IMG/VR virus record: IMGVR_UViG_3300014205_000188
Coordinates: 40,079 to 104,078 of that record
Strand: one strand, 5' to 3'
Source: a virus
Lineage: Duplodnaviria > Caudoviricetes
Length of the DNA: 64,000 nucleotides
Shown here: in pieces, positions 1 to 64,000 of the stretch
Position numbering within the stretch: position 1 is the first letter of the stretch
Layout: every line of letters begins with the position of its first letter
Program-made: the position numbers and the translations under genes
Notes under the pieces: generated by a model
What the model saw: only the letters and a program-made list of their open reading frames with translations
Databases searched by the model: none
Told to the model about the DNA's origin: nothing

Positions 1-129
1 TGGAGGTGGCGTAGTCTCCGTGACTGGGGCCTCGGCTGGAAGAGGAAACGGGTTGGGCGTCTCGGAAAACGCGTGGCCACCAGTTGTCATGGCGAGCATG
101 GTGGCAAACAAGAGGGCAAGGTACTTCAT
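1..129 (-). CDS. Secreted/exported hypothetical protein (N-terminal part; runs off the left edge)
   Basis: Not in the ORF track. ATG at 129 is preceded by AGGAG (138-142). Translation MKYLALLFATMLAMTTGGHAFSETPNPFPLPAEAPVTETTPPP is a signal peptide plus Pro/Thr-rich linker, with no stop before position 1. Confidence 0.75.
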   Translation of the reverse strand, partial: MKYLALLFATMLAMTTGGHAFSETPNPFPLPAEAPVTETTPPP

Positions 130-180
130 ATCGTGGTCTCCTAACTCGGAATGATTGGAATGGGGTGCTAGGGTTGGGGT

Positions 181-495
181 TCAGAACGACCAAGAGAATG
201 AGAGGTTACCGCCATTCGGGGTGACTTGAAGATCAAGCGGAGGGGGCGTCTGGACCAAACTGTCCATCTCACCTTTGGACTGTGTGACGATAAGGTAAAT
301 GAGCCCGGTCACAGCAGCAATCCCCACCATAACGCCGATCACAAGCACCCCATCCACTTCCCCCGCGTCACCCCCTCCACTACCAATGTGACAAGTGTCA
401 CTGTCTTCAATGTATCCGTTGCCACAGGGTTTACCTATGGCCACCGAGGGTGTCATCAGGAGGGTGGCTGCCAGTAGAGCGATGAGAGTCTTCAT
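181..495 (-). CDS. Small exported membrane protein with a Cys pair
   Basis: Signal peptide (MKTLIALLAATLLMTPSVA), KPCGNGYIEDSDTCH, a hydrophobic helix (VLVIGVMVGIAAVTGLIYLIV) and a C-terminal strand ending in Phe. AGGA upstream. Confidence 0.75.
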   Translation of the reverse strand: MKTLIALLAATLLMTPSVAIGKPCGNGYIEDSDTCHIGSGGGDAGEVDGVLVIGVMVGIAAVTGLIYLIVTQSKGEMDSLVQTPPPLDLQVTPNGGNLSFSWSF

Positions 496-519
496 AAAGT
501 TGTCCTATTCTTGATGTTA

Positions 520-834
520 CTAAGCTGCGGGGTTCTGCCAGATCATGAAGTGATCTGCAGATGTCAGGAGGGTCCAGCCCATGTCTTGGAGGGTTTCAGT
601 GGCCCACATGACGTTCACCGGAACGGTTTCCACAAATCCCCTGGAGTCCCTTTCCCACCCGAACGCAATCTCTTGGTCCGATGAAACCATCCGAACGACA
701 CGGATGTTGGTGATAGGACCCGGCCAGTGCTCATGCTCTTGTTCAAGAACCAAGAGCATGGTTCGGAGACCCTCGATCTCTTCGGAGTCTCGGACAAACT
801 GGATGAATGTGTCTTCTGGTTTAACCTTGGCCAT
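520..834 (-). CDS. Hypothetical protein
   Basis: 104 aa, AAGGAG upstream, overlaps the preceding gene in a tightly packed minus-strand run. Confidence 0.7.
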   Translation of the reverse strand: MAKVKPEDTFIQFVRDSEEIEGLRTMLLVLEQEHEHWPGPITNIRVVRMVSSDQEIAFGWERDSRGFVETVPVNVMWATETLQDMGWTLLTSADHFMIWQNPAA

Positions 835-1171
835 GGAGCCACTCCTTTTTGCCCTTGGTCATCTCTTCTGCAAGCAGCCCAAGTTTCAGATCGAATTCCT
901 CAGGGGTCAGCAACCCCAGTTCCCGAAGGTGGCACAGAGCATCCACCCTTAGAAAAGTGGGGGACATGGGGATCTCCACAAGGGGAGGGAGCCTGGGTGT
1001 TTCCTTCCGAGGGGCCTCACTGCGGAGGGCAATGACGAGGAGTCCAAAGACGTTCAGGAAGAATCCCCAGAGGAAACCTTCAAAACCACGACCCTTGTCC
1101 AATCCGACAAGAAAGGAGAGAAGAGTCATAGTAAAGGACTCGAACAGGATGACAACAATTTCCTGGGTCAT
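821..1171 (-). CDS. Membrane protein with C-terminal SHOCT-like domain
   Basis: Two hydrophobic segments around DKGRGFEGFLWGFFL. The C-terminus ALCHLRELGLLTPEEFDLKLGLL matches the SHOCT pattern LxxLxxxGxLTxEEFxxK. Confidence 0.7.
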   Translation of the reverse strand: MTQEIVVILFESFTMTLLSFLVGLDKGRGFEGFLWGFFLNVFGLLVIALRSEAPRKETPRLPPLVEIPMSPTFLRVDALCHLRELGLLTPEEFDLKLGLLAEEMTKGKKEWLHGQG

Positions 1172-1177
1172 GGTTTC

Positions 1178-1435
1178 CTACTCCCCCTTCTTCATGACAC
1201 GGGCAGTCTTGGTCTCCAGGTCAAATTCAACTGTGAGATACTCACCATGTTCGATGAAGTCAGCGGTGCTGTTTGCCAGAGCATTCTCAGCCCCCGTCAT
1301 TAACCCCCAAGTTTCGTCCGGGGAGTCAATGTAGCCATTGTCCGCAAGCCACTTGCGGAACTGAGAGTTGCCCAGGTTGTTCTCAGCAGCGTAGACGAGT
1401 GCGTCTGGGGACTTGAACGTGATCTGGATCTTCAT
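1178..1435 (-). CDS. Hypothetical protein, paralog of 1432-1695
   Basis: Start moved to ATG 1435 (ATGA overlap with the upstream stop, GGAGAAGG upstream, N-terminus aligns with the paralog). Confidence 0.8.
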   Translation of the reverse strand: MKIQITFKSPDALVYAAENNLGNSQFRKWLADNGYIDSPDETWGLMTGAENALANSTADFIEHGEYLTVEFDLETKTARVMKKGE

Positions 1436-1695
1436 GCCTTCTCCCTCCACGGGATGACCTGACCCGTTTTGGCCTCCAGGTCGAATTCCACCGTAATGAA
1501 TTCACCACTCTTCACAAGGTCCGAGAGGGCTTCTTCTAGCCCTTGTTCAGCCAAACGCCGGCTACCCTCGCGCCCCGTCTTGGGTCCCGCCCAGTCATGA
1601 TCCACAAGCCACTGCTGAAAGTTGGCATCCCCGAGGTAATCTTCGGCGGCGTAGAAGAGAACATCTGGCGTCTTGAAACGGGCACGGATTTTCAT
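1432..1695 (-). CDS. Hypothetical protein, paralog of 1178-1435
   Basis: 87 aa. Shares MKI..FK.PD.L.YAAE and GE..TVEFDLE.KT with its neighbour. ATGA overlaps at both ends. Confidence 0.8.
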   Translation of the reverse strand: MKIRARFKTPDVLFYAAEDYLGDANFQQWLVDHDWAGPKTGREGSRRLAEQGLEEALSDLVKSGEFITVEFDLEAKTGQVIPWREKA

Positions 1696-2228
1696 GGCTT
1701 GTCTCCTTGCTCAGCAAGGCTCTTGGCCAACCAGTGGGCCTTGCGCACCGCACGTCGGCGAGCCAGCTCCTGTTCGGCGACATTCAAAAGTGCCAAGTCC
1801 CGGGCCCTCCCCCACGCAGAGTTGGATGTCATGCGTGCCCGAAACATGGCCCCCAGCTCTCGGTGGGTCATGAGGGGACCCACGTGGGTCAGCCAGAGGC
1901 TGGCGAAATCCGGGTGCTCCGTTCCGAATGGAAAACCGGGGCTCATGCTTAACCAAGCCTTACGGGCGTATGCCCTACGGTCCAGACGCCCCAATTCTGC
2001 TCGTGCCGCAGCCACGAGCGGGTCGGAGACCTCTCGGGCCGCGTCGTAAGCTCGACAGGCCGCCTGATGCTCCTCGAGCGTGCCCCGATCCATCACATAA
2101 CTCCGCATGTACCAGAGCGTATGGCTCTGGTGGGAAGCCTTACCGGCCACCTGCATGAGGCGGCTACAGTGTCGGCGTTCTCGGCGAGTTGAGGCGGGCG
2201 GAAGTGGTAGCATAGGGGTGTCCTCCAT
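1692..2228 (-). CDS. Hypothetical Arg/Ala-rich helical protein
   Basis: 178 aa, fills the gap in the minus-strand run, stop coupled to the next start. Exact start uncertain. Confidence 0.6.
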   Translation of the reverse strand: MEDTPMLPLPPASTRRERRHCSRLMQVAGKASHQSHTLWYMRSYVMDRGTLEEHQAACRAYDAAREVSDPLVAAARAELGRLDRRAYARKAWLSMSPGFPFGTEHPDFASLWLTHVGPLMTHRELGAMFRARMTSNSAWGRARDLALLNVAEQELARRRAVRKAHWLAKSLAEQGDKP

Positions 2229-2285
2229 GGTTTGCCCCTAGGCTACTCAAGGTTCTCTGAGGATGATCTTGTAAAGGGAGGCTCT

Positions 2286-2660
2286 TTAGTCCTCGACGCG
2301 ACGCCAGCCTTCTGGGGTGTACTCCCGTTGGCGGCGTACCTCCCAGATGCCGGGCTCCAGCACGAGGGGTGCGTGGGTGTCGTAGTCCCGGTGGTGCACC
2401 ACCTCGATAGGCTCCCCACACTCCAGGTAGGAGATCAGCGGGTCGTTGCTGACGAACCGGCAGATCAGCACCTCACCGTTGGCAAGGTCTTCAGCCAGAG
2501 CTTCCGGCTTAAACACGCCCGCAATGTGGTGATGGCCCGTTTCCGAATGGGCTACGATGTGTTCCTTGGCCCTTACGACGGTGAGCCCCTCCGGGAGGTC
2601 GGGGATGCGACGAAAAAGTACGTCACCTTGGGCACCGGGGAGGTCTTTGATTCTTGTCAT
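2286..2660 (-). CDS. His-rich protein of the family usually encoded next to DUF6745 genes
   Basis: Motifs QGDVLF, HSETGHHH, HHRDYDTH.PLVLEPG.WEVRRQREY.P...R.V.D. ATGA-coupled to the 877-aa gene. Confidence 0.75.
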   Translation of the reverse strand: MTRIKDLPGAQGDVLFRRIPDLPEGLTVVRAKEHIVAHSETGHHHIAGVFKPEALAEDLANGEVLICRFVSNDPLISYLECGEPIEVVHHRDYDTHAPLVLEPGIWEVRRQREYTPEGWRRVED

Positions 2661-5290
2661 GTTCTCACTTCCAGTTTGAAGTCTTCAGGGTTGAGTCCAT
2701 ACGTCCAGGCATTGGCTTCCAGTGCGGTTAGCATCTCAGGAGGCACGGGGAGCACAAAAGTTCTCCCCGTGCCACACAGTACACGGAGGAACTGGGAGTT
2801 TGGGGCATCGGGCAAGTCTACTCGAAGCAGGGTCCCGATCATAGGGTCGGGGTCTTGATTCACTACAAGGGGTTGCAGGTGATTGATGATGGCCGCCCAT
2901 CCCAGCATTTCAGCAGCGGCTCGCCTTTGTTCCACATTGGGGTGGGTGAGGGCCACTTCTGGTGTCAGGGTCGTGGGGTCAAGAACCCATTCATTGGGGA
3001 TCCGGGTGCCGTGCCATGTGGCAACGCCCGATCCATCAGGGTAGCGGATAGCCAGCCCATCCCGGCGGTGATAGCGTCCGTCCTCATCTTTGTGGGCTTC
3101 TTGCGGCCTCTCACTGAGAATGCAAACCCCGTCGTAGGGCCACCACCAACCGGAGTTGAAGGCCACTTGGAGCATCCCGTCAGGGTTGGTGCCCGTGTAT
3201 TCGGCTCCTAGGATTTTCCTGACAAACTGCCAATAGCCCAACCAGTAGAGGTCGTGTTGACCAAAGCAGGCATTCTTGATCTGGTTTTTTAGCTGTTCAC
3301 TATCTTGGGTGAGCGCTTGGAGTTTCTCCCACACTTGGAGTCCCGCTCTTCTGCCCTTGAACAGGCTTAAGAGTTGGTCGTAAACTGGGTTGGAAATTTG
3401 ACGCCTGAGCTGCTCCAGCTGATCCCGAAGGTTTTTTGTGGCCTTGCCACTGAGGGGCTCACCAATTGGGTCTGTCAACGCTCCTTCTACGAGCCTTCTT
3501 CTAGGGGCCCCGTTCTCTGAGCGCCATAAAGACATCCATAGGTTTTCTCTGATGTGTTCCTCAACACCTTCACTCATTTGCGGGATTAGTGGCTTGGCTA
3601 AGCTGTTCCAGAGGGAACGACCCAATTGCCCCTCTAATGAATCCCCGACTGTGCCTTCCCCGAGCCACCCCTTGTCCAGTACGAGTTGTCTGAATAGTTC
3701 GAAAGAAGGCGCGTTTTCCTCCCCCACAAATCCTGAGTCACGTCCACGAGAGTAGGAGAATTGGGGATACAGTTGCTCTAAGAATTGATGGAGGATACCT
3801 TTTTGAAGTGGCGCATGAAGAGATTCCCCGATCTGGTCAACATCCCTCGAGAGCTGCTCTTGTATTACGAGTTCTCTCTCCCGTTCAAGGTCATGTGCCT
3901 CTCGCATGGGATTCCCCATGGAGGTTATCAGAACCTCCCGCAATTCCTCGCCTAGTTGCTTTGACAGGGCACCCACAACTTGAAACCAGAGGGTTTCCCC
4001 CATTTGACCTTGTAGGGGTTCCCCGATTGATTTCCCTACAAGGGGAGCATCCCTGAGCAGCGCCAGAGGAGACCATGCTTTTAGGACATCCTGTGACTGG
4101 CTCGGATCAGAGGCAATCTCCTCCCAGAGCTGCGACATCAGTGGGCTGTTAAGATGAGAGGGGTCCCTCATTCTGGCGACAAGATCAATCCGAAGTTCCT
4201 GCCCAAGGTCATCGGCGAGGGACTCACCAATCTGATCCGTCATCAGATTGAGAAGAGCATTGTCATTCGTAAAGATCCCAATGAGTTTCTTTTTCACGTC
4301 ATCCGTAATCTGCCCCCACAGTTGACGTTGGTCGGCGAGTTTTGCCCAGGTAACGGGAGCGATTGGTTCCCCCACCCCAAGGATCTGTTCCTCAACCAGA
4401 TCCTGCTGAGTGTCGTCCAGGGGTAAGGTCAACCAGAATTCCAGAAGGATCTTGTCGACCATGGGTCCGATCTGGTCCTTGAGCTGAAGCACCGCTTGAT
4501 CCCAGACCTCCTGCCGCATTTGAGGGCGAAGGGAGTCACCCTGTTGATCCAGGAGGATCTCGAGAGCCTCCTCCCTACCGGGGGCAATTGCGAAACCAGC
4601 GTGGAGAGCCTCATCCACTGCACGCCCCAGTTGCAACCCCATCAGATTCAGCCAATCGTTGATGGCATCTCCTAGGGGGTGGGCGAGGGGTTCCCCCAGA
4701 GTCTCCTGCATCAGGGTTCGGGTACGAATCAAGTCCTGAGCGAGTGGAGTACTCAGCTTGATACTGGAGCCGTACTTGTTGCGCCAGTCGCGGAGTTGCG
4801 ATAAAAGATCTGCAATCACCACTCGCGGAAGCAGGTCAAGGACTGACTCTCCTAGGGCATCCTCCCCCAGGTCGCCTGCTAGTGCCTCCTTTGTGGCATT
4901 GTGCATAAGGCGCCAAGAGGTGGACAAGGCATTCCGCAGAAGGCGCCAGTCGGTCGACAACCTCTTGGGTGCATGATCTAGAACCTTGTCCAGTTGGTTA
5001 GATGCCTGATCCGAAATAGGGGCAAGATCCCCAACTGGGTCTTGCTCCGCCTGCTCCTTGAGGATCGTGCCCAGTTGGCTCACCAGCAAACTGAGTATAC
5101 ACCCCTCCTGAGGACTTCTTGCCCACAGGATCACCTTGGGTGGTTCTTTACCAATGGCCCGATAGGCCGCAGCCACACCCGCCTCAGCCTCTTTCCTGTT
5201 GGCTGGTTGGGTGGACTGGCCGGCTTCCAGCAGCAACTTCTGCCAGTGCGGGATCAGGGCTTCTTGCCAGGGCTCTAATTTCTCAATCAT
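2657..5290 (-). CDS. DUF6745-like protein with a long central helical repeat region
   Basis: N-terminal STQPANRKEAEAGV..AY...G..PP..ILWARSP. C-terminal GQHD..WLGYW, GWWWPYDGVCILSERP, GRYHRRDGLAIRYPDG, WHG, NVEQRR and LRVLCGTGRTFVLPVPP..ANAWTYG, recognised as the DUF6745 pattern. Confidence 0.75.
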   Translation of the reverse strand: MIEKLEPWQEALIPHWQKLLLEAGQSTQPANRKEAEAGVAAAYRAIGKEPPKVILWARSPQEGCILSLLVSQLGTILKEQAEQDPVGDLAPISDQASNQLDKVLDHAPKRLSTDWRLLRNALSTSWRLMHNATKEALAGDLGEDALGESVLDLLPRVVIADLLSQLRDWRNKYGSSIKLSTPLAQDLIRTRTLMQETLGEPLAHPLGDAINDWLNLMGLQLGRAVDEALHAGFAIAPGREEALEILLDQQGDSLRPQMRQEVWDQAVLQLKDQIGPMVDKILLEFWLTLPLDDTQQDLVEEQILGVGEPIAPVTWAKLADQRQLWGQITDDVKKKLIGIFTNDNALLNLMTDQIGESLADDLGQELRIDLVARMRDPSHLNSPLMSQLWEEIASDPSQSQDVLKAWSPLALLRDAPLVGKSIGEPLQGQMGETLWFQVVGALSKQLGEELREVLITSMGNPMREAHDLERERELVIQEQLSRDVDQIGESLHAPLQKGILHQFLEQLYPQFSYSRGRDSGFVGEENAPSFELFRQLVLDKGWLGEGTVGDSLEGQLGRSLWNSLAKPLIPQMSEGVEEHIRENLWMSLWRSENGAPRRRLVEGALTDPIGEPLSGKATKNLRDQLEQLRRQISNPVYDQLLSLFKGRRAGLQVWEKLQALTQDSEQLKNQIKNACFGQHDLYWLGYWQFVRKILGAEYTGTNPDGMLQVAFNSGWWWPYDGVCILSERPQEAHKDEDGRYHRRDGLAIRYPDGSGVATWHGTRIPNEWVLDPTTLTPEVALTHPNVEQRRAAAEMLGWAAIINHLQPLVVNQDPDPMIGTLLRVDLPDAPNSQFLRVLCGTGRTFVLPVPPEMLTALEANAWTYGLNPEDFKLEVRT

Positions 5291-5315
5291 AGGAGGGTTC
5301 CTAGGGGACGGAGAG

Positions 5316-5660
5316 TCACACCTTGTTGATGTCTTTCTCTTCCAGAATAATGGTGACAGGGGCTTGGTACGTGCACACGTACTTCCTCACAGCAGGACCT
5401 TGGTCCCCCTTCCAGTCCACACTGGGTTCCCAACGGATGTCTTGGATGGTCAGGACACTGACATTAAGGTTGGGTTGGACCAACTTGACGAGGTCACCCA
5501 CTTTGAGCGGAGATTGAAAGGATTCAGCCTCAGCCTCCGTGTAAACCGACAAGACCTCATCCTCGTCCTCGGTCACGTACACGCCCAAGCGTGTGTCATG
5601 TGCCTTAACGGTCTCAGTGTGCCCATCCGTGTTTACGAACGTGTCTCCCAGATAAAGCAT
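5316..5660 (-). CDS. Hypothetical protein, possibly SH3-like beta-barrel(s)
   Basis: 114 aa. LKVGDLVKLV followed by beta-strands, with a similar LYLGDTFV at the N-terminus. Confidence 0.6.
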   Translation of the reverse strand: MLYLGDTFVNTDGHTETVKAHDTRLGVYVTEDEDEVLSVYTEAEAESFQSPLKVGDLVKLVQPNLNVSVLTIQDIRWEPSVDWKGDQGPAVRKYVCTYQAPVTIILEEKDINKV

Positions 5661-5662
5661 GA

Positions 5663-5992
5663 CTACTTCTTATCGGGCAACAGGGCCCGAAGTTTGGGGG
5701 TTAGGTCATCCAGCAGCCAAGTGACCAATTCTGATGGGGTCCAACCCAGCGTTAGAGCAAAGGCAAGAAGTCGCTCTGACACTTTTTCGTCAAGTTCCAA
5801 GTCCCTTTGAATCAGGATGGCCCTTGAGTCCGGTGGGTCGAAGGGGGCAAAGTAGGTCCCCGGTGCGGGGTAGGGGACGGGTGCTCCCGGATACCACTCA
5901 GGATGAGGTTCAAAAGGGTTACATGGTTGGTCTGACGGTACTTGTCCGGGGACCTGTGGGATGGAGAACGGGGTTACGGTGTTTTCGGCCAT
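5663..5992 (-). CDS. Pro-rich protein with probable C-terminal ribbon-helix-helix DNA-binding domain
   Basis: ATG 5992 has AGGAG five nt upstream (preferred over GTG 6013). RDLELDEKVSERLLAFALTLGWTPSELVTWLLD fits strand-helix-G-x-T-x-S-helix. Confidence 0.55.
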   Translation of the reverse strand: MAENTVTPFSIPQVPGQVPSDQPCNPFEPHPEWYPGAPVPYPAPGTYFAPFDPPDSRAILIQRDLELDEKVSERLLAFALTLGWTPSELVTWLLDDLTPKLRALLPDKK

Positions 5993-6090
5993 GATCTCTC
6001 CTATCGTGGCCACTACTCCAACCCTTTATTTTGGGCTCCTCATTTTTTTGCCTCTAGCTCTCTGTCAGCAGACTTCTACGAGGTGACACC

Positions 6091-6510
6091 ATGACCGATA
6101 AGACCGCTGCCGCTCCTATGTCCATGTACGAGGCACTCACCCCATCCATCTGGAAGATTGCCCGGAAAGTAGCAGAACGTTTGGACTCCTCTTTGGGGAG
6201 CGTCTTCAAGTTGAAGGAAGACTCCTCTGACCTGGGTCAGGCTTGGATTTCTTTCACCCATGAGGATGTGCCCAAGTCCAAGTGGTTTTTGTACCTCAAT
6301 GTGACACTTGCAGAGGATGGCAAATTCTTTGGTACTTTGCAGTCCTTTGTTGATGGGGACCATGATGACGATCTGGGCCTCTACACAGCGTCTCTGGCCC
6401 AAGTTTTTGATGAGCCCTACGGGAGTGTGGCCAAGATGATCTATGACAAGATTGTAGGTGGGGCTAAGCAAGCCATGGCCGAGCACGTTGACGGCGCTGA
6501 TGCTCTATAG
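6091..6510 (+). CDS. Hypothetical protein, first gene of the plus-strand block
   Basis: 139 aa, GAGGTG Shine-Dalgarno. Confidence 0.75.
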   Translation: MTDKTAAAPMSMYEALTPSIWKIARKVAERLDSSLGSVFKLKEDSSDLGQAWISFTHEDVPKSKWFLYLNVTLAEDGKFFGTLQSFVDGDHDDDLGLYTASLAQVFDEPYGSVAKMIYDKIVGGAKQAMAEHVDGADAL

Positions 6511-6523
6511 GTTTTGGCTCCCT

Positions 6524-6540
6524 CGTTACCCCGCCTATAA
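6524..6540 (+). promoter_or_regulatory. Candidate late promoter motif CGTT-N8-TATAA
   Basis: CGTT accccgcc TATAA in the gap before the tube gene. The same spacing occurs in three other gaps. Confidence 0.55.
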
Positions 6541-6584
6541 CGACCGAAGTGTGAAGGAGACTGTGCCCTTCGGCGGAGGAGAGT

Positions 6585-7436
6585 ATGCCCGACTACAAGA
6601 ATCAAGACCTCAACCCCCAGAATGGGGTGGGTGGAACGTCATATATCTATGACCAGGGCGCCTCGGCTGATGGTCTGCGTACCGCAGTCAGCCAGAAAAC
6701 CCGTATTCTCACCCCTCATTACGGAAACAACCAATCACTCCATCAGATGGGCGTTTTGTCCAGTTTCAGCATTGACATGAGTCGAGGCGTGGAATCTGTT
6801 CGGGGTATCGGTTTTGGTGACAAGATTGCCGAGCAAGTACCCGGGGTTATGGACGCGGTGACGGGCAGCATGGAAAGGGCCCTACTCAATGGAGCAAACT
6901 TGTGGGCCTCCACGGGTTATGCCGCGGGTATCGACGGTCCCATGCGAAGCCTTGCACACCAGAAGTGGCCCTTCGACATTGAGTTGCAGCAGGCTTTCTC
7001 CGCCCTCTCCGACGCTGACCTCGGTGCAGCCAATGTGGGCTATGGTGGTCAGGCAGGTACCTTTAGCGGTGGCGCTAAGCAGATCTCTTACCCTCAGACC
7101 ACCAGTTCGGGTTCCAAGGGGTCTCCTTCCTATGACCCCAGTAGCCGGGGTCGGACGGCTCTGCTTACTATTTTGGAGGCATGCTGGTTCACGAGCTATG
7201 GTGTGAACTACGCAAAAGACACTTCCATCATCATGGAAAACGGTGCCTACAGTGCCACTGACATCCATGACTTTGCCAGTGTCTATGGGGAGTTCCTTGC
7301 TACGGGTAACGACCCCACGATTGGTCAGCTGGGTTCGATGCGCTTTGCCGAAAGTGGCTACAAGATTGGCCCCGCGGGTACTGGATTTAGCGGTGGCGGA
7401 ACCGTTTCCAGTTTTGCCCAAGTAACTGCGCAGTAA
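6585..7436 (+). CDS. Putative tail tube protein
   Basis: Tube-like pattern G.LSSFS..MSR.VE.VRGIG...E.VPG...ERALL...PFDI...LEACWFTSY...IIME. Sits before the chaperones and tape measure. GGAGGAG upstream. Confidence 0.7.
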   Translation: MPDYKNQDLNPQNGVGGTSYIYDQGASADGLRTAVSQKTRILTPHYGNNQSLHQMGVLSSFSIDMSRGVESVRGIGFGDKIAEQVPGVMDAVTGSMERALLNGANLWASTGYAAGIDGPMRSLAHQKWPFDIELQQAFSALSDADLGAANVGYGGQAGTFSGGAKQISYPQTTSSGSKGSPSYDPSSRGRTALLTILEACWFTSYGVNYAKDTSIIMENGAYSATDIHDFASVYGEFLATGNDPTIGQLGSMRFAESGYKIGPAGTGFSGGGTVSSFAQVTAQ

Positions 7437-7479
7437 CAACCAACTAGAAAGTCCTCAGGCAGTGGTATAGTCTAAGGGG

Positions 7480-7507
7480 TTGCCCCCGATGGCCTGACGG
7501 GTAAAAT
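7480..7507 (+). promoter_or_regulatory. Possible sigma70-type promoter
   Basis: TTGCCC (7480-7485)-N16-TAAAAT (7502-7507). An extended -10-like TGGTATAGT also lies at 7463-7471. Confidence 0.35.
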
Positions 7508-7513
7508 GAAGCA

Positions 7514-7540
7514 GCCCCGGGGTGTCTATCACCTCGGGGC
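7514..7540 (+). other. GC-rich stem-loop in the intergenic leader
   Basis: GCCCCGGGGTG-tctat-CACCTCGGGGC, an 11-bp stem with one G-U pair and no following U tract. Confidence 0.65.
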
Positions 7541-7594
7541 GCCGTGCATGTGGCCATCTGACTCTTTCCCACCCTGTAGGGCCTGGAGAGCACA

Positions 7595-8698
7595 ATGATG
7601 ATCACATTTGAGTCATTGGAAAAAGCCCTGGCTCCTATTGCGGAGGTGGGTCAACAGGAGTTGACTTTTGACCTGGGTGGGACCCTCATCACCCTCTCCG
7701 GGATCACCCCTGAGCAGGATATCGAGGTGACTCGTTTTGCAAATGAGGCACTCTCCACCGACGAGAGTATGCCCAACACAGCAGATTGGGCCACTCGTTT
7801 CAAACTTGCTCTCCTGTCCCATGCTATTGTAGCCGTTGGGGATCAGGATCTTCGTGGTGTTGAGACCATTGCTACCGGGGAGACCCTGCCTAATGGGGTT
7901 CCTTTGCGCTTGCCCAAGGCGCAGGCTATGAGGAAGTTGCTCTCCCGTTGGACAGAGTCCGTTCGTAACTTGCTCCTCCGTAAGTATGGAGAGTTGCTCG
8001 TTCAGTTGGAACTGAAGTCGGACAAGCTGGTCCAGTTTGACTTCATGGATTTGGACGCTGAAATCGCCAACTTGGAGGGTCGCCTGTCCTCCTTGAAGAA
8101 TGCAAGGGAGCAAGCCCAGGCCAAGGAGACCACTGAGATCGCCAATATGGTGAAGACCTTGGTGAAGATTGACTCCCAAGATCGAGAAGACTCTCATCAG
8201 TTGGTTGATCAGTTCCGGCAGACCCCAGTACAAGATGCTAAGATCGATCCCAGCGCCTTTGGAGGCCCCCCACAAGCCCCCAAGGGACCCCGCCAGTCGG
8301 TGCTGCCTGACCGGGCCACACCGCCACCCCCGAGGGCTCAGGAGCCCGTACAGAGGGTGCAGGAGCCCACTCCTGCACCCCAGGAGTATCGGGAGCCTCA
8401 CCAATCATTGGGCCCCGTAAACCTTCCAGAGGAGGACTCCTTCATCGACCCCTCAGATGAAGAGGGTTTTGCTGCAGCCATGCAGCTGGAAAACAGGCGC
8501 ATGGCTGAGTTGCGGGGGAACAGATTGAATCGACCCCCACACCTGGCGGCTCAAGAGGTAGTTCTTGAGCCGGAACAGATTTTCAACCCTGCTCCGGCTG
8601 AGGAGTACACAGGCCCACTGCCCCAACGGAGCATTCCCCCTGTGAATGTTGGGTCCAAGTCGATCAACCCTCGTTTCCAGCCCCCCAAGCGGTCATGA
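7595..8698 (+). CDS. Putative tail assembly chaperone 1 (globular N-terminus, coiled coil, Pro-rich tail)
   Basis: Located between tube and tape measure. FKLALLSHAIVAV...W...R.LL.RKY.EL is chaperone-like. GGAG upstream. Confidence 0.55.
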   Translation: MMITFESLEKALAPIAEVGQQELTFDLGGTLITLSGITPEQDIEVTRFANEALSTDESMPNTADWATRFKLALLSHAIVAVGDQDLRGVETIATGETLPNGVPLRLPKAQAMRKLLSRWTESVRNLLLRKYGELLVQLELKSDKLVQFDFMDLDAEIANLEGRLSSLKNAREQAQAKETTEIANMVKTLVKIDSQDREDSHQLVDQFRQTPVQDAKIDPSAFGGPPQAPKGPRQSVLPDRATPPPPRAQEPVQRVQEPTPAPQEYREPHQSLGPVNLPEEDSFIDPSDEEGFAAAMQLENRRMAELRGNRLNRPPHLAAQEVVLEPEQIFNPAPAEEYTGPLPQRSIPPVNVGSKSINPRFQPPKRS

Positions 8699-8701
8699 CC
8701 T

Positions 8702-9835
8702 GTGCTGAAGTTGCGAAAGACAAAGGCGGAGGAACGAACTTCGCTTTATGAGGACGTGGAAGCCCTGCTCACACAGGGCTTCATCACCTCAAGTCTGAGG
8801 ATCAACTCAGTTCGTTTGTCGCTGCGATCTCTTGGTCCAGGGGATGTCTTTGTTCTTCGATCCCGTGTGGGTTCGGGAACTGACCACGAGTGGCAGGTTT
8901 GGGCCTTGGCCTCAGCCACGTGGCTTCTGAATGGACAGGTGTTGTTGGGTGACCCCCAGGCAACAGTTCGCGTCTATGAGGTTTTTCGAGGCCTCTCCCG
9001 TGGGTCCCTGGACAAGATGTTCATAGCCCTGTTGGAGTTGTTCCGACGGCAAAGCAAAGCCATGACCGCGGTGGAGCCCTTTTGCTACGAGACCTCCTCC
9101 CGGTTTTTGTGGCGTACCTATGGTGGACACCACCCAGCTTCTCATGCCGGCATTCCCGGGGTGGATTCACTGGGGACAAACAACATTCAGAGGATGTGGA
9201 CTTTTTTCAATGTCGTCGAGGATCAGCGGATTCATGATGACACGATGTGGGAAGGGTTCAAGCTCTCTGTCTCAGCCACCTCCCCCAAGGGGGTGCAGAA
9301 GATTGACAAGCGGGATCAGCAACTACGCCAGGAGGAACTGGAACGGCGTCAAATGCTTCAGGATCGTTTCTTCTACCTGACCAAAGGTGTGATCAAGGAG
9401 GAGGACAAGAATCTGATGCTGGAGCACCAAGTCAAAACTGTTGTTGACTTGGAAGAGGAGTTGAGACGCTGGATTGCCGGGGAGGAGGACGATCATGACC
9501 GGGCGATCAGGGAATACAAGGAACGGATCCTAGCTCGTTACGAACAAGAGAAAGAGGCACGGGAGAGGCGTCGAGCTGAACTGATAGCGCAACAAGATTC
9601 AGCTGTGGACGAGACCGAGGCCCCTCTTCAGGTGTACACCCCGGAACAAGTGCGAGATTTGTTGCGGGGTCAGCCCTCGGTGTCGGATACGGCGGCCGTC
9701 AAGTCAGCGGCCCAAGAGCACCTTCGAGAGAGGTTCTTAGAGACTTACCCTATGAGCACACCCGTGGGAGAGGACTTGACCCAACGTCTCGCCTCACGTC
9801 AAGTGTCTTTTAGGACAGAGGAGTCGGAGGACTGA
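8702..9835 (+). CDS. Putative tail assembly chaperone 2 / pre-tape-measure protein
   Basis: 377 aa with a charged coiled-coil C-terminal half. TGATG-coupled to the tape measure gene. Confidence 0.55.
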   Translation: MLKLRKTKAEERTSLYEDVEALLTQGFITSSLRINSVRLSLRSLGPGDVFVLRSRVGSGTDHEWQVWALASATWLLNGQVLLGDPQATVRVYEVFRGLSRGSLDKMFIALLELFRRQSKAMTAVEPFCYETSSRFLWRTYGGHHPASHAGIPGVDSLGTNNIQRMWTFFNVVEDQRIHDDTMWEGFKLSVSATSPKGVQKIDKRDQQLRQEELERRQMLQDRFFYLTKGVIKEEDKNLMLEHQVKTVVDLEEELRRWIAGEEDDHDRAIREYKERILARYEQEKEARERRRAELIAQQDSAVDETEAPLQVYTPEQVRDLLRGQPSVSDTAAVKSAAQEHLRERFLETYPMSTPVGEDLTQRLASRQVSFRTEESED

Positions 9836-12800
9836 TGGGACGCTCAAACGACACGGCACTCCGAATCATGCTTGACCCTGAACTAAAAGGGCTCAAGGAG
9901 TTGCGAGCTGGACTGGTGAAGGCTGTAACGGAATCGACCACCGTCTTTTCTAAGAAGATGGTCATGGGGACCAAAGACAATCTGCAGAAACAACTCAAAG
10001 CGGCAGAGAAAGCAGCCCTGAAGGTTGCAGCCTTGAACCATGTGTTGGCCACCAAGAGTTTTGATGAGGAGAAGAAGAGGCGGATTCAAGCCTCTCTGGC
10101 TGAGGCCAAGATTAAATCTCGCGAGGCGGAGAAGCTGTTCAAGCAGGAGTTAAAGCACGAACAGCGTATCATCACTCGTCGTCAAAAATCGATGGCTAAG
10201 ATTCTCACCTCTCAAGAGGCATCGAAAGCGGCTGGTGCGGCTGGTGCGGCATTTGGAGAGTCCATTGCCGATGCCTTCGACGACTTCATGTCCAAAGACG
10301 TTGCCAAGATGGCAGGGGGATTGTTCAAGCGAGTTGGGTCGGGGACTCAAAAGTTAGGGGAGGGTCTTAGCAAGAAGGCTGCCACTGACTCCGTCTTGGG
10401 AAAGATGGGGGGCATGATGGCAAAAATGGGGCCCGCCATTGCCGCCATTGGGGCTTTGGCTTTGGGTTTCGGAGCCTTGATCAAAATGGTCTTTGACGCT
10501 GACGCCCACATGAAGGGTCTGAACAAGGCCATGTTGGAGGGGGGCACGGTTGCCAACGACCTAGTGGACAAGTACGGCATGCTCGGTCCAACGCTGAACA
10601 AGATCAGTTTGCATTTTGCCAATGCCCGAAATCTTGCGGTTGAGTTCGGAATCAAGGCCGAGGAGAGCATGAAGATCCTCTCCGCCTATGGTGAAGCCAA
10701 CCAAGGGTTAGCTAAGTTGACGGCGGGGATCAAGGACCAAACACAGGCCATGACAAGGCTGGAAACAGCCACGATTAGGGCCGTGGCTTATAGCCGTCTG
10801 TTTGGTATGGAGTCGACTGAGATGGCGACCCATTTTGCCGAATACATGACCAACTTGGGTTACACCCTGGAGGGAGTGCAGGAGAAGTTTTCCGGGATTG
10901 CTTTGGCAGCTCGAGACTCAGGTTTCTCGACCAAGCGTTTCACAGGGATCCTTCTGCAAGCCACCTCGGGTATGGCTCAGTACAACGTGCGCCTGCTGGA
11001 AACGGCTGATTTGCTCACCATGCTCATGCAGACCCTGGGTGAGAAAGAGGGCGGAGATTTGCTGGGCCGTTTGGCAGGGGGCAACAAGGGTCAGGATACA
11101 AGTACTCTGACTAAGCAAGTTTTGCTGATGACGGAGGAGAAAACTCGGGACATCCTGCTTAAGGACTCTGCTCGAGCAGCTTCGGATTTCATCTCTAAGG
11201 TCAAAGATTTTGAGTCGAGTACCGGGTCGGTGGCAATCTCTAAAGCTCTGTCTGCAGCCGGTTTGAGCATGGAGATGACGGGGGACGAGTTTTCTACCGC
11301 CTTGGACAAACTGCCATTGGCTATTGCCAATGCTTTGCAGGCTCAGATCAAAGCCGAAAACATGGGTCTAGGAAGTACCTTCACCGGAGTCCGAGAGGTG
11401 TCTCAGGCACGCAGTGGGGGCATGGGTGGTCTTGTGGCGGGATTGAGAGGAGCCGGGGTCTCCGCTAACTTGGCCATGGACTTCATCAAGGCTTTCGGTG
11501 CCCTGGGCAAAGATTTGAACGCAGTGAACAAAAAAGACATTGGTGAGATGATTGCTTTGGAGGGTCTTGCCGGTTTTTCCCGTGAGGAGTTGACCCAAGT
11601 TCAGACCGTCGGCGCAGACTTTTTGGGCCGCATTGAGACTCTGGAACGGATGTCCTCGCTGGCAAAGGGGGGCACAGCAGAGGGGGCAGCTCAGGTCACC
11701 ACCTTCAATGCCACGACAGCTAAGAAGTGGGGCATTTTCATTGATGAGGCTGGGCGTTGGTTCAAGGGTAAGCAAGGTGCCTGGACGGAGAATGAGAGTG
11801 ACAAAGTTTACCTTGACGAGAAGTCCTTAACAGAAATGATCATGGCCGCTGGCTCTGCACTGGACAAAGTTTCCGAAGACGACGTCAATGAGTCTTTGAT
11901 GCTGGCTGCGGAAGTGGTTGATGCTACCAGAAGCATCGGAGACATTCTGTCAGATCAGATTGATGGGACTCTGACCAAGATTTTCTCCACCATTTCCCAG
12001 TTGCTAGCTTGGTTCATGGGATCTGGGGACGAGGATGTGAGGGAGAAGGTGCAACTCCTGATGGATCAAAACACTATCCTCATGGAGTCCATAGGGGCTG
12101 AGATCGGAGCCCAAAGGGGGAAGGTCGGGGGTCTACGCTCTTCACTTCGCACGGCTAAGGGGGAAGATCGTGTTCGGATCCAGCGTGAGCTAGAGGAAGA
12201 AACGAGGGTACTCGAGGGTCTTCGGGAGAAGCAAAAAGTTGCTAAGGGCACCGTTCAGGGTTTGAGAGGTGTCCGTTCACAAGAGGATGCCGAACGGTTG
12301 TTGGGGCATGACTTGGATGACGGGTGGTTTGACCTTATTGACCCCGAGATGGACGCTGAGGAACTTCAAAAGGTGCTAGCTCAGCATGTGAAGCAAAAAC
12401 TGCAGGATAGTCGTTGGGAGGACTTGTCCCCAGAACGGCGTAAGGCACTTACGGCTGGTGGTCGCCAACAAGTAATGTCCACGGCTGAAGCAGTGGCCTC
12501 CTCGGGTACGAAAAGACAATACATGCATGGTGGTTATCAAACCATCGACCGGGGAGAGTTCCAAAGGGCCAACCCGGACTATTTTGAGTCCATCGGGGAG
12601 GAAAAAGCAAGGCAGATGGCGAAGGCTCGTCTAGCCGCTGAAAACACGGGTCAGGCTCAACCTGGTGTTCCTGGTCTCTATATGGACAGGTACGGGTACC
12701 CCTCCTCCGCGCTCTCCCCGGGCGGCACGACCCTGTTGCCGGAACAAGCTCCAATCACAGAAAAGCAAGCTCAGCAGATGCAACTAGATGCAGATGAGCG

Positions 12801-13239
12801 TCGTAAGAAAGATGCTCTCGAGGCGGCAAGGAAAGCGGAGAAGCATGAGGAGACCGAGAATGATCGGGTGATGAAGAGGGAGGAGGCCCGATTAAAAGAT
12901 GCACAGTTGTCCTTGATTTTGGGTGTTCTCGGCAATGACAGCACACCCACGGCTCGAATGGCTGCTGCTAAGGCCCTGTTGGCGGGTGACGCCTCCGGTC
13001 TTCCTCCCGAGGTTAGAAAGCGTCTGCTTGACAATCCAAGAGTGGGTGAACTGGGAAGTACCAGTGTGATGGCACTTCAAGGAGGTGCCTATGGGGCCCG
13101 GGTCGAGGGGCCACCCCCCGGAGCCACAGGAGCAACAAGACCCTGGTCCTCAACCTCGAGGGTGAATGTCAATCACTTCTATCAGGGTACGCCTACCGCT
13201 CAACAACTGGAGATTCAGGCTGAGGCATTCAGAAAATGA
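9835..13239 (+). CDS. Tape measure protein
   Basis: 1134 aa, Ala/Gly/Leu/Lys-rich and helical, with hydrophobic segment MGPAIAAIGALALGFGALI. Canonical position. Confidence 0.8.
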   Translation: MGRSNDTALRIMLDPELKGLKELRAGLVKAVTESTTVFSKKMVMGTKDNLQKQLKAAEKAALKVAALNHVLATKSFDEEKKRRIQASLAEAKIKSREAEKLFKQELKHEQRIITRRQKSMAKILTSQEASKAAGAAGAAFGESIADAFDDFMSKDVAKMAGGLFKRVGSGTQKLGEGLSKKAATDSVLGKMGGMMAKMGPAIAAIGALALGFGALIKMVFDADAHMKGLNKAMLEGGTVANDLVDKYGMLGPTLNKISLHFANARNLAVEFGIKAEESMKILSAYGEANQGLAKLTAGIKDQTQAMTRLETATIRAVAYSRLFGMESTEMATHFAEYMTNLGYTLEGVQEKFSGIALAARDSGFSTKRFTGILLQATSGMAQYNVRLLETADLLTMLMQTLGEKEGGDLLGRLAGGNKGQDTSTLTKQVLLMTEEKTRDILLKDSARAASDFISKVKDFESSTGSVAISKALSAAGLSMEMTGDEFSTALDKLPLAIANALQAQIKAENMGLGSTFTGVREVSQARSGGMGGLVAGLRGAGVSANLAMDFIKAFGALGKDLNAVNKKDIGEMIALEGLAGFSREELTQVQTVGADFLGRIETLERMSSLAKGGTAEGAAQVTTFNATTAKKWGIFIDEAGRWFKGKQGAWTENESDKVYLDEKSLTEMIMAAGSALDKVSEDDVNESLMLAAEVVDATRSIGDILSDQIDGTLTKIFSTISQLLAWFMGSGDEDVREKVQLLMDQNTILMESIGAEIGAQRGKVGGLRSSLRTAKGEDRVRIQRELEEETRVLEGLREKQKVAKGTVQGLRGVRSQEDAERLLGHDLDDGWFDLIDPEMDAEELQKVLAQHVKQKLQDSRWEDLSPERRKALTAGGRQQVMSTAEAVASSGTKRQYMHGGYQTIDRGEFQRANPDYFESIGEEKARQMAKARLAAENTGQAQPGVPGLYMDRYGYPSSALSPGGTTLLPEQAPITEKQAQQMQLDADERRKKDALEAARKAEKHEETENDRVMKREEARLKDAQLSLILGVLGNDSTPTARMAAAKALLAGDASGLPPEVRKRLLDNPRVGELGSTSVMALQGGAYGARVEGPPPGATGATRPWSSTSRVNVNHFYQGTPTAQQLEIQAEAFRK

Positions 13240-13850
13240 GTACCACAACCCCAGTCTTCAGGTCCGCTTTCCAATCAGCGGATGACGCCGCCAACACATC
13301 CAAGGCGGTGCGGCCCTTTGTCTTTGACATTCTGGGCCCCGACATGGAGACGTCGATCCTCCCTGAGTCACTGCGCATGATTCTACATGTGCCACCTCAG
13401 TCCGTAGCTTTCAGCTATGAGAAGACCATTGAGCGCATCCCGACAAAGGGTGGGTTCGTGGAGCAACACTGGGGAGACGGACCACAGACGCTGTCTTTCA
13501 CCATGGTCACCGGGGGGTTTGTCCGTGTGGCCTCAGGTATGTCCAATGTCACAGGTGGTCCTGGGTCCTATCAGGCAGGAGGGACGAGGAGAGAGACAAT
13601 CGCCTATGACAAGTATCTGGACATGTTGGCCTTGTATCGCAACAATGGCTCTGTCTATGACAATACTGGGCAGATTGTTTTTCAGGGTGTGATCAAGGTC
13701 ACCTTTGACAAAGGGGTGTACCTGGGGTGGTTTTCCAACTTCCAAGTGACAGAGGACGCCACCAAACCTTTTCTCTTCAGCCTGACAACAAACTTCACGG
13801 TCTACCGTGAAATCCTACGCTTGCACTCCAATGGTCTGGGAGGTCGCTGA
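13236..13850 (+). CDS. Tube-fold baseplate/tube initiator protein (gp48/gp54-like role)
   Basis: LHVPPQSVAFSYEK...TKGGFVEQHWG...LYRNNG...YLGWFSNFQVTEDA.KPF.F...NFTV. Directly after the tape measure gene. Confidence 0.6.
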   Translation: MSTTTPVFRSAFQSADDAANTSKAVRPFVFDILGPDMETSILPESLRMILHVPPQSVAFSYEKTIERIPTKGGFVEQHWGDGPQTLSFTMVTGGFVRVASGMSNVTGGPGSYQAGGTRRETIAYDKYLDMLALYRNNGSVYDNTGQIVFQGVIKVTFDKGVYLGWFSNFQVTEDATKPFLFSLTTNFTVYREILRLHSNGLGGR

Positions 13851-15346
13851 TGGCCAAGATAGCACCACCCCCACAAAGGACTGCTTCAGCCCCTATCCAA
13901 CCCACCACCTCCAATAGTGTCCCTCAAGATGCACCGCAGCCTCTGATCGGCTCTTACTCCACTGTGGTGGACATAGCCTCTTTGCAAAGCTACCAGAGTC
14001 AACAACTGGCTGGGGGGACCTATTTGAGTCCTGAGTCCAATGCCTCGGCTTACAAGAAGAACGATGAGCAGAGAACTGCTGCCTCCATCCAGAAGTCCCC
14101 GGAGCCATCCTCATATCGTCCCCTTCAAGTGGGACACGCATCCATTGATTATGAGACCTCCTCTACTGTACAAGTCGAGATGTCCTCTCCGCTCCTGAGG
14201 AGCTTGTCCCCCTTCATGTTGCGGGTAGAGCCTCCTCTTGCCTTTGGGGAGGACGGCGGTTTTCTTGCCCGCAAAGGAAACTCCATTCCAGTCAACCTCT
14301 TCACTCAGGCCCAGAGATCCGGGGGGTACGGGGCTGCTCGCAAGGCACTGTCACAGAGTACCTTGGCAGTGGGTGTCAATGGGTTGGTAGGATCCAGTCA
14401 AGAGTTCATGCGTGTCAATGCCAGGTCTGGGACACAAGTGGCTGCTCCTCCGAAACCTGTGGGTGAAACAAATCTAGGTGAGCCCGCTATTGCTGACCTG
14501 GCTCAGGCTGTTGACCTAGCGTGGCAGTTATCCGCCGTGATGCAGGTGGCACCTTTGGTGCTCTTGATCAACCCCCAAAACTTGAGCATCAACTACTCGA
14601 AGATTCAGCAGTTTCAGGACCGTTCCCGGCATGGGTACATTTTCCAGGCATGGGGTGAGGAGCAGCCTAAACTGTCGATCACGGCTAAGTGCGGTGCTTT
14701 TGTTTCTGGTGGTCGCGGTGTGCAGATGGTCAGCCGCCTTGACTCGGTAGCATGGCAAAATCTGATGTCTGCTTTTCACCTCTATCGCAACAACGGTTAC
14801 ATCCATGACATGACGGGTAAGTCAAATGCCCACCTGTTCGTTGGTGCCTTGTCCATCCATTACGACCAGTGGGTTTACTACGGGCACATGGAGAATTTCA
14901 ACTGGACGTTGGATGAGGGCAACACTCATGGTGGTGTTGAGTTCTCGATGGAGTTCACCGTCTCGTCCATGTTGGATACAGCCTCGCCCTCGTACAACGT
15001 AGCACCCATGCGGTCTCCTACTCCGGCACCGTGGGATGCCCAGTACTTGAGTGGGGCCACAAACTCACCAGGTGAGTTCTCAATTGGGTTTGACTCGGAC
15101 GGGACACCACGTCTCACAACCCAAGGGCGAGTTGTGACGGGGGAGTCTTTTGGGCTCCTTGTTCCCGGTGGTCTTGAGCCCATGCTGCAACAGGGGACTG
15201 GATGGGTGAAGCCAACCGCGGGAGCCAATCAGGGGCGGCCCGTGAGTGCCCGAGGATTTCAGGCCACGGGTACAGTGGATCTGCCAGGGCAACGGGCAGT
15301 GAATGTGGCTGTGCCCTCTAAGCTCGGGCCCTTTGGGTTGAGGTGA
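13850..15346 (+). CDS. Second tube-fold initiator protein with low-complexity extensions
   Basis: Central domain LLINPQNLSINYSK...QAWGE...LYRNNG...YYGHMENFNWT.DE...FSMEFTV parallels 13236-13850. Confidence 0.6.
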   Translation: MAKIAPPPQRTASAPIQPTTSNSVPQDAPQPLIGSYSTVVDIASLQSYQSQQLAGGTYLSPESNASAYKKNDEQRTAASIQKSPEPSSYRPLQVGHASIDYETSSTVQVEMSSPLLRSLSPFMLRVEPPLAFGEDGGFLARKGNSIPVNLFTQAQRSGGYGAARKALSQSTLAVGVNGLVGSSQEFMRVNARSGTQVAAPPKPVGETNLGEPAIADLAQAVDLAWQLSAVMQVAPLVLLINPQNLSINYSKIQQFQDRSRHGYIFQAWGEEQPKLSITAKCGAFVSGGRGVQMVSRLDSVAWQNLMSAFHLYRNNGYIHDMTGKSNAHLFVGALSIHYDQWVYYGHMENFNWTLDEGNTHGGVEFSMEFTVSSMLDTASPSYNVAPMRSPTPAPWDAQYLSGATNSPGEFSIGFDSDGTPRLTTQGRVVTGESFGLLVPGGLEPMLQQGTGWVKPTAGANQGRPVSARGFQATGTVDLPGQRAVNVAVPSKLGPFGLR

Positions 15347-15350
15347 CAGG

Positions 15351-18300
15351 ATGGGTTTAGAACAACGTCCGTACATTGGCACTTGGAGGATGGCGCAGAC
15401 CAAAGTTGTCGCCCATACCCCTGATGCCCTTGTCTATATCAACGGAGACATCTCTGTCCCGGGCTGTTACAAGTGCCATAGCAAAATCAACATTCAGCCC
15501 TTTGTAACCAGCATCTCCGTGGATGCCGGTACGGACGCTGCCGCCGGTTCAGCAAACATCTCGTTGGTTCTGCCTACCCACCATCATGAGTCTTTGGCCC
15601 GGGATGGACAGTTCCTGTTTTACCCTGGGCTTGAGGTTCACGTCTACATGCGGGGGTACTTCCCCGTCAAGGGCTTGTACTCCAATCTGACGACCCCCAG
15701 AGGGGTCCTAAAGACAGACCCCGTTACGGGAGAGCAAACCATTGTTCCGGTGACTTTTCAGTACAGTGGGCAACAAGGAGCCATTGCAGAACCGGAGACG
15801 GACACCAAGAAACTAGGACCTCCTGAGAAGGTGACCGGCTTTGAGACCTACAAGCGCAAGGAACCCATCACGGGCATAGTCTTGCATGAGTCTGTGTCCA
15901 CCTCCGTGACCAGTACTGAGAAGGCATTGCAGTCGGGTGGCAACGGCGTTCATTACATAGTGGACATGGATGGCCATGCCTACATGTACTATGACCCCTC
16001 CGAATATGTGACGGCGCATACAGGAGCTGGGGTGAATACGAATGCCACCACAGTGGGCATCGAGTTTGTCAACCCCTACAAGCCGTCCAAGACCTCAGCC
16101 GGTCAGACTGTCCTAGAGACTCCGTGGGCCGCTGGTGGCAAATATGTTGTGCCCCCGGCTGCTCAGCTGGAGGCGGGATACGCCGTGGTCTATCAAGTGG
16201 GGGCTAAGTACGGCGTCCCCGTGGTTTTTCCTGGTGCCACAGGTGACAGTTTCCAGATGAGTGGTTCCGGGATCAACGGTTCCGGGATCAGAAGTCACCA
16301 GCAAATTGGGGACCATGCGGACGGTTCCTTCCCCGCCTTGTACATGGCGATCCGTGCTCGGGGCTACAACCCAGCTGAAGCCTATGCCGCAGCTGTGGAG
16401 GCGGTGAAGCAAGGGGGCAAGTCCGTGGTGCTCCCCCCTGTCAAGGGCTATGCTACAGCACCTTCTCGAGTTATTCTTGACCCCAAAGTGGCCGAGAACA
16501 TGGTGCGCAAGGTGATCCGCACGGAGGCTCAACCAAGTCCCGAGCAGTCAGTTCTGCCTGAGGAAACAGAGGAGAGGATCAACCCAGAGTGGGGACCATC
16601 CATGTTGGATGAGTTGGGTTTGACCAACACGGACATGGACAACCTACTAGCCTACCCCTACTATCATACGTTCCATGGGGTGGTGAAGTCGGTGGCTTAC
16701 TCGTGGAGTGCCGGGTCGCACCAAGTGACCCTCGCCTGTGCCTCTATGCTCTATTTCTGGAGCTACCAGCAGATGAGCACTATGACGTCGGTGCTCGGAG
16801 CCAGGCCACAAAACTCCAAAGCTCGTATGTCTCTCCAGGGGCACAACTTCACGGGCATGCATCCCTACGAGATCATTTACATGTTGCACTATGACACAGC
16901 GGGTGCCGCTGGTGGTGTCGCATGGCATTTGCAGCAGAAGACAAACCAAACGGCTCGGTCTCCTATCACGGGGGAGAGTCTCTTCAGCCTCAACCTGAGA
17001 TATTGGCAGCAGAGGTTTAACCAGAGAGAGATCAAGCTTCGATTGCATGGTGCCTCCGGCGGTTTGTTCAATACAGCCCAGGCTACCTTTCTGAGTCGCT
17101 TGAAGGGCCACCAGATCACGTCCTTGCTCAGGCAACGATACTCTGGGACCGCTCGGTCGGGATCAGGACACATCCTGGCCTCCTCTAAGACCTTAGGGTT
17201 GATGCGCCCCGTAGGACCGGGTCTTCGTGGGAAGATGATCGAGTACTTGAATTTCGGGCGTACCAATGCTGAGTCCCCAGACTCCACTAAGCCGTCCATG
17301 GAGTTGAATCTCGCGGAGATGATCTCCTTCGTGAGCAACATCACGGAGTGGGGTCAGGTGCGTCTTTTCGAGGCCAGTTACGAAACCAAGATGGAGATTG
17401 CTCAGAAGGTTTGTGCCGTCACTGGTTTTGAGTTCTATCAGGATGTGGACGGGGACTTTGTTTTCAAACCCCCCATGTACAATCTGGACACGTCCTCGAG
17501 TCGGGTTTATCGCATCGAGGACATCGATCTTATTTCTGTGAACTTTGAGGAGAGTGAGCCAAACGTCACGTATATGACTGGCAAGGGAGATTTCATCAAG
17601 AATCTGCAGGGGCATGGGGTTGAGGGTGAGTGGGGGGTACAGGGTCAGTACATCGACTATCGTCTGGTGGCCCAGTACGGCTGGCGGGCCGGAAACTTCG
17701 AGGAGTCCTATTACAGTGATTCCAAGTCCGTGTTCTTTGCTGCAATGACACGCATGGACGTGTTGAATGCCCCGGCCCAAAGTGCCACTGTGACCATTCC
17801 TCTTCGTCCTGAACTACGTCCCGGGTACCCCGTGTACATTCCGTACCTGGACTGCTTCTACTACTGTCCCAGCTTCTCACACTCATTCTCTGTTGGCGGT
17901 CAGTGCAGCACCACTTTGCAGTTGACGGCAAAGAGATCTAAGTTTTTTGCCCCGGGTGACCCCAGTCGAATCCAGAGATCACAGTCGGCTGGTGGTGTCA
18001 CCGGGGGTATTGACGCAATCCAGCTAGGGGACACGGCGTTGCCCCCTATGCCCCTTTCGGTTCAGGGGTCGGATGGGCAACCTCGCCTGTCAGGATTTCC
18101 AAACGTGGTTATGGCTTTGGACCCAACCACGATCAATCCTTTGTTCCTTCTTGTGGGCTCCGATGTGGGGGATCTCAACTCCTATGAGGCACTCTCGGGC
18201 CTGATGCGGATGGCCGTGGATCTCAATATCTTGACGGTCAAGGACAAGGGTAACCCTGGGCCTGAATATGTGATGATGACGGATGAGGGTTCCCAGATCA

Positions 18301-20555
18301 CATTCTGGTTCCCGTCCAAGGACGGACTTGCGGCAAAGAATCCGGCCAACACTCAATCCATTTGGAGTCTGGCTGCGGAGTACACCAACTACCAAGTCAC
18401 CTTCACTTCTGATCAAATGGGACTTCGTGTTGCTTTGGACGCTGTGCTGCAAAAGCAAGCGGCGGCGGAGTCCCAGTTGGCTATGTTGGAGAAGGCGGAG
18501 AGAGAACAACCCCGAGGGAAAGAGCAGAGTCTGCAAGGGCAAAAGGATCAACTGCGGCAAGTGATTCAAGGTCTGAAGAAAGAGGCCGAGCAGCACATGG
18601 CTCAGTTTGAGCAGACCAAGACCAACTTTGATACCGTCATGGGAGATGCTAACAAGGTGGGTGGTGTGGCTTTCTTCGCCGAGCTGGTTCAGAAAGCTGG
18701 AGAGCAATATTTCAAGCGGGGATCAGGAGTTGACCTAAACTCCTCGGCCACCTTGTTAGATCTTCTCTCCGATAAAAAGATCGGGATGTGTAGCGGGTCA
18801 GTGCCGGGTACCTACCGTTACTATTCAGCATCACATCCCAAGAAGGAACAGCAGGGTCAACCGATATACGGGATGAGAAAAACGGCAACGGTCAAGAGTA
18901 CAACCCTACAGAATCCTTTTCTGGATGACGGTTGGAAAGATCTGTTGGTTCCTACCTATGTGCCCACAAAAGAAATTCAGATACAAGAGGATGGAAACCT
19001 CCCTCAGGCGATGTTTGCCGACCGGCACCCTGTTTGGGGACTCAAGGTTCTGACAAACAGGGTGGCGGGTGGCGAGGTGGTTCCAACCAGTGAGATCCGT
19101 GAGCTGATGTTCTCCGTTCATGACGTAACCTTGTCCGCACCCAAGGTCAAAACGACGCATGGCTCTTTTACGGTGGACATGGGGGGCAGTGTCACGAGTT
19201 CCCTACGGGAAAGTCTGAATACCTTGGTCTCAAAGGCCAACCTTACTATGTCCCCTGCTGAAGTTTTTGGGCCCTGGGTTGTAAAGGTCTCATCGGCTTT
19301 GCGAGCTGCGGCCGATGAGGCCAACAAAGTGGGATCCGGGAATGGCGTGGGGATCGCGGGAGTAGACTTGCCCCAAGAGTTTCAGGTTCTAGGTGGGGTA
19401 TGGCCCTATGACGCCACCCTTGATATGTACCTTTTGGCTGATAACGAGAGTGGCCAAAGTGAATTGTTTGCGGGATCAAGTACGGTCATGTCCTCTCGTG
19501 TTTGGGAGGCCGCAGCTACCTGGCTGGCGGAGGAAATGACTAACCTGATCCGGGCGGAGAAAGATCTCTGGGTCGAGGGGATGGCGGGTTCACTGGACAC
19601 GGATGTCCAGTCCGAACGCCTGTCCACGATGGCCAAGACTTTTGGTGCTCAGTATGGAACGGAACCGGCTAAGGGTTCCGTTTCCACCAACACTTCAAAG
19701 CCACCCAAGAGTGCCCTCCCCGTTTACATGCCCGTTTTCCCGGTGTCTGACAGCAAGGGTTATCGGGTCGTGGGGTCCTATCGTTATGGACGGGACGTCA
19801 GTATTGACCCTGATGGGGTCTTTGACGTGCTCGCCAAACAGGACCCTTTGCTCATGTTGAGCCGGACCTTGGTGGAAGACGTCATTGAGGTTGTTCTCAA
19901 TGGTAAAGGGGTCTGGGTGGAGGAGGATGTTCCTGATTTGAAGTCACCCTCTGGCACTCCCGCAAAAAGAAGCCGCTACGTGACGGGACCAGCAGCAGCG
20001 CAAGAGGTTGAGCGTCGGGTTTTGTCCAGCTTGAGGGAACACTACTCAGACTCTCAGATCCTTGACCTTGGTGTGGCAAGGGCCACGAGTGACCCGACCA
20101 TACTGCAACTGAACCTGATGAACTGGTTTTCGGAGAAGAACAAGGATGGCGTGCACAAACTGCCCATTCTGAATGCTGGTTTCAGCATGGCCGAGTTGAC
20201 CACGGGTTTGATAGGAGCTACTTGCACATGCAAGGCCACTGAGGCTGACGTTCTATTGAGTGTTGCCTCCAGGGAGCGTTTTGTTGAGGTGTCCTCCTCA
20301 GGAGATAGTGTCGGGGCTCAGATGCCTTTGGCGTTGGGAAGCCGTGGCGTTGGGGATGTGACACGCAAGCTCATGGAGGAAGCGGTTATAGGGTCCATGG
20401 ATTGGAAAGCGTCACAAGATGCCCTTCGTGGGGTCAGAGACATCAGCAGAACCAGTTTGGTGACCGCATCCACGGATCTCCCCTCCGCTTTGAAAAATTG
20501 GCAGGCACAACAAGATGCCCTTGTTGCAACCTTGTCCTCCACTGAGGTGAAGTGA
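15351..20555 (+). CDS. Baseplate hub protein (gp27-like) with inserted N-acetylmuramoyl-L-alanine amidase domain and long C-terminal extension
   Basis: Hub motifs EVHVYMRG, FHGVVKSV, GFEFYQDVDGDFVFKPP, RPELRPGYPVYIP, SFSHSFS. Amidase_2 motifs IVLHES, HYIVDMDG, AHTG, GIEFVN, SHQQ, HADG. Confidence 0.75.
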   Translation: MGLEQRPYIGTWRMAQTKVVAHTPDALVYINGDISVPGCYKCHSKINIQPFVTSISVDAGTDAAAGSANISLVLPTHHHESLARDGQFLFYPGLEVHVYMRGYFPVKGLYSNLTTPRGVLKTDPVTGEQTIVPVTFQYSGQQGAIAEPETDTKKLGPPEKVTGFETYKRKEPITGIVLHESVSTSVTSTEKALQSGGNGVHYIVDMDGHAYMYYDPSEYVTAHTGAGVNTNATTVGIEFVNPYKPSKTSAGQTVLETPWAAGGKYVVPPAAQLEAGYAVVYQVGAKYGVPVVFPGATGDSFQMSGSGINGSGIRSHQQIGDHADGSFPALYMAIRARGYNPAEAYAAAVEAVKQGGKSVVLPPVKGYATAPSRVILDPKVAENMVRKVIRTEAQPSPEQSVLPEETEERINPEWGPSMLDELGLTNTDMDNLLAYPYYHTFHGVVKSVAYSWSAGSHQVTLACASMLYFWSYQQMSTMTSVLGARPQNSKARMSLQGHNFTGMHPYEIIYMLHYDTAGAAGGVAWHLQQKTNQTARSPITGESLFSLNLRYWQQRFNQREIKLRLHGASGGLFNTAQATFLSRLKGHQITSLLRQRYSGTARSGSGHILASSKTLGLMRPVGPGLRGKMIEYLNFGRTNAESPDSTKPSMELNLAEMISFVSNITEWGQVRLFEASYETKMEIAQKVCAVTGFEFYQDVDGDFVFKPPMYNLDTSSSRVYRIEDIDLISVNFEESEPNVTYMTGKGDFIKNLQGHGVEGEWGVQGQYIDYRLVAQYGWRAGNFEESYYSDSKSVFFAAMTRMDVLNAPAQSATVTIPLRPELRPGYPVYIPYLDCFYYCPSFSHSFSVGGQCSTTLQLTAKRSKFFAPGDPSRIQRSQSAGGVTGGIDAIQLGDTALPPMPLSVQGSDGQPRLSGFPNVVMALDPTTINPLFLLVGSDVGDLNSYEALSGLMRMAVDLNILTVKDKGNPGPEYVMMTDEGSQITFWFPSKDGLAAKNPANTQSIWSLAAEYTNYQVTFTSDQMGLRVALDAVLQKQAAAESQLAMLEKAEREQPRGKEQSLQGQKDQLRQVIQGLKKEAEQHMAQFEQTKTNFDTVMGDANKVGGVAFFAELVQKAGEQYFKRGSGVDLNSSATLLDLLSDKKIGMCSGSVPGTYRYYSASHPKKEQQGQPIYGMRKTATVKSTTLQNPFLDDGWKDLLVPTYVPTKEIQIQEDGNLPQAMFADRHPVWGLKVLTNRVAGGEVVPTSEIRELMFSVHDVTLSAPKVKTTHGSFTVDMGGSVTSSLRESLNTLVSKANLTMSPAEVFGPWVVKVSSALRAAADEANKVGSGNGVGIAGVDLPQEFQVLGGVWPYDATLDMYLLADNESGQSELFAGSSTVMSSRVWEAAATWLAEEMTNLIRAEKDLWVEGMAGSLDTDVQSERLSTMAKTFGAQYGTEPAKGSVSTNTSKPPKSALPVYMPVFPVSDSKGYRVVGSYRYGRDVSIDPDGVFDVLAKQDPLLMLSRTLVEDVIEVVLNGKGVWVEEDVPDLKSPSGTPAKRSRYVTGPAAAQEVERRVLSSLREHYSDSQILDLGVARATSDPTILQLNLMNWFSEKNKDGVHKLPILNAGFSMAELTTGLIGATCTCKATEADVLLSVASRERFVEVSSSGDSVGAQMPLALGSRGVGDVTRKLMEEAVIGSMDWKASQDALRGVRDISRTSLVTASTDLPSALKNWQAQQDALVATLSSTEVK

Positions 20556-22957
20556 TGCCAGACACAATCCGGTATCTGGGTCGAGCACATCCCCATGGTC
20601 CGGGACAGACCCGTGGGGCTCTTCGTATCACTTCACTGAAGTCGAAGACCGATCTTGCTCGGATGAACCCGGATAACAACCCGGGGCTGGGTCTAGCTCG
20701 AGTGGTCACCATCGATTACGAAGGATTCCTGGTTACTTTGCGGACCATTTCCGGTGCCTCTCAGATGTTTCAGCGGGTTCCGGTGCCCTTGACTTTTCCT
20801 GGTGCCGGAGCCCGTCACTTTTTCGGTTCCATGCCCACTGTGGGGGACACTTGCATCATCGGTTGGATGCACCAAAGTTCCAGTGAGGGGAGCAACACAA
20901 AGACTCCCGTAATTCTAGGGTGGGTCGTGCCTGGTCTTTGGCCTGGTCGAGATTGGGTCACAACCGCTGAGATGCCTGCCGACGAATTTGACCCCGGTCA
21001 TGGTGAGAGGAAATACTGGGAAGGTTCCTTTGACCGAGTACGTCACAAGCTTCGGCATCTTCAACCCGGAAACATTGTGGGGTCCTCGGCACAGGGTGCA
21101 GACCTTGTCCTTGACGAGGGTGTGACCCTCTCAAATCGTCGTGGCAACGAGTTCAAACTGAGGGACCAAGACCAGGCAGCCATTCTTCGGGCTCTGCAAC
21201 AGTTCACGGCTCTGGCTGGTGCTCGGATCTATGCGGGGATGGTGCAACGAGACGCAACTTTCCTGCCCACCAAAGTGGTCTCGGATGGGAAACTCTGGGA
21301 CGACGGCCTACAAGCCGCTGCCGGGTTACCTCTCCCGGACTCGGTTCTTCCCCCAGACCCGGATGCACCACGTGGCTATCTGACCCCGAGTGCAAACCTA
21401 CATCGCAGCAGAGACGGTCAAGACCTAACCCGCAGCTTGTTGCCCGTGAACCCTTACCTAGATCCCTATCAGTTTTTGAAACGAGGTGGGTTCCTAAACG
21501 AGTTCGGGTACGTGGTAGATGACAAGCATCAGGCCGATGCCGTGTATGGGGGTAAACCTCTTTTTCGTGTGTCCTCTCAGGGTACCTCCAATGCGGTGAC
21601 GAGCCCCGATATGGCCACGCTCACGGAGTACCGACTTGAGGTGACGCACACATCCGACGGGCGTTTGCCAGTCACCGACCAGACGGACATGTTCGATGCC
21701 GAGCGCCTTCCGGGTCAGGATGCGGGGCAATCTCCTAACGTTCCTTTCATCGAATGGGTTTTGGGATCCGTGGTGGGGAATGACCCCTTCTCACAAGATG
21801 GGAGGCCCAAGTACGGGCTTCCCATGGTGGCTCGGGTCTTTGACGGTTCAACCCCCAGCCCTCGGCTAGAGGCCGCAAGATTGGCCCTTGTGGGGGGAGG
21901 GGCGAACCCAACGCCCATGGCAGAGCAAGCTGCCACGTTGTTTCGACTGACGCCTCCCGGTGGCGGGGATACCACTTTCGTGTCCTACAACAAGAAGGGT
22001 CAGTTGAGAGCCTCCATTGGTGGGGATCCCGAAGGGATTGCCGCTGAGGTGTTTCTGAACGGTGGGTTGAAGCTGGGGATCCTTGGTGGGATGCAACTGT
22101 TCCTAGCGGGGGAGACGTCTTTTGGTACCTCGGGCAAGGCCACCATGTCCGTGGGGTCGGAAAAAGGTGGGGTGAGGATTTTTGGTGGCGGTTCCATGCA
22201 AGGAACAGAGTCCGCCCAGGAGTCACTGATCGGAACCGACGGTGGAGCAGGGGACAGTCCCGCTGTGGATATTGAGGCCGCCACCAACATGCGTCTCAGG
22301 GCTCAGAAGAAGGTTCTTGTCAAGGGGCAGCATGTGGAGGTCAATGCCTCCCAAATCAACCTGTTGGGGCATGACTCCATATCCGTTGATGGTGTCCAAA
22401 GGACCTCCATCTCCACCGAGAGTTTTCAGTTGTCCGTGAATGGGAAGAGTCAGGAGAGTTACGGTGGCCCCAAGTACATGCTGCCGACCAATTTTCCTCT
22501 TCATGAGAGGACCTACGCCCCGTCTTTGCCAGGTTACGTGAGTGAAAAGGTCACCTACATCGCAGGTGACCGGGAAGAGACTTTCAGGTTGGGTAACCAC
22601 AAGACCACGGTCTTGGTAGGCAATTTACAGTACGAAACAGATCAGGGCACTTGGTCTGCTCGAGCAGTGGGTAGCCACCTCAAGATGGGGACCAGCGGAA
22701 TTGAGGGCACGGCACAAACGGGGACCATCACACTGACGGCCAATGCCGGTGAGGCCTCCATGACAGGCGTCTCCGTCAGTCTGGTAGCGACGGGTGGTGT
22801 TGCGACCCTCAAGGGAACCTCTGGGGTATATTTGGGTGGTCCCGTTGTGGGTCCAGACTCCGGGCCTCTGATTTGTGCTGGTTCTCTTGACCCCTTAACA
22901 GGACTCCCTTTTGGGACATGGGGCATGGGGGCAAAGAACCACATCGTCGGGAGTTGA
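20555..22957 (+). CDS. Baseplate central spike protein (gp5/gpV-like OB fold plus beta-strand repeats)
   Basis: ARVVTIDYEG..VTLR...MPTVGDTCIIGW is the gp5/gpV OB-fold pattern. The C-terminal third is short Gly/Ser/Thr-rich strands. Follows the hub with TGATG coupling. Confidence 0.65.
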   Translation: MPDTIRYLGRAHPHGPGQTRGALRITSLKSKTDLARMNPDNNPGLGLARVVTIDYEGFLVTLRTISGASQMFQRVPVPLTFPGAGARHFFGSMPTVGDTCIIGWMHQSSSEGSNTKTPVILGWVVPGLWPGRDWVTTAEMPADEFDPGHGERKYWEGSFDRVRHKLRHLQPGNIVGSSAQGADLVLDEGVTLSNRRGNEFKLRDQDQAAILRALQQFTALAGARIYAGMVQRDATFLPTKVVSDGKLWDDGLQAAAGLPLPDSVLPPDPDAPRGYLTPSANLHRSRDGQDLTRSLLPVNPYLDPYQFLKRGGFLNEFGYVVDDKHQADAVYGGKPLFRVSSQGTSNAVTSPDMATLTEYRLEVTHTSDGRLPVTDQTDMFDAERLPGQDAGQSPNVPFIEWVLGSVVGNDPFSQDGRPKYGLPMVARVFDGSTPSPRLEAARLALVGGGANPTPMAEQAATLFRLTPPGGGDTTFVSYNKKGQLRASIGGDPEGIAAEVFLNGGLKLGILGGMQLFLAGETSFGTSGKATMSVGSEKGGVRIFGGGSMQGTESAQESLIGTDGGAGDSPAVDIEAATNMRLRAQKKVLVKGQHVEVNASQINLLGHDSISVDGVQRTSISTESFQLSVNGKSQESYGGPKYMLPTNFPLHERTYAPSLPGYVSEKVTYIAGDREETFRLGNHKTTVLVGNLQYETDQGTWSARAVGSHLKMGTSGIEGTAQTGTITLTANAGEASMTGVSVSLVATGGVATLKGTSGVYLGGPVVGPDSGPLICAGSLDPLTGLPFGTWGMGAKNHIVGS

Positions 22958-22963
22958 TCTGCT

Positions 22964-23572
22964 ATGGCCTTGACAACGGATCTTCTCTATGGGTCTCTCC
23001 TGCAGGCGAGAACCTCCGGTGCCCATGCGCTCTTGGGGGTCAAGTATGAGGACCTCGCCCGCGGTTTTGCGAATGCTTTTTTGCTTTGGTCTCAGTCTCC
23101 TACCAACCTAGCCCTTGCAGGTTACTCGACGGGGCTAGCAGGAACGGGTGGGATCGTTACAACCATGAGCAGGCTAACGATCCCACTGAATGTTTCAGCC
23201 ATGCTTTCTGCCCTATTGGGCGCAGGAGTAGGAGGCCCACAGGCCTCCTCTCTTGCCACAGTCATGACATCGGGTGTGGCTTCCTGCCTCAACCAATACG
23301 GTCAGTATGCAGGCGTTTCCACTGGTGTTGGGTCTGGGTCCGACGTGTCCACTTTTACGGTACTCAATGCCGCCTCCCTGACGGGTATTCTGACCATGAC
23401 CTGGTCGTCCATTTTCGGGACCTTGGGGGCAAGCATGCCAATGATGGCTCGAGGTTTGAGTGTCGGGGTAGCCCAGTTGTTGGCTTTGGGTGTGGGCAAT
23501 GCCCCCGTTCTTGGTGTAACGTCCGTGCCCCCTCTCGCCGCGGTGGGAACCACAATGTCTAGGGTGGTGTGA
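22964..23572 (+). CDS. Gly/Ala-rich hydrophobic protein downstream of the spike
   Basis: 202 aa, very few charged residues, coupled to the next gene. Confidence 0.7.
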   Translation: MALTTDLLYGSLLQARTSGAHALLGVKYEDLARGFANAFLLWSQSPTNLALAGYSTGLAGTGGIVTTMSRLTIPLNVSAMLSALLGAGVGGPQASSLATVMTSGVASCLNQYGQYAGVSTGVGSGSDVSTFTVLNAASLTGILTMTWSSIFGTLGASMPMMARGLSVGVAQLLALGVGNAPVLGVTSVPPLAAVGTTMSRVV

Positions 23573-26500
23573 TGGATCCCTCTTTTTCAGGTCATGTTCT
23601 CAGGGGCACAACCCTTGCGCCCAGTAATGCTCCCACCACCGGGGAACCAGAGACGGGTGTTCTTCGTGGTTTGGAGACCGTGCCCTCGGCTTTTCTCTAT
23701 GCCACCGAAGCCCCTGACTTTGTAGACGTGGATGCAGAAAGGTACAGGGCTGGTGTCCTTGAGGCTCCGGGGACCACCCCCGTCGAGTATCTGGTCTGGG
23801 CCCAGAATTCAGCCTCCCTTGCTTGGGTCGAGAATCCCGACTGGTGGCTTGAGGACGGAACAGCCACTTTTGTCCCAGGCTCTTTGAATGTGACACACGC
23901 CATTACGGGCGACGTCCTAACCGACGGGTCCACCCGGTGTACGGTTTTGGACGGTGGTGTTAGGTCCTTGGGTTCTGTTTTAGCCCTTGTGATCGCCAGA
24001 GGGGACGTAGAGTACGACGACAACGGCTGGAAGAACCCAGAAGTTGTGGACCCCTCTTTGTCCCCAGGTGGAGAACCCAGAAAAGGCGATCTGCCCTTTT
24101 TGACCCTCGTGGTTCTACCAGAGAACACAAATCTTGTGTCAGGGCAAGTGTTTCTCACGGACTCTCAGTTGGCCTCGTTGGGCGGTGGTTTTTCCCCCCT
24201 GCGTGGCGACCAGGTAGTCACGGTCCGCTATACACTGGCTCCGTCTAAGTTCTGGTGGACACGAAATGACAGGTACGAGACTCGGTTTGGATGGAACGGG
24301 GTCACCAGACGTTGGGGGCCCTACAAGGGGAGTACACCCACGTTGTTGGGTTTGGTGCAAGAGAACCAGACTTGGACGCTGAATCCGCCACCTAAAAGTC
24401 TGCCCGTCGGGTCTTATCTGCCGGGGGACTCTTTGTTCCCGGATCGTTACTCCATGTTGCGGGTGGGCTTGACCCCGGGGGCAAACAGTGTCCCCTTGGA
24501 CTCCGTGCGGGTCAAAAGTGACGCTGAGGTGGAATCCTTCGACTTCACCTTGGATCCTAGTGCTTTGGCGGTGGTGGGGCAGGCTTCGGGCAAGTTGGTA
24601 CTCAGCCCCTCTTTTCTGACGGGCCATCTGGGGCAAGCCCTTTGGTTCTCCCCTAAGAGTTTCAGCCCCGACTCCAAGGGTGACCTGGGACTCATGTTGG
24701 GAGCAGATACCACCCCGCTCTACCTGTGCCCCGTCCCGGGTCCCACTGACCACCCGATGCTGCACTTTGGCAACAGAGCACCCTTGACCCCTGTTTTGTT
24801 GGCCACGGATCTGGCACTGGACTCTCTAGTTGCCGTGTTGCCCGGAACGGTTGCCATCTCCATGTCCACCGGGAAGTTGCGTTTTTGCCCCGAGGACCTC
24901 TACCGAGCAGACCCGGCACGACCAACCTTCAGCAAACATTTTCTAGGCGAGAGAGTCTATTTCAGGGGCACCGCTTTGAATGCCCAGCCCCAGCCAACCA
25001 GGGCTCCTGTGCGTTTGTTGGACGAGTCAGGCGACCCCGGTGTAGCTACCAGTTCCGAGCTGTACATTCCTGATGGGTACACTCTAGCCCGAGAGTTCCT
25101 CTCCTTGGATCCAAGAAGAGGTTTGGGTGTGTCCGGTGTTCTGGACCTTCCCGATGGTACGGGGACGGTACCCAATTCCCCGGGGACAGAGGCGTCACTC
25201 CGTCCTGGTGGAGACACCGTTGGGGCCCAGAATTTGGGTCGAGTGAGGAGTGTTCTAGCCCCTTTTGGCGATTCCTTCCTGTTTACCCGAGGCGGAGCCC
25301 TTGAGGCTTTGGACCTGGTTCTCCTGGCTAAGAATCTCCCCTCGAGTCGTAAGATCAAGGGTGGTCGTGCCTCCGTAGCCCAAGAGAAGAGCACCTTTGG
25401 GTCCAAGGCAGTCATCGGTCGAGCGGACCGCAAGAAATTTGGGGCCCAAGCGGTCTACTTTTTGCAGGCTGCTCTGACCCCTGCCTTGTACACAGAGACC
25501 CCTGTCCTGTATTCCAGGGTTCGAGATCTGTTTAGGTTCTCGGGAACTGAGGTCTTCCACTTTGCGTTGGACGGTGTGGCCTATCAGTGGTCTGCTAGTG
25601 CCTTAGACCAGTCGGTTCCATACTTCACGGCTGAGGAGGTCGCCTCATCCCTTCAGACCTCCACCGTGCCAGCTCTTCCGGGTGGGTCTTGCTCAGGGTT
25701 GGGGGGTCGAGTTGGGTTGCATGGCATCACGTCGGTGGAGATCGGGTATGGGCTAGGTGGGACTCTTGATCTTTCTGGCTGTGCCTCTTTGGGTTTCCTT
25801 CCCGGTTGGCGAGCTGAGTCTGGTGTCCCAAACTGGCTCCCCGACTCAGGAGTCTCATTGGGGTTGCATCGGAGCCCTCTGAATCTGGATCGCAGTTCCG
25901 CAATCCCGGACTTCAAGGCTGTAGATCGGGTGACCGACCTGGTGCTACAGGAAAACGTCACGTCCATGCCTTTTGTCTTTTTGGACCAGGCCCCCTTGCA
26001 AGATGTCGCAGGGTTTGACGTGGATGTTTTCTTCTACCTTCGCTCTTTGACAGTTGACGGGGATGAAGTTTCCTACCAGCAGAAACCCCTCGAGCATTAC
26101 CAGGACATCGTCCATCGTTTTGCGGACAGGAAGTTCGACTGGGTGGAATGGCTGTCCAACGATGTCACCCTAGGTCAAAAAACATCCACCTTGAATTTAG
26201 GTGGTCCGAACCTTGTACCCGAGTCCTATGCCGTCGGCGGTGGTTTGTCCGTAGCTGAGATGGGAGGTTATCTCCAGGATGCTGGAGTCAACGAATACAT
26301 TCTGCCTCAACAGGGTGTGCCCGGCATTGCTACTTTGGTGACTCGTTACGGAGCATCCGTTGCCTCTGGGTCCAGGGGGCAAGTCACAGGATCCTCCGTT
26401 TTTTCTGACCCTGATGCCCACTTCCTAGCCTCCGGTGTGCAAGCTGGGTTCAAGCTCCAGTTGAAGAGTGGAGACCCCGCTGGGTTTTACCGGGTGGAGG

Positions 26501-29500
26501 AGGTGCTAGGAGAGACTCAAGTTAGGGTTGCCCCCGAAATGTTGTCCTCCAGTGTCCCATTGACTTGGGAGCTATATACGGGGTTCCCGGCCTCCGTCTT
26601 TGATCCCTCGCTGGTGGCTGATGTCCAGTACAAACCGTTTCAACATCTGCTGACGGATCCATTCACAGTCCGAGTCTTGCACCCAATGGGTGTAGTCCTC
26701 GCCTCTATGACGGATCGTCCCCATGCGGATCTGACCGAGGCTCTGATTTTAGGTCGAGATCTGGAACTTCGTTTTGGGTTGGTACATCAGAGTGGGGCGA
26801 CCGTCACCCCGTTGGCCGAGGCCCACGAGTTGGGCGGGTTGGCCAACGACGTGTTGGTGCTGGAGGACTCAACACGGGTGGATCAAGGTTCCTTTGCTCT
26901 TCAAATCGGGACCGAGGTGTTCTCTGGTTCCGAGCTGGTGGGTGTCTCCAATTTCAGCCCCGTGGTGATTGGGGTTGAGTATCTGACGCAAAGCTGGCTG
27001 GGGTTGCCCAAGGGAACCCTTCGCTTCAGCTCTGGGATCTTGTCCTCTCTGAGTGGGGCCAGCGTCTTCTATCGCGAGTTGTTCCGAGATCCTTCTGCCT
27101 TGACCTTGACAGAAGCTGAAATTGACTCGGGAGGTTACTTGAATCTCTCGAGTGTGGCCATGACCACCTATGCAGGCCAGTCCCTGTATGTGGCTGAGCG
27201 CTTGGTGACTGAGAATCACCGAGACGTTCATACCAGCCCCCAGTCAGGATCTTTTTCCCCCAATGCCCCGCTGAAAAGGGGTTCCATCATGGAGGTGGAA
27301 TACTGGAGGGCAGACTTGGAGGGTCGGCGTATTGGGGACAAGGTGGTGGAGTTCCTTCCCGTCCGGGTGCGCAAAGAAACAGCTACCAGGACATCTGCGA
27401 ATGTCTACCAGTTCAATTCAACCGCACAGACAGTGGTTTCTTCCTCCGATCCCGACGTATGGGTCGGAACACTTCTCCAGAACTTTGGACGGACGGACTT
27501 CCTGATTGACTACCCCTCGGGATGGGGTGGCAAGGGGCGGATCACCTTCACGGGGAAGTTGGTCGACGCTACCTCTCCGGTGAGCGTTTCCTATTCGGTT
27601 CTGGAGGCTCAGGGTGGAGAACGTTCCTACGCCGTGAGTCAACAGAATGTGTACAGTCCCCCATTCTACGTGAAGGCTAGTCAAAGTCGTTTTGGTCTGC
27701 GTGGAAATCGCACCGCTGACTTTGTGAGCGGACAGTTGTTGCGTATCGGCGAGGACTGTTTCTACGTTAAGGGTCTCCGATACTTCCCTGCAAGTGGCAC
27801 TGGGGGCGACGTCACAGAAGTTTCCTTCTACCCTCCAACGACCACTGAGGTGGGCAGTCGTTCTCCGGGTAATGACGTGTTGACCTTGATCACGGACAGG
27901 CCCCTGACTCCAGTGGTTGACCCCGACGGGTTAGCCCCTTTGAACACGACTGCGGATGCGGGGTTGATGTCAACCCTGGACATCAACCTGTTCCCCTTTG
28001 AGAATGTGGCTCGGGGACAGAAGACGATTCAGTTCAAGGGTGACCTTTTGGCCTTTGCGCTCCCCGGCCACATCTTGGAGCTTGGTGGTTGCCCCTACAC
28101 AGTGGCCTCTTCGGGCCTAACCCCGGATGGGACAGGAACTTGGGTGACCGTGACAGGAAGTTTCGGCCGTGCCTTTGATGTCCTCACGTCTCCCACTTTG
28201 AGACTGTCCTATCGTCCCGTGTATCCACCGAGCACCCGAGACTTTATGGGTGTGGGTCCAGTTCTAACCACTGAACCCGTGTTCCTAATCCTTTTTGGAG
28301 ACACCCAGAACGGTGTTGAGATTCCGGGTCGTTTGTTGGTTCCTGGGGTTGACTATTCTTTGGCCTGGGACTCCGGGGCCCTTTCCCTACTGTCACCATC
28401 TCGAGCACCATTGTCCGAGGGTCAGAGTTTGGTGCTCCTCTACACGCAAACCAGGGCCATGCAGCCCCAGATGCGTGGTGGGGTCCTCGTCAATCCTCGT
28501 TTTCATAGCGAGTTCCTGGCTGGAACAAGTCCGTCAGGGGACAATGGCCGATTGGGTGCGACCTTGTCGGCCACCTATACCTTTGCTAGCCCGGACAGCT
28601 TCTATTTCCGAGCCGTCAAATTGAGTCAGTTCATGGGTGAGGTAGCTCAGGAGGCAACGCAGGAAATCACGGCCCAACGGCCTGCGGGGTCTTTCAATAC
28701 CTCCATCTCTGGTACTCAGAATTGGAAGCAAGGTGTGTTGGGGCCCAAGGCTCGACGTCAACATCTGCATGACGTTGACCGCGTGGCTCGTTCTTTCCTT
28801 TCCTTCTACAATGACGCCACATCTGCTTTTGAGCAGGTCCAAGAAACGATCTCTGGTGGCTTTGTTGGCGACAGAGACGGTAAATTCCGGTTCTGGGTAG
28901 GACGAGATGCCAACTACCCTACCCCAGGCTATGAGGATGCTATCACGGGTGTCCTCAATCCTCGTTTCGTTTGGTCTGATGTGATGAACGCCGATCGTTC
29001 AGTGCCACTTTTCGTGGGACCCGAAGATTGGGTTGTTTCTCCCAAGTCAGCCAAGTTGGTGGACTCCGAGTTGGAAGGGACTTTCCTCGACCCCTCCAAA
29101 CTGGCTACCTTGATCTCAAGCCAACAAAAGCTCGTCCGAAACGATGTGGATGACCAGGTTCTGTTGCGTCTAGGGAAAGCCACCCCCCGGCGCATCCCCC
29201 AGATGCCTTACTTTGAGTTTCGGGCTCAAGGTGTTACGGGATGCATGTCCGATCAGCATGGTCTCTCTCGCTTGTTCCCGACACAGACCAAGGCTTTTTT
29301 CCGCACCCTTCCTGGTGCTGGAGCCCAGTTGGAGAGTGGCGGGGCTTTCTCCCCCGGGGTCTACACATCGGGACGAGAGATTGCAGGTCAGTGGGCTCGC
29401 ACCACTGGCCAACAAATCGGGCAACTCAGCAATCCGGCCATGGGCCCGATTGAAAATGTCAGCTCGGCCAACTTGACCGCTCGACGGGCTCGGGCCCGTA

Positions 29501-32500
29501 TCTGGGGCTACTTCCCCGAGGGTCTCCCAGCGGGGGCTTTTGACGGGGGGCTTTCTCCCGCTGTCAATGTGCCTTGTCTCATTGTCAGTCCTCTCCTGTT
29601 GAGTTCTCTCCCCATTGACCCGGAGACTGGATTCCCCGACGACTCTCAGTTTTTGTCCCAAGGTGGAGATTTGGGGGATGCCCTTGCAGGGGATCCTGAG
29701 TTGTCCGTTCCGGGTTTCCAGGTAGGGGATCAAGTTCTGTGGGGCAAGCCCGACGGATCTTTCTTGGGTGCCTTCACCACGATGGAGGATACAATCTGGG
29801 GGACGGTCACCAAGACCTCGGCCTTTGTCAACTCTGTGGTCTATGGCTGTGTGCTGACATTTCAAGATGCAGACGGTGTTTTGATCTCAGACCCCAACGA
29901 TCTGCTCGCCGTCGATCTTCCCGCTCACATGTACCCCTTGGAGAAAGGTGACACAGTACTGGCCATCTCACCTACCGGGGGTCGAATGACACAACCCTCG
30001 GCCTTGGCCACAATGCCCACCATTGAAACGATGCGGGATTCCGCCTTGCGCATGGAGTCTTACCGCTCTGGAGTGGACCTTGGGATTCGAGGGGACGGAA
30101 GCCTTGTGGACCGGTCTTTGCCGTCTTTGGCCGACCATCACTATTTCCCGCTGAAAGAGATGACGGGTCAGAATCCCCCTGACCCCATGTCGGCTCTGGA
30201 GGGTCCGGTGGAGTTTCTCTATCAGGATGTGAACCCTTATCGGTTCCCCGCCCTTTCTGGCGGTCTGGTAGATGACTCAGGGGACACTGCAATCCCCTAT
30301 CTGAGAATTGGAAACACTGAGATTGATCGCTTTGGCGAGATCACCGTCGGTGTAGCCGAGGCCATTCAGGCTCGCAGTGGTACCCCTCCCGACCTTGCCG
30401 TCTACCCGGATGAGATTCGGGGGTTGGATGGACTTCTTATCGGTGGGGCACTGACGACAGCTTCCGACTTCACCCCGGTTGCCAATGGGTCCACGGACCT
30501 GGGTGTGGGTGACGTTCGGCCCTACGATCTCCTCTTGGTGCAGACCCCTTACCCTGGCGTGGACCCTAGTTTCACGGGTCCCTCTGGCTTGATTCAGGGG
30601 CCACACGGCTTGCTTAGCGTGGGGAGTGTGACAACATCGACCGTGTCCCCTCCTCGGTTTATCACCCCTACTGCGGCCCCTCCCGGGGGCACCACTGACA
30701 CTGGGGATGGTGTTCGCTATCGGATGTCAAATGCCATTGTATATGCTGATGGCATATACCCAGTGGACCCACAAGCGGTACCGACTCCGGGTGTGATCCT
30801 CATTGAGGATCACAATGTGGGTCTGACCATTTTGGATCTCTCTGACGTGCCTCTCGCCCTTAATAATGGTGAGACTATCGGAGTTGGCAATCTGAATGAC
30901 ATCTACGCATCGGGTGTTCCTATTCAACTGAGAGTGATTGCACGTCCTGACCCGTCTATTCAGTATGGGCCCGCAGGGGCTAATCCTTTGCCCTCCCTCA
31001 CGGGTGGCGTTGAGATCCTTCGGATCCTGATCCGTAATGGTTCGGTCTACCTTTGGACCTATCAGGATGACCCCACGCTTGTACCCCCAGCCTCCATGGT
31101 GATGGGTTCAGCCCCTGTTTTTGGCACCCAGACGACTCCTGTTTTGCCTGTCCTGGATAACAGACAGATCCATCTGCCCATGATAGGGCTCCTCCCCTGG
31201 ACCCCAGGAGCCCCACCTTGGGGTTGGAGTCGAACCAACTGGTTCCTTCCCCATACTTTTGTGGGTGGTGTCTTCACATCCCTTTACGGGTTCGAGTTCC
31301 TAGTTGACCTGGATGCCCGGGGCTTTGACGCTTGGGCCCCAGCTCCTCCTGCATGGCACTCTGCCACAGCATGGCTGGACTCGGATCGCATCACCTTTCA
31401 TGAAATCTGTGACCTTAGGTACATGGGACTCAGGGGGGAGACTCATCCGCTCAACGCCAACCTGAGTCTAGAAACCACTTTGGTTGTTTCCGAAGTTCAG
31501 ACGGGGTTGACAGCAGCCACCAAGTACTGGTCCTCCGTCAATGCCAAGATAAATGGTTTGGTTGGTGTTGATCCTATCCCTTTGACTTTCTTGGCTCAGG
31601 GGACATGGGCTCCTCGAGTGGGTGCTTTGACGGAGCGTGGGTCCTTAGCTGTAGAGGCTTTTGAGGGCTGGGACAATGCCCCTATCTCCGGGGCTGACAT
31701 TGCTTTTTCTGCGGTGCCATCCTGCTCCTATGGCAAAGCCAGCACTCTGGAGATTTGCAAAGGTTCGGGACTAACGGGCAGTCGGGTCAGTTCCCTTTTG
31801 GTCGACACCACCCAGGTTGATAATCGTGTGACTGGTGTGGCTCTGACGGAGGGGGGCTTGGATCAGATAGTTTCTGGGGACTTGCTGATCATTGACGGTT
31901 CTACCCACACCACCTCTCCTGGCTCTCTTCACTGTGGCACATACCTCGTTCGTCATGCGATTGTTCCCAATGCGGGGAACAATCGTCTAGAGTCACCACA
32001 CTCACAATTAGGATTGGGTGGGTGGTGCTCAGTGCAATTCCCAACTGTGTTGGGGTACAACCTTGGAACCCACACCCTGACTACTTCTCACTTGGCTCCT
32101 GCCCCAGGTGGCCCCTTGGTGGGAACCATTCACTCCGGTTTTGCCCTCCCAGGGGTCAATACTCGTGTCTTCATTCTTTGTGACCCCACAAGCCTAGCCT
32201 CAACGGATGAGTCGAAATTTAGGCATGCCGTGATCAGCGGACTGTACACGTCGATCACTGAGTTCTCAGGTCAGGGATCCTTCGCACTTAGTGACTACAG
32301 GGATGCCTATGGGGACCCGATCACCGAGTCCCTGTTCCAGAGTTTGGCTCTGGTAGGTACCTCCGTTTCTGGCATGGTATTTCTACCCGTGCGGGTTTCC
32401 GGTTATGGGTTGCCCGAGAATAACTGTGTTGGTTTTGACGACGGTGTCAACTCGATTCATGGTTTCCAGCGCCTGACCATCACTCCTCCTGATTATCTGA

Positions 32501-34797
32501 GCCTTTTTGCCACCGGGTCCGATAATGCCTTGCCCCGGGTGTTCAAGGCATCGGGTCAAGCCGGTCTGTCTGACGGACTCCTGGATCGCATTTCCGGTGT
32601 GAACACACTGGTGCCCTTGGTTGAAGTCCCCGCTTTGGGACATCAGTTCCTGGCGGACCCCGCAACTCCTGTCTACCACCACGTTGTAACCTCCTTGAAT
32701 GTCACAAGTATGGGGGGCCTCAATTATGATGCTTTGAACGTGCCCTCTGGTTCTTTTGGGGGAGGGTTAGCCACTGGGGCACGGTGCCTCTTGCCCGGGA
32801 CAATGTTCCAGTTGGTGGGTCCCGATGGTGCCCTTGTGCTACAGCCCGGGTTTGCTGCCCAGGCTGGTGTGTTCCTTGAGCCGTCGATCCCAAGGACTTG
32901 TTTGAATCTGGATGAGACCTATGCTCGTGTCGTGGACGCGGGGCATAGTTTGCCAGACCCATCCCTAGCTCTTTCCGATTGGGACCGAGAGCTTTGGATG
33001 CGTGACGCTAGTGAGTATTGGCTTTCGGGGTCACTTCCTTCGGTTCCTGAAGAGGTCCTCTTCAGTGTTCGACGTATTCGTCGCTTCCATGATGTGGGTG
33101 CCTCGCCCACGGTTCTGAAGCCGCTGCGCTACGTCTATGAGATTCGTCGCGGTTTCCTGACGGACCGATCCACGATGCCCTCAGGTTGTGACTTGGTAAC
33201 GGCTTCCAACTACACCATGGATTGGGAGACGACCAAACCAGGAGGAGCACCCAAGGCTTCGGATGTGTGGTCTGATGGCTCCCTTTGTGCTGGCACCAAT
33301 CTAGGTCCCTTCACCAGTGCCGACGTGTCCATCCACCCAGGGGACCTATTCCGTTTGCTGGACCCACAGGGTGACGTGTTGGAGGAGGTGCCGATTGTTA
33401 CGGTCCTTTCCGAGACCCAACTCATTTTGGCTCCCCCTGGCTTGACCCTGTTTTCCTCTGCTAACTCTCGGTTTGAGATTTGGCTGCGCAGAGCGCCCGT
33501 GCCTCACGAGCAAACTGCGGAACAACTTCTGCAGTTGGTTACGACTCATGAGGTCACCCGCACTGAAGCCACTTGGGGTGACCCGGTGGAGAAAGGAGGA
33601 TACGTACCCGAGGTTGGTGGTGTCCTAACCTATGAGGATGTGGTCAACAAGCTCTATGATGATCTTCGGGCTGCCGGATCAGGCAACACGTTCTCTGCCT
33701 TGGGTGTGAGGAAAGGTGACCTAGTGGTCATCGACCCCTTGGGCCGTGTTCCGAGGCAAAAGGGCTTACCCAGCATCCAGGAACTTAGTGCTCGTCCTTT
33801 CGGAGACGAGGCCGTGTTGGGTCGTGTGGACTTTTCCGCAACCTCCGTTTTTACCCCAGGAGCCCCAAGTCCTTTGGACGATAATCGTGGGTTCTACCGT
33901 GTGCAGAAGGTGGAGGACACAGGAACTGATCCCTACCTGCTTCTTAATCCGGTCACTGAGTTCACTGGCACTGCGGATGCTCCCGTGATTTTCGACTCTA
34001 CAGACTTGGAGAGAGCTTACTCCGTGTACCCCACGGTTTCGGGTAGCCTTCTGACTACTTTGGGTGTGGAGGGTCAGATGGACCTTCGACCGACCCGACC
34101 TCGGAATCCTATCACTGGGGGTTTCAAGGTTCAGCCCGACGGTTTGAATCTGCACTCACTCCGCCCATTCTCTTACCGGATCTATCGGCCATCAGGGTTT
34201 TTTGAACCCGAGACCGTGGATTTGGTTTTGAGTACTCGAGAGCGAGTCAAGTCGTTGATCGAGTTGATCAACAGGGTGGGCCAAAACAAGGGAGGCTCAT
34301 ACTTCGTTTTTCAGAGGGATCAACATCTTTTGGACTTGGGAACACCCTCAGATCCTGAATCTGGATCTGGGTTGGCGTCTAATGCGTTTCTACGGACTTT
34401 GATTGGCCCCGTGGAAACCATGCCTTATGCCAATAGCTCCTCGTGCCTCTCACTCCTTGACCGCAGGTTCTGGATTCTGGATACCCAACTAGACTCCCTG
34501 ACCTATGCCGCTGCTTCCGGTGTTGGGATGCGAAGGGCACTTCCAGGAGACCCCACGTACACGGAGTTCAATACGACTCAAGGGGAGAAAGTACGACCCG
34601 TGCTTCCTGATCTGGTGGACTCCGTTTTGGAGCAGACCGAGAAATTGCGGGATCTTCGCTACACTTGGTTGTCCTACCGAACCCACAAAATGCTTGGCTC
34701 ATTGGCGGCAATCTCACGGTACGATGCAGAGTTATCAGCCCAATCTGGTGTTGAGACACAATACCTCCTTCGGAAGAAGTCGCTGGAGACGTCATGA
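23572..34797 (+). CDS. Giant (about 3740 aa) putative virion/baseplate protein
   Basis: 11.2-kb uninterrupted ORF, Gly/Pro/Ser/Thr/Val-rich with beta-type composition. Coupled at both ends inside the baseplate operon. Confidence 0.8.
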   Translation: MDPSFSGHVLRGTTLAPSNAPTTGEPETGVLRGLETVPSAFLYATEAPDFVDVDAERYRAGVLEAPGTTPVEYLVWAQNSASLAWVENPDWWLEDGTATFVPGSLNVTHAITGDVLTDGSTRCTVLDGGVRSLGSVLALVIARGDVEYDDNGWKNPEVVDPSLSPGGEPRKGDLPFLTLVVLPENTNLVSGQVFLTDSQLASLGGGFSPLRGDQVVTVRYTLAPSKFWWTRNDRYETRFGWNGVTRRWGPYKGSTPTLLGLVQENQTWTLNPPPKSLPVGSYLPGDSLFPDRYSMLRVGLTPGANSVPLDSVRVKSDAEVESFDFTLDPSALAVVGQASGKLVLSPSFLTGHLGQALWFSPKSFSPDSKGDLGLMLGADTTPLYLCPVPGPTDHPMLHFGNRAPLTPVLLATDLALDSLVAVLPGTVAISMSTGKLRFCPEDLYRADPARPTFSKHFLGERVYFRGTALNAQPQPTRAPVRLLDESGDPGVATSSELYIPDGYTLAREFLSLDPRRGLGVSGVLDLPDGTGTVPNSPGTEASLRPGGDTVGAQNLGRVRSVLAPFGDSFLFTRGGALEALDLVLLAKNLPSSRKIKGGRASVAQEKSTFGSKAVIGRADRKKFGAQAVYFLQAALTPALYTETPVLYSRVRDLFRFSGTEVFHFALDGVAYQWSASALDQSVPYFTAEEVASSLQTSTVPALPGGSCSGLGGRVGLHGITSVEIGYGLGGTLDLSGCASLGFLPGWRAESGVPNWLPDSGVSLGLHRSPLNLDRSSAIPDFKAVDRVTDLVLQENVTSMPFVFLDQAPLQDVAGFDVDVFFYLRSLTVDGDEVSYQQKPLEHYQDIVHRFADRKFDWVEWLSNDVTLGQKTSTLNLGGPNLVPESYAVGGGLSVAEMGGYLQDAGVNEYILPQQGVPGIATLVTRYGASVASGSRGQVTGSSVFSDPDAHFLASGVQAGFKLQLKSGDPAGFYRVEEVLGETQVRVAPEMLSSSVPLTWELYTGFPASVFDPSLVADVQYKPFQHLLTDPFTVRVLHPMGVVLASMTDRPHADLTEALILGRDLELRFGLVHQSGATVTPLAEAHELGGLANDVLVLEDSTRVDQGSFALQIGTEVFSGSELVGVSNFSPVVIGVEYLTQSWLGLPKGTLRFSSGILSSLSGASVFYRELFRDPSALTLTEAEIDSGGYLNLSSVAMTTYAGQSLYVAERLVTENHRDVHTSPQSGSFSPNAPLKRGSIMEVEYWRADLEGRRIGDKVVEFLPVRVRKETATRTSANVYQFNSTAQTVVSSSDPDVWVGTLLQNFGRTDFLIDYPSGWGGKGRITFTGKLVDATSPVSVSYSVLEAQGGERSYAVSQQNVYSPPFYVKASQSRFGLRGNRTADFVSGQLLRIGEDCFYVKGLRYFPASGTGGDVTEVSFYPPTTTEVGSRSPGNDVLTLITDRPLTPVVDPDGLAPLNTTADAGLMSTLDINLFPFENVARGQKTIQFKGDLLAFALPGHILELGGCPYTVASSGLTPDGTGTWVTVTGSFGRAFDVLTSPTLRLSYRPVYPPSTRDFMGVGPVLTTEPVFLILFGDTQNGVEIPGRLLVPGVDYSLAWDSGALSLLSPSRAPLSEGQSLVLLYTQTRAMQPQMRGGVLVNPRFHSEFLAGTSPSGDNGRLGATLSATYTFASPDSFYFRAVKLSQFMGEVAQEATQEITAQRPAGSFNTSISGTQNWKQGVLGPKARRQHLHDVDRVARSFLSFYNDATSAFEQVQETISGGFVGDRDGKFRFWVGRDANYPTPGYEDAITGVLNPRFVWSDVMNADRSVPLFVGPEDWVVSPKSAKLVDSELEGTFLDPSKLATLISSQQKLVRNDVDDQVLLRLGKATPRRIPQMPYFEFRAQGVTGCMSDQHGLSRLFPTQTKAFFRTLPGAGAQLESGGAFSPGVYTSGREIAGQWARTTGQQIGQLSNPAMGPIENVSSANLTARRARARIWGYFPEGLPAGAFDGGLSPAVNVPCLIVSPLLLSSLPIDPETGFPDDSQFLSQGGDLGDALAGDPELSVPGFQVGDQVLWGKPDGSFLGAFTTMEDTIWGTVTKTSAFVNSVVYGCVLTFQDADGVLISDPNDLLAVDLPAHMYPLEKGDTVLAISPTGGRMTQPSALATMPTIETMRDSALRMESYRSGVDLGIRGDGSLVDRSLPSLADHHYFPLKEMTGQNPPDPMSALEGPVEFLYQDVNPYRFPALSGGLVDDSGDTAIPYLRIGNTEIDRFGEITVGVAEAIQARSGTPPDLAVYPDEIRGLDGLLIGGALTTASDFTPVANGSTDLGVGDVRPYDLLLVQTPYPGVDPSFTGPSGLIQGPHGLLSVGSVTTSTVSPPRFITPTAAPPGGTTDTGDGVRYRMSNAIVYADGIYPVDPQAVPTPGVILIEDHNVGLTILDLSDVPLALNNGETIGVGNLNDIYASGVPIQLRVIARPDPSIQYGPAGANPLPSLTGGVEILRILIRNGSVYLWTYQDDPTLVPPASMVMGSAPVFGTQTTPVLPVLDNRQIHLPMIGLLPWTPGAPPWGWSRTNWFLPHTFVGGVFTSLYGFEFLVDLDARGFDAWAPAPPAWHSATAWLDSDRITFHEICDLRYMGLRGETHPLNANLSLETTLVVSEVQTGLTAATKYWSSVNAKINGLVGVDPIPLTFLAQGTWAPRVGALTERGSLAVEAFEGWDNAPISGADIAFSAVPSCSYGKASTLEICKGSGLTGSRVSSLLVDTTQVDNRVTGVALTEGGLDQIVSGDLLIIDGSTHTTSPGSLHCGTYLVRHAIVPNAGNNRLESPHSQLGLGGWCSVQFPTVLGYNLGTHTLTTSHLAPAPGGPLVGTIHSGFALPGVNTRVFILCDPTSLASTDESKFRHAVISGLYTSITEFSGQGSFALSDYRDAYGDPITESLFQSLALVGTSVSGMVFLPVRVSGYGLPENNCVGFDDGVNSIHGFQRLTITPPDYLSLFATGSDNALPRVFKASGQAGLSDGLLDRISGVNTLVPLVEVPALGHQFLADPATPVYHHVVTSLNVTSMGGLNYDALNVPSGSFGGGLATGARCLLPGTMFQLVGPDGALVLQPGFAAQAGVFLEPSIPRTCLNLDETYARVVDAGHSLPDPSLALSDWDRELWMRDASEYWLSGSLPSVPEEVLFSVRRIRRFHDVGASPTVLKPLRYVYEIRRGFLTDRSTMPSGCDLVTASNYTMDWETTKPGGAPKASDVWSDGSLCAGTNLGPFTSADVSIHPGDLFRLLDPQGDVLEEVPIVTVLSETQLILAPPGLTLFSSANSRFEIWLRRAPVPHEQTAEQLLQLVTTHEVTRTEATWGDPVEKGGYVPEVGGVLTYEDVVNKLYDDLRAAGSGNTFSALGVRKGDLVVIDPLGRVPRQKGLPSIQELSARPFGDEAVLGRVDFSATSVFTPGAPSPLDDNRGFYRVQKVEDTGTDPYLLLNPVTEFTGTADAPVIFDSTDLERAYSVYPTVSGSLLTTLGVEGQMDLRPTRPRNPITGGFKVQPDGLNLHSLRPFSYRIYRPSGFFEPETVDLVLSTRERVKSLIELINRVGQNKGGSYFVFQRDQHLLDLGTPSDPESGSGLASNAFLRTLIGPVETMPYANSSSCLSLLDRRFWILDTQLDSLTYAAASGVGMRRALPGDPTYTEFNTTQGEKVRPVLPDLVDSVLEQTEKLRDLRYTWLSYRTHKMLGSLAAISRYDAELSAQSGVETQYLLRKKSLETS

Positions 34798-35009
34798 CCT
34801 CCGACCCCAAACAAATTCTGGTTGACTTGGACATCCCGGAGGGGACGTGGGTTGATGTTGGTGGTCAACAAGTGCCCCTGTCAGATAAGTCGTTAGCACT
34901 TCTTCATCAGATCAGGGCGCTACTTGAGGTACAGCAAAAAACGTATCAAGATGAATTGGTGCGACTGAAAGAACGATTGTCCCGGGTGACGATGGGTGGA
35001 GGCTCCTGA
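34794..35009 (+). CDS. Small coiled-coil protein
   Basis: 71 aa, ATGA and TGATG coupling on both sides, heptad-like C-terminal half. Confidence 0.75.
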   Translation: MTSDPKQILVDLDIPEGTWVDVGGQQVPLSDKSLALLHQIRALLEVQQKTYQDELVRLKERLSRVTMGGGS

Positions 35010-37888
35010 TGTCAAACTCTTGGGGCACCATCTCCTTTGAAGTTCCTGAGCTTCTTACTCAAGCCACCGGATCGATTACATCGGCATCTGAGTGGCTTTT
35101 TTCGGTTCTTGACGTGGCTATCCAGGCTCTGGAGTTCACCAAGTCTTTTGTTCCCGGCTCTTTGGACCCTGCGGCCCCTTTGATGCAAACCGTGGTGGAT
35201 GAGCTGAAGGGTCTTCTACAGGACCTTCAGAAACTGGGTTTGTACTTGACGGGTGACTGGGGGCTCCTTTCCGAGCCTGAGAGTCTGATTGGAGGCTATC
35301 AAGAGTACGAGCGGCGGATGATTGCCAAACTCATGGACAGGACCGATAGGACTCGTCCTGACATCTCCAATGCATCCTCCGTTTTGGGTTTCTTTTTCTA
35401 CACCTCTGTGGATCTGACCTCTTGGCATGTGTTGGTAAAGACGGTTACGGGTTTGCTGGACTATTTTCAGCAACGCCCGGTGTTGAAAAGCACCATTCCC
35501 ATTCCCGAAATCACACAGATCTTGTATGGGGCCAAGGCGGCCTCGGTGCTCGACTATGGCAGTCTGGGTGAAACACCGTCTGGGCAAGTGCCCGATGCCG
35601 CTCGAGTACACTGGAAGGTGGCGACACCTTTGCGGAGGGACCCCTACCTTCCAGACTTGTCAGGACCTCCTGGTGGGTTCCTTGTCACCGTTTCCACGTT
35701 GGCCAATGGGATTCAGGTGTGGTACGATCGACCACAGTCCAATCAGACGAAAAAGCCGGTGGAGGGGAAGGACGTTCCGGCTCAACCCAGGGAGTATGGT
35801 CAGGTCTTGATCTTCCCCGGGGGGGATCCGTTGGTCCTTCATGGTGGGGCCGAGATGTTGGCCGGTGTGCCCGCCGAATTGGGTTACAACTCTGGGGTGA
35901 AAAACGGAGTCCTTCAGGATGGGTACTCCCGTGTGTTCGGCCGTGTCGATGGGCAAAAATTGCCCATCCCGTTGGAGCAACTTCAACAGGGGGCCTTGTT
36001 TCTCCTGCAACGGACTTTCTTTGTCACCACCTCCACTGTGAAAAGAGCCTGGGTGACAGGTGACTACTCCGTGATGCTGCGGGGCATAGAGATGCCACAT
36101 GCCGCTCATGTGGAGGAGCAAACGGATGGCACATTGTCACTAATGGATGATGGACCAGCAGACCTGTTCTACGTGCGCATCGCCACCTGTGACAAGGCAA
36201 TCTCCGACGGCGGTGTTTTTCAATACCAGTTCCTGCCCAGTCTCAAAAGCATTACAGGGCAACCACTGGAAGTGATTGCTGGTGGTGACCCCAGCGGGGC
36301 TTCCTCCGTTGGAGCTTTTTGTTCTCCTCGTCAGGTTTCCTTCCCCAATCTGAACACTCAGGATTACCTGTCCGCTTTGCAAACTGCTTTGCTGGTTTTG
36401 GTGCTATCCCGTCCAGACCTCAAACCACTGGACATGCTGAAGGGTTCTATGCCTCTTCAGACATGGGAAAACGTACAAGCCAACAAGATTATCACTCAGG
36501 GTGTGGCTCTGGTTCGTTCGGGGTTGGAGGGTGCCAAACAACTGGTTGACGTCGTTTATGACAAGGACATCACCTATCAGGTAGCCATGTCTTTGCTAGA
36601 CACGAATCCAGCTGCTTTTCGTCGGGATCTCATGAGTCGAATCCAACGAGCGGTACATGACCTGTACTCCCGAACAGGTCCCAATCCCACGATTGAAGCC
36701 TTCGTTGTGCAACAGACCAAGTTTCTTCGACAAGCGACTTGGCGAACGATTCTCAAGGCGGTTCATCCAAGCTACGTCTCTGCTTGGGAGGGGTCCCTAC
36801 TCCCCACAGAATTGCTCGATACCACCCTGTGGGGGTCACTCCAGAATGGTTCTTTGACCGCGGGACTTGCGAGAAACCCAGTTAACGCTGTGGGCAATGA
36901 AAACTTGGCCCGTGAGGTGATGTCCAACTCTCAGATAACGGAAGATCGTTTGCCACAGATGCAAGAGGGAGTCTTGGACCAAACTGTGGGTAAGTGGTCG
37001 AGCTACGTTCGTTCCGAGGTTCCCGCTACAGAGGTGGACACTTTCTTGTCCTCTTGTCCTCGGGGTCTACGTCAGATCTATGAGAAAGCGATAGACCCTG
37101 AGACGGGATCTATCCTAGTGCCCCCCAGTTGGAATGCCGTTCTGGACGAGGCCGAGAAAGAGGGTCGCGTGGCCGGATCGGCCGACTTGTCCCCAGTTTT
37201 TTTCTTTGGGTCAGGCCAAGCAGTGCCGACAAAAGTCATGTACTGCAGAAGTCTTTTTGCCAAGTCTGACTCTCAAACCCTTGTGCTTGAGTCCCAAGGT
37301 GGATTGTACGAGCAGGCATCTTTGACTCTGCGTGTGGCCGCAGCGACCGTGCGTAGGACTAATCCTTCAGGTGAGTGGTCCTACGTGCGTTGGTTGGACA
37401 CGGTTCCGGGTGTTGAGGACTATCTCTCGACAGCGGTGAATTGGGCCGAGTCTTTGCAACAGTCCCAGAAAACTCTGGTGGACACCATGACCCAATACAT
37501 TGAATTTTTGGAGGCACGTCTGGTGAGTCTGCAGCAGTTCATTGCCAGGATCAATTCGTTGCTGCAATCCGTTTTGGGCTACACTTTTCAGATCCCTAAG
37601 TGCTCCGCCTTGGTTACGGTATCCCGAGGAACCGCTGGTGTTCTTGCGGACCTGATCTCCGCTGAGAACAAACCAGCATCATCCCCACTGTCCTATGCTG
37701 GTGGGGCCTCGCTTGTGATGCCCTTCGCCCCTAATTCTGCCCTGTTGGATTTGATCACCGCTTTTTGGAAGGCTGAGTCAGGACCTCCGATGCCATCTGC
37801 CACGTTGGGTCAAGACCCAACAACGATACCGGGTGTGAACGGTATCCCAGAAGTCGTACCTGATCCTGACGAGCCCGATGTGTTGTAG
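35009..37888 (+). CDS. Hypothetical structural protein with amphipathic helical domains at both ends
   Basis: 959 aa ORF in the operon, GGAGG upstream. Confidence 0.75.
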   Translation: MSNSWGTISFEVPELLTQATGSITSASEWLFSVLDVAIQALEFTKSFVPGSLDPAAPLMQTVVDELKGLLQDLQKLGLYLTGDWGLLSEPESLIGGYQEYERRMIAKLMDRTDRTRPDISNASSVLGFFFYTSVDLTSWHVLVKTVTGLLDYFQQRPVLKSTIPIPEITQILYGAKAASVLDYGSLGETPSGQVPDAARVHWKVATPLRRDPYLPDLSGPPGGFLVTVSTLANGIQVWYDRPQSNQTKKPVEGKDVPAQPREYGQVLIFPGGDPLVLHGGAEMLAGVPAELGYNSGVKNGVLQDGYSRVFGRVDGQKLPIPLEQLQQGALFLLQRTFFVTTSTVKRAWVTGDYSVMLRGIEMPHAAHVEEQTDGTLSLMDDGPADLFYVRIATCDKAISDGGVFQYQFLPSLKSITGQPLEVIAGGDPSGASSVGAFCSPRQVSFPNLNTQDYLSALQTALLVLVLSRPDLKPLDMLKGSMPLQTWENVQANKIITQGVALVRSGLEGAKQLVDVVYDKDITYQVAMSLLDTNPAAFRRDLMSRIQRAVHDLYSRTGPNPTIEAFVVQQTKFLRQATWRTILKAVHPSYVSAWEGSLLPTELLDTTLWGSLQNGSLTAGLARNPVNAVGNENLAREVMSNSQITEDRLPQMQEGVLDQTVGKWSSYVRSEVPATEVDTFLSSCPRGLRQIYEKAIDPETGSILVPPSWNAVLDEAEKEGRVAGSADLSPVFFFGSGQAVPTKVMYCRSLFAKSDSQTLVLESQGGLYEQASLTLRVAAATVRRTNPSGEWSYVRWLDTVPGVEDYLSTAVNWAESLQQSQKTLVDTMTQYIEFLEARLVSLQQFIARINSLLQSVLGYTFQIPKCSALVTVSRGTAGVLADLISAENKPASSPLSYAGGASLVMPFAPNSALLDLITAFWKAESGPPMPSATLGQDPTTIPGVNGIPEVVPDPDEPDVL

Positions 37889-37897
37889 GAGGAAGTC

Positions 37898-38785
37898 ATG
37901 GCCTCTTTTTCAAAGCTTGGTGTATGGCCAGTTGGCTATTTCAGGGCCTACTCTAGTTGGTTGCTTCGATCCCGTCGGGATGTAACACGTAGGATTCAGG
38001 TCCTGAATGCTGAGATTGAAAGAATCGGCATTGTCAAGGTTGAGTATCAAGCCCTTGAGACGCCCGACGGAGGGGTGACACGGACGGAGCAACGGACGGG
38101 TCTGTATGTGACGCCCAACTCCAATGTTGGCCGTTTGATGCAAGCGTATGTAGCTCTAGGTGGAGATCCACTGAACATCTCTCCCTTCACCTACCCCGAG
38201 CAAGCAACCATGACCCAAAACTATGAGGATACTCCTGCTGTACAGCAGCAGGAGTATCCGGGGAATGGTGTTGTTGCTCCCCAGTCCGCTGCCCCTAATG
38301 AGCCCGTGACATCTGATCAGGAACCAGGTTTTGGTCCCTTTCAAGGTGGCTTCCTTCAAACTTCAGTTTACTACCCTGCCCGTCAAGGTGGGCGCATCAG
38401 TCCCGGGGCCTATGACCATGACGGGGTGGTCAAGACGATGCAGCGGATCAGAGGTTGGGCCGACCAAGAAATCAAAGAGCTGCAGGATTTGGAGTGGCGG
38501 ATCATCAAGCAGTGTGACTTGAGGGAGCAGTTGGTACAAGAAAGGGATGAGGTGTTGGTGCAAGCCTTTGGCGGTGCCCTACAAGGGGTGGGTCCCTTTG
38601 ACGCTGCTTATTTTGACAGTAGCATGCTGGTACAGAATCTGGTACAGGAGATGTATCAGATTCTGTATGAGACCGATGATACGGGTAGGGTCACTTCATA
38701 TTCCGCAAATCGGCAGACGGTTGCTTTGCACTTCACGTTCCCAGATGACCCCACAGAGATTGCTCGCGAAATGTTAGGGTGCTGA
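37898..38785 (+). CDS. Hypothetical coiled-coil-containing protein
   Basis: 295 aa, AGGAGG Shine-Dalgarno. Confidence 0.75.
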   Translation: MASFSKLGVWPVGYFRAYSSWLLRSRRDVTRRIQVLNAEIERIGIVKVEYQALETPDGGVTRTEQRTGLYVTPNSNVGRLMQAYVALGGDPLNISPFTYPEQATMTQNYEDTPAVQQQEYPGNGVVAPQSAAPNEPVTSDQEPGFGPFQGGFLQTSVYYPARQGGRISPGAYDHDGVVKTMQRIRGWADQEIKELQDLEWRIIKQCDLREQLVQERDEVLVQAFGGALQGVGPFDAAYFDSSMLVQNLVQEMYQILYETDDTGRVTSYSANRQTVALHFTFPDDPTEIAREMLGC

Positions 38786-38794
38786 GAGGTCCTG

Positions 38795-38811
38795 CGGTGT
38801 CCCTTCTATAG
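38795..38811 (+). promoter_or_regulatory. Candidate late promoter motif CGGT-N8-TATAG
   Basis: CGGT gtcccttc TATAG in the gap before the gp25-like gene. Confidence 0.6.
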
Positions 38812-38846
38812 CCCAAACCCCATGACGGGATACGGACCGGAGGAAC

Positions 38847-39977
38847 ATGTCTCAGGATTTTCAGCTTGCTTGGTACTGCCCCCATTTGATCTCGGAGGAA
38901 TACGTTACTCTGGGTTCTGATGGGATGTCCTTGGTGACTGAGCAGCCCATTGCCAACAGCGGGATTGTTCGCATCCTAGTCAATGACGAGTTTTTCATTC
39001 CTCAGTTGGGTTTGTACTCACAAGGGACTCTGCGTTCATCCCTCTCTGGACCTTTTGATCTCATTCCAGGAGAGGACGAGGTCATCCTGACAACCTCCGC
39101 CGGGACACAGAGTTACGTTTTTGGGGTTCGCAAAGTCACAAGGTATTCCGCGGAGCAAGTCGCCCAGATCCTGCGCAAGGCCTCTTTGAATGTGGCTCAT
39201 ATTGAGGCAGACGGTGGGCACTTGACTTTGGTGGACACGGCCTCAGTTGGACCGGACTCTTTTGTGGCCCTTTCTGGCACCGCTGCAGCCTCTCTGGGGT
39301 TCGGGGCAGCGGGAGTCAATGCCCTGCAACGGAGGGCCCGTGGAGCCCTCTTGTTCCCCCCCTGGGACCTTTACACGCCTCCTTCGGAGCCGTCCAAGCG
39401 GTATCCTCGTTTCAGGGAACCTTTGCGTGGTAACCCTGTGTTGAAGGTCTCGTACTCCGTACACAGGACCCGGTGCCTTCGTTGTGGTACCTCCGGTATT
39501 GAGAACGATCTTCGTTTCGACTCCGCTGGTCAGACTCTGATGATCAGGGATGAGAACTTGTTACAGCAGGCGGTGCTCAAGATCCTGCTGACGGACAAGG
39601 GGTCGAACCCGTATCACCTCTGGTACGGTACGGACCTGAAGTCCAGAATTGGTAGCAAAGCCATTAGTGGTGTGGCAGCTCTGATCAGTGAGGATGTTCG
39701 TCGCGCCTTGTCCCGTTATCAGGCTCTGCAACTGGAGCAGGCCAAGTACCAAAGCGTTTCTTTCAAAGAGCGCTTGTATGCGGTAACCGAAGTCAAGGTC
39801 ACGCCCCATGCTCAAGACCCCACCATTTTCATGCTGAGTGTCACGGTGCAGAATGCCTCCTCACAGCCCGTAACCCTTGATGTGGTTTATGCCACCTCAC
39901 AAGTGGTGGCTCTGATGGGATCCAATGGTCTCTCCCTAGGGACGGACGCTCTAGGCATCATCAATAGGAGCGTGTGA
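38847..39977 (+). CDS. gp25/gpW-like baseplate protein with N-terminal extra domains
   Basis: C-terminal LQQAVLKILLTDKGSNPYHLWYGTDL..RIG...VRRAL...ERL..V..VKV..DPT...V.V is the GPW/gp25 pattern. CPH and CLRC motifs upstream. Confidence 0.75.
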   Translation: MSQDFQLAWYCPHLISEEYVTLGSDGMSLVTEQPIANSGIVRILVNDEFFIPQLGLYSQGTLRSSLSGPFDLIPGEDEVILTTSAGTQSYVFGVRKVTRYSAEQVAQILRKASLNVAHIEADGGHLTLVDTASVGPDSFVALSGTAAASLGFGAAGVNALQRRARGALLFPPWDLYTPPSEPSKRYPRFREPLRGNPVLKVSYSVHRTRCLRCGTSGIENDLRFDSAGQTLMIRDENLLQQAVLKILLTDKGSNPYHLWYGTDLKSRIGSKAISGVAALISEDVRRALSRYQALQLEQAKYQSVSFKERLYAVTEVKVTPHAQDPTIFMLSVTVQNASSQPVTLDVVYATSQVVALMGSNGLSLGTDALGIINRSV

Positions 39978-39978
39978 G

Positions 39979-42900
39979 ATGGCTGTTACACCCACATTTT
40001 TGGGGCCCGATGGGTTGTACCGTGACAAGTACATTTTCACCACGGACAGCTCCTATCGGTTTTTTCATGGTCGGATGGATTCGGACACAGCGGACATGCT
40101 GGTCTCTATCCGGGGTGGGGTGTGGACCTCAGACCCCGACTACGTTCTTTTTGACGGTTCCACCTTCACCATTCCGAACCCCAGTGCCTATCCCGAGGGA
40201 TTACAACTCCTTCAAGGTCTGAATCGGATAGACGTGAAGTCGGTTTTGTCTAATGGACTGACAACTGCGGCTGGCACTATTGAGGCAAACCTGGCACTAG
40301 ACCGGGATGTTCGAGCAATTGCCTATCCCCCCTCTGGGGTCTACCTGGAAAGGATGGATCAGACGGTCAAGGTGTTAGTCACCGGCTTGAGTGACCCTAA
40401 CGTAACGGGGTACAACTTCTATGCATCCATCTCTCCTGGTGGTGGCATTTCCGGGTACAAGCGCATCAACCTCCAACCTGTCATCTCCTATGACACAGAA
40501 GAGGCCGTGGTTGCCATTGGGGCCCTGACCGTTGACTCCATTGTTCCCACGGATGGAGATGGCGTGCCCCTTTCCAATCCGGCCCTGTTTCGAGTCTCGG
40601 GACAACAGGTGGACTTGGCGGGGACTGTGTTGCAACTGGACTATGATGAGTCCATGGTGATCCCTGACTTGACCACCAGGTTCAGGACCACGACACAGGT
40701 CGAGGCGGTGGAGACGGTCAAGAAGTTTGTGTTCGTGCATGATCGACTTGCCACCCCCAACAGCATCACCTATCCAGCGGTGCCCTACAGTGAGTTCACA
40801 GCGGTTGCGGACACTGATCCGCTCTACTACGCTGTCACGGCGATTTATCTGATCAATGGTGCGGAGTACGAGTCCTCTTTTTCTCAAGAGGTGTCGGGCT
40901 ACCCTATGATCGTGACCCCCGCCATTACGGACCTTCCCTCTGTTTCCAGACAGCAGATTGTCAAGGACACCACGCTCACAATTTTCAGATCTCATCCTGA
41001 AGTAGAGGTGAAAGAGGGTTCCTACTTGAGGGACACCTTCATTGACCCTTTTTCGACCGAGGCTGAGAGGATTCGTTTTGTTCTTGGCTTTCTACAGGCC
41101 GCTCAGAGTTTCACCACGTTGCTGGCCATTGACGACCCAACCCATTCTGGTGTCAGTGTGCCCGTCACACAGAGTCCCTACAAGATGGCTCTCATGCAGG
41201 CTTTTTTCCTGCAGGACACCACCTCAGTCCAGAACCTGATTGACAACACTTTTGACCAGTTGGCGGCCCGACGTGGCATTGTGCGCGAAACGGGCAAGAG
41301 GTCTCGAGGTGAGGTCCTTTTCTACGTCACCAGAAAGCCTACCTCTACGATCTATCTGCCCATTGGAACAAAGGTGTCAGCGGGTTCTGCTAACTTCAGA
41401 ACCACCTCGGCGGCAAGGATCACAACAGCAGGAGCTGGGTCTACGTATAACCCAGCCACGGGCAGGTGGTCAGCAAGCGCCTATGTGCAAGCCCTAGACA
41501 CGGGCACGGCTGGCAATGTCATCCGAGATCAAATCCGAACGGTGACAGGAGGGCCCTCAGGAGTTCAGGTCACCAACTATGATCGGACGTTCGGGGGCCG
41601 GGACGTGGAGTCCAACTATGAGTTGGCAGTTCGGGCCGACGGCATGTTGTCCTCCGTGGACTCTGGTACCTATCGTGGTTACGTGCAAAAAGCCCAAGGG
41701 GTCCCCCAGGTACAACAGGTGAACGTTGTGGAGGGTGGTCATCAACTGATGATGCGTGACCTGGACTCCGCCGGAAATCACTGGGGAGGAAAAGTAGACA
41801 TCTGGGTGAAGGGTGGAAGTCAAGCCACCGTTCGAGATCTTTTCGCTTTCTCTTTTGACATCGTGGTTGCGGGTCAGTTCGAGCCTATCGGGGAGATTGG
41901 GAATCTTCGCTTCAGGGCTTTGGATTCTCGTTTGTCGGATCTCAATCCCATCATTGAGATGTTGGACATCCCATCTTGGGGCTATGAGTTTCGGGCCATC
42001 AACCCTCACAACGGCTCTGTACGGACTCTGAACCTCACGGGGGCCACGCTCATTCGACCCGACGGGCTGCAGTTGTCAGCCACGTACAACGATCCCACCC
42101 TGATTCATCTCACAGACATCTTCACGGGGTCTTTCCGTTTCCGCACCAGTAACAAGCAGGTGCTAAGCCGACAGCCAGCCAGTGAGATTCTTTCTTTGAC
42201 TCGTGTGTTGGACACCGGGTCCCAGATTCTGGTTGGGACAGCCGCTTACAGCTTGTTTCATCCCCATGACCCTTTGACGTTGGGTCGTTCCACTGCTGCA
42301 GGTGACTATCTGCAGGTGATCACTCCCATCGATGGAACCACCGTCGAAAACATTCCTTCTGGGGTTCCTTTGGTGGTCACGGGGGAGGAGCATGTCCTCC
42401 TCAAGGGGCCCGAGTATCTCAACAACCTGGGCGTCAACAAGTACACTGTTCGGGTTTACAATTTTGATCGGTCCGTCGAGTACGTTGGGCCTTTCCATCC
42501 TAATACCAGTAAGGACTTCAGCTTTTTGGACGAGAGTGGTGAGACACCACTGGCTGTAGTAATGGTCACGGGAGGACTCCTGACGGAGGGGTTGAAGGTG
42601 CTGGTGGACTACCAGCACGATGAGAACTACGTCGTGGAGTACACCACCAATGCGGTGGTGCAAGCGGTCCAAAACAAGGTGGAGGAGACCCGACACTGCA
42701 CAGCAGATGTTTTGGTCAAGAGCGCACATCCGGTGGGTGTCAACATCTCGGCTACCATTGTGCTCCTGAAAAATCACACGGCGGCACAGGTCGACGGGAT
42801 GGTGCGCACGAGCTTAGGTAAGGTTTTTGGATCCCTAACCCTGGGACAACCCTTGCGTCAAAGTGACGTCATTCAGGCGATTGAAACTGTGACTGGGGTG

Positions 42901-43449
42901 TCCTATTGCATTGTCCCACTTTCCAAGTTGGCACTAAAAGACGGGTCCCCCGTGATCAGAGAGCCCTTGGTGACAACGCAACAGGGAACGGACTGGGTTC
43001 CGCTCCCTCTCTCCGGTTGGGATACAGACGGTGTCAAGACGTACCTGATCACAGGCCCCCTCTACTGTGTGACAGCAGACGGCGGTGGGGCCGTGAATGA
43101 GTTCCGGGGTGTCACTTTCAATGACATGCCCATGACTTTGTCTCCCGCCGTTCCACAGTTTGACGGCAGTCCCTTGAAGGGCTTAGCTTATGGGGCTTGC
43201 ATCGTGGGTGGAGCCGGTATGAGCATTCCCGGTTATCCTACTTTGGCAACTGCGAACAGGGTACTGGTTTCGTTGCCCGAGGGTGTCACGCCATCTAGCA
43301 GTGCCTTGACAGTGACCTACATTGCGGACGGGGACACGGGGACAAAAAACATTGAGCCAGGTCCTACCGAGTATCTGGTGCTAGGGGACATGGATTTCAC
43401 CTTTGATGAGGACCGAGACTACTCGGCTCTTGTCACAGGCCGCCGTTGA
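39979..43449 (+). CDS. Baseplate J-like (T4 gp6-like) wedge protein with N-terminal Ig/FN3-like extension
   Basis: DQLAARRGIVR..G.RSRGEV.F, P.GTKV, FRTT, VQALDTGTAGNV, VTN....GGRDVESN.EL, GKVDIWV and LGQPLRQSDVI..IE.V.GV are Baseplate_J motifs. Confidence 0.8.
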   Translation: MAVTPTFLGPDGLYRDKYIFTTDSSYRFFHGRMDSDTADMLVSIRGGVWTSDPDYVLFDGSTFTIPNPSAYPEGLQLLQGLNRIDVKSVLSNGLTTAAGTIEANLALDRDVRAIAYPPSGVYLERMDQTVKVLVTGLSDPNVTGYNFYASISPGGGISGYKRINLQPVISYDTEEAVVAIGALTVDSIVPTDGDGVPLSNPALFRVSGQQVDLAGTVLQLDYDESMVIPDLTTRFRTTTQVEAVETVKKFVFVHDRLATPNSITYPAVPYSEFTAVADTDPLYYAVTAIYLINGAEYESSFSQEVSGYPMIVTPAITDLPSVSRQQIVKDTTLTIFRSHPEVEVKEGSYLRDTFIDPFSTEAERIRFVLGFLQAAQSFTTLLAIDDPTHSGVSVPVTQSPYKMALMQAFFLQDTTSVQNLIDNTFDQLAARRGIVRETGKRSRGEVLFYVTRKPTSTIYLPIGTKVSAGSANFRTTSAARITTAGAGSTYNPATGRWSASAYVQALDTGTAGNVIRDQIRTVTGGPSGVQVTNYDRTFGGRDVESNYELAVRADGMLSSVDSGTYRGYVQKAQGVPQVQQVNVVEGGHQLMMRDLDSAGNHWGGKVDIWVKGGSQATVRDLFAFSFDIVVAGQFEPIGEIGNLRFRALDSRLSDLNPIIEMLDIPSWGYEFRAINPHNGSVRTLNLTGATLIRPDGLQLSATYNDPTLIHLTDIFTGSFRFRTSNKQVLSRQPASEILSLTRVLDTGSQILVGTAAYSLFHPHDPLTLGRSTAAGDYLQVITPIDGTTVENIPSGVPLVVTGEEHVLLKGPEYLNNLGVNKYTVRVYNFDRSVEYVGPFHPNTSKDFSFLDESGETPLAVVMVTGGLLTEGLKVLVDYQHDENYVVEYTTNAVVQAVQNKVEETRHCTADVLVKSAHPVGVNISATIVLLKNHTAAQVDGMVRTSLGKVFGSLTLGQPLRQSDVIQAIETVTGVSYCIVPLSKLALKDGSPVIREPLVTTQQGTDWVPLPLSGWDTDGVKTYLITGPLYCVTADGGGAVNEFRGVTFNDMPMTLSPAVPQFDGSPLKGLAYGACIVGGAGMSIPGYPTLATANRVLVSLPEGVTPSSSALTVTYIADGDTGTKNIEPGPTEYLVLGDMDFTFDEDRDYSALVTGRR

Positions 43450-43460
43450 TAGGTGGACCG

Positions 43461-46400
43461 ATGACGGACCCGAAGAGCAAAAATCTCCTTCCCGGCATGT
43501 TGTCTCAAAACCCCTCCCCTTGGGAGGGGGACAGCCAAGATCGCAAGAGGAAACGGACCGAACAGGTAGAACGAGTTCTCACTGTTTTCAAGCAGTTGGT
43601 TCCCAGCACCTATTCCAGTCAGGTCCAGGGTCCCTTCTACATGACCCAGTTCCAGGCGGTAGCTGAGAGACTTGCCGACTTCCAGATCTCGGCTCAAGAG
43701 ATTTTTGCCGACTCCATGTACGACTTCACCCGTCCTGAGGTGCTCTATCAGATCCTCGGTGACTTGGTTTTCCCTGAGGCTCGGACCCAGGGTTATCCAG
43801 AGGTGCAGGGGGACATCAGTTACCGTACTTTTTTGCGCAGCATGGTTTCGTTACTCCTTCGAGGTTCTACTGCAGCGGTGCAGAAAGAGGGCATTGAACT
43901 GCTCACTGAAGCTACCGTGGAGATCATCGAAAAAGGGTTAGAGGCCCGAAAACTGCTGCAGTTGGACGAGTATGGCAATCTCAAGACCACCTCAGCTTGG
44001 GGACCTGAGGATGCATTTACCTTTGAGATCAATATCTCAAAGGTAGTGGGTGAAGTTGAGGTCAATGGGGTGATGGTCCCCTTGTACGGTTTCCCTTTGG
44101 AACCCCTCACGTTGCAGAGAAACGTGTACTTAGTACTGAGGGCGCTGAAACCGGCCCATGCCCTGTACGACTACAGGCACTTGTTTCAGGATGCCTTTGG
44201 GGATCTGTTCACTGAAAGAACCAGTTGGGAGCTGGACAGCTATTACTACCAAGATTTCCGACGGTATTGGTTGGGAGCAGCTCGCATCGCGGGAGTTTCG
44301 GGTGTGACCCGCTCTGATCGATCCCTTTTCAGTGACCCAACCAGAGATTTCACTCCTGTTAGACCAGGGTCCTGGTTGACAATCCTGTCCGGGCCTAACT
44401 CCATTCATGCAGGAGGGTTGGAAGGAACCATTGCCTCCTCTGACATGTCTCATGTCGGGCGTTACCGTGTGACCGAGGTGTTGGCTTTTGAGCAGGACGA
44501 CTCTGTTGTTCGGGCCTACCTCACATCACCCACGGGTCTGACAGGCTACGCTAGTGTGCTTGGAGACGTGGTGACGGATACGTCCCAAGTCTTGTGGCAC
44601 ACCGTTCAGGAGGGTGAAGTGCTCACTTTCTTGAACGGGCCAAATGCTGGTGACTATCGAATCAATTTCCTCTTGGGTCCAGACGGTGGGCCCGCAGGTG
44701 TCTCGGGACTTGGACCCGATGTTACGGGGGCACAGGTGTCTCCAGGTATTCTGCGTGTTCAACGCAGAATGGGTCAGACGGTCGCGAGTCAGCAGTACGA
44801 GGTGCAACTGGATCGTCTTGGTGACGCCATTCCACATCCGGTGGTTCAAGAAGATGTCTCGGTGCAGTTCTCGGGTTGGAGCGGTGGCACTAGGGATTGG
44901 CTGCTAACCTCCCGGGGACCACTGACCAAAACATGGGGGTCTATGACCCCGGCAACGAAGCAAGATGTCGTGGTCTGGGTGAACGGGGTGTCTGTTGACA
45001 TTCTGGAAGTGGATCCCTACCTAGGCAAAGTCACGCTGGTGAATCCCATAGCCCTCTTGCCTTTGGGTGACCCCCTCGGAAATGTCCTGGTGGACTACAA
45101 CTGGTTTCCTAATCCCATTTTTCCAATGGGCAACTTGAACACCGAGGGCTCTGTACTCAATCAATGGGATCAAGTAGGAGACGAAGCCGACGTTGTTTGG
45201 CATGGGGAGCAGATCCAAGATAGCACGCATCCGAAGGGAGCCGTTTCCACCTCCCGTTTCCCGATGAGCTTGGTGCTGGGTCCTGTTGACTATCCTGAGC
45301 CAATGTGGATCAGCCATCGTTATCAGGGGTACGAGAAGGCGTATTCGGCGCTCCTCAACAGCCCCACTACGCTGTTGCTGAATCAAAACCCTTATGTCTC
45401 TCAAGTTCCTGCCTTTGAAGTTCCCACCAACGGGAAGACCCGATCCTTTGAGGGAACCCAAAGCCCCTTGTTGGAGGACTGGTTCCTAACGGGTACGGAT
45501 GAGGGGCAGGCCAATGGGGATGGAACCTACACCGTGGTGGATGGGACCGTCGGCCCCTACAATCCTATGTCCCCTCCTCTGGCTATGTACTGGGAGCCCC
45601 TAGACCTGACTTTTCCGTCCTCCATCTTCATGGTTGGACGCCTTAGGATTTCCAGCATACAAAAGCATGGTGTGTTTACGGGTGTTGGGATGGGACTGCA
45701 TGACAACAGTCACCTCTACCTGGCGGGGGCTCTTCTGGTTGACGACCCCGCTGGATTGCAAGCCCCAATGATGCACCTAGGGTTGTTGCAGGACCCTACT
45801 CAGATGTCCTTGTTGGAGAGTTGGCATGTTGGACCCTTGGCAGCAGCCTCTTTGGAATCCACATCCTCGCTCACTGCAGCATCCTCCTCTGTTCCTTTGG
45901 GTTTTGTTGCAGGCTCCCGTTTCCAGATTGTAAGTGGCACACAGGCTGGTTTCTACACCGCTGTTGACGTGGTACGGCACAGCACGGGGGTCACTGAAGT
46001 TACGGTGTCCCCTGCCTTCCCCGAAGATCCCCAGCTTTGGGGCAACAAGTATTTTGACATCCTTTTTGAGGTGGATTGGGTGTCCAGTCAGTCTACCCTG
46101 AGGTTGGTGGTCAATCCGGGAACCAGGGTGGCCACCCTATTCGTTTCTGGTCAGATCTCAGGTGTCATAGCAGATCTGGATGGTTCCCACCCCATGCCCG
46201 AGCCTGCTCAAACGTCACTCCTGCTGAGCACGGAGTTTGGTGGCCAACTCTTTTGGGGCGCACTGGACTCCTATGCCACCTCAGCCTCGAGTTGGTCTTT
46301 TCTCCGTTATGGGGTCATCCCAGATCAAACGATCCTTCGTGGTTACGCTCAGGTTGTGAACACCGAGATGACGGTGTTGCCCGAGGATGAGACCCCCGGG

Positions 46401-48725
46401 TGGTTCTCTCCCGAGTTTTTCGGGCACTCCAAACTGAACCCACCCTCCTCGTTGCTTTTGAAAAGCACCTCAGCTAGCACCAGTCAACAGCAGACCTTTG
46501 GCTACAAGAGGATAGAACCATTTCTGGGTCAAGAATCTCACGTTGATCTGCGAGCCTCTTTCCAGGTTGACACAGGTGTCCTTGGTGCTGGGGACGCCAC
46601 ACTGGAGATTCAGGACGGACAGAGAGTGGCTCGACTGGCAACCCTGCTCTATTTTGAGGGGGGGACACCATGGCGTCAGCTTGTCTCCATGCCTCTGACA
46701 AGCTACGCGGGGTACATGGCACCGGACCCCTTGGTTTGGGAGTTCTTAGACCCTGTGGGCTCGACTTCAACATGGTGGTCCGACGGACCAGACCTCAATC
46801 TCACGGTGCCAGCTGGGCAAGCAGCCCGGTTCCTGGGGACCGTGGACACGTCGAGCATGCCTTGTGGGGATTCCGGTTGGAGGATGGCAGAGGCGCAGAT
46901 GTCCTCTACCTCAGAGGGTTACTTTTTGACTCTCTCCTCTGATTCCGGGCACACGATGCACCTGTACCTCAGGGGTGGGGTGACTCCTGGTGTGAGCCTT
47001 GTTGACGACAGTCTGGTGATCGTACAGGATTACAACTTTGACTGGACGGACGGGGGGCTACACACTTACCGCTTGGTTCTGTCTAACGGAGTGGTTTCAG
47101 TTCTGTGTGACGATGTCCTTCAGGCTCCTGCTGTAGGAGACGCCTCCTTTGCTTCCGGTGGGTCGAACACGGTCATTTTTGGGTCCATGGCTCTTGCTCC
47201 CACAGCGACAACCTGGAGATCCGTTTCCTACTCGGTCTTGCCTCCGGCAAATGTCAAGAGAACCTTGGGGATTTGGTTGGGAGGTGACTCCGACGATATT
47301 GATCAGTGGCAGATACCACGTTCTGACGCGACCACGGAACCCAACTCTTATCAGGTTGGCCCCGTTGTAGAGGAGATGGACTGGAGAAATACGATTGAGG
47401 TGGACTTGTTGAAGACAGTGGGGTGGGGTGTCACCTTGATCCGTCCTGATCTGCCCCCTCCTCCTTATTACAACCCAGAGACCCCGGGTTTTCCCGAGAC
47501 AGGATTTGCCACCCCAATTGCGGTGCCCTCTGCGGGTTGGATCAATGTCGAGGATGCTCTTCTACCCCGCTGGACAAGTTCCTTTGGGTCCATTGCTTTT
47601 GGAGCCCTGGACTCTCGGTCGGTGACACAACAGAAATGGGAGTACGTGCGATACAAGGTGTTCAAGACGGACACCGAGGAACACGCCTCACCCGAGCACA
47701 TGGTGCTCAACCAGTACAACGTAATCTCTAGTGGTGAACTGCTTCTAGACACGTCACTGGAGACAGTGACGGTTCCGGTTGTGAACACATCCAGTTTGGA
47801 TTTGAATGCTGGTCATGTGAGTGCCAGAACAATCTATCGGGTCAACGACGGGGTGCGAGACTTTTACAGCTCCTCCTGGAGTTTCAACCTTGAGACTCAG
47901 GTCCTGTCCTTAACCGGCGGTTTGACCTTCGCAGGGTCTTACGTGACCGTTGTATTCAGTCCCGGGCTACCCGTTACCAGCACCTATTTGATGTCACAAC
48001 CCGTTGAGGATGGCATGACGATCCTCAATGAGCGGACGCCACCTATCCCAATGGGTCAATGTGGGGAGGACCTGTGGGTTGAATCCTCGGGTAGCTTGAA
48101 CCCTCCGTATCTGGTGTCCTCCTTTGAGAAAGACCCCGAGGCTCTGTATGAGCAGATGTCTTTCATGACAGTTGACAATGGGGGTCAGTCGGGAATTATT
48201 TTCTCCATCCAAGAGGGCGTGGTCCCAGATGTTTCTGGTTTTGACAGCACGCTAGGGGAGGACATCTATGCACATGATGGGATTGGAGCCCCCCTGCTCG
48301 GAACGGGAAACTCTGCCAACTTGTTAGCCTCGGGGTCGAAAGTTGGAGTTGGCTTTGGGGCCCATGTCCTAGGTTTTTCGGGCACATCCTATACCGAATC
48401 TGCTCGTGGCTTGAGTGACGGGGTACCTTCACAAGGTGGGGGACTTCCCGGCAAAATTCTGTTTGCATCAGGGGGGTCTTTTTATGGGTTAGCCGTTGAC
48501 AACATGGGTCATATCACTACTCAACGTTTTCCTTTGGGTGGGCTGTTGAATGAGGTGGTTCTTTACCCCTGTGCGGCTCTGTCTCGTGGTTGCCCCCGCC
48601 GTACCGATTGGGTTTTGCGGGTCTGGTCTTTGAGTGTGGGGGGCTTGGACACTCCCTTGGTGGAAACGATGCCAGCGCTGACAGAGACCCTGACCGAGTT
48701 TAGCATGCTGGTGCCCCCCAGCTAG
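43461..48725 (+). CDS. gpI/gp7-like wedge protein fused to a large multi-domain extension (ConA/LamG-like segments)
   Basis: YRTFL..MV.LLLRGST and LRALKPAH near the N-terminus. Later FDWTDGGLHTYRLVLSNGVVSVLCDD. ATG 43461 has AGGTGG upstream. Confidence 0.65.
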   Translation: MTDPKSKNLLPGMLSQNPSPWEGDSQDRKRKRTEQVERVLTVFKQLVPSTYSSQVQGPFYMTQFQAVAERLADFQISAQEIFADSMYDFTRPEVLYQILGDLVFPEARTQGYPEVQGDISYRTFLRSMVSLLLRGSTAAVQKEGIELLTEATVEIIEKGLEARKLLQLDEYGNLKTTSAWGPEDAFTFEINISKVVGEVEVNGVMVPLYGFPLEPLTLQRNVYLVLRALKPAHALYDYRHLFQDAFGDLFTERTSWELDSYYYQDFRRYWLGAARIAGVSGVTRSDRSLFSDPTRDFTPVRPGSWLTILSGPNSIHAGGLEGTIASSDMSHVGRYRVTEVLAFEQDDSVVRAYLTSPTGLTGYASVLGDVVTDTSQVLWHTVQEGEVLTFLNGPNAGDYRINFLLGPDGGPAGVSGLGPDVTGAQVSPGILRVQRRMGQTVASQQYEVQLDRLGDAIPHPVVQEDVSVQFSGWSGGTRDWLLTSRGPLTKTWGSMTPATKQDVVVWVNGVSVDILEVDPYLGKVTLVNPIALLPLGDPLGNVLVDYNWFPNPIFPMGNLNTEGSVLNQWDQVGDEADVVWHGEQIQDSTHPKGAVSTSRFPMSLVLGPVDYPEPMWISHRYQGYEKAYSALLNSPTTLLLNQNPYVSQVPAFEVPTNGKTRSFEGTQSPLLEDWFLTGTDEGQANGDGTYTVVDGTVGPYNPMSPPLAMYWEPLDLTFPSSIFMVGRLRISSIQKHGVFTGVGMGLHDNSHLYLAGALLVDDPAGLQAPMMHLGLLQDPTQMSLLESWHVGPLAAASLESTSSLTAASSSVPLGFVAGSRFQIVSGTQAGFYTAVDVVRHSTGVTEVTVSPAFPEDPQLWGNKYFDILFEVDWVSSQSTLRLVVNPGTRVATLFVSGQISGVIADLDGSHPMPEPAQTSLLLSTEFGGQLFWGALDSYATSASSWSFLRYGVIPDQTILRGYAQVVNTEMTVLPEDETPGWFSPEFFGHSKLNPPSSLLLKSTSASTSQQQTFGYKRIEPFLGQESHVDLRASFQVDTGVLGAGDATLEIQDGQRVARLATLLYFEGGTPWRQLVSMPLTSYAGYMAPDPLVWEFLDPVGSTSTWWSDGPDLNLTVPAGQAARFLGTVDTSSMPCGDSGWRMAEAQMSSTSEGYFLTLSSDSGHTMHLYLRGGVTPGVSLVDDSLVIVQDYNFDWTDGGLHTYRLVLSNGVVSVLCDDVLQAPAVGDASFASGGSNTVIFGSMALAPTATTWRSVSYSVLPPANVKRTLGIWLGGDSDDIDQWQIPRSDATTEPNSYQVGPVVEEMDWRNTIEVDLLKTVGWGVTLIRPDLPPPPYYNPETPGFPETGFATPIAVPSAGWINVEDALLPRWTSSFGSIAFGALDSRSVTQQKWEYVRYKVFKTDTEEHASPEHMVLNQYNVISSGELLLDTSLETVTVPVVNTSSLDLNAGHVSARTIYRVNDGVRDFYSSSWSFNLETQVLSLTGGLTFAGSYVTVVFSPGLPVTSTYLMSQPVEDGMTILNERTPPIPMGQCGEDLWVESSGSLNPPYLVSSFEKDPEALYEQMSFMTVDNGGQSGIIFSIQEGVVPDVSGFDSTLGEDIYAHDGIGAPLLGTGNSANLLASGSKVGVGFGAHVLGFSGTSYTESARGLSDGVPSQGGGLPGKILFASGGSFYGLAVDNMGHITTQRFPLGGLLNEVVLYPCAALSRGCPRRTDWVLRVWSLSVGGLDTPLVETMPALTETLTEFSMLVPPS

Positions 48726-48743
48726 TGGTAGAGTGTCCCTTGG

Positions 48744-48760
48744 CGGTAGAGCGTTTATCA
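48744..48760 (+). promoter_or_regulatory. Candidate late promoter motif CGGT-N8-TATCA
   Basis: CGGT agagcgtt TATCA in the gap before 48784. Confidence 0.55.
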
Positions 48761-48783
48761 GAGGACCTGGGAGGGTGGCTTAA

Positions 48784-49437
48784 ATGGCATTGCACCGAGA
48801 CAAGACAAAAACCGTTCGCCAGGGGTTCAAGATGAGCTGCAACCTAGGGGTGTATCAGGAGGAGCCGACCGCAAGGATGAAGGGTAAGTTCCTTTTTGAG
48901 ATGCGAGACGCAAAGTCAGGAACCCTGCTCGAGTACTGGGAGAAGGAGAACATCATCACTCTCGATGCCGGGATTTTGATGGCGAGACTTCTCAAGGACA
49001 GCACCAACCCCAACCCAGGAGCCCACAATGGAATCCTGATGTTGGCTGTGGGTACGGGTGCCACGGGAAACCTTTTGAGCCCCGATGCTCCGCAAGCGGG
49101 GCAACGCCGTTTGAATGCCGAGATTGCTCGAAAGGCTTTTGTCTCCACCCAGTTCCGTAACCAGAGTGGTGTGGCGGTGGCTTATCCCACGAACGTGGTT
49201 GATTACACCACTACGTTCGGAGAGTCAGAGGCTGTGGGACCTCTCAATGAGATGTCTCTTTTGAGCCCCGCCTCGACCAATCCCTTGGTAACCAATCCGA
49301 TTATGAATGGTCCCTCAGACTACGACCCCACGCTTGACGTGACTGGCTTTGATCTGGGAGTCAATTATCTGACTTTCAGTGTGGTGTCAAAACCCGCTAC
49401 CGCTATTCTGACGGTCACTTGGCGTCTCACCCACTGA
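48784..49437 (+). CDS. Tail fibre attachment / collar-like protein
   Basis: NIIT..AG..MARLL, LAVGTG, L.AEIARK, TTTFGESEA.GPLNEMSL and K.....LTVTWRL resemble stand-alone fibre N-terminal (baseplate-binding) domains. Confidence 0.55.
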   Translation: MALHRDKTKTVRQGFKMSCNLGVYQEEPTARMKGKFLFEMRDAKSGTLLEYWEKENIITLDAGILMARLLKDSTNPNPGAHNGILMLAVGTGATGNLLSPDAPQAGQRRLNAEIARKAFVSTQFRNQSGVAVAYPTNVVDYTTTFGESEAVGPLNEMSLLSPASTNPLVTNPIMNGPSDYDPTLDVTGFDLGVNYLTFSVVSKPATAILTVTWRLTH

Positions 49438-49482
49438 GGTAAGGTTCCCGCCTGTGTCTTCTTTGGTTTGTGAGGGCTGCAA

Positions 49483-52400
49483 ATGGCCGAGAAAGATCGC
49501 ACCAAGTACTTTGTAGAGTTGGGCTCCGTCCCCTCGGCCGTACCCTCCCCCAACACGGTGTCCCGAACACTTGGTGTAGGCGAGAGGGCCCTACAGGCCG
49601 TGACTTGGCAATCGGGTCGAGCGGTTCTGGATGCGGAGCTAAACCAGGGTCAAGATATTGCGGGATGGGAGTCTGCCCAATACCGGAAGTGGCAGACTCC
49701 TTCCGGCTGGTTGCGTGGTACATCCCACTATGGGGTCCTCAACGACTACACTTTGGCTGTGGCTCCAGTCGGGGTTTCGGATGACGGGGGCTCGGCCATT
49801 CTGCCCGACTTGACCATGATCAACAGTTTTCTGTTGCCCCGCTTGGAAGCTGTGATCGCTGGGCATCACGTTGTGGTGGAGTTCACCAACACCAGTACCC
49901 CTGGTTACAATCTGGTGACCCTGTCTCCCCCCACGGTCTATGATGGAACAGCCGGGACTGTCAAAAGGACAGACTTTGTGTTCCTTGAGATGTGGCTGGC
50001 CTTGGTGGCCCCCTCGCCCCCAGCCACTGGCACTATTACGGTGGTGGACGCCAACTCTTTGACCCCAGGTGATGTGATCCTGATTGCTGGCATCCCTTTG
50101 ACTGCTTCCCCTGTACCGGGCGCTGGTCTTTTTGAGATAGTGGCCGGGGACAATGCTGCTACGGCACTTAATATCAGCCAAGCCCTTGATCTTCTATACT
50201 CCGGTCTGGTCTCTTCTCGCTGGGTGGGCGATACGGTGGCCGTTGTGAGTTCCCTTCCAGGATCGGCTGGAAATGCCACAACACTTTCAGTTGTCAACAC
50301 TATCGTGGGTGCCTTGGAAGTCTCGGGGGCCTTTTTGACTGGGGGCGAGGATCGTTACTCCAAGCCGCCTGATCAGACCTCCTTGTACCGGCATGGGAAT
50401 GTTTTGTCCCCCGCGGGGGCTTGGTTGCCTGACGACATGTTGGACCCCATCACACTGGTGGAGTCTGCTCAACGTGTCCAGTTGCAGTATCGGATCCGAA
50501 CCACGGATGACACTGAGGGTGTGAACTACAAGAAGCACCCAGATGGTTTCTCCACTTTAGGGATCTATGCCCAAGCAGGAACCCTTGCCCCTGTGGCGGC
50601 TTATCCCTTTGTGCCTGCGGACAAGGTCACCATTTGGTTGAATTCCTCTGCCGAGGCTTACGGGGCAGAAGACTCTGGTTTGTGGGTTGCTGGTAACGGT
50701 TCTGGGGCTTCGGCCAGTGACCTAGGGGCCTTAGACGGTTTCGTCTATGCCTTGCCACTTTGTTTCGTGCATCGTCACAATGATGTCTCGAGTGCTGACC
50801 CTGGTTTTTTGGGTTTCGATCCTGTCTCTAATGCCAATGGTGCCCCCAGCTACACCCACTTGGGTTATACGGGTACTCTGGGTGTGATCCCAGCAGGGTC
50901 CTCAGATCGTCCTGATGGCCACTTCTGCGACGTGATTGAGGCGACCAGGATTCTGGACCTTCGCAGGCATGTCAATCCCACCGGGATCGACTCAGGATCA
51001 GAGTTGCAATACCAGATCCAGTCTTTGCTGGACGGTGCCAATTTGACATGGTCTGTGGACACGGCATCCAAACAAGACCTTGGAGGATCATCCGGCGACG
51101 TTTCCACCCAGTATCTGATCTGCAATGAGATGGGACGTATTTCTGCCCTGGGTGGTAATGATGTTACATCTGGTACAACAGGGCGTGGGGTTTTCACTCG
51201 AAACTTCGACCACATTGCTCGTCGCTTTGGTTCTCAGGCTGTTGTGGAAAGGGTCGTCTTCTCGTACTATCCCGGGGATCGTTTTGTAGGAGCGGTGCTT
51301 CCAGGTTTGACTGATCAAGGGAAATTTGTAGAAAAAGTGTTAGGCTCGACCGCCAATGAATGGGTTGAGGATGACAAGCTGCATCTGGACTTGGCAAACT
51401 TTGATGCCTCTACTTTGGGGTGCCTTTTTCAAGGTGCCGATGGGGGAGGTGGCTCATACACTCCCGGTTGGACACCCTCTGTGGCTGTTTTTGCTCCGAG
51501 GGGGACGGTGATCACTGATGTGCTCAGTGTCTACCATGATGATGGCTTGTACACTGCTAGTGTAGCCCAAGAGGTACAGATCAAACAGATTGTGGGTTTG
51601 GGAACAACGCACCTTGAGGTTACTCTGGATGCTAATCCCACTGAGGTCTCTAACGGGTTACCCGTAGGTGGGCTCAACCCTTTGCATGCCATGGTTGAAA
51701 CTTTAGCTCTGGGTGGTTCTCAGAGACGGATTTTTCTTGAGGTTGAGATCACGTATCCATTGGGGGCAGGTTTGACGGACACCCCTGATCTCCTCCTGAC
51801 CCCAGATGCACTCGTTTACGATGGGTCCAAGACTACGGGTGAGGCTCCAGGTCCTGGACCTGTGCTTGAGAATGATGCTGCTCAAAGACCTAATGACTTT
51901 GAGCAGTTGATTGCTCCCGCCTTCCGTAACAGGTTTAGGGAGGTGATGTTGGAGTACGTGCCCAACAACACTTCGGGTTTGGCTCTGATCGATCAACAAC
52001 CAGGAGTTCCCGTTTCGGACACTCTGGTCAGTCGGGATACGCAGTCCCTTGTGTTCCCTCGTAGGGTTTTTGGAAACTTTGCACTACTGCCCACCGTGTT
52101 AGACAATGAAACCATGGCTTTAGCCCATGTGGAGCCCGTCACCACTGAGTTCGGTAGCAGTTCTCGGTTGGTCACACTCTTAGACCCTTTGTCGGGAGCG
52201 GGGCACACTCAATGCAACATCACTTATTTCTCTCAGGACCCCATTCCCAATTATGGGGCCCTCGGCGGCGGCTACCAGTTGAGTGTCTACTACCGTTCCA
52301 CAGCGCCTCAGACGGCAGGAACGAAAGAGGGAAACATTCTGTCCTCTGGTGATGGGGTTCTTCCTACAATTCTGATGTTGGAACCCATGTTGATGGGTCC

Positions 52401-52983
52401 CTCCGTTTGGAGCGGTCAGGTCAGTTCCGGTTCTCAAGAGATGGGCTACCCCTATGAGATGCCCTTAGGATCCATTCCTATCAATGATGAGTTGGCAACA
52501 CTCGTCAAGGAGTGGTACTTCTGTGCCACAACGAGCATTGCGGTTGGAGACTTCAATGCCAATACTGGGCTGTTGAATCTTCACCCCTATGTGCCAGCCG
52601 ATGGTCAAGGTGTTTTGCACCTGGGAGGGGCCGGTGTTACGGAGCAACCCAGGGTTGACGCTGAGTTTCGGGCCTTCTACCCTTTCACCGCAGATTGGGC
52701 CTATCGCCCAACCATCTTGGCCCAACCTCTTTTGGGTGCCGTCCGTCACAAGGTCCTGTACCCATTCCTTGCTCGGGTGGTGGAAGAGACCCATGCCTCG
52801 GATGGTTACGGAATTCTCTTCCGTAAGAATGAGGTTGTGCTAGTTGTTTTGACTCGCTTTGCTGAGCTGGACGGGGACAACAACATCCTTTTTACGGACA
52901 CCAATAACACTACCTGTGCCGCTGTCTACCGCACCAAGAATATGCTGTTGGTTGCCGGGGATAAGTTCGGGCCACTACCCTAA
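49483..52983 (+). CDS. Baseplate/fibre-associated protein with DUF6519-like N-terminus
   Basis: SRTL...VTWQSGRAVLDAELN and DFVFLEMW. Paralogous to the gene starting at 62856. Confidence 0.6.
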   Translation: MAEKDRTKYFVELGSVPSAVPSPNTVSRTLGVGERALQAVTWQSGRAVLDAELNQGQDIAGWESAQYRKWQTPSGWLRGTSHYGVLNDYTLAVAPVGVSDDGGSAILPDLTMINSFLLPRLEAVIAGHHVVVEFTNTSTPGYNLVTLSPPTVYDGTAGTVKRTDFVFLEMWLALVAPSPPATGTITVVDANSLTPGDVILIAGIPLTASPVPGAGLFEIVAGDNAATALNISQALDLLYSGLVSSRWVGDTVAVVSSLPGSAGNATTLSVVNTIVGALEVSGAFLTGGEDRYSKPPDQTSLYRHGNVLSPAGAWLPDDMLDPITLVESAQRVQLQYRIRTTDDTEGVNYKKHPDGFSTLGIYAQAGTLAPVAAYPFVPADKVTIWLNSSAEAYGAEDSGLWVAGNGSGASASDLGALDGFVYALPLCFVHRHNDVSSADPGFLGFDPVSNANGAPSYTHLGYTGTLGVIPAGSSDRPDGHFCDVIEATRILDLRRHVNPTGIDSGSELQYQIQSLLDGANLTWSVDTASKQDLGGSSGDVSTQYLICNEMGRISALGGNDVTSGTTGRGVFTRNFDHIARRFGSQAVVERVVFSYYPGDRFVGAVLPGLTDQGKFVEKVLGSTANEWVEDDKLHLDLANFDASTLGCLFQGADGGGGSYTPGWTPSVAVFAPRGTVITDVLSVYHDDGLYTASVAQEVQIKQIVGLGTTHLEVTLDANPTEVSNGLPVGGLNPLHAMVETLALGGSQRRIFLEVEITYPLGAGLTDTPDLLLTPDALVYDGSKTTGEAPGPGPVLENDAAQRPNDFEQLIAPAFRNRFREVMLEYVPNNTSGLALIDQQPGVPVSDTLVSRDTQSLVFPRRVFGNFALLPTVLDNETMALAHVEPVTTEFGSSSRLVTLLDPLSGAGHTQCNITYFSQDPIPNYGALGGGYQLSVYYRSTAPQTAGTKEGNILSSGDGVLPTILMLEPMLMGPSVWSGQVSSGSQEMGYPYEMPLGSIPINDELATLVKEWYFCATTSIAVGDFNANTGLLNLHPYVPADGQGVLHLGGAGVTEQPRVDAEFRAFYPFTADWAYRPTILAQPLLGAVRHKVLYPFLARVVEETHASDGYGILFRKNEVVLVVLTRFAELDGDNNILFTDTNNTTCAAVYRTKNMLLVAGDKFGPLP

Positions 52984-52993
52984 GGAGGCTGCT

Positions 52994-55900
52994 ATGCCGA
53001 GACCTACAAATCCTGGCTTGCTGCAAACGGGCCCAGGCAAGATTGACCCCGGCACCAATAATCTGGTTCTTATTGGTGCCGGCATGGCTGGACCACCCCC
53101 CAATGTTGGTCTGCCAGGTTTTACAACCCTGTCAGGAACCATGTTGGGTTGGCCCTCTGGTTTGACCACAGGCAGTTTGACGGAGCATTTGGAGGACCCT
53201 AAGGGTGCTCATCAGGCTTCGGCTATCAGCATTGATGGAAAGCCCGCACTCTTGTACTCCACCAATGTGGAGGCCGCTATTGACGAGATCATGGGCGCTA
53301 TTGCTCCTGAGCCCCCCAAGTTGGGGCAATGGGTAGCTCACATGGCGTCTTTTTTCACGGGCATTCCTGACTGGGGAAGTTTGCGGCTTACGGATGGCCC
53401 ACCATCCTATCAAGCACCCCCCGGTGGCAGTGTCACTGGATCCGATGTCTACCCGATTTATTGGACCGCTCCGACACCAACTACTGATCGACGGAGCACG
53501 GGTTTGGTGTCCTTGGCTGGGGAGGACCCCCTTACGGACCCTATCTGGAATCATCACTCCAGTGTACTGGGTACCTTTGGTGGGACCAAGGCGGGGGGTT
53601 ATACGGATGTGAACACGGGAGAGGTGGTGCGGACCAGGTTGGTTCCCGCTTACCCCGTGTTCCCATGGGCCACACTAGACGTTGTCCCCTCTTTCTGTCT
53701 TTCCGGCTCCCTGTACCCAGCGGACAAGGGGGTCCTTGCGCTACTCCATTTTCCTGACCCGCAAGCAGGTCTTCTCTTCCTGGATCAAAGTCTGACTGAT
53801 CGTTGTTGGTCAGCGTTGCTTTTGGGGCAGGGGCTTGACACCACGAGTTTTGGAACCAGTACCCCAGGGGGCTTGACTTGTGACGGAGGTTCCGGGGGGA
53901 TCTTCTCTCCAGGGTTGGACTCACAGGGTTCGTATGATCCTTTTGCTTTCCCCGGACGTGCCTCTGGTCAGTGGGACTTGAATGAGATCCACACTGGCTT
54001 GAGTGTGGTGGACGGAGCACCCCTACCGGCTCCTTGGACAGCTGGGGCCCAGCGCATCCAGAATGACATCGTTCCAGGCCCCGGGCAAGTGCGCTTGGGC
54101 ACCGTGGCTGCAGCAGGAGAGGCTGACCCGACTGGGTATGGCATCCCGATCCTAGGGGCCACCACGGCGGCATACAACCCGCCTTTGCCGGTCGATGCCA
54201 ACATAGGTGAGGCCCTTCTGGGCAACGCTGTTGTCACGAGCAGCAACTTTTTTCGTTACCGCCTGCCCTATCTCAGTGACTACTCCCCTCTGACGGGTTT
54301 GAAGTACACCCCCTCAGGAGAAAATCGGAGACTTACTCGAGAGACCGCTCGGTATTTTGATGTAACCTCGACACCATCGAACACCAACAATGCTTGGACC
54401 GAACAGGTTGACGGGACTTGGTTTCTGAAGACCGCGGGTAACTACAGTGGGTTTGACCAGGACTACTGGACTTGGCAGTTAGGTCGATACAGGCAAATTC
54501 ATTATCTGTCCACGGCGATTGGGTCCAGTGTCAGAATGGGCACCTTACTGTTGATTCACTTCAAGTCCGAGGGTGACTTTGAGAAGTGCGTTCGGGATGG
54601 GATCATGCCCTGGGACGTGGTCGCTGGTTACCCCGTGTACGGTGTGACTGCCACAGTGGACCCCTTGATTGGGTCTTACAACAATGTGGTGAACCGTGAG
54701 GTGGGAGCGGCACCCATCCCCGCCGCCCCCGACTATGGTTACACAGGGACCCCCTATCATAGTTTGAGATCAGCTCTGTACGTGGCCGATGATACCACAG
54801 CACCAACGACGATTGCCGGTCATCATTGGTCGCTGGCCTCAGTAGCTCCTGCCTTGGACTACGTTTGCGTGAGTGGGGTTTCCTATGCAATCCCACGCTA
54901 CAGGGCCACGAACGTGGCCAACGTTGCAATTGACTCCCTGTACGCATCTTTTCAAGATGCTTGGCAGGAGGGTTATCGAGTTGACGACGCCGCTCTGTTG
55001 AATGGGATGGCCCCGGCACAGGTGTCCAGCCCTAACCCTGTCTTTATCTCTTGGGCTCATTTTAAGTATGAGGCCACACCCCTGGCGGCTAACTTCCCGG
55101 CGGCATTCACATCCTCGTTGGGTTATCGGGAACAGCGTGTTGAGTTCCCTCTCCCTTACGCTGGGGTGGACGCTGGTAATGCCCTGTACTCAGAGCTGAA
55201 TGGTCCGGCTGGTGGGGAGTTCCTGACCGTGTCTACGGAGGGACCCGCTCCATTGCCCGTGGGCAATGTGACTTTTCCAGGGGATAGCCTGTACCCTTCG
55301 TTCAGCTCCGACGCTGCCCCTAGGGTTTTTGTGCGCCGTCCGCACCTTACAAATCCGCTGCAGCCAAGCACAGCAACAGGATGGGGACAGAAACTGGACT
55401 ATACGGGTCCATTGGAGAAGGTGCTGTTTCATAGCACCGGCTTCTATCACTCGGCACCAGGAGATGGGGGGGTTTTTGGTAACTTCCTGACCGGCGGAGT
55501 GGCATACCCGGTGCTTTTAACCGCGGAGAAGGATTTCAAGGAGCGTTTCTTGGACGAGGTGTACCGTGTAAAGTCCAATTTCCCTGGTGTGGTAGACCCT
55601 GTGGCTCAGGCTCACCTACAGGGTCCAGGGATGAGTGGTTGGGTTTTTGCTCCCATGCCTGTTCCTGTTCGCATGGGAGACACTGGCTATACGGCTGATG
55701 CCACATGGGCCAATTCCTCCTGGCTCCAACTAGGGGAGCACCACAATAACTTAGCAATCTCCACGGAGTTGCAAGTTGCTGGTCTACCCGATCGAAACCC
55801 TCCTCCTGAGAATGGAGTCAAAGTCCCTTTTCCCTCGGCAGGACTTCTGCAATATCCCAAAACGGACTATACGGCCATCTACTGGCCGACTTCTGCGGAC

Positions 55901-56587
55901 CTACAACCCGGGGATACACAACCAGATTACACCACAAGTACTGGCTGGCATTTCTACACCCGTTGTTTTGACGTGGCCCATGTTCGCAGTGCTAATCCTT
56001 GGAACTGCATCGGTCAGAGTACCGTAGCCATCCGAGTGGACGGTTTGACCCTCGAGGATTTCCAATATGTAGCACCAGGACCAGGTTCCCTAACCGTTGC
56101 CAACGTGGGCATTGCCATTCAGGTGAAGGTCCCTGGTCAAAGTACCTGGATGGACCTAGGGCGGCGAGACGGTGACGGACCCAGCAAACAAGATGCTTCT
56201 TTGGATGGGGCCGGTTGTCAGGTAGTGGGCACCCAAACTTTCACGGGTGTGGATCCTGACGCCGGTATTGTTTATAGTCAGGTGCTGGTACATTTGGGGC
56301 CTTGGGCCACCTTGGCACAGGGCTACAGTGCCGGTGGTGGGCTTTTTGAGGTTCCTCTTCTACTCAGAGTCTGGATGGACAGTGCCGCAGCTGATTACGA
56401 CATGCAGAAAAAGAATCTGGGACCAGGATCCTTTTTTGGTGCTGCAGACCCATCCGTTTGGTCACACCGTGTGAGGGGAATCACTGGACTCCAGGTGTTG
56501 CACCCGGATGATGTGTTGGAACCTTCCGCCGCTCAGTTGACGGAGTGGGCCGCTTATCTGGAGCCACTGGCTGGTCCAGGTGCTTGA
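52994..56587 (+). CDS. Putative tail fibre/receptor-binding structural protein
   Basis: Start at ATG 52994 after AAGGAGG. EHLEDPKGAHQASAIS...NVEAAIDEI is a motif typical of trimeric fibre proteins. Confidence 0.6.
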   Translation: MPRPTNPGLLQTGPGKIDPGTNNLVLIGAGMAGPPPNVGLPGFTTLSGTMLGWPSGLTTGSLTEHLEDPKGAHQASAISIDGKPALLYSTNVEAAIDEIMGAIAPEPPKLGQWVAHMASFFTGIPDWGSLRLTDGPPSYQAPPGGSVTGSDVYPIYWTAPTPTTDRRSTGLVSLAGEDPLTDPIWNHHSSVLGTFGGTKAGGYTDVNTGEVVRTRLVPAYPVFPWATLDVVPSFCLSGSLYPADKGVLALLHFPDPQAGLLFLDQSLTDRCWSALLLGQGLDTTSFGTSTPGGLTCDGGSGGIFSPGLDSQGSYDPFAFPGRASGQWDLNEIHTGLSVVDGAPLPAPWTAGAQRIQNDIVPGPGQVRLGTVAAAGEADPTGYGIPILGATTAAYNPPLPVDANIGEALLGNAVVTSSNFFRYRLPYLSDYSPLTGLKYTPSGENRRLTRETARYFDVTSTPSNTNNAWTEQVDGTWFLKTAGNYSGFDQDYWTWQLGRYRQIHYLSTAIGSSVRMGTLLLIHFKSEGDFEKCVRDGIMPWDVVAGYPVYGVTATVDPLIGSYNNVVNREVGAAPIPAAPDYGYTGTPYHSLRSALYVADDTTAPTTIAGHHWSLASVAPALDYVCVSGVSYAIPRYRATNVANVAIDSLYASFQDAWQEGYRVDDAALLNGMAPAQVSSPNPVFISWAHFKYEATPLAANFPAAFTSSLGYREQRVEFPLPYAGVDAGNALYSELNGPAGGEFLTVSTEGPAPLPVGNVTFPGDSLYPSFSSDAAPRVFVRRPHLTNPLQPSTATGWGQKLDYTGPLEKVLFHSTGFYHSAPGDGGVFGNFLTGGVAYPVLLTAEKDFKERFLDEVYRVKSNFPGVVDPVAQAHLQGPGMSGWVFAPMPVPVRMGDTGYTADATWANSSWLQLGEHHNNLAISTELQVAGLPDRNPPPENGVKVPFPSAGLLQYPKTDYTAIYWPTSADLQPGDTQPDYTTSTGWHFYTRCFDVAHVRSANPWNCIGQSTVAIRVDGLTLEDFQYVAPGPGSLTVANVGIAIQVKVPGQSTWMDLGRRDGDGPSKQDASLDGAGCQVVGTQTFTGVDPDAGIVYSQVLVHLGPWATLAQGYSAGGGLFEVPLLLRVWMDSAAADYDMQKKNLGPGSFFGAADPSVWSHRVRGITGLQVLHPDDVLEPSAAQLTEWAAYLEPLAGPGA

Positions 56588-56588
56588 G

Positions 56589-56605
56589 CGGTTGGTTGGT
56601 TATAG
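56589..56605 (+). promoter_or_regulatory. Candidate late promoter motif CGGT-N8-TATAG
   Basis: CGGT tggttggt TATAG in the gap before the tailspike gene. Confidence 0.6.
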
Positions 56606-56636
56606 TTTTCGTTAGGGCGTAATCCTGGAGTGACCC

Positions 56637-59600
56637 ATGGCAATCAACAGTTTGAAAGTGTGGCAGGACCCCCTAACCAGATTGACCACTGTTCCAGCTT
56701 CGAAAGTACTCGAGGCGGCTGAGGTTATTCGTGGTTTGGCGGGTTCTTGGGCTGCCTCCTATGTGTTCGAGCCAGGTCTCAGGACCGAAAACTGGAATAC
56801 GGACAACAGGTCACCCAACCCACAACAAATCAAAACCTCACGGCTGGGGCAGCCGGGTTTCCCCGAGATCAATTTTGCGCCCTATGCTTATGGCACTAAC
56901 AGGCAGGGCAACAAAGGCGGATCTTTGTTGGGGCACCCCATCTCGTTTGATGTGGTGGGTCCGACGCTGAAGACGTTAGGTGCTGATGTCTATTGGGAAG
57001 TCCTCGATAATGTCCTAGTCCCTGATGGGGACCTGTTGACATTACAGGGTGGAACCTCCCTTGACGACGTCTATGCTCTAGGGGCCCTTACCCGTTACCC
57101 AGGTGGCCTCTACGTTGTTTTCTCACAGACGGCAACACCTGGTGTTTTTACGGGTGGTGGTGGTATCGGAGACGGAGCCCTGGCTGTACTCTCAAATGAT
57201 GCTATGGTTCCCAAGACCGAGGCCAGCAAGTTTGAGATTTTCCGTGTTGTTGACTTGGGGGTGGACTCTATTCGCTTGGACCCCACCAAGCGTCTGATGG
57301 AGTACTTTGATTTTCCATCCACACCTTTGGCGACTATCAAAGCGATCATGCTCATTCAGCCGCGGGCTACTCGGCTTGTCGCAGTGCCAGAACCTGGGGC
57401 TGTCAGGGGCCAAGAAAAAACTTTTGCCCTTGTCCCCCCGGCAAGGGCGCTGAACACGGATGAGTTGTATCCCTATTACCTTTGGAGTGATGCCTTAGGC
57501 TGGACTGAGTACTGGTTGAAAGATCCCGGTGGGTCACCCCTCAATATGGGAACGGGACGGGAGTTCGAGTACCGCAATGCTCCATCATTGCCCCTAGTCC
57601 GACCAAAGGGCAGGTCTTCTTTTTACCTGGACAATGGCGCAGCTGTCCCTAACGCCAGTTGGATGAATCTGTTGGACGTAGACGTCCATGCGACCACTGG
57701 TGACATTCTCCATGTTGTGGACCTACAGATTGCTGGTACACCCACCTTGGCCTCTACAGGTTTGGGACGGGGGGTGGGTCCCGAGGCTCTGTTGGGTTGG
57801 TTTGAGGTGATGCAGCAAGGTGGAGGACGTACTTACGTGCGTCGCATGGGGGAGGTCAATCCCGAGACAGGGGTCACTTTTGCGGGGAGCCGCCAAGCGC
57901 TTCAAGCCTCCGATGCTTCGGCCACCGAACATTTCAAACTGATTTGCACCGTCCATGACCCTATCCGGGCACTGTGGTCCTCGGATAGGGGGCTAGATAT
58001 GGATGCGCTCAACTCTTCTCGCTTGACGAACATTATTGACCCCTCTTGGGTAGCACCCTCTACCAAGATGCTTCAGAGTGTGGCGGGGACATCGCCTTCT
58101 CGTGCCGACCGAGCCGTTTTTGACACCCGTGGTACCGGAGCGGCTGGAGGAAATGCAAACCCTGGGAGTCTCATGGACCTAGGGTTCCGAGTGGTTCTTT
58201 TTCCAGCTATGGCCGGGGTCGAGGACGATCCAGCTGGCGGACCACCGATCAACATCACTATTCCTGACTGGAGTCGACCGATCACTTCAAATGAGGTGAT
58301 CCTTGACCCATCAAAGAGGAACGAATCCCAGTATATCACGGTGGACTACTCGAGTGGTGTTGTACAACTTTCCCACACTCCCCAGGTAGGGTCAGATGTG
58401 TGGCCTACCTCCTACGGGGATGATAACCCTCGTGGAGAGTTGGTTCTGTTTGCCTGCTGCGTTCCCTACACCCGAGAAGAAGGGCAACTAGGGGCCTCCC
58501 TGCGCATCACGGGGTCAACAGCCAACCCATCGGACATCGTTCCCGGGTTGGCAGGTGGCAGTCCCGATCAATGTGACGTGTACAGCTCTCGGACCTACCA
58601 TGACCTAGATGTGATTGTCCCCCAGACTCTAGCAGCTGCGGTTACAGGCAGCCTTTTTGACATCTGTCTTACAGGTTACGTAGGTGACCAGATCCCGCAG
58701 TCTGGTTTGGTAGAGATCCTGCAAGGGTCCTATCCTGATGGTACCCCGACGTTAGTCGGAACTGTGGGGGGCGTGAATGGCCGTGGCAGTGTTTTTGGCT
58801 ATGATGGACTTGTGGAGACGACACTGGGGGGTCGTCCAGTCACCTACTTGAAGAACTGTTACGGTGGTGGTGACCTCCTGTCCTCTTTCACGGTGAACAC
58901 ATCAAACCCAGCGGTCGCTGTTTGGAGGCGTGAGTTTCAGACACCACAGCTAGATGGTTCCCTTGGGGTGGACTACCAGTATGACACAACATACGGGGCA
59001 GCGAAGAGAACCAAAACTCTCCGCCTTGAGTACTCCAGACCCAAAGTCAATAATGACGGCAGTGTGAGTGTCCTGATGCAGGACCCCGTCACAGCTTCCC
59101 ACAGTGAGCTGTTTGACGATCTGTTCAGGTCGTGGTTGCTTTCAGGTGGTTTGGTTGGATCGGCTACCTCTGAGGATGCCGGTTTTGTGTACTTTCCCGT
59201 TTCATCCGCTGTTGTTCTAAAGGACGGGGTTCGACAGAGTGTCCCTGCGAGTTCCCTTGCTATCCCAACGGTGGCAGGACCCTATTACGTTAAGTACACA
59301 GGTGCAGGGGCCCTAGCCGCAGTCACCCTGGCGTCAGAGACGGCTTTGCCATTGACAAGTCCTGAGGATGTCTTGCTCGCTTTGATTGAGCTTGTCTCCA
59401 CGGGACCAGCGGTCTACACCATCACTGATCTCAGGAATCCCCTCTCCGATATTGATCAGCGAGTGGACTTGTACGTTGGGCTCAAGGGACGGGGGGGTGA
59501 GTGGGACACCTATCGGCCTCACTTCTCCCGTTTGAGTGACGCAATTCATTTTGCCAATGAGATGGGGGACCCTACAGCTGGGTTGGGGGTACAACAGACC

Positions 59601-62003
59601 CGAATCTTCGTGGTTGGACCGACTTTGGAGGACGAGTACCCTATCCTAGTCAAGACTGACGGTTTGGTGATTGAATCCGCGGCTAAGACAGGTGGGGCCT
59701 TAAATTTGATTGAGATCTGCTGGGGTTCAGATGTGGCACCATCTGCACGAGAAGCTCTCTTGGATTTGAATGGGCACTCGAACATTACGATCCGTAACGT
59801 GTCTTTCCGTTATCTCTGGGATATGGTCACACCCGTGCCACCAGTTAGTATGGATTTGGATGGTGCTTTCGTAGTTCGTGCCAGTGGCACTCTTTGTGAG
59901 AACATTGTCATTGACAACTGTAGAGTCATGGGTCGAACTGATGGTCTGATCACAGCCTCTCAAGCGACTTATCTCAAACAGTGGCAAGTGACAAGGAATG
60001 CTGGTCAGTCCATGATCTCCTCCGGTATTTCGGTGATTTCTCCTGCTCACATTCAAAAGGCTACGATTACAGACAACGTTTTTTGGGCCTCCAGCTCGAC
60101 GGATGCTTTTGCCGTGGGTGCGACGGGTAGTGGTATCTCTTTGATTGATGGTATGGCCACTCCCTACAATAGAGACGTGTTGATTGCCTACAATGACATT
60201 TCTCGTTTCAGAGTGGGGATTCATTTTGTAGGTAGCGGGGCGGCAGCTGCCGACTTTGGTAATCAAGGTCAAGTAGCCATTTTGCACAACAAAGTGCAAC
60301 TCTCTCGTAATGAAGGCATCTCTGTTGAGGGGAAGGCCTCCACCGTGTCTTTCAACAATCTATACAATGTTTTCAGAGACGTTCCCGCTGTTCCTGCGAC
60401 CACGTGGTCGCAGGGGTTGTACGTAGAGCACACTGGAAATGAGTCCTTACATACGACCGAGGTACAAGGCAACTCCGTCGTGATGGCCGCTACTTGGCTA
60501 CCCGGTGTAGGGGTGAAGGGTGCCGCTATCCATGTGCGAAGTGCTGGCGGCATTAATTTAAGTGGGCGTTTCCTGGTACGAGGAAATGATGCCTGGAGTT
60601 TGGCGGACCCCATCATCAACTATTCGGAGGCCCCCTGTGTTTTGGAGGGTCATGACTCTGTGCTGGAGGCCAGCACCGGCCATTGGATAATCTGGGGCAC
60701 GAATGTCAAGGTGCGGAATAACACTTTGGCCATGCTGGATGTGAACTTTGACCCCTACCGTTGGTTCACAACTGCTCCAGCCTCCATGTTCTATTCGGCC
60801 ACTTTGCTTGCCAATCACGTGGTGATTGACAATGTCGTGTTGCAAACCAATGGCACTTACGGTCGAGTTGTACTTTGTGAGCACACCCTGGTGCAGGGGA
60901 ATCATTTCCTCGTTGGTGTTGACCCCCTAGACCTTGGGGCTGATACCCACGGCTATGGGTGTTACGTGAGTGACTTCTGTACCCTAGTGGGCAACAACAT
61001 TCACCACTTGAAGAATCGCTCCAGTTGGCCCGACTTAGTCAACCCCGCTTATGCCACCAATATGACGGTGGCCGATAACACGATCTACTATATGGGGGAG
61101 AGTGGGGGGGGTGTCGTGGACGGCGACATGTCGGGTAGTCACAACAGGTGGAGAGGTAACACTTTTCTCCGTTCACCCGTGTATCTCGAGGGAGATGTTG
61201 TCCTCTTTGAGGGCAATCAGTTCTCCCCCGGAACTTCAGGTGGGTACATCTCTTTTAATGGGGATCAGTTAGTGGTTGCAAACAATCAACTGATTCCTGA
61301 CTTGTCCATAGTAGGTCTCACAGTGACGGCCACTAGATCAACGGTCACGGGTAATGCGGCAAAGGATGGGAAAAACGGGTTGGATGTAAATCCCTCCTCT
61401 CTGACCGTTTCAGGCTATACGAACACAGTAACTGGGAACAATTTTTCTGTCTCTTACCTCACGGGAACAGACTTCACGGCCACCGGAAATGTCATGACCC
61501 ATGAAGATCATGTGGGGGAACTTGTTGCTGATGTTGCACAAAGTACCTTGACGGGTAACACCGCCAATACCCTGACCCTAGATGGCAATGAAAACACAAT
61601 CGGTAACAACACGGTTGGTTATGTGGGAACACCACAAGCTCTTTCTGTGACTGGCACAGCCAACACCATACAGGGGAATAGAGTGCTAGGTAACTTGTAT
61701 GTGAAGCCCGGAAAGTCGGGGGATGTCATCGTTATGGGCAACAGAGTTCAGACCGCCTCGGCGGGTTATGGCAACTTGAGGGTTGCTTTTGATGGTGCCG
61801 GGAACGTGTGCAATGCTCTTGTGGTTGGGAACTGGGTGGGGGAAGATATCCAGTTCTGGGACTTGGGAGTCCCAGGGCCCACAGCCCCCCCAGTTACATC
61901 CCATTTCATCTGTCAGGGTAATCGTGCCGTCAACATTTTTGGTACTGCGACGGCTGCAACCCAGTACCCCTCAGTACTCCCCTCTGACGACAATATCAAC
62001 TAA
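56637..62003 (+). CDS. Tailspike-like protein with C-terminal right-handed parallel beta-helix
   Basis: From about 59520: capping helix FSRLSDAI, then NITIRNVSF, NIVIDNC and many GN/NN Asn-ladder repeats to the C-terminus. Confidence 0.75.
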   Translation: MAINSLKVWQDPLTRLTTVPASKVLEAAEVIRGLAGSWAASYVFEPGLRTENWNTDNRSPNPQQIKTSRLGQPGFPEINFAPYAYGTNRQGNKGGSLLGHPISFDVVGPTLKTLGADVYWEVLDNVLVPDGDLLTLQGGTSLDDVYALGALTRYPGGLYVVFSQTATPGVFTGGGGIGDGALAVLSNDAMVPKTEASKFEIFRVVDLGVDSIRLDPTKRLMEYFDFPSTPLATIKAIMLIQPRATRLVAVPEPGAVRGQEKTFALVPPARALNTDELYPYYLWSDALGWTEYWLKDPGGSPLNMGTGREFEYRNAPSLPLVRPKGRSSFYLDNGAAVPNASWMNLLDVDVHATTGDILHVVDLQIAGTPTLASTGLGRGVGPEALLGWFEVMQQGGGRTYVRRMGEVNPETGVTFAGSRQALQASDASATEHFKLICTVHDPIRALWSSDRGLDMDALNSSRLTNIIDPSWVAPSTKMLQSVAGTSPSRADRAVFDTRGTGAAGGNANPGSLMDLGFRVVLFPAMAGVEDDPAGGPPINITIPDWSRPITSNEVILDPSKRNESQYITVDYSSGVVQLSHTPQVGSDVWPTSYGDDNPRGELVLFACCVPYTREEGQLGASLRITGSTANPSDIVPGLAGGSPDQCDVYSSRTYHDLDVIVPQTLAAAVTGSLFDICLTGYVGDQIPQSGLVEILQGSYPDGTPTLVGTVGGVNGRGSVFGYDGLVETTLGGRPVTYLKNCYGGGDLLSSFTVNTSNPAVAVWRREFQTPQLDGSLGVDYQYDTTYGAAKRTKTLRLEYSRPKVNNDGSVSVLMQDPVTASHSELFDDLFRSWLLSGGLVGSATSEDAGFVYFPVSSAVVLKDGVRQSVPASSLAIPTVAGPYYVKYTGAGALAAVTLASETALPLTSPEDVLLALIELVSTGPAVYTITDLRNPLSDIDQRVDLYVGLKGRGGEWDTYRPHFSRLSDAIHFANEMGDPTAGLGVQQTRIFVVGPTLEDEYPILVKTDGLVIESAAKTGGALNLIEICWGSDVAPSAREALLDLNGHSNITIRNVSFRYLWDMVTPVPPVSMDLDGAFVVRASGTLCENIVIDNCRVMGRTDGLITASQATYLKQWQVTRNAGQSMISSGISVISPAHIQKATITDNVFWASSSTDAFAVGATGSGISLIDGMATPYNRDVLIAYNDISRFRVGIHFVGSGAAAADFGNQGQVAILHNKVQLSRNEGISVEGKASTVSFNNLYNVFRDVPAVPATTWSQGLYVEHTGNESLHTTEVQGNSVVMAATWLPGVGVKGAAIHVRSAGGINLSGRFLVRGNDAWSLADPIINYSEAPCVLEGHDSVLEASTGHWIIWGTNVKVRNNTLAMLDVNFDPYRWFTTAPASMFYSATLLANHVVIDNVVLQTNGTYGRVVLCEHTLVQGNHFLVGVDPLDLGADTHGYGCYVSDFCTLVGNNIHHLKNRSSWPDLVNPAYATNMTVADNTIYYMGESGGGVVDGDMSGSHNRWRGNTFLRSPVYLEGDVVLFEGNQFSPGTSGGYISFNGDQLVVANNQLIPDLSIVGLTVTATRSTVTGNAAKDGKNGLDVNPSSLTVSGYTNTVTGNNFSVSYLTGTDFTATGNVMTHEDHVGELVADVAQSTLTGNTANTLTLDGNENTIGNNTVGYVGTPQALSVTGTANTIQGNRVLGNLYVKPGKSGDVIVMGNRVQTASAGYGNLRVAFDGAGNVCNALVVGNWVGEDIQFWDLGVPGPTAPPVTSHFICQGNRAVNIFGTATAATQYPSVLPSDDNIN

Positions 62004-62013
62004 GAGGTGACAG

Positions 62014-62811
62014 ATGCGGGCACTTGTTGACCTTAGTAGTCTTGTTCAAGGACTCCCCGTGATCACACAGGTGGAGCAAACCCCAGCAGCTGGTCTACCT
62101 ACTGCGATCAATGGGAAATTCCTCGTACCCCTCGTTGATGGTGCAGATTTCCCCATCGACACAACATCATACCTGTTGGACGGGGGGGGTGACGTAGATG
62201 GAGGAGACATCTCCAGTATTTCCTTTGCCCACCTGTTGGCTCAACATCCTCAGTTTGGCCATGTCTATTTCAACCCCTTGTTAACAGCCGCACAAGTTGC
62301 TGAACTGGATTTGGTTTTCCCCTACCGGGACCCCACTGACCCCACATCCATTCTAACACCACGATTGCAGACAGGCAGGGGTGTTGGAGGAACTACGGGT
62401 CAGATGCCCACACATACCGCTTTGCTTGCCGTAAATGCCTCCGTCACACCACCACGTCCTGGTTTGATTGTCAGTGAAGAAATCGACATTGGTCCCATGA
62501 CCTCAAATGTAGGTGCTGATGAGTTCATGGTGTACTGGAAATTGTTGAACTTCTACGTGAGTCAGGACGTGCACTCCGACTATGGAGGCACAGCTGGTTT
62601 GAATACCCCGGCTATGCGTTACGTGTATGAAACGGATCAAGAGCCCCTAGGGTTTTCCGTCTATATCACCACGGACAATGGAGATCACTGGAGTGAGGTG
62701 GGCCTGTTGGAGACCATTGCTTTTTGTGACAAGACAACCAAGTTCAGGGTTGCCTTCCGCAATGACTCGACCAGCAAGGTCTATCTGGCAAACTTCGCCG
62801 TTCTTTTCTAA
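62014..62811 (+). CDS. Hypothetical structural protein
   Basis: 265 aa, GAGGTG upstream, Asp-box-like YITTDNGDHW. Confidence 0.75.
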   Translation: MRALVDLSSLVQGLPVITQVEQTPAAGLPTAINGKFLVPLVDGADFPIDTTSYLLDGGGDVDGGDISSISFAHLLAQHPQFGHVYFNPLLTAAQVAELDLVFPYRDPTDPTSILTPRLQTGRGVGGTTGQMPTHTALLAVNASVTPPRPGLIVSEEIDIGPMTSNVGADEFMVYWKLLNFYVSQDVHSDYGGTAGLNTPAMRYVYETDQEPLGFSVYITTDNGDHWSEVGLLETIAFCDKTTKFRVAFRNDSTSKVYLANFAVLF

Positions 62812-62855
62812 GAGCGGTATGGTGACTTCCGTACTATGGCACCAGAGGGGCTGAG

Positions 62856-64000
62856 ATGGCTCTCGACTTCGGACCCGGCGTTTCTAGGACCCTCGATGCA
62901 GCCTCCCGTCAGTTTGGGGGGCTCATTTGGAAGAAGTCTTCACCCCCACTAGACAGTGAGATGAATCTCATGTCCCAGGTGGCATGGGAATCTCTCGGTC
63001 AAACGGTGCGGACTATGTTGCCCTCTGGGTTTTTCATGGACCCCACCAGGGCGGCTCAAGATTTTCAAATGGACCCAAACTGGTCCAACATGTTCAAGGT
63101 AGGAGCCCCACGGGTTCCCTTTGGTGTTGGTGAGGGGGCAGAACAGAGTCCCATCATGTGGGTGAATGTGAATGGCTGGATCCTCCCCCTGGCGGGAACG
63201 GACTCAGCTGACGGTCTTGAAAACGTTGTCAAGCTGTATCCACCTCCTGAAAGCGACTCCCGGATCGATTTCCTTTTTCTGGAAGTCTGGATGACCCGGG
63301 TGAATGCCAATCCCTCCACCGTGAATAAGCCCAGTGCCTCAACCATTTGGAAGTACGGTAACGTCAAGTTTGGGGGCGTCAACCTGCCGGACGACATGTT
63401 GGACCCCACGATCAAACGGGGTACGTCGTCTAGGGTGCAGCTCCAGTACCGTTTGCGGGTTCATGGTCAGGGCACTGGGCTCGGGGCCTCAGTGGCCCTT
63501 GACGTGTATCCTGAGGGCCTCGACGATCCCCACGTTCTGGGGCAAGGTACGGCCGCAAACCCTGTAGCGGCCGTCACCTTCACTAACATGAGAGAGGCCC
63601 TTGGGGACGTTGGACTGTGGCGAGCGGGTGACGGCAACCCCAACAATGCACTTGGGACTGTAGATGGGTACACCTACGCTGTTCCCATTGCCGCTGTGTT
63701 TCGTCGCGCATCCAATGTCTATGTCGCCGTGAACCAAGCGGGTAACCCCAATCACAATGGGGCCTTCTGTCGGACCCCTAGCACCAAACTCCTGGCCAAC
63801 CCCTTGACGGGTGCCAGGGCCTTGACTACAGCAACGCTTACCTCAGACCTGGCTTTTGATGACGGGGCAGACCCATTGGGAGCCAGCTACAGTTTGGCTC
63901 TGACCGATCTGAATGGGTCGGGGTTGGAGGATAGTCACGTTCTATCCAGCCTGTTCCTGGTGCTGGATGATGAGATCATTGGGATCAGTGCCAAAAACAT
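62856..64000 (+). CDS. Paralog of 49483-52983 (DUF6519-like N-terminus), truncated by the window edge
   Basis: Absent from the ORF track. Translated by hand: MALDFGPGVSRTLD...PLDSEMN...PSGF...DFLFLEVW...YGNV...LPDDMLDP...RVQLQYRLR...GLWRAGDG...GTVDGYTYAVP, open to the end. Confidence 0.85.
   Translation, partial: MALDFGPGVSRTLDAASRQFGGLIWKKSSPPLDSEMNLMSQVAWESLGQTVRTMLPSGFFMDPTRAAQDFQMDPNWSNMFKVGAPRVPFGVGEGAEQSPIMWVNVNGWILPLAGTDSADGLENVVKLYPPPESDSRIDFLFLEVWMTRVNANPSTVNKPSASTIWKYGNVKFGGVNLPDDMLDPTIKRGTSSRVQLQYRLRVHGQGTGLGASVALDVYPEGLDDPHVLGQGTAANPVAAVTFTNMREALGDVGLWRAGDGNPNNALGTVDGYTYAVPIAAVFRRASNVYVAVNQAGNPNHNGAFCRTPSTKLLANPLTGARALTTATLTSDLAFDDGADPLGASYSLALTDLNGSGLEDSHVLSSLFLVLDDEIIGISAKN

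Follow-up and report, generated by a model that had tools for sequence, protein, structure and literature searches.

A bipartite element consisting of CGNT, exactly 8 nt of free sequence and TATA precedes the same genes in what sequence comparison indicates to be hundreds of related uncultivated phages with genomes of 400-530 kb, and its sites are most likely promoters of this phage family that lack a -35 box. Promoter function is deduced here from position and conservation, since the sense orientation, the strict 8-nt spacing, the location before start codons and the conservation within the family together give the element the appearance of a phage-family promoter. We regard it as rather probable that the element represents a promoter class specific to this family of uncultivated huge phages (~400-530 kb) and is served by a phage-specified factor acting on the host core RNA polymerase. 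Among the members of the family are a complete IMG/VR genome of 436 kb (G006) and a phage of ~528 kb from Ace Lake, and contigs of landfill and sediment samples also belong to it.

The window, i.e. the whole stretch of 64,000 nt that was analysed, carries four sites on the plus strand, all at the coordinates given in the preliminary description. Site 1 (6524..6541; CGTT-accccgcc-TATAAC, also CGTTaccccgccTATAAC) is located in front of a 283-aa gene (6585-7436) which opens a plus-strand gene block, site 2 (38795..38812; CGGT-gtcccttc-TATAGC, also CGGTgtcccttcTATAGC) in front of a gp25-like baseplate wedge gene (38847-39977), site 3 (48744..48761; CGGT-agagcgtt-TATCAG, also CGGTagagcgttTATCAG) in front of a 217-aa gene (48784-49437), and site 4 (56589..56606; CGGT-tggttggt-TATAGT, also CGGTtggttggtTATAGT) in front of a 1788-aa gene (56637-62003). 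The distances from TAT to the respective start codons, 49, 40, 28 and 36 nt, agree with those reported earlier. Box 1 of site 4 begins 2 nt past the upstream stop codon. Site 3, a member of the CGGTAGAG subclass, obtained the top score (16.7 bits) in a scan with a matrix derived from the relatives alone; its orthologs read CGGTagagcctcTAT in G001, CGGTaaagttgtTATGC in G002, CGATagtgcgtcTATCAG in G003 and CGGTaaatcgccTATGAT in G006, and those of site 4 read CGGTgagttggtTATAAG in G001 and CGGTttgttaatTATAAT in G003. The degenerate copy suspected at 49441-49457 did not hold up: it reads AGGT-N8-GTG (49442..49456, plus strand), with three mismatches, two of them in TAT, it was missed by the matrix scan, and the motif is absent from the orthologous gaps of contigs L007 and L009. 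An additional intragenic match, CGTTcacccgtgTAT (61170..61184, plus strand), lies on the sense strand within the coding sequence of the 1788-aa gene; it is at chance level and consistent with a chance occurrence.

Taken alone, the four sites are not significant, and the motif is credible only through comparison with relatives. The window does contain eight plus-strand gaps of at least 40 nt, as had been counted, one of which (211 nt, 34798-35008) is probably coding, given the 71-aa ORF inside it. The occurrence of the motif in four of these eight gaps fails a look-elsewhere test, as 80 of 150 trials with shuffled gaps produced an equally complex motif (a 4-mer with one degenerate position, N0-20 and a 3-mer) shared by at least four of them, and in the real gaps five further motifs of the same class likewise reach four. 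On both strands of the window 5 matches to the pattern were found vs 4.34 expected, amounting to no overall over-representation; the unusual part is that 4 of the 5 fall in plus-strand gaps. Both the shuffling result and the window total would suit a functionless pattern picked out after the fact, but this explanation, to which we give practically no credence, is already refuted, the motif having been replicated across independent genomes and loci as well as by unbiased motif discovery. The motif is thus established by independent data.

At the locus of the 283-aa gene, the exact pattern CGKT-N8-TAT is present in 31 of 61 distinct IMG/VR contigs (shuffle mean 0.73) and the relaxed CGNT form in 44 of 61 (shuffle mean 1.29), with 39 distinct spacers and 1-2 antisense copies. 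Of 38 distinct metagenome contigs, 20 carry the exact motif before the gp25-like gene (shuffle 0.36), with 15 distinct spacers and 0 antisense copies. In agreement with the initial impression that the spacers are unrelated, they are free sequence at orthologous sites. The complete genome G006 has ~15 exact sites per 441 called ORFs, 6 of the 15 being located in the block syntenic with the contig of the window, and there is no concentration in the structural block. Enrichment is weak in the 485 kb W01, where box 1 takes the form C[AG]NT and not the CGNT of the present clade, and none was found in the more distant relative G004. No function was assigned by PHROGs or Pfam to the genes that follow the extra sites of G000 or those sites of G006 that are not syntenic, so that the motif may, but need not, be the late promoter first proposed. 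A BLASTN search with the baseplate region against GenBank phages gave no match.

The boxes and their spacing emerge independently from several scans. Among the 256 tetramers possible 8 nt before a TAT upstream of start codons, CGGT ranks first in G000 (4/5, p=1e-6), in the three related contigs G001-3 (8/30, p=4e-8, with CGTT second) and in G006 (8/23, p=2e-7). When the spacing was varied from 0 to 20 nt, enrichment was seen at 8 nt alone (17/54 vs 0-2 at other spacings; in G006, 15/67 vs 0-5), and TAT led the downstream trimers with 17 occurrences, the runner-up having 5. Unbiased Gibbs sampling recovered tCGnTwgnnnGyCTATA from 62 sites at the 283-aa gene locus, with column counts of C 54, G 51, T 61, C 53, T 61, A 60, T 57 and A 51 out of 62, and with T 22, G 17, A 14 and C 9 at the third position of box 1. 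Of the pattern originally described as CG(G/T)T-N8-TAT, the two boxes and the exact 8-nt spacing are therefore borne out, but the restriction of box 1 to G or T is not, the position being N family-wide; on these alignments, the family consensus is CGNT, exactly 8 nt, TATA, written in full as tCGnT(w)(g)-N4-(G)(y)C-TATA.

A third element, T(A/G)(G/A)G, is often found 16 nt past the first T of TATA. The T at this position occurs in 12/16 sites of G000-G003, 14/21 orthologs of the gp25 locus and 30/53 orthologs of the 283-aa locus, and TAG in 9 of the 17 tallied G006 sites; a C-rich stretch precedes the element and a C-poor one follows it. In the window, it may be represented by TGAAGG at site 1 (6552..6557, plus strand) and by its equivalent TGACGG at the same offset at site 2 (38823-38828, plus strand), and it is missing at sites 3 and 4. 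This element is a possible start-site or leader element.

The motif is situated on the coding strand, 28-60 nt upstream of start codons and usually directly after the stop codon of the preceding gene. Since the upstream box usually abuts this stop codon, the sites would be internal promoters, and the motif may accordingly act either in this way or at the start of operons. The proposal that the tail module is divided by it into separate transcription units received no support, as no terminator-like hairpin was revealed by a scan of the gaps that precede three of the sites (38795, 48744 and 56589); terminator-like matches as such were not clearly above chance (18 vs 19.4 and 31 vs 21.4 expected).

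None of the sigma-70, sigma-54 and T4-late consensuses fits the sites, as the preliminary description had maintained. No site of the four passes a scan for the sigma-70 -35 consensus, and in 53 aligned orthologous sites TTGACA matches at 16-18 nt were no better than at control offsets. The sixth position of the hexamer is T in just 6/16 sites, unlike in the sigma-70 -10 element with its TAnnnT; TAT is followed by A in 11/16 sites, T-A-T itself being invariant by construction. Canonical TTGACA-N17-TAnnnT promoters do occur in these phages, and G002 and W01 contain sites in which CGGT at N8 is combined with a perfect TTGACA 16-17 nt ahead of TAT. Sigma-54 promoters (-24/-12) contain a near-invariant GG-N10-GC, with GG at -24 and GC at -12. 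They resemble the present element in having two short boxes one helical turn apart and no -35 box, and cGGt-N8-tAT in fact amounts to GG-N10-AT; however, the -12 GC is replaced here by the AT of the TAT(A) box, and the second G of GG varies across the family. T4-type late promoters carry the octamer TATAAATA at -10, which gp55 recognises together with gp33 and the sliding clamp. Both systems place a short A/T-rich -10-like element without a -35 box ahead of virion genes in a large phage with a contractile tail, and presumably both need a specificity factor, encoded by the phage, that acts on the core polymerase of the host. On the other hand, TATA is followed here by variable bases and never forms TATAAATA, which was found at no site in any genome examined (the hexamers of the window are TATAAC, TATAGC, TATCAG and TATAGT), CGNT 8 nt upstream is also required, and the place of a gp55-like protein is taken by the candidate factor, an ECF-like sigma of two domains that is extended at its N-terminus. 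Promoters of ECF (group 4) sigma factors have -35 and -10 elements 16-17 nt apart, e.g. GGAAC-N16-17-CGTx. Points of resemblance are the ECF-like nature of the candidate reader and the similarity of CGnT to the CGT core of the ECF -10; the boxes here, however, are 8 nt apart, neither of them has a conserved element 16-17 nt in front of it, and conservation does not extend beyond position -2 of box 1 in the upstream direction. The T7-like promoter is near-invariant over ~23 bp (-17 to +6), in contrast to only 8-10 conserved positions and a free spacer in the present case. An archaeal BRE/TATA arrangement was rejected, as the boxes are 8 nt apart and not adjacent, Shine-Dalgarno sites and canonical TTGACA promoters are present, and a peptidoglycan amidase domain in a virion protein argues against it. 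Three GACA(C/G)TATA sites on the minus strand beyond the window could be read as SP6-like, but this was set aside as post hoc, most of them being intragenic.

The best candidate reader of the motif is a conserved ECF-like sigma protein encoded by the relatives. It has borderline matches to Pfam Sigma70_r2 (22.6 bits) and Sigma70_ECF (20.8 bits) and a C-terminal HTH, and thus combines region 2 with a C-terminal region 4 HTH, as expected of the sigma-70 family; in addition, it carries an extra N-terminal domain. The conserved block DVLQEVYKGLL...FGHYVHMV...NYHRK.KRR characterises the protein, for which 771 homologues were found, some labelled sigma24 by JGI. The family profile matches sigma-H (PDB 3mzy, E=1.3e-5), and with the AF2 model (pLDDT 81) the best Foldseek matches listed were almost all sigma-factor chains (best E 3e-3). 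In G006, the gene lies on the minus strand at 158752-159789 and is preceded by a host-type promoter, TTGACA-N17-TAGGAA. The sigma-like gene is not on the contig of the window, which is a 20% fragment, so that the link between the motif and the protein appears as co-occurrence at the level of the family. Searches of G000-G005 and W01 gave no match to Sigma70_r2. Two Sigma70_r4-like proteins of W01 were dismissed because of a non-sigma architecture (HTH near the N-terminus, I-TevI-like match), as was a 491-aa ORF of G006 with a weak Sigma70_r2 flag, which is not sigma-like and contains DUF2325 only. Of the two readers suggested earlier, an RNA polymerase encoded by the phage or a late factor, the second is partly supported by the conserved ECF-like sigma.

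In the mechanism that we favour, TATA would serve as a -10-like element, a role suggested by the perfect TTGACA found 16-17 nt upstream, at the -35 position, in the two sites of relatives. CGNT, one helical turn upstream (~-24 to -21), would be recognised by a factor that the phage specifies and that is bound to the core RNA polymerase of the host; the best candidate for this factor is the ECF-like sigma with its extra N-terminal domain, and the host-type promoter before its gene in G006 would suit an early-to-later cascade. Several points count against this mechanism: sigma domains 4 and 2 in their usual geometry cannot read boxes 8 nt apart, and the T(A/G)G element, ~11 nt past the hexamer, lies beyond the normal start-site distance; to these are added the variable last position of the hexamer, the merely family-level link to the sigma-like gene, the absent or weak enrichment in G004 and W01, and the small number and scattered placement of the sites in G006. 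A tentative possibility is a previously undescribed promoter architecture, comprising box 1 at ~-22, TATA and T(A/G)G ~16 nt downstream, in which phage ECF-like sigma factors that form a new clade would contact box 1 through the extra N-terminal domain and not through region 4.

It seems rather unlikely that TATA is used as a -10 element by the holoenzyme of host sigma-70 while a separate phage or host activator on CGNT replaces the -35 contact, the sigma-like protein being uninvolved. Such a scheme is modelled on the middle promoters of T4 with MotA/AsiA, where a phage-specific upstream box likewise stands in place of the -35 box before a host-type -10. The MotA box, however, is centred near -30, the box considered here lies at ~-22, which to our knowledge is nearer to -10 than any described appropriation box, and no MotA/AsiA homologue was identified. 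The location of TAT at the exact -10 position relative to the perfect TTGACA in the two sites speaks for sigma-70, which the canonical TTGACA-N17-TAnnnT promoters of these phages indicate to be evidently used; MerR and Ros/MucR regulators are present in relatives, and huge phages have been reported to encode AsiA-like anti-sigma proteins (PMC7162821). These points have to be set against the poorly conserved final T of the hexamer and the fact that no activator has been identified. It is improbable that the conserved bases act in RNA, as a processing site, a binding site of a translational regulator or a leader element of polycistronic mRNA. The strict sense-strand bias, the fixed position before ribosome-binding sites and the placement of sites directly after stop codons within long co-directional gene blocks would all fit, but the boxes are not complementary, the spacer varies without covariation (39 and 15 distinct spacers), the combination of exact box spacing, free spacer and TATA core is typical of protein-DNA recognition, and two sites have a perfect -35 box at promoter distance.

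Another reader considered is a phage RNA polymerase, either multisubunit and non-virion (AR9/phiKZ) or single-subunit of the T7 type, that would start at or next to TATA, and we hold this to be improbable. In its favour is a formal likeness to the late promoters of the AR9 non-virion RNA polymerase, AACA-N6-T(A/G) with the start site within the T-A/G box, and to the phiKZ late promoter TATG (PMC5312081). Like the AR9 promoters, the motif is bipartite, combines a conserved tetranucleotide with a fixed short free spacer and a T-A/G box, and occurs in a giant phage, frequently before putative late genes; it differs in sequence and spacing (8 here, 6 in AR9), a start site in the second box is a feature of AR9, and beta/beta-prime genes were not detected in the complete relatives, although very divergent phage polymerases can escape the Rpb1_2 and Rpb2_6 models. 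Six-frame searches of the complete G006, the near-complete G007, G008, G009, G013 and G016 and the 485 kb W01 gave no match to Pfam RNA_pol_Rpb1_2 or Rpb2_6, nor was the T7-type RNA_pol (PF00940) matched in the same genomes, in a search run without a positive control. Pfam and PHROGs likewise detected no polymerase and no sigma when all ORFs in the initial 46 kb of the contig and in those parts of G001 and G002 that are not syntenic were scanned. With no beta, beta-prime or T7-like domain in complete or near-complete relatives, the polymerase first proposed as the reader of the motif finds no support.

Almost nothing is known about the timing of gene expression in uncultivated huge phages (>400 kb), for which a family-wide cis-element with a sharp consensus is now available. 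With the motif, transcription units could be marked in the metagenomic genomes of hundreds of phages, and together with the conserved phage sigma-like protein the motif forms a pairing that is testable without a cultivated host and that may constitute a compact sigma/promoter pair orthogonal to the host. Should the new architecture prove true, hundreds of huge phages would have in common a compact, host-orthogonal promoter without a -35 box.

The window forms the final 64 kb of a 104,078-bp IMG/VR viral contig, which CheckV estimates to be 20% complete, and has a G+C content of 55%. From position 6585 to its end only plus-strand genes are present, many of them very large (the longest encodes 3742 aa). 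They include the genes for a gp25-like baseplate wedge protein (38847-39977) and for a Baseplate_J protein (39979-43449), as well as one whose 1734-aa product contains an Amidase_2 domain. A block on the opposite strand, with transcription pointing away from the structural genes, encodes an 877-aa protein (2657-5290, minus strand) with a C-terminal DUF6745 (E=4e-36). Many relatives, with protein identities of 41-66%, occur in IMG/VR and in JGI metagenomes, their contigs including ones of 528 (528,282 bp), 444, 436 and 257 kb; a complete "huge phage" of ~528 kb has been reported from Ace Lake (PMC7416419). The relative G006 (435,804 bp), which is syntenic with the window's contig, is complete, with direct terminal repeats and a CheckV completeness of 100%. 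More distant relatives are the 485 kb GenBank record LR745208.1, Bacillus phage G and a Tunturiibacter phage. The non-syntenic parts of the related contigs G001 and G002 (loci L013, L017-L020) encode two proteins matching the actin-like Pfam family Volactin (E=8.6e-69), numerous HNH and GIY-YIG homing endonucleases, and matches to CinA, VWA/VIT, MerR, Ros/MucR and a TnpB/Cas12f-like transposon protein.

The preliminary description placed a bipartite motif, CG(G/T)T-N8-TAT, at plus-strand positions 6524, 38795, 48744 and 56589. These coordinates are correct, each spacer is exactly 8 nt long, and the TAT lies 49, 40, 28 and 36 nt, respectively, before the next start codon. Both strands of the window contain 5 matches versus 4.34 expected, and 4 of the 5 fall in plus-strand gaps, which make up ~1% of the sequence. 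Because the motif had been defined post hoc, the search itself was simulated by shuffling the eight gaps and counting any shared motif of equal complexity. Of 150 trials, 80 produced such a motif in four or more gaps, and five other motifs of equal complexity are likewise shared by four of the real gaps; the original evidence alone is therefore not significant. The count of eight gaps also needs correction, as the 211-nt one (~34794-35009) holds a 71-aa ORF and is probably a small gene, not intergenic DNA; it precedes a 959-aa gene, whose ortholog in relatives follows a similarly long stretch. The degenerate copy proposed at 49441 was discarded: it departs from the motif at three positions, and relatives lack a counterpart. 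A 20-nt matrix built from relatives only gave 3 window hits of at least 11 bits, all of them genuine intergenic sites, versus 2-12 (mean ~6) in mononucleotide shuffles of the window, which suggests that genes avoid motif-like sequences or simply that coding DNA is depleted in TA. The 158-nt gap 7437-7594, ahead of a 367-aa gene, carries a single TATAGT (7466-7471) that has no accompanying CGNT box; G+C-rich stretches able to form hairpins come after it. TAT(A/G) is similarly placed after the orthologous 283-aa gene in G002 (TATAGA) and G001 (TATGAT), and this region may be a structured leader or a promoter of a second type.

Comparative sequence evidence, in turn, confirms that the CGNT-N8-TATA element is real. 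Scanning metagenomes with the gp25-like protein as query yielded 44 loci with 38 distinct upstream regions, of which 20 carry the exact motif (shuffle mean 0.36), with 15 different spacers among the copies and no antisense copies. In the case of the 283-aa protein encoded behind the first site (6585-7436), the best 80 of 463 IMG/VR relatives provided 61 distinct upstream regions; the exact motif was found in 31 of these (shuffle mean 0.73), or in 44 with the third base of box 1 left free (shuffle mean 1.29), and 39 different spacers were present. A Gibbs sampler (width 20, no prior) applied to 62 sequences of this locus returned the consensus tCGnTwgnnnGyCTATA, with counts out of 62 of C 54, G 51, T 61, C 53, T 61, A 60, T 57 and A 51. 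The third position of box 1 was T in 22, G in 17, A in 14 and C in 9 sequences and is therefore N across the family, so that CG.T of the proposed box holds and its restriction to G/T does not. The sites at 48744 and 56589, preceding genes for 217-aa and 1788-aa proteins, are retained with differing spacers in G001, G002, G003 and G006.

Overrepresentation of the motif upstream of gene starts was likewise observed in the window's contig, G001-G003 and G006. G001 (109 kb), G002 (74 kb) and G003 (21 kb) were retrieved entire, ORFs were called and three scans performed. When all 256 tetramers located 8 nt before TAT were compared with the total-count prediction in the coding-strand zone 20-70 nt upstream of starts, CGGT ranked first in the window's contig (4/5 in upstream zones, p=1e-6) and in G001-G003 (8/30, p=4e-8), where CGTT ranked second. 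Among spacings of 0-20 nt in the four genomes, enrichment was found only at 8 (17 of 54 occurrences in upstream zones, versus 0-2 per genome at other spacings), and among downstream trimers TAT scored 17 and the runner-up 5. G006 replicated this result: CGGT again ranked 1/256 (8/23, p=2e-7), and 15 of 67 CGNT-N8-TAT occurrences lay in upstream zones (other spacings, 0-5). Further likely sites are located at 28247 (+), 6960 (-) and perhaps 26663 (+) of the window's contig, outside the window. The signal fades in more distant relatives, showing no enrichment in G004 and being weak in W01 (485 kb), where box 1 is relaxed to C[AG]NT. In Ace Lake-type relatives (L010/L012 15100-20397, G001), ~5.3 kb interrupts the ortholog of the window's gene for a 1759-aa protein (43446-48725), and a promoter-like CATTgatgcgccTATA site at this place is kept in G001 and G003.

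No conservation is seen 5' of box 1 except for a preceding T/C, and the box often directly adjoins the preceding gene's stop codon. Downstream of TATA, a C-rich stretch is followed by a C-poor one that opens with T(A/G)(G/A)G, the third conserved element, which starts 16 nt downstream of TATA's first T (6552-6557 and 38823-38828 in the window). It reads TGA in the window's contig and TAG at 9 of 17 G006 sites tallied, and its distance from TATA exceeds the usual sigma-70 start-site distance. A ribosome-binding site was ruled out at loci with the start codon 50-60 nt away. No terminator-like hairpins were found in the gaps upstream of the sites scanned. Neither the suggested division of the tail module into separate transcription units nor the late timing proposed for the motif is supported.

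Could the element be a sigma-70 promoter? At two sites in relatives, in G002 (~22.7 kb) and W01 (~176.4 kb), TAT is preceded at 16-17 nt by a perfect TTGACA, and the spacer between them holds CGGT at N8, which would put TAT at the -10 hexamer; contrary to this placement, T occupies position six of the hexamer in only 6 of 16 sites. TTGACA matches 16-18 nt from TATA are equalled at control offsets. A scan for the sigma-70 consensus picks up none of the four sites, and consensus matches in the window (6 vs 7.9 expected, 13 vs 8.6) are not clearly above chance. The motif thus lacks sigma-70 geometry, as originally noted, and, also in line with that description, it fails the defining features of sigma-54 and T4-late promoters, as well as those of AR9/phiKZ, T7-like and ECF promoters. 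The AR9 late promoter, AACA-N6-T(A/G) (PMC5312081), is closest in form, T4 late or middle promoters are closest in logic, and the two boxes have the same geometry as those of -24/-12 promoters. No description of the motif was found, including in reports on the huge phage from Ace Lake (PMC7416419), huge-phage clades (PMC7162821) and phage G (PMC12484599), which refer to sigma factors of phages or to promoters predicted by software but give no such consensus. Judged from sequence, the element is most likely a phage-family-specific promoter without a -35 box.

As for the factor reading it, neither the window's contig nor the close relatives' fragments yielded a sigma or polymerase gene. The phage-encoded RNA polymerase originally proposed found no support, since a six-frame Pfam search of G006, five large relatives and W01 revealed no beta, beta-prime or T7-type polymerase domains; the search for a sigma-like gene elsewhere was successful. 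Starting from weak Sigma70_r2 hits, a conserved protein was located in relatives: 345 aa in G006 (158752-159789, minus strand; locus L213:18755-19789), 394 aa in G007 (Sigma70_ECF, 20.8 bits, plus a C-terminal HTH), 268 aa in G017 (Sigma70_r2, 22.6 bits) and a homologue in W01. A large protein collection holds 771 homologues, several on 346-438 kb contigs; some are labelled "sigma24 family" by JGI, and most have no Pfam annotation. A 62-sequence profile matches sigma-H (PDB 3mzy, E=1.3e-5), and the best Foldseek hits of the AlphaFold2 model (mean pLDDT 81) are nearly all sigma-factor chains, chiefly ECF sigma-H, sigma-E, AlgU and SigW, with modest E-values (3e-3) owing to a different orientation of the two domains. 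Profile and model identify the protein as a predicted ECF-like member of the sigma-70 family, with an additional N-terminal beta-rich domain of ~90 residues.

This conserved phage ECF-like sigma factor is the candidate reader of the motif; we infer the pairing, the sigma-like gene being absent from the window's 20% fragment. TTGACA-N17-TAGGAA is found upstream of the G006 sigma-like gene (~159.86 kb), and canonical TTGACA-N17-TAnnnT promoters occur in non-structural regions of the window's contig (18548-18576, upstream of the window) and G001 (86.4-86.5 kb). Together, these promoters indicate a bacterial host with ordinary sigma-70 promoters. The phage family thus appears to use host-type promoters for some genes and to encode a sigma-like factor of its own, a combination that fits a cascade via the host core polymerase, in one step of which the sigma-like factor would direct that polymerase onto CGNT-N8-TATA sites.
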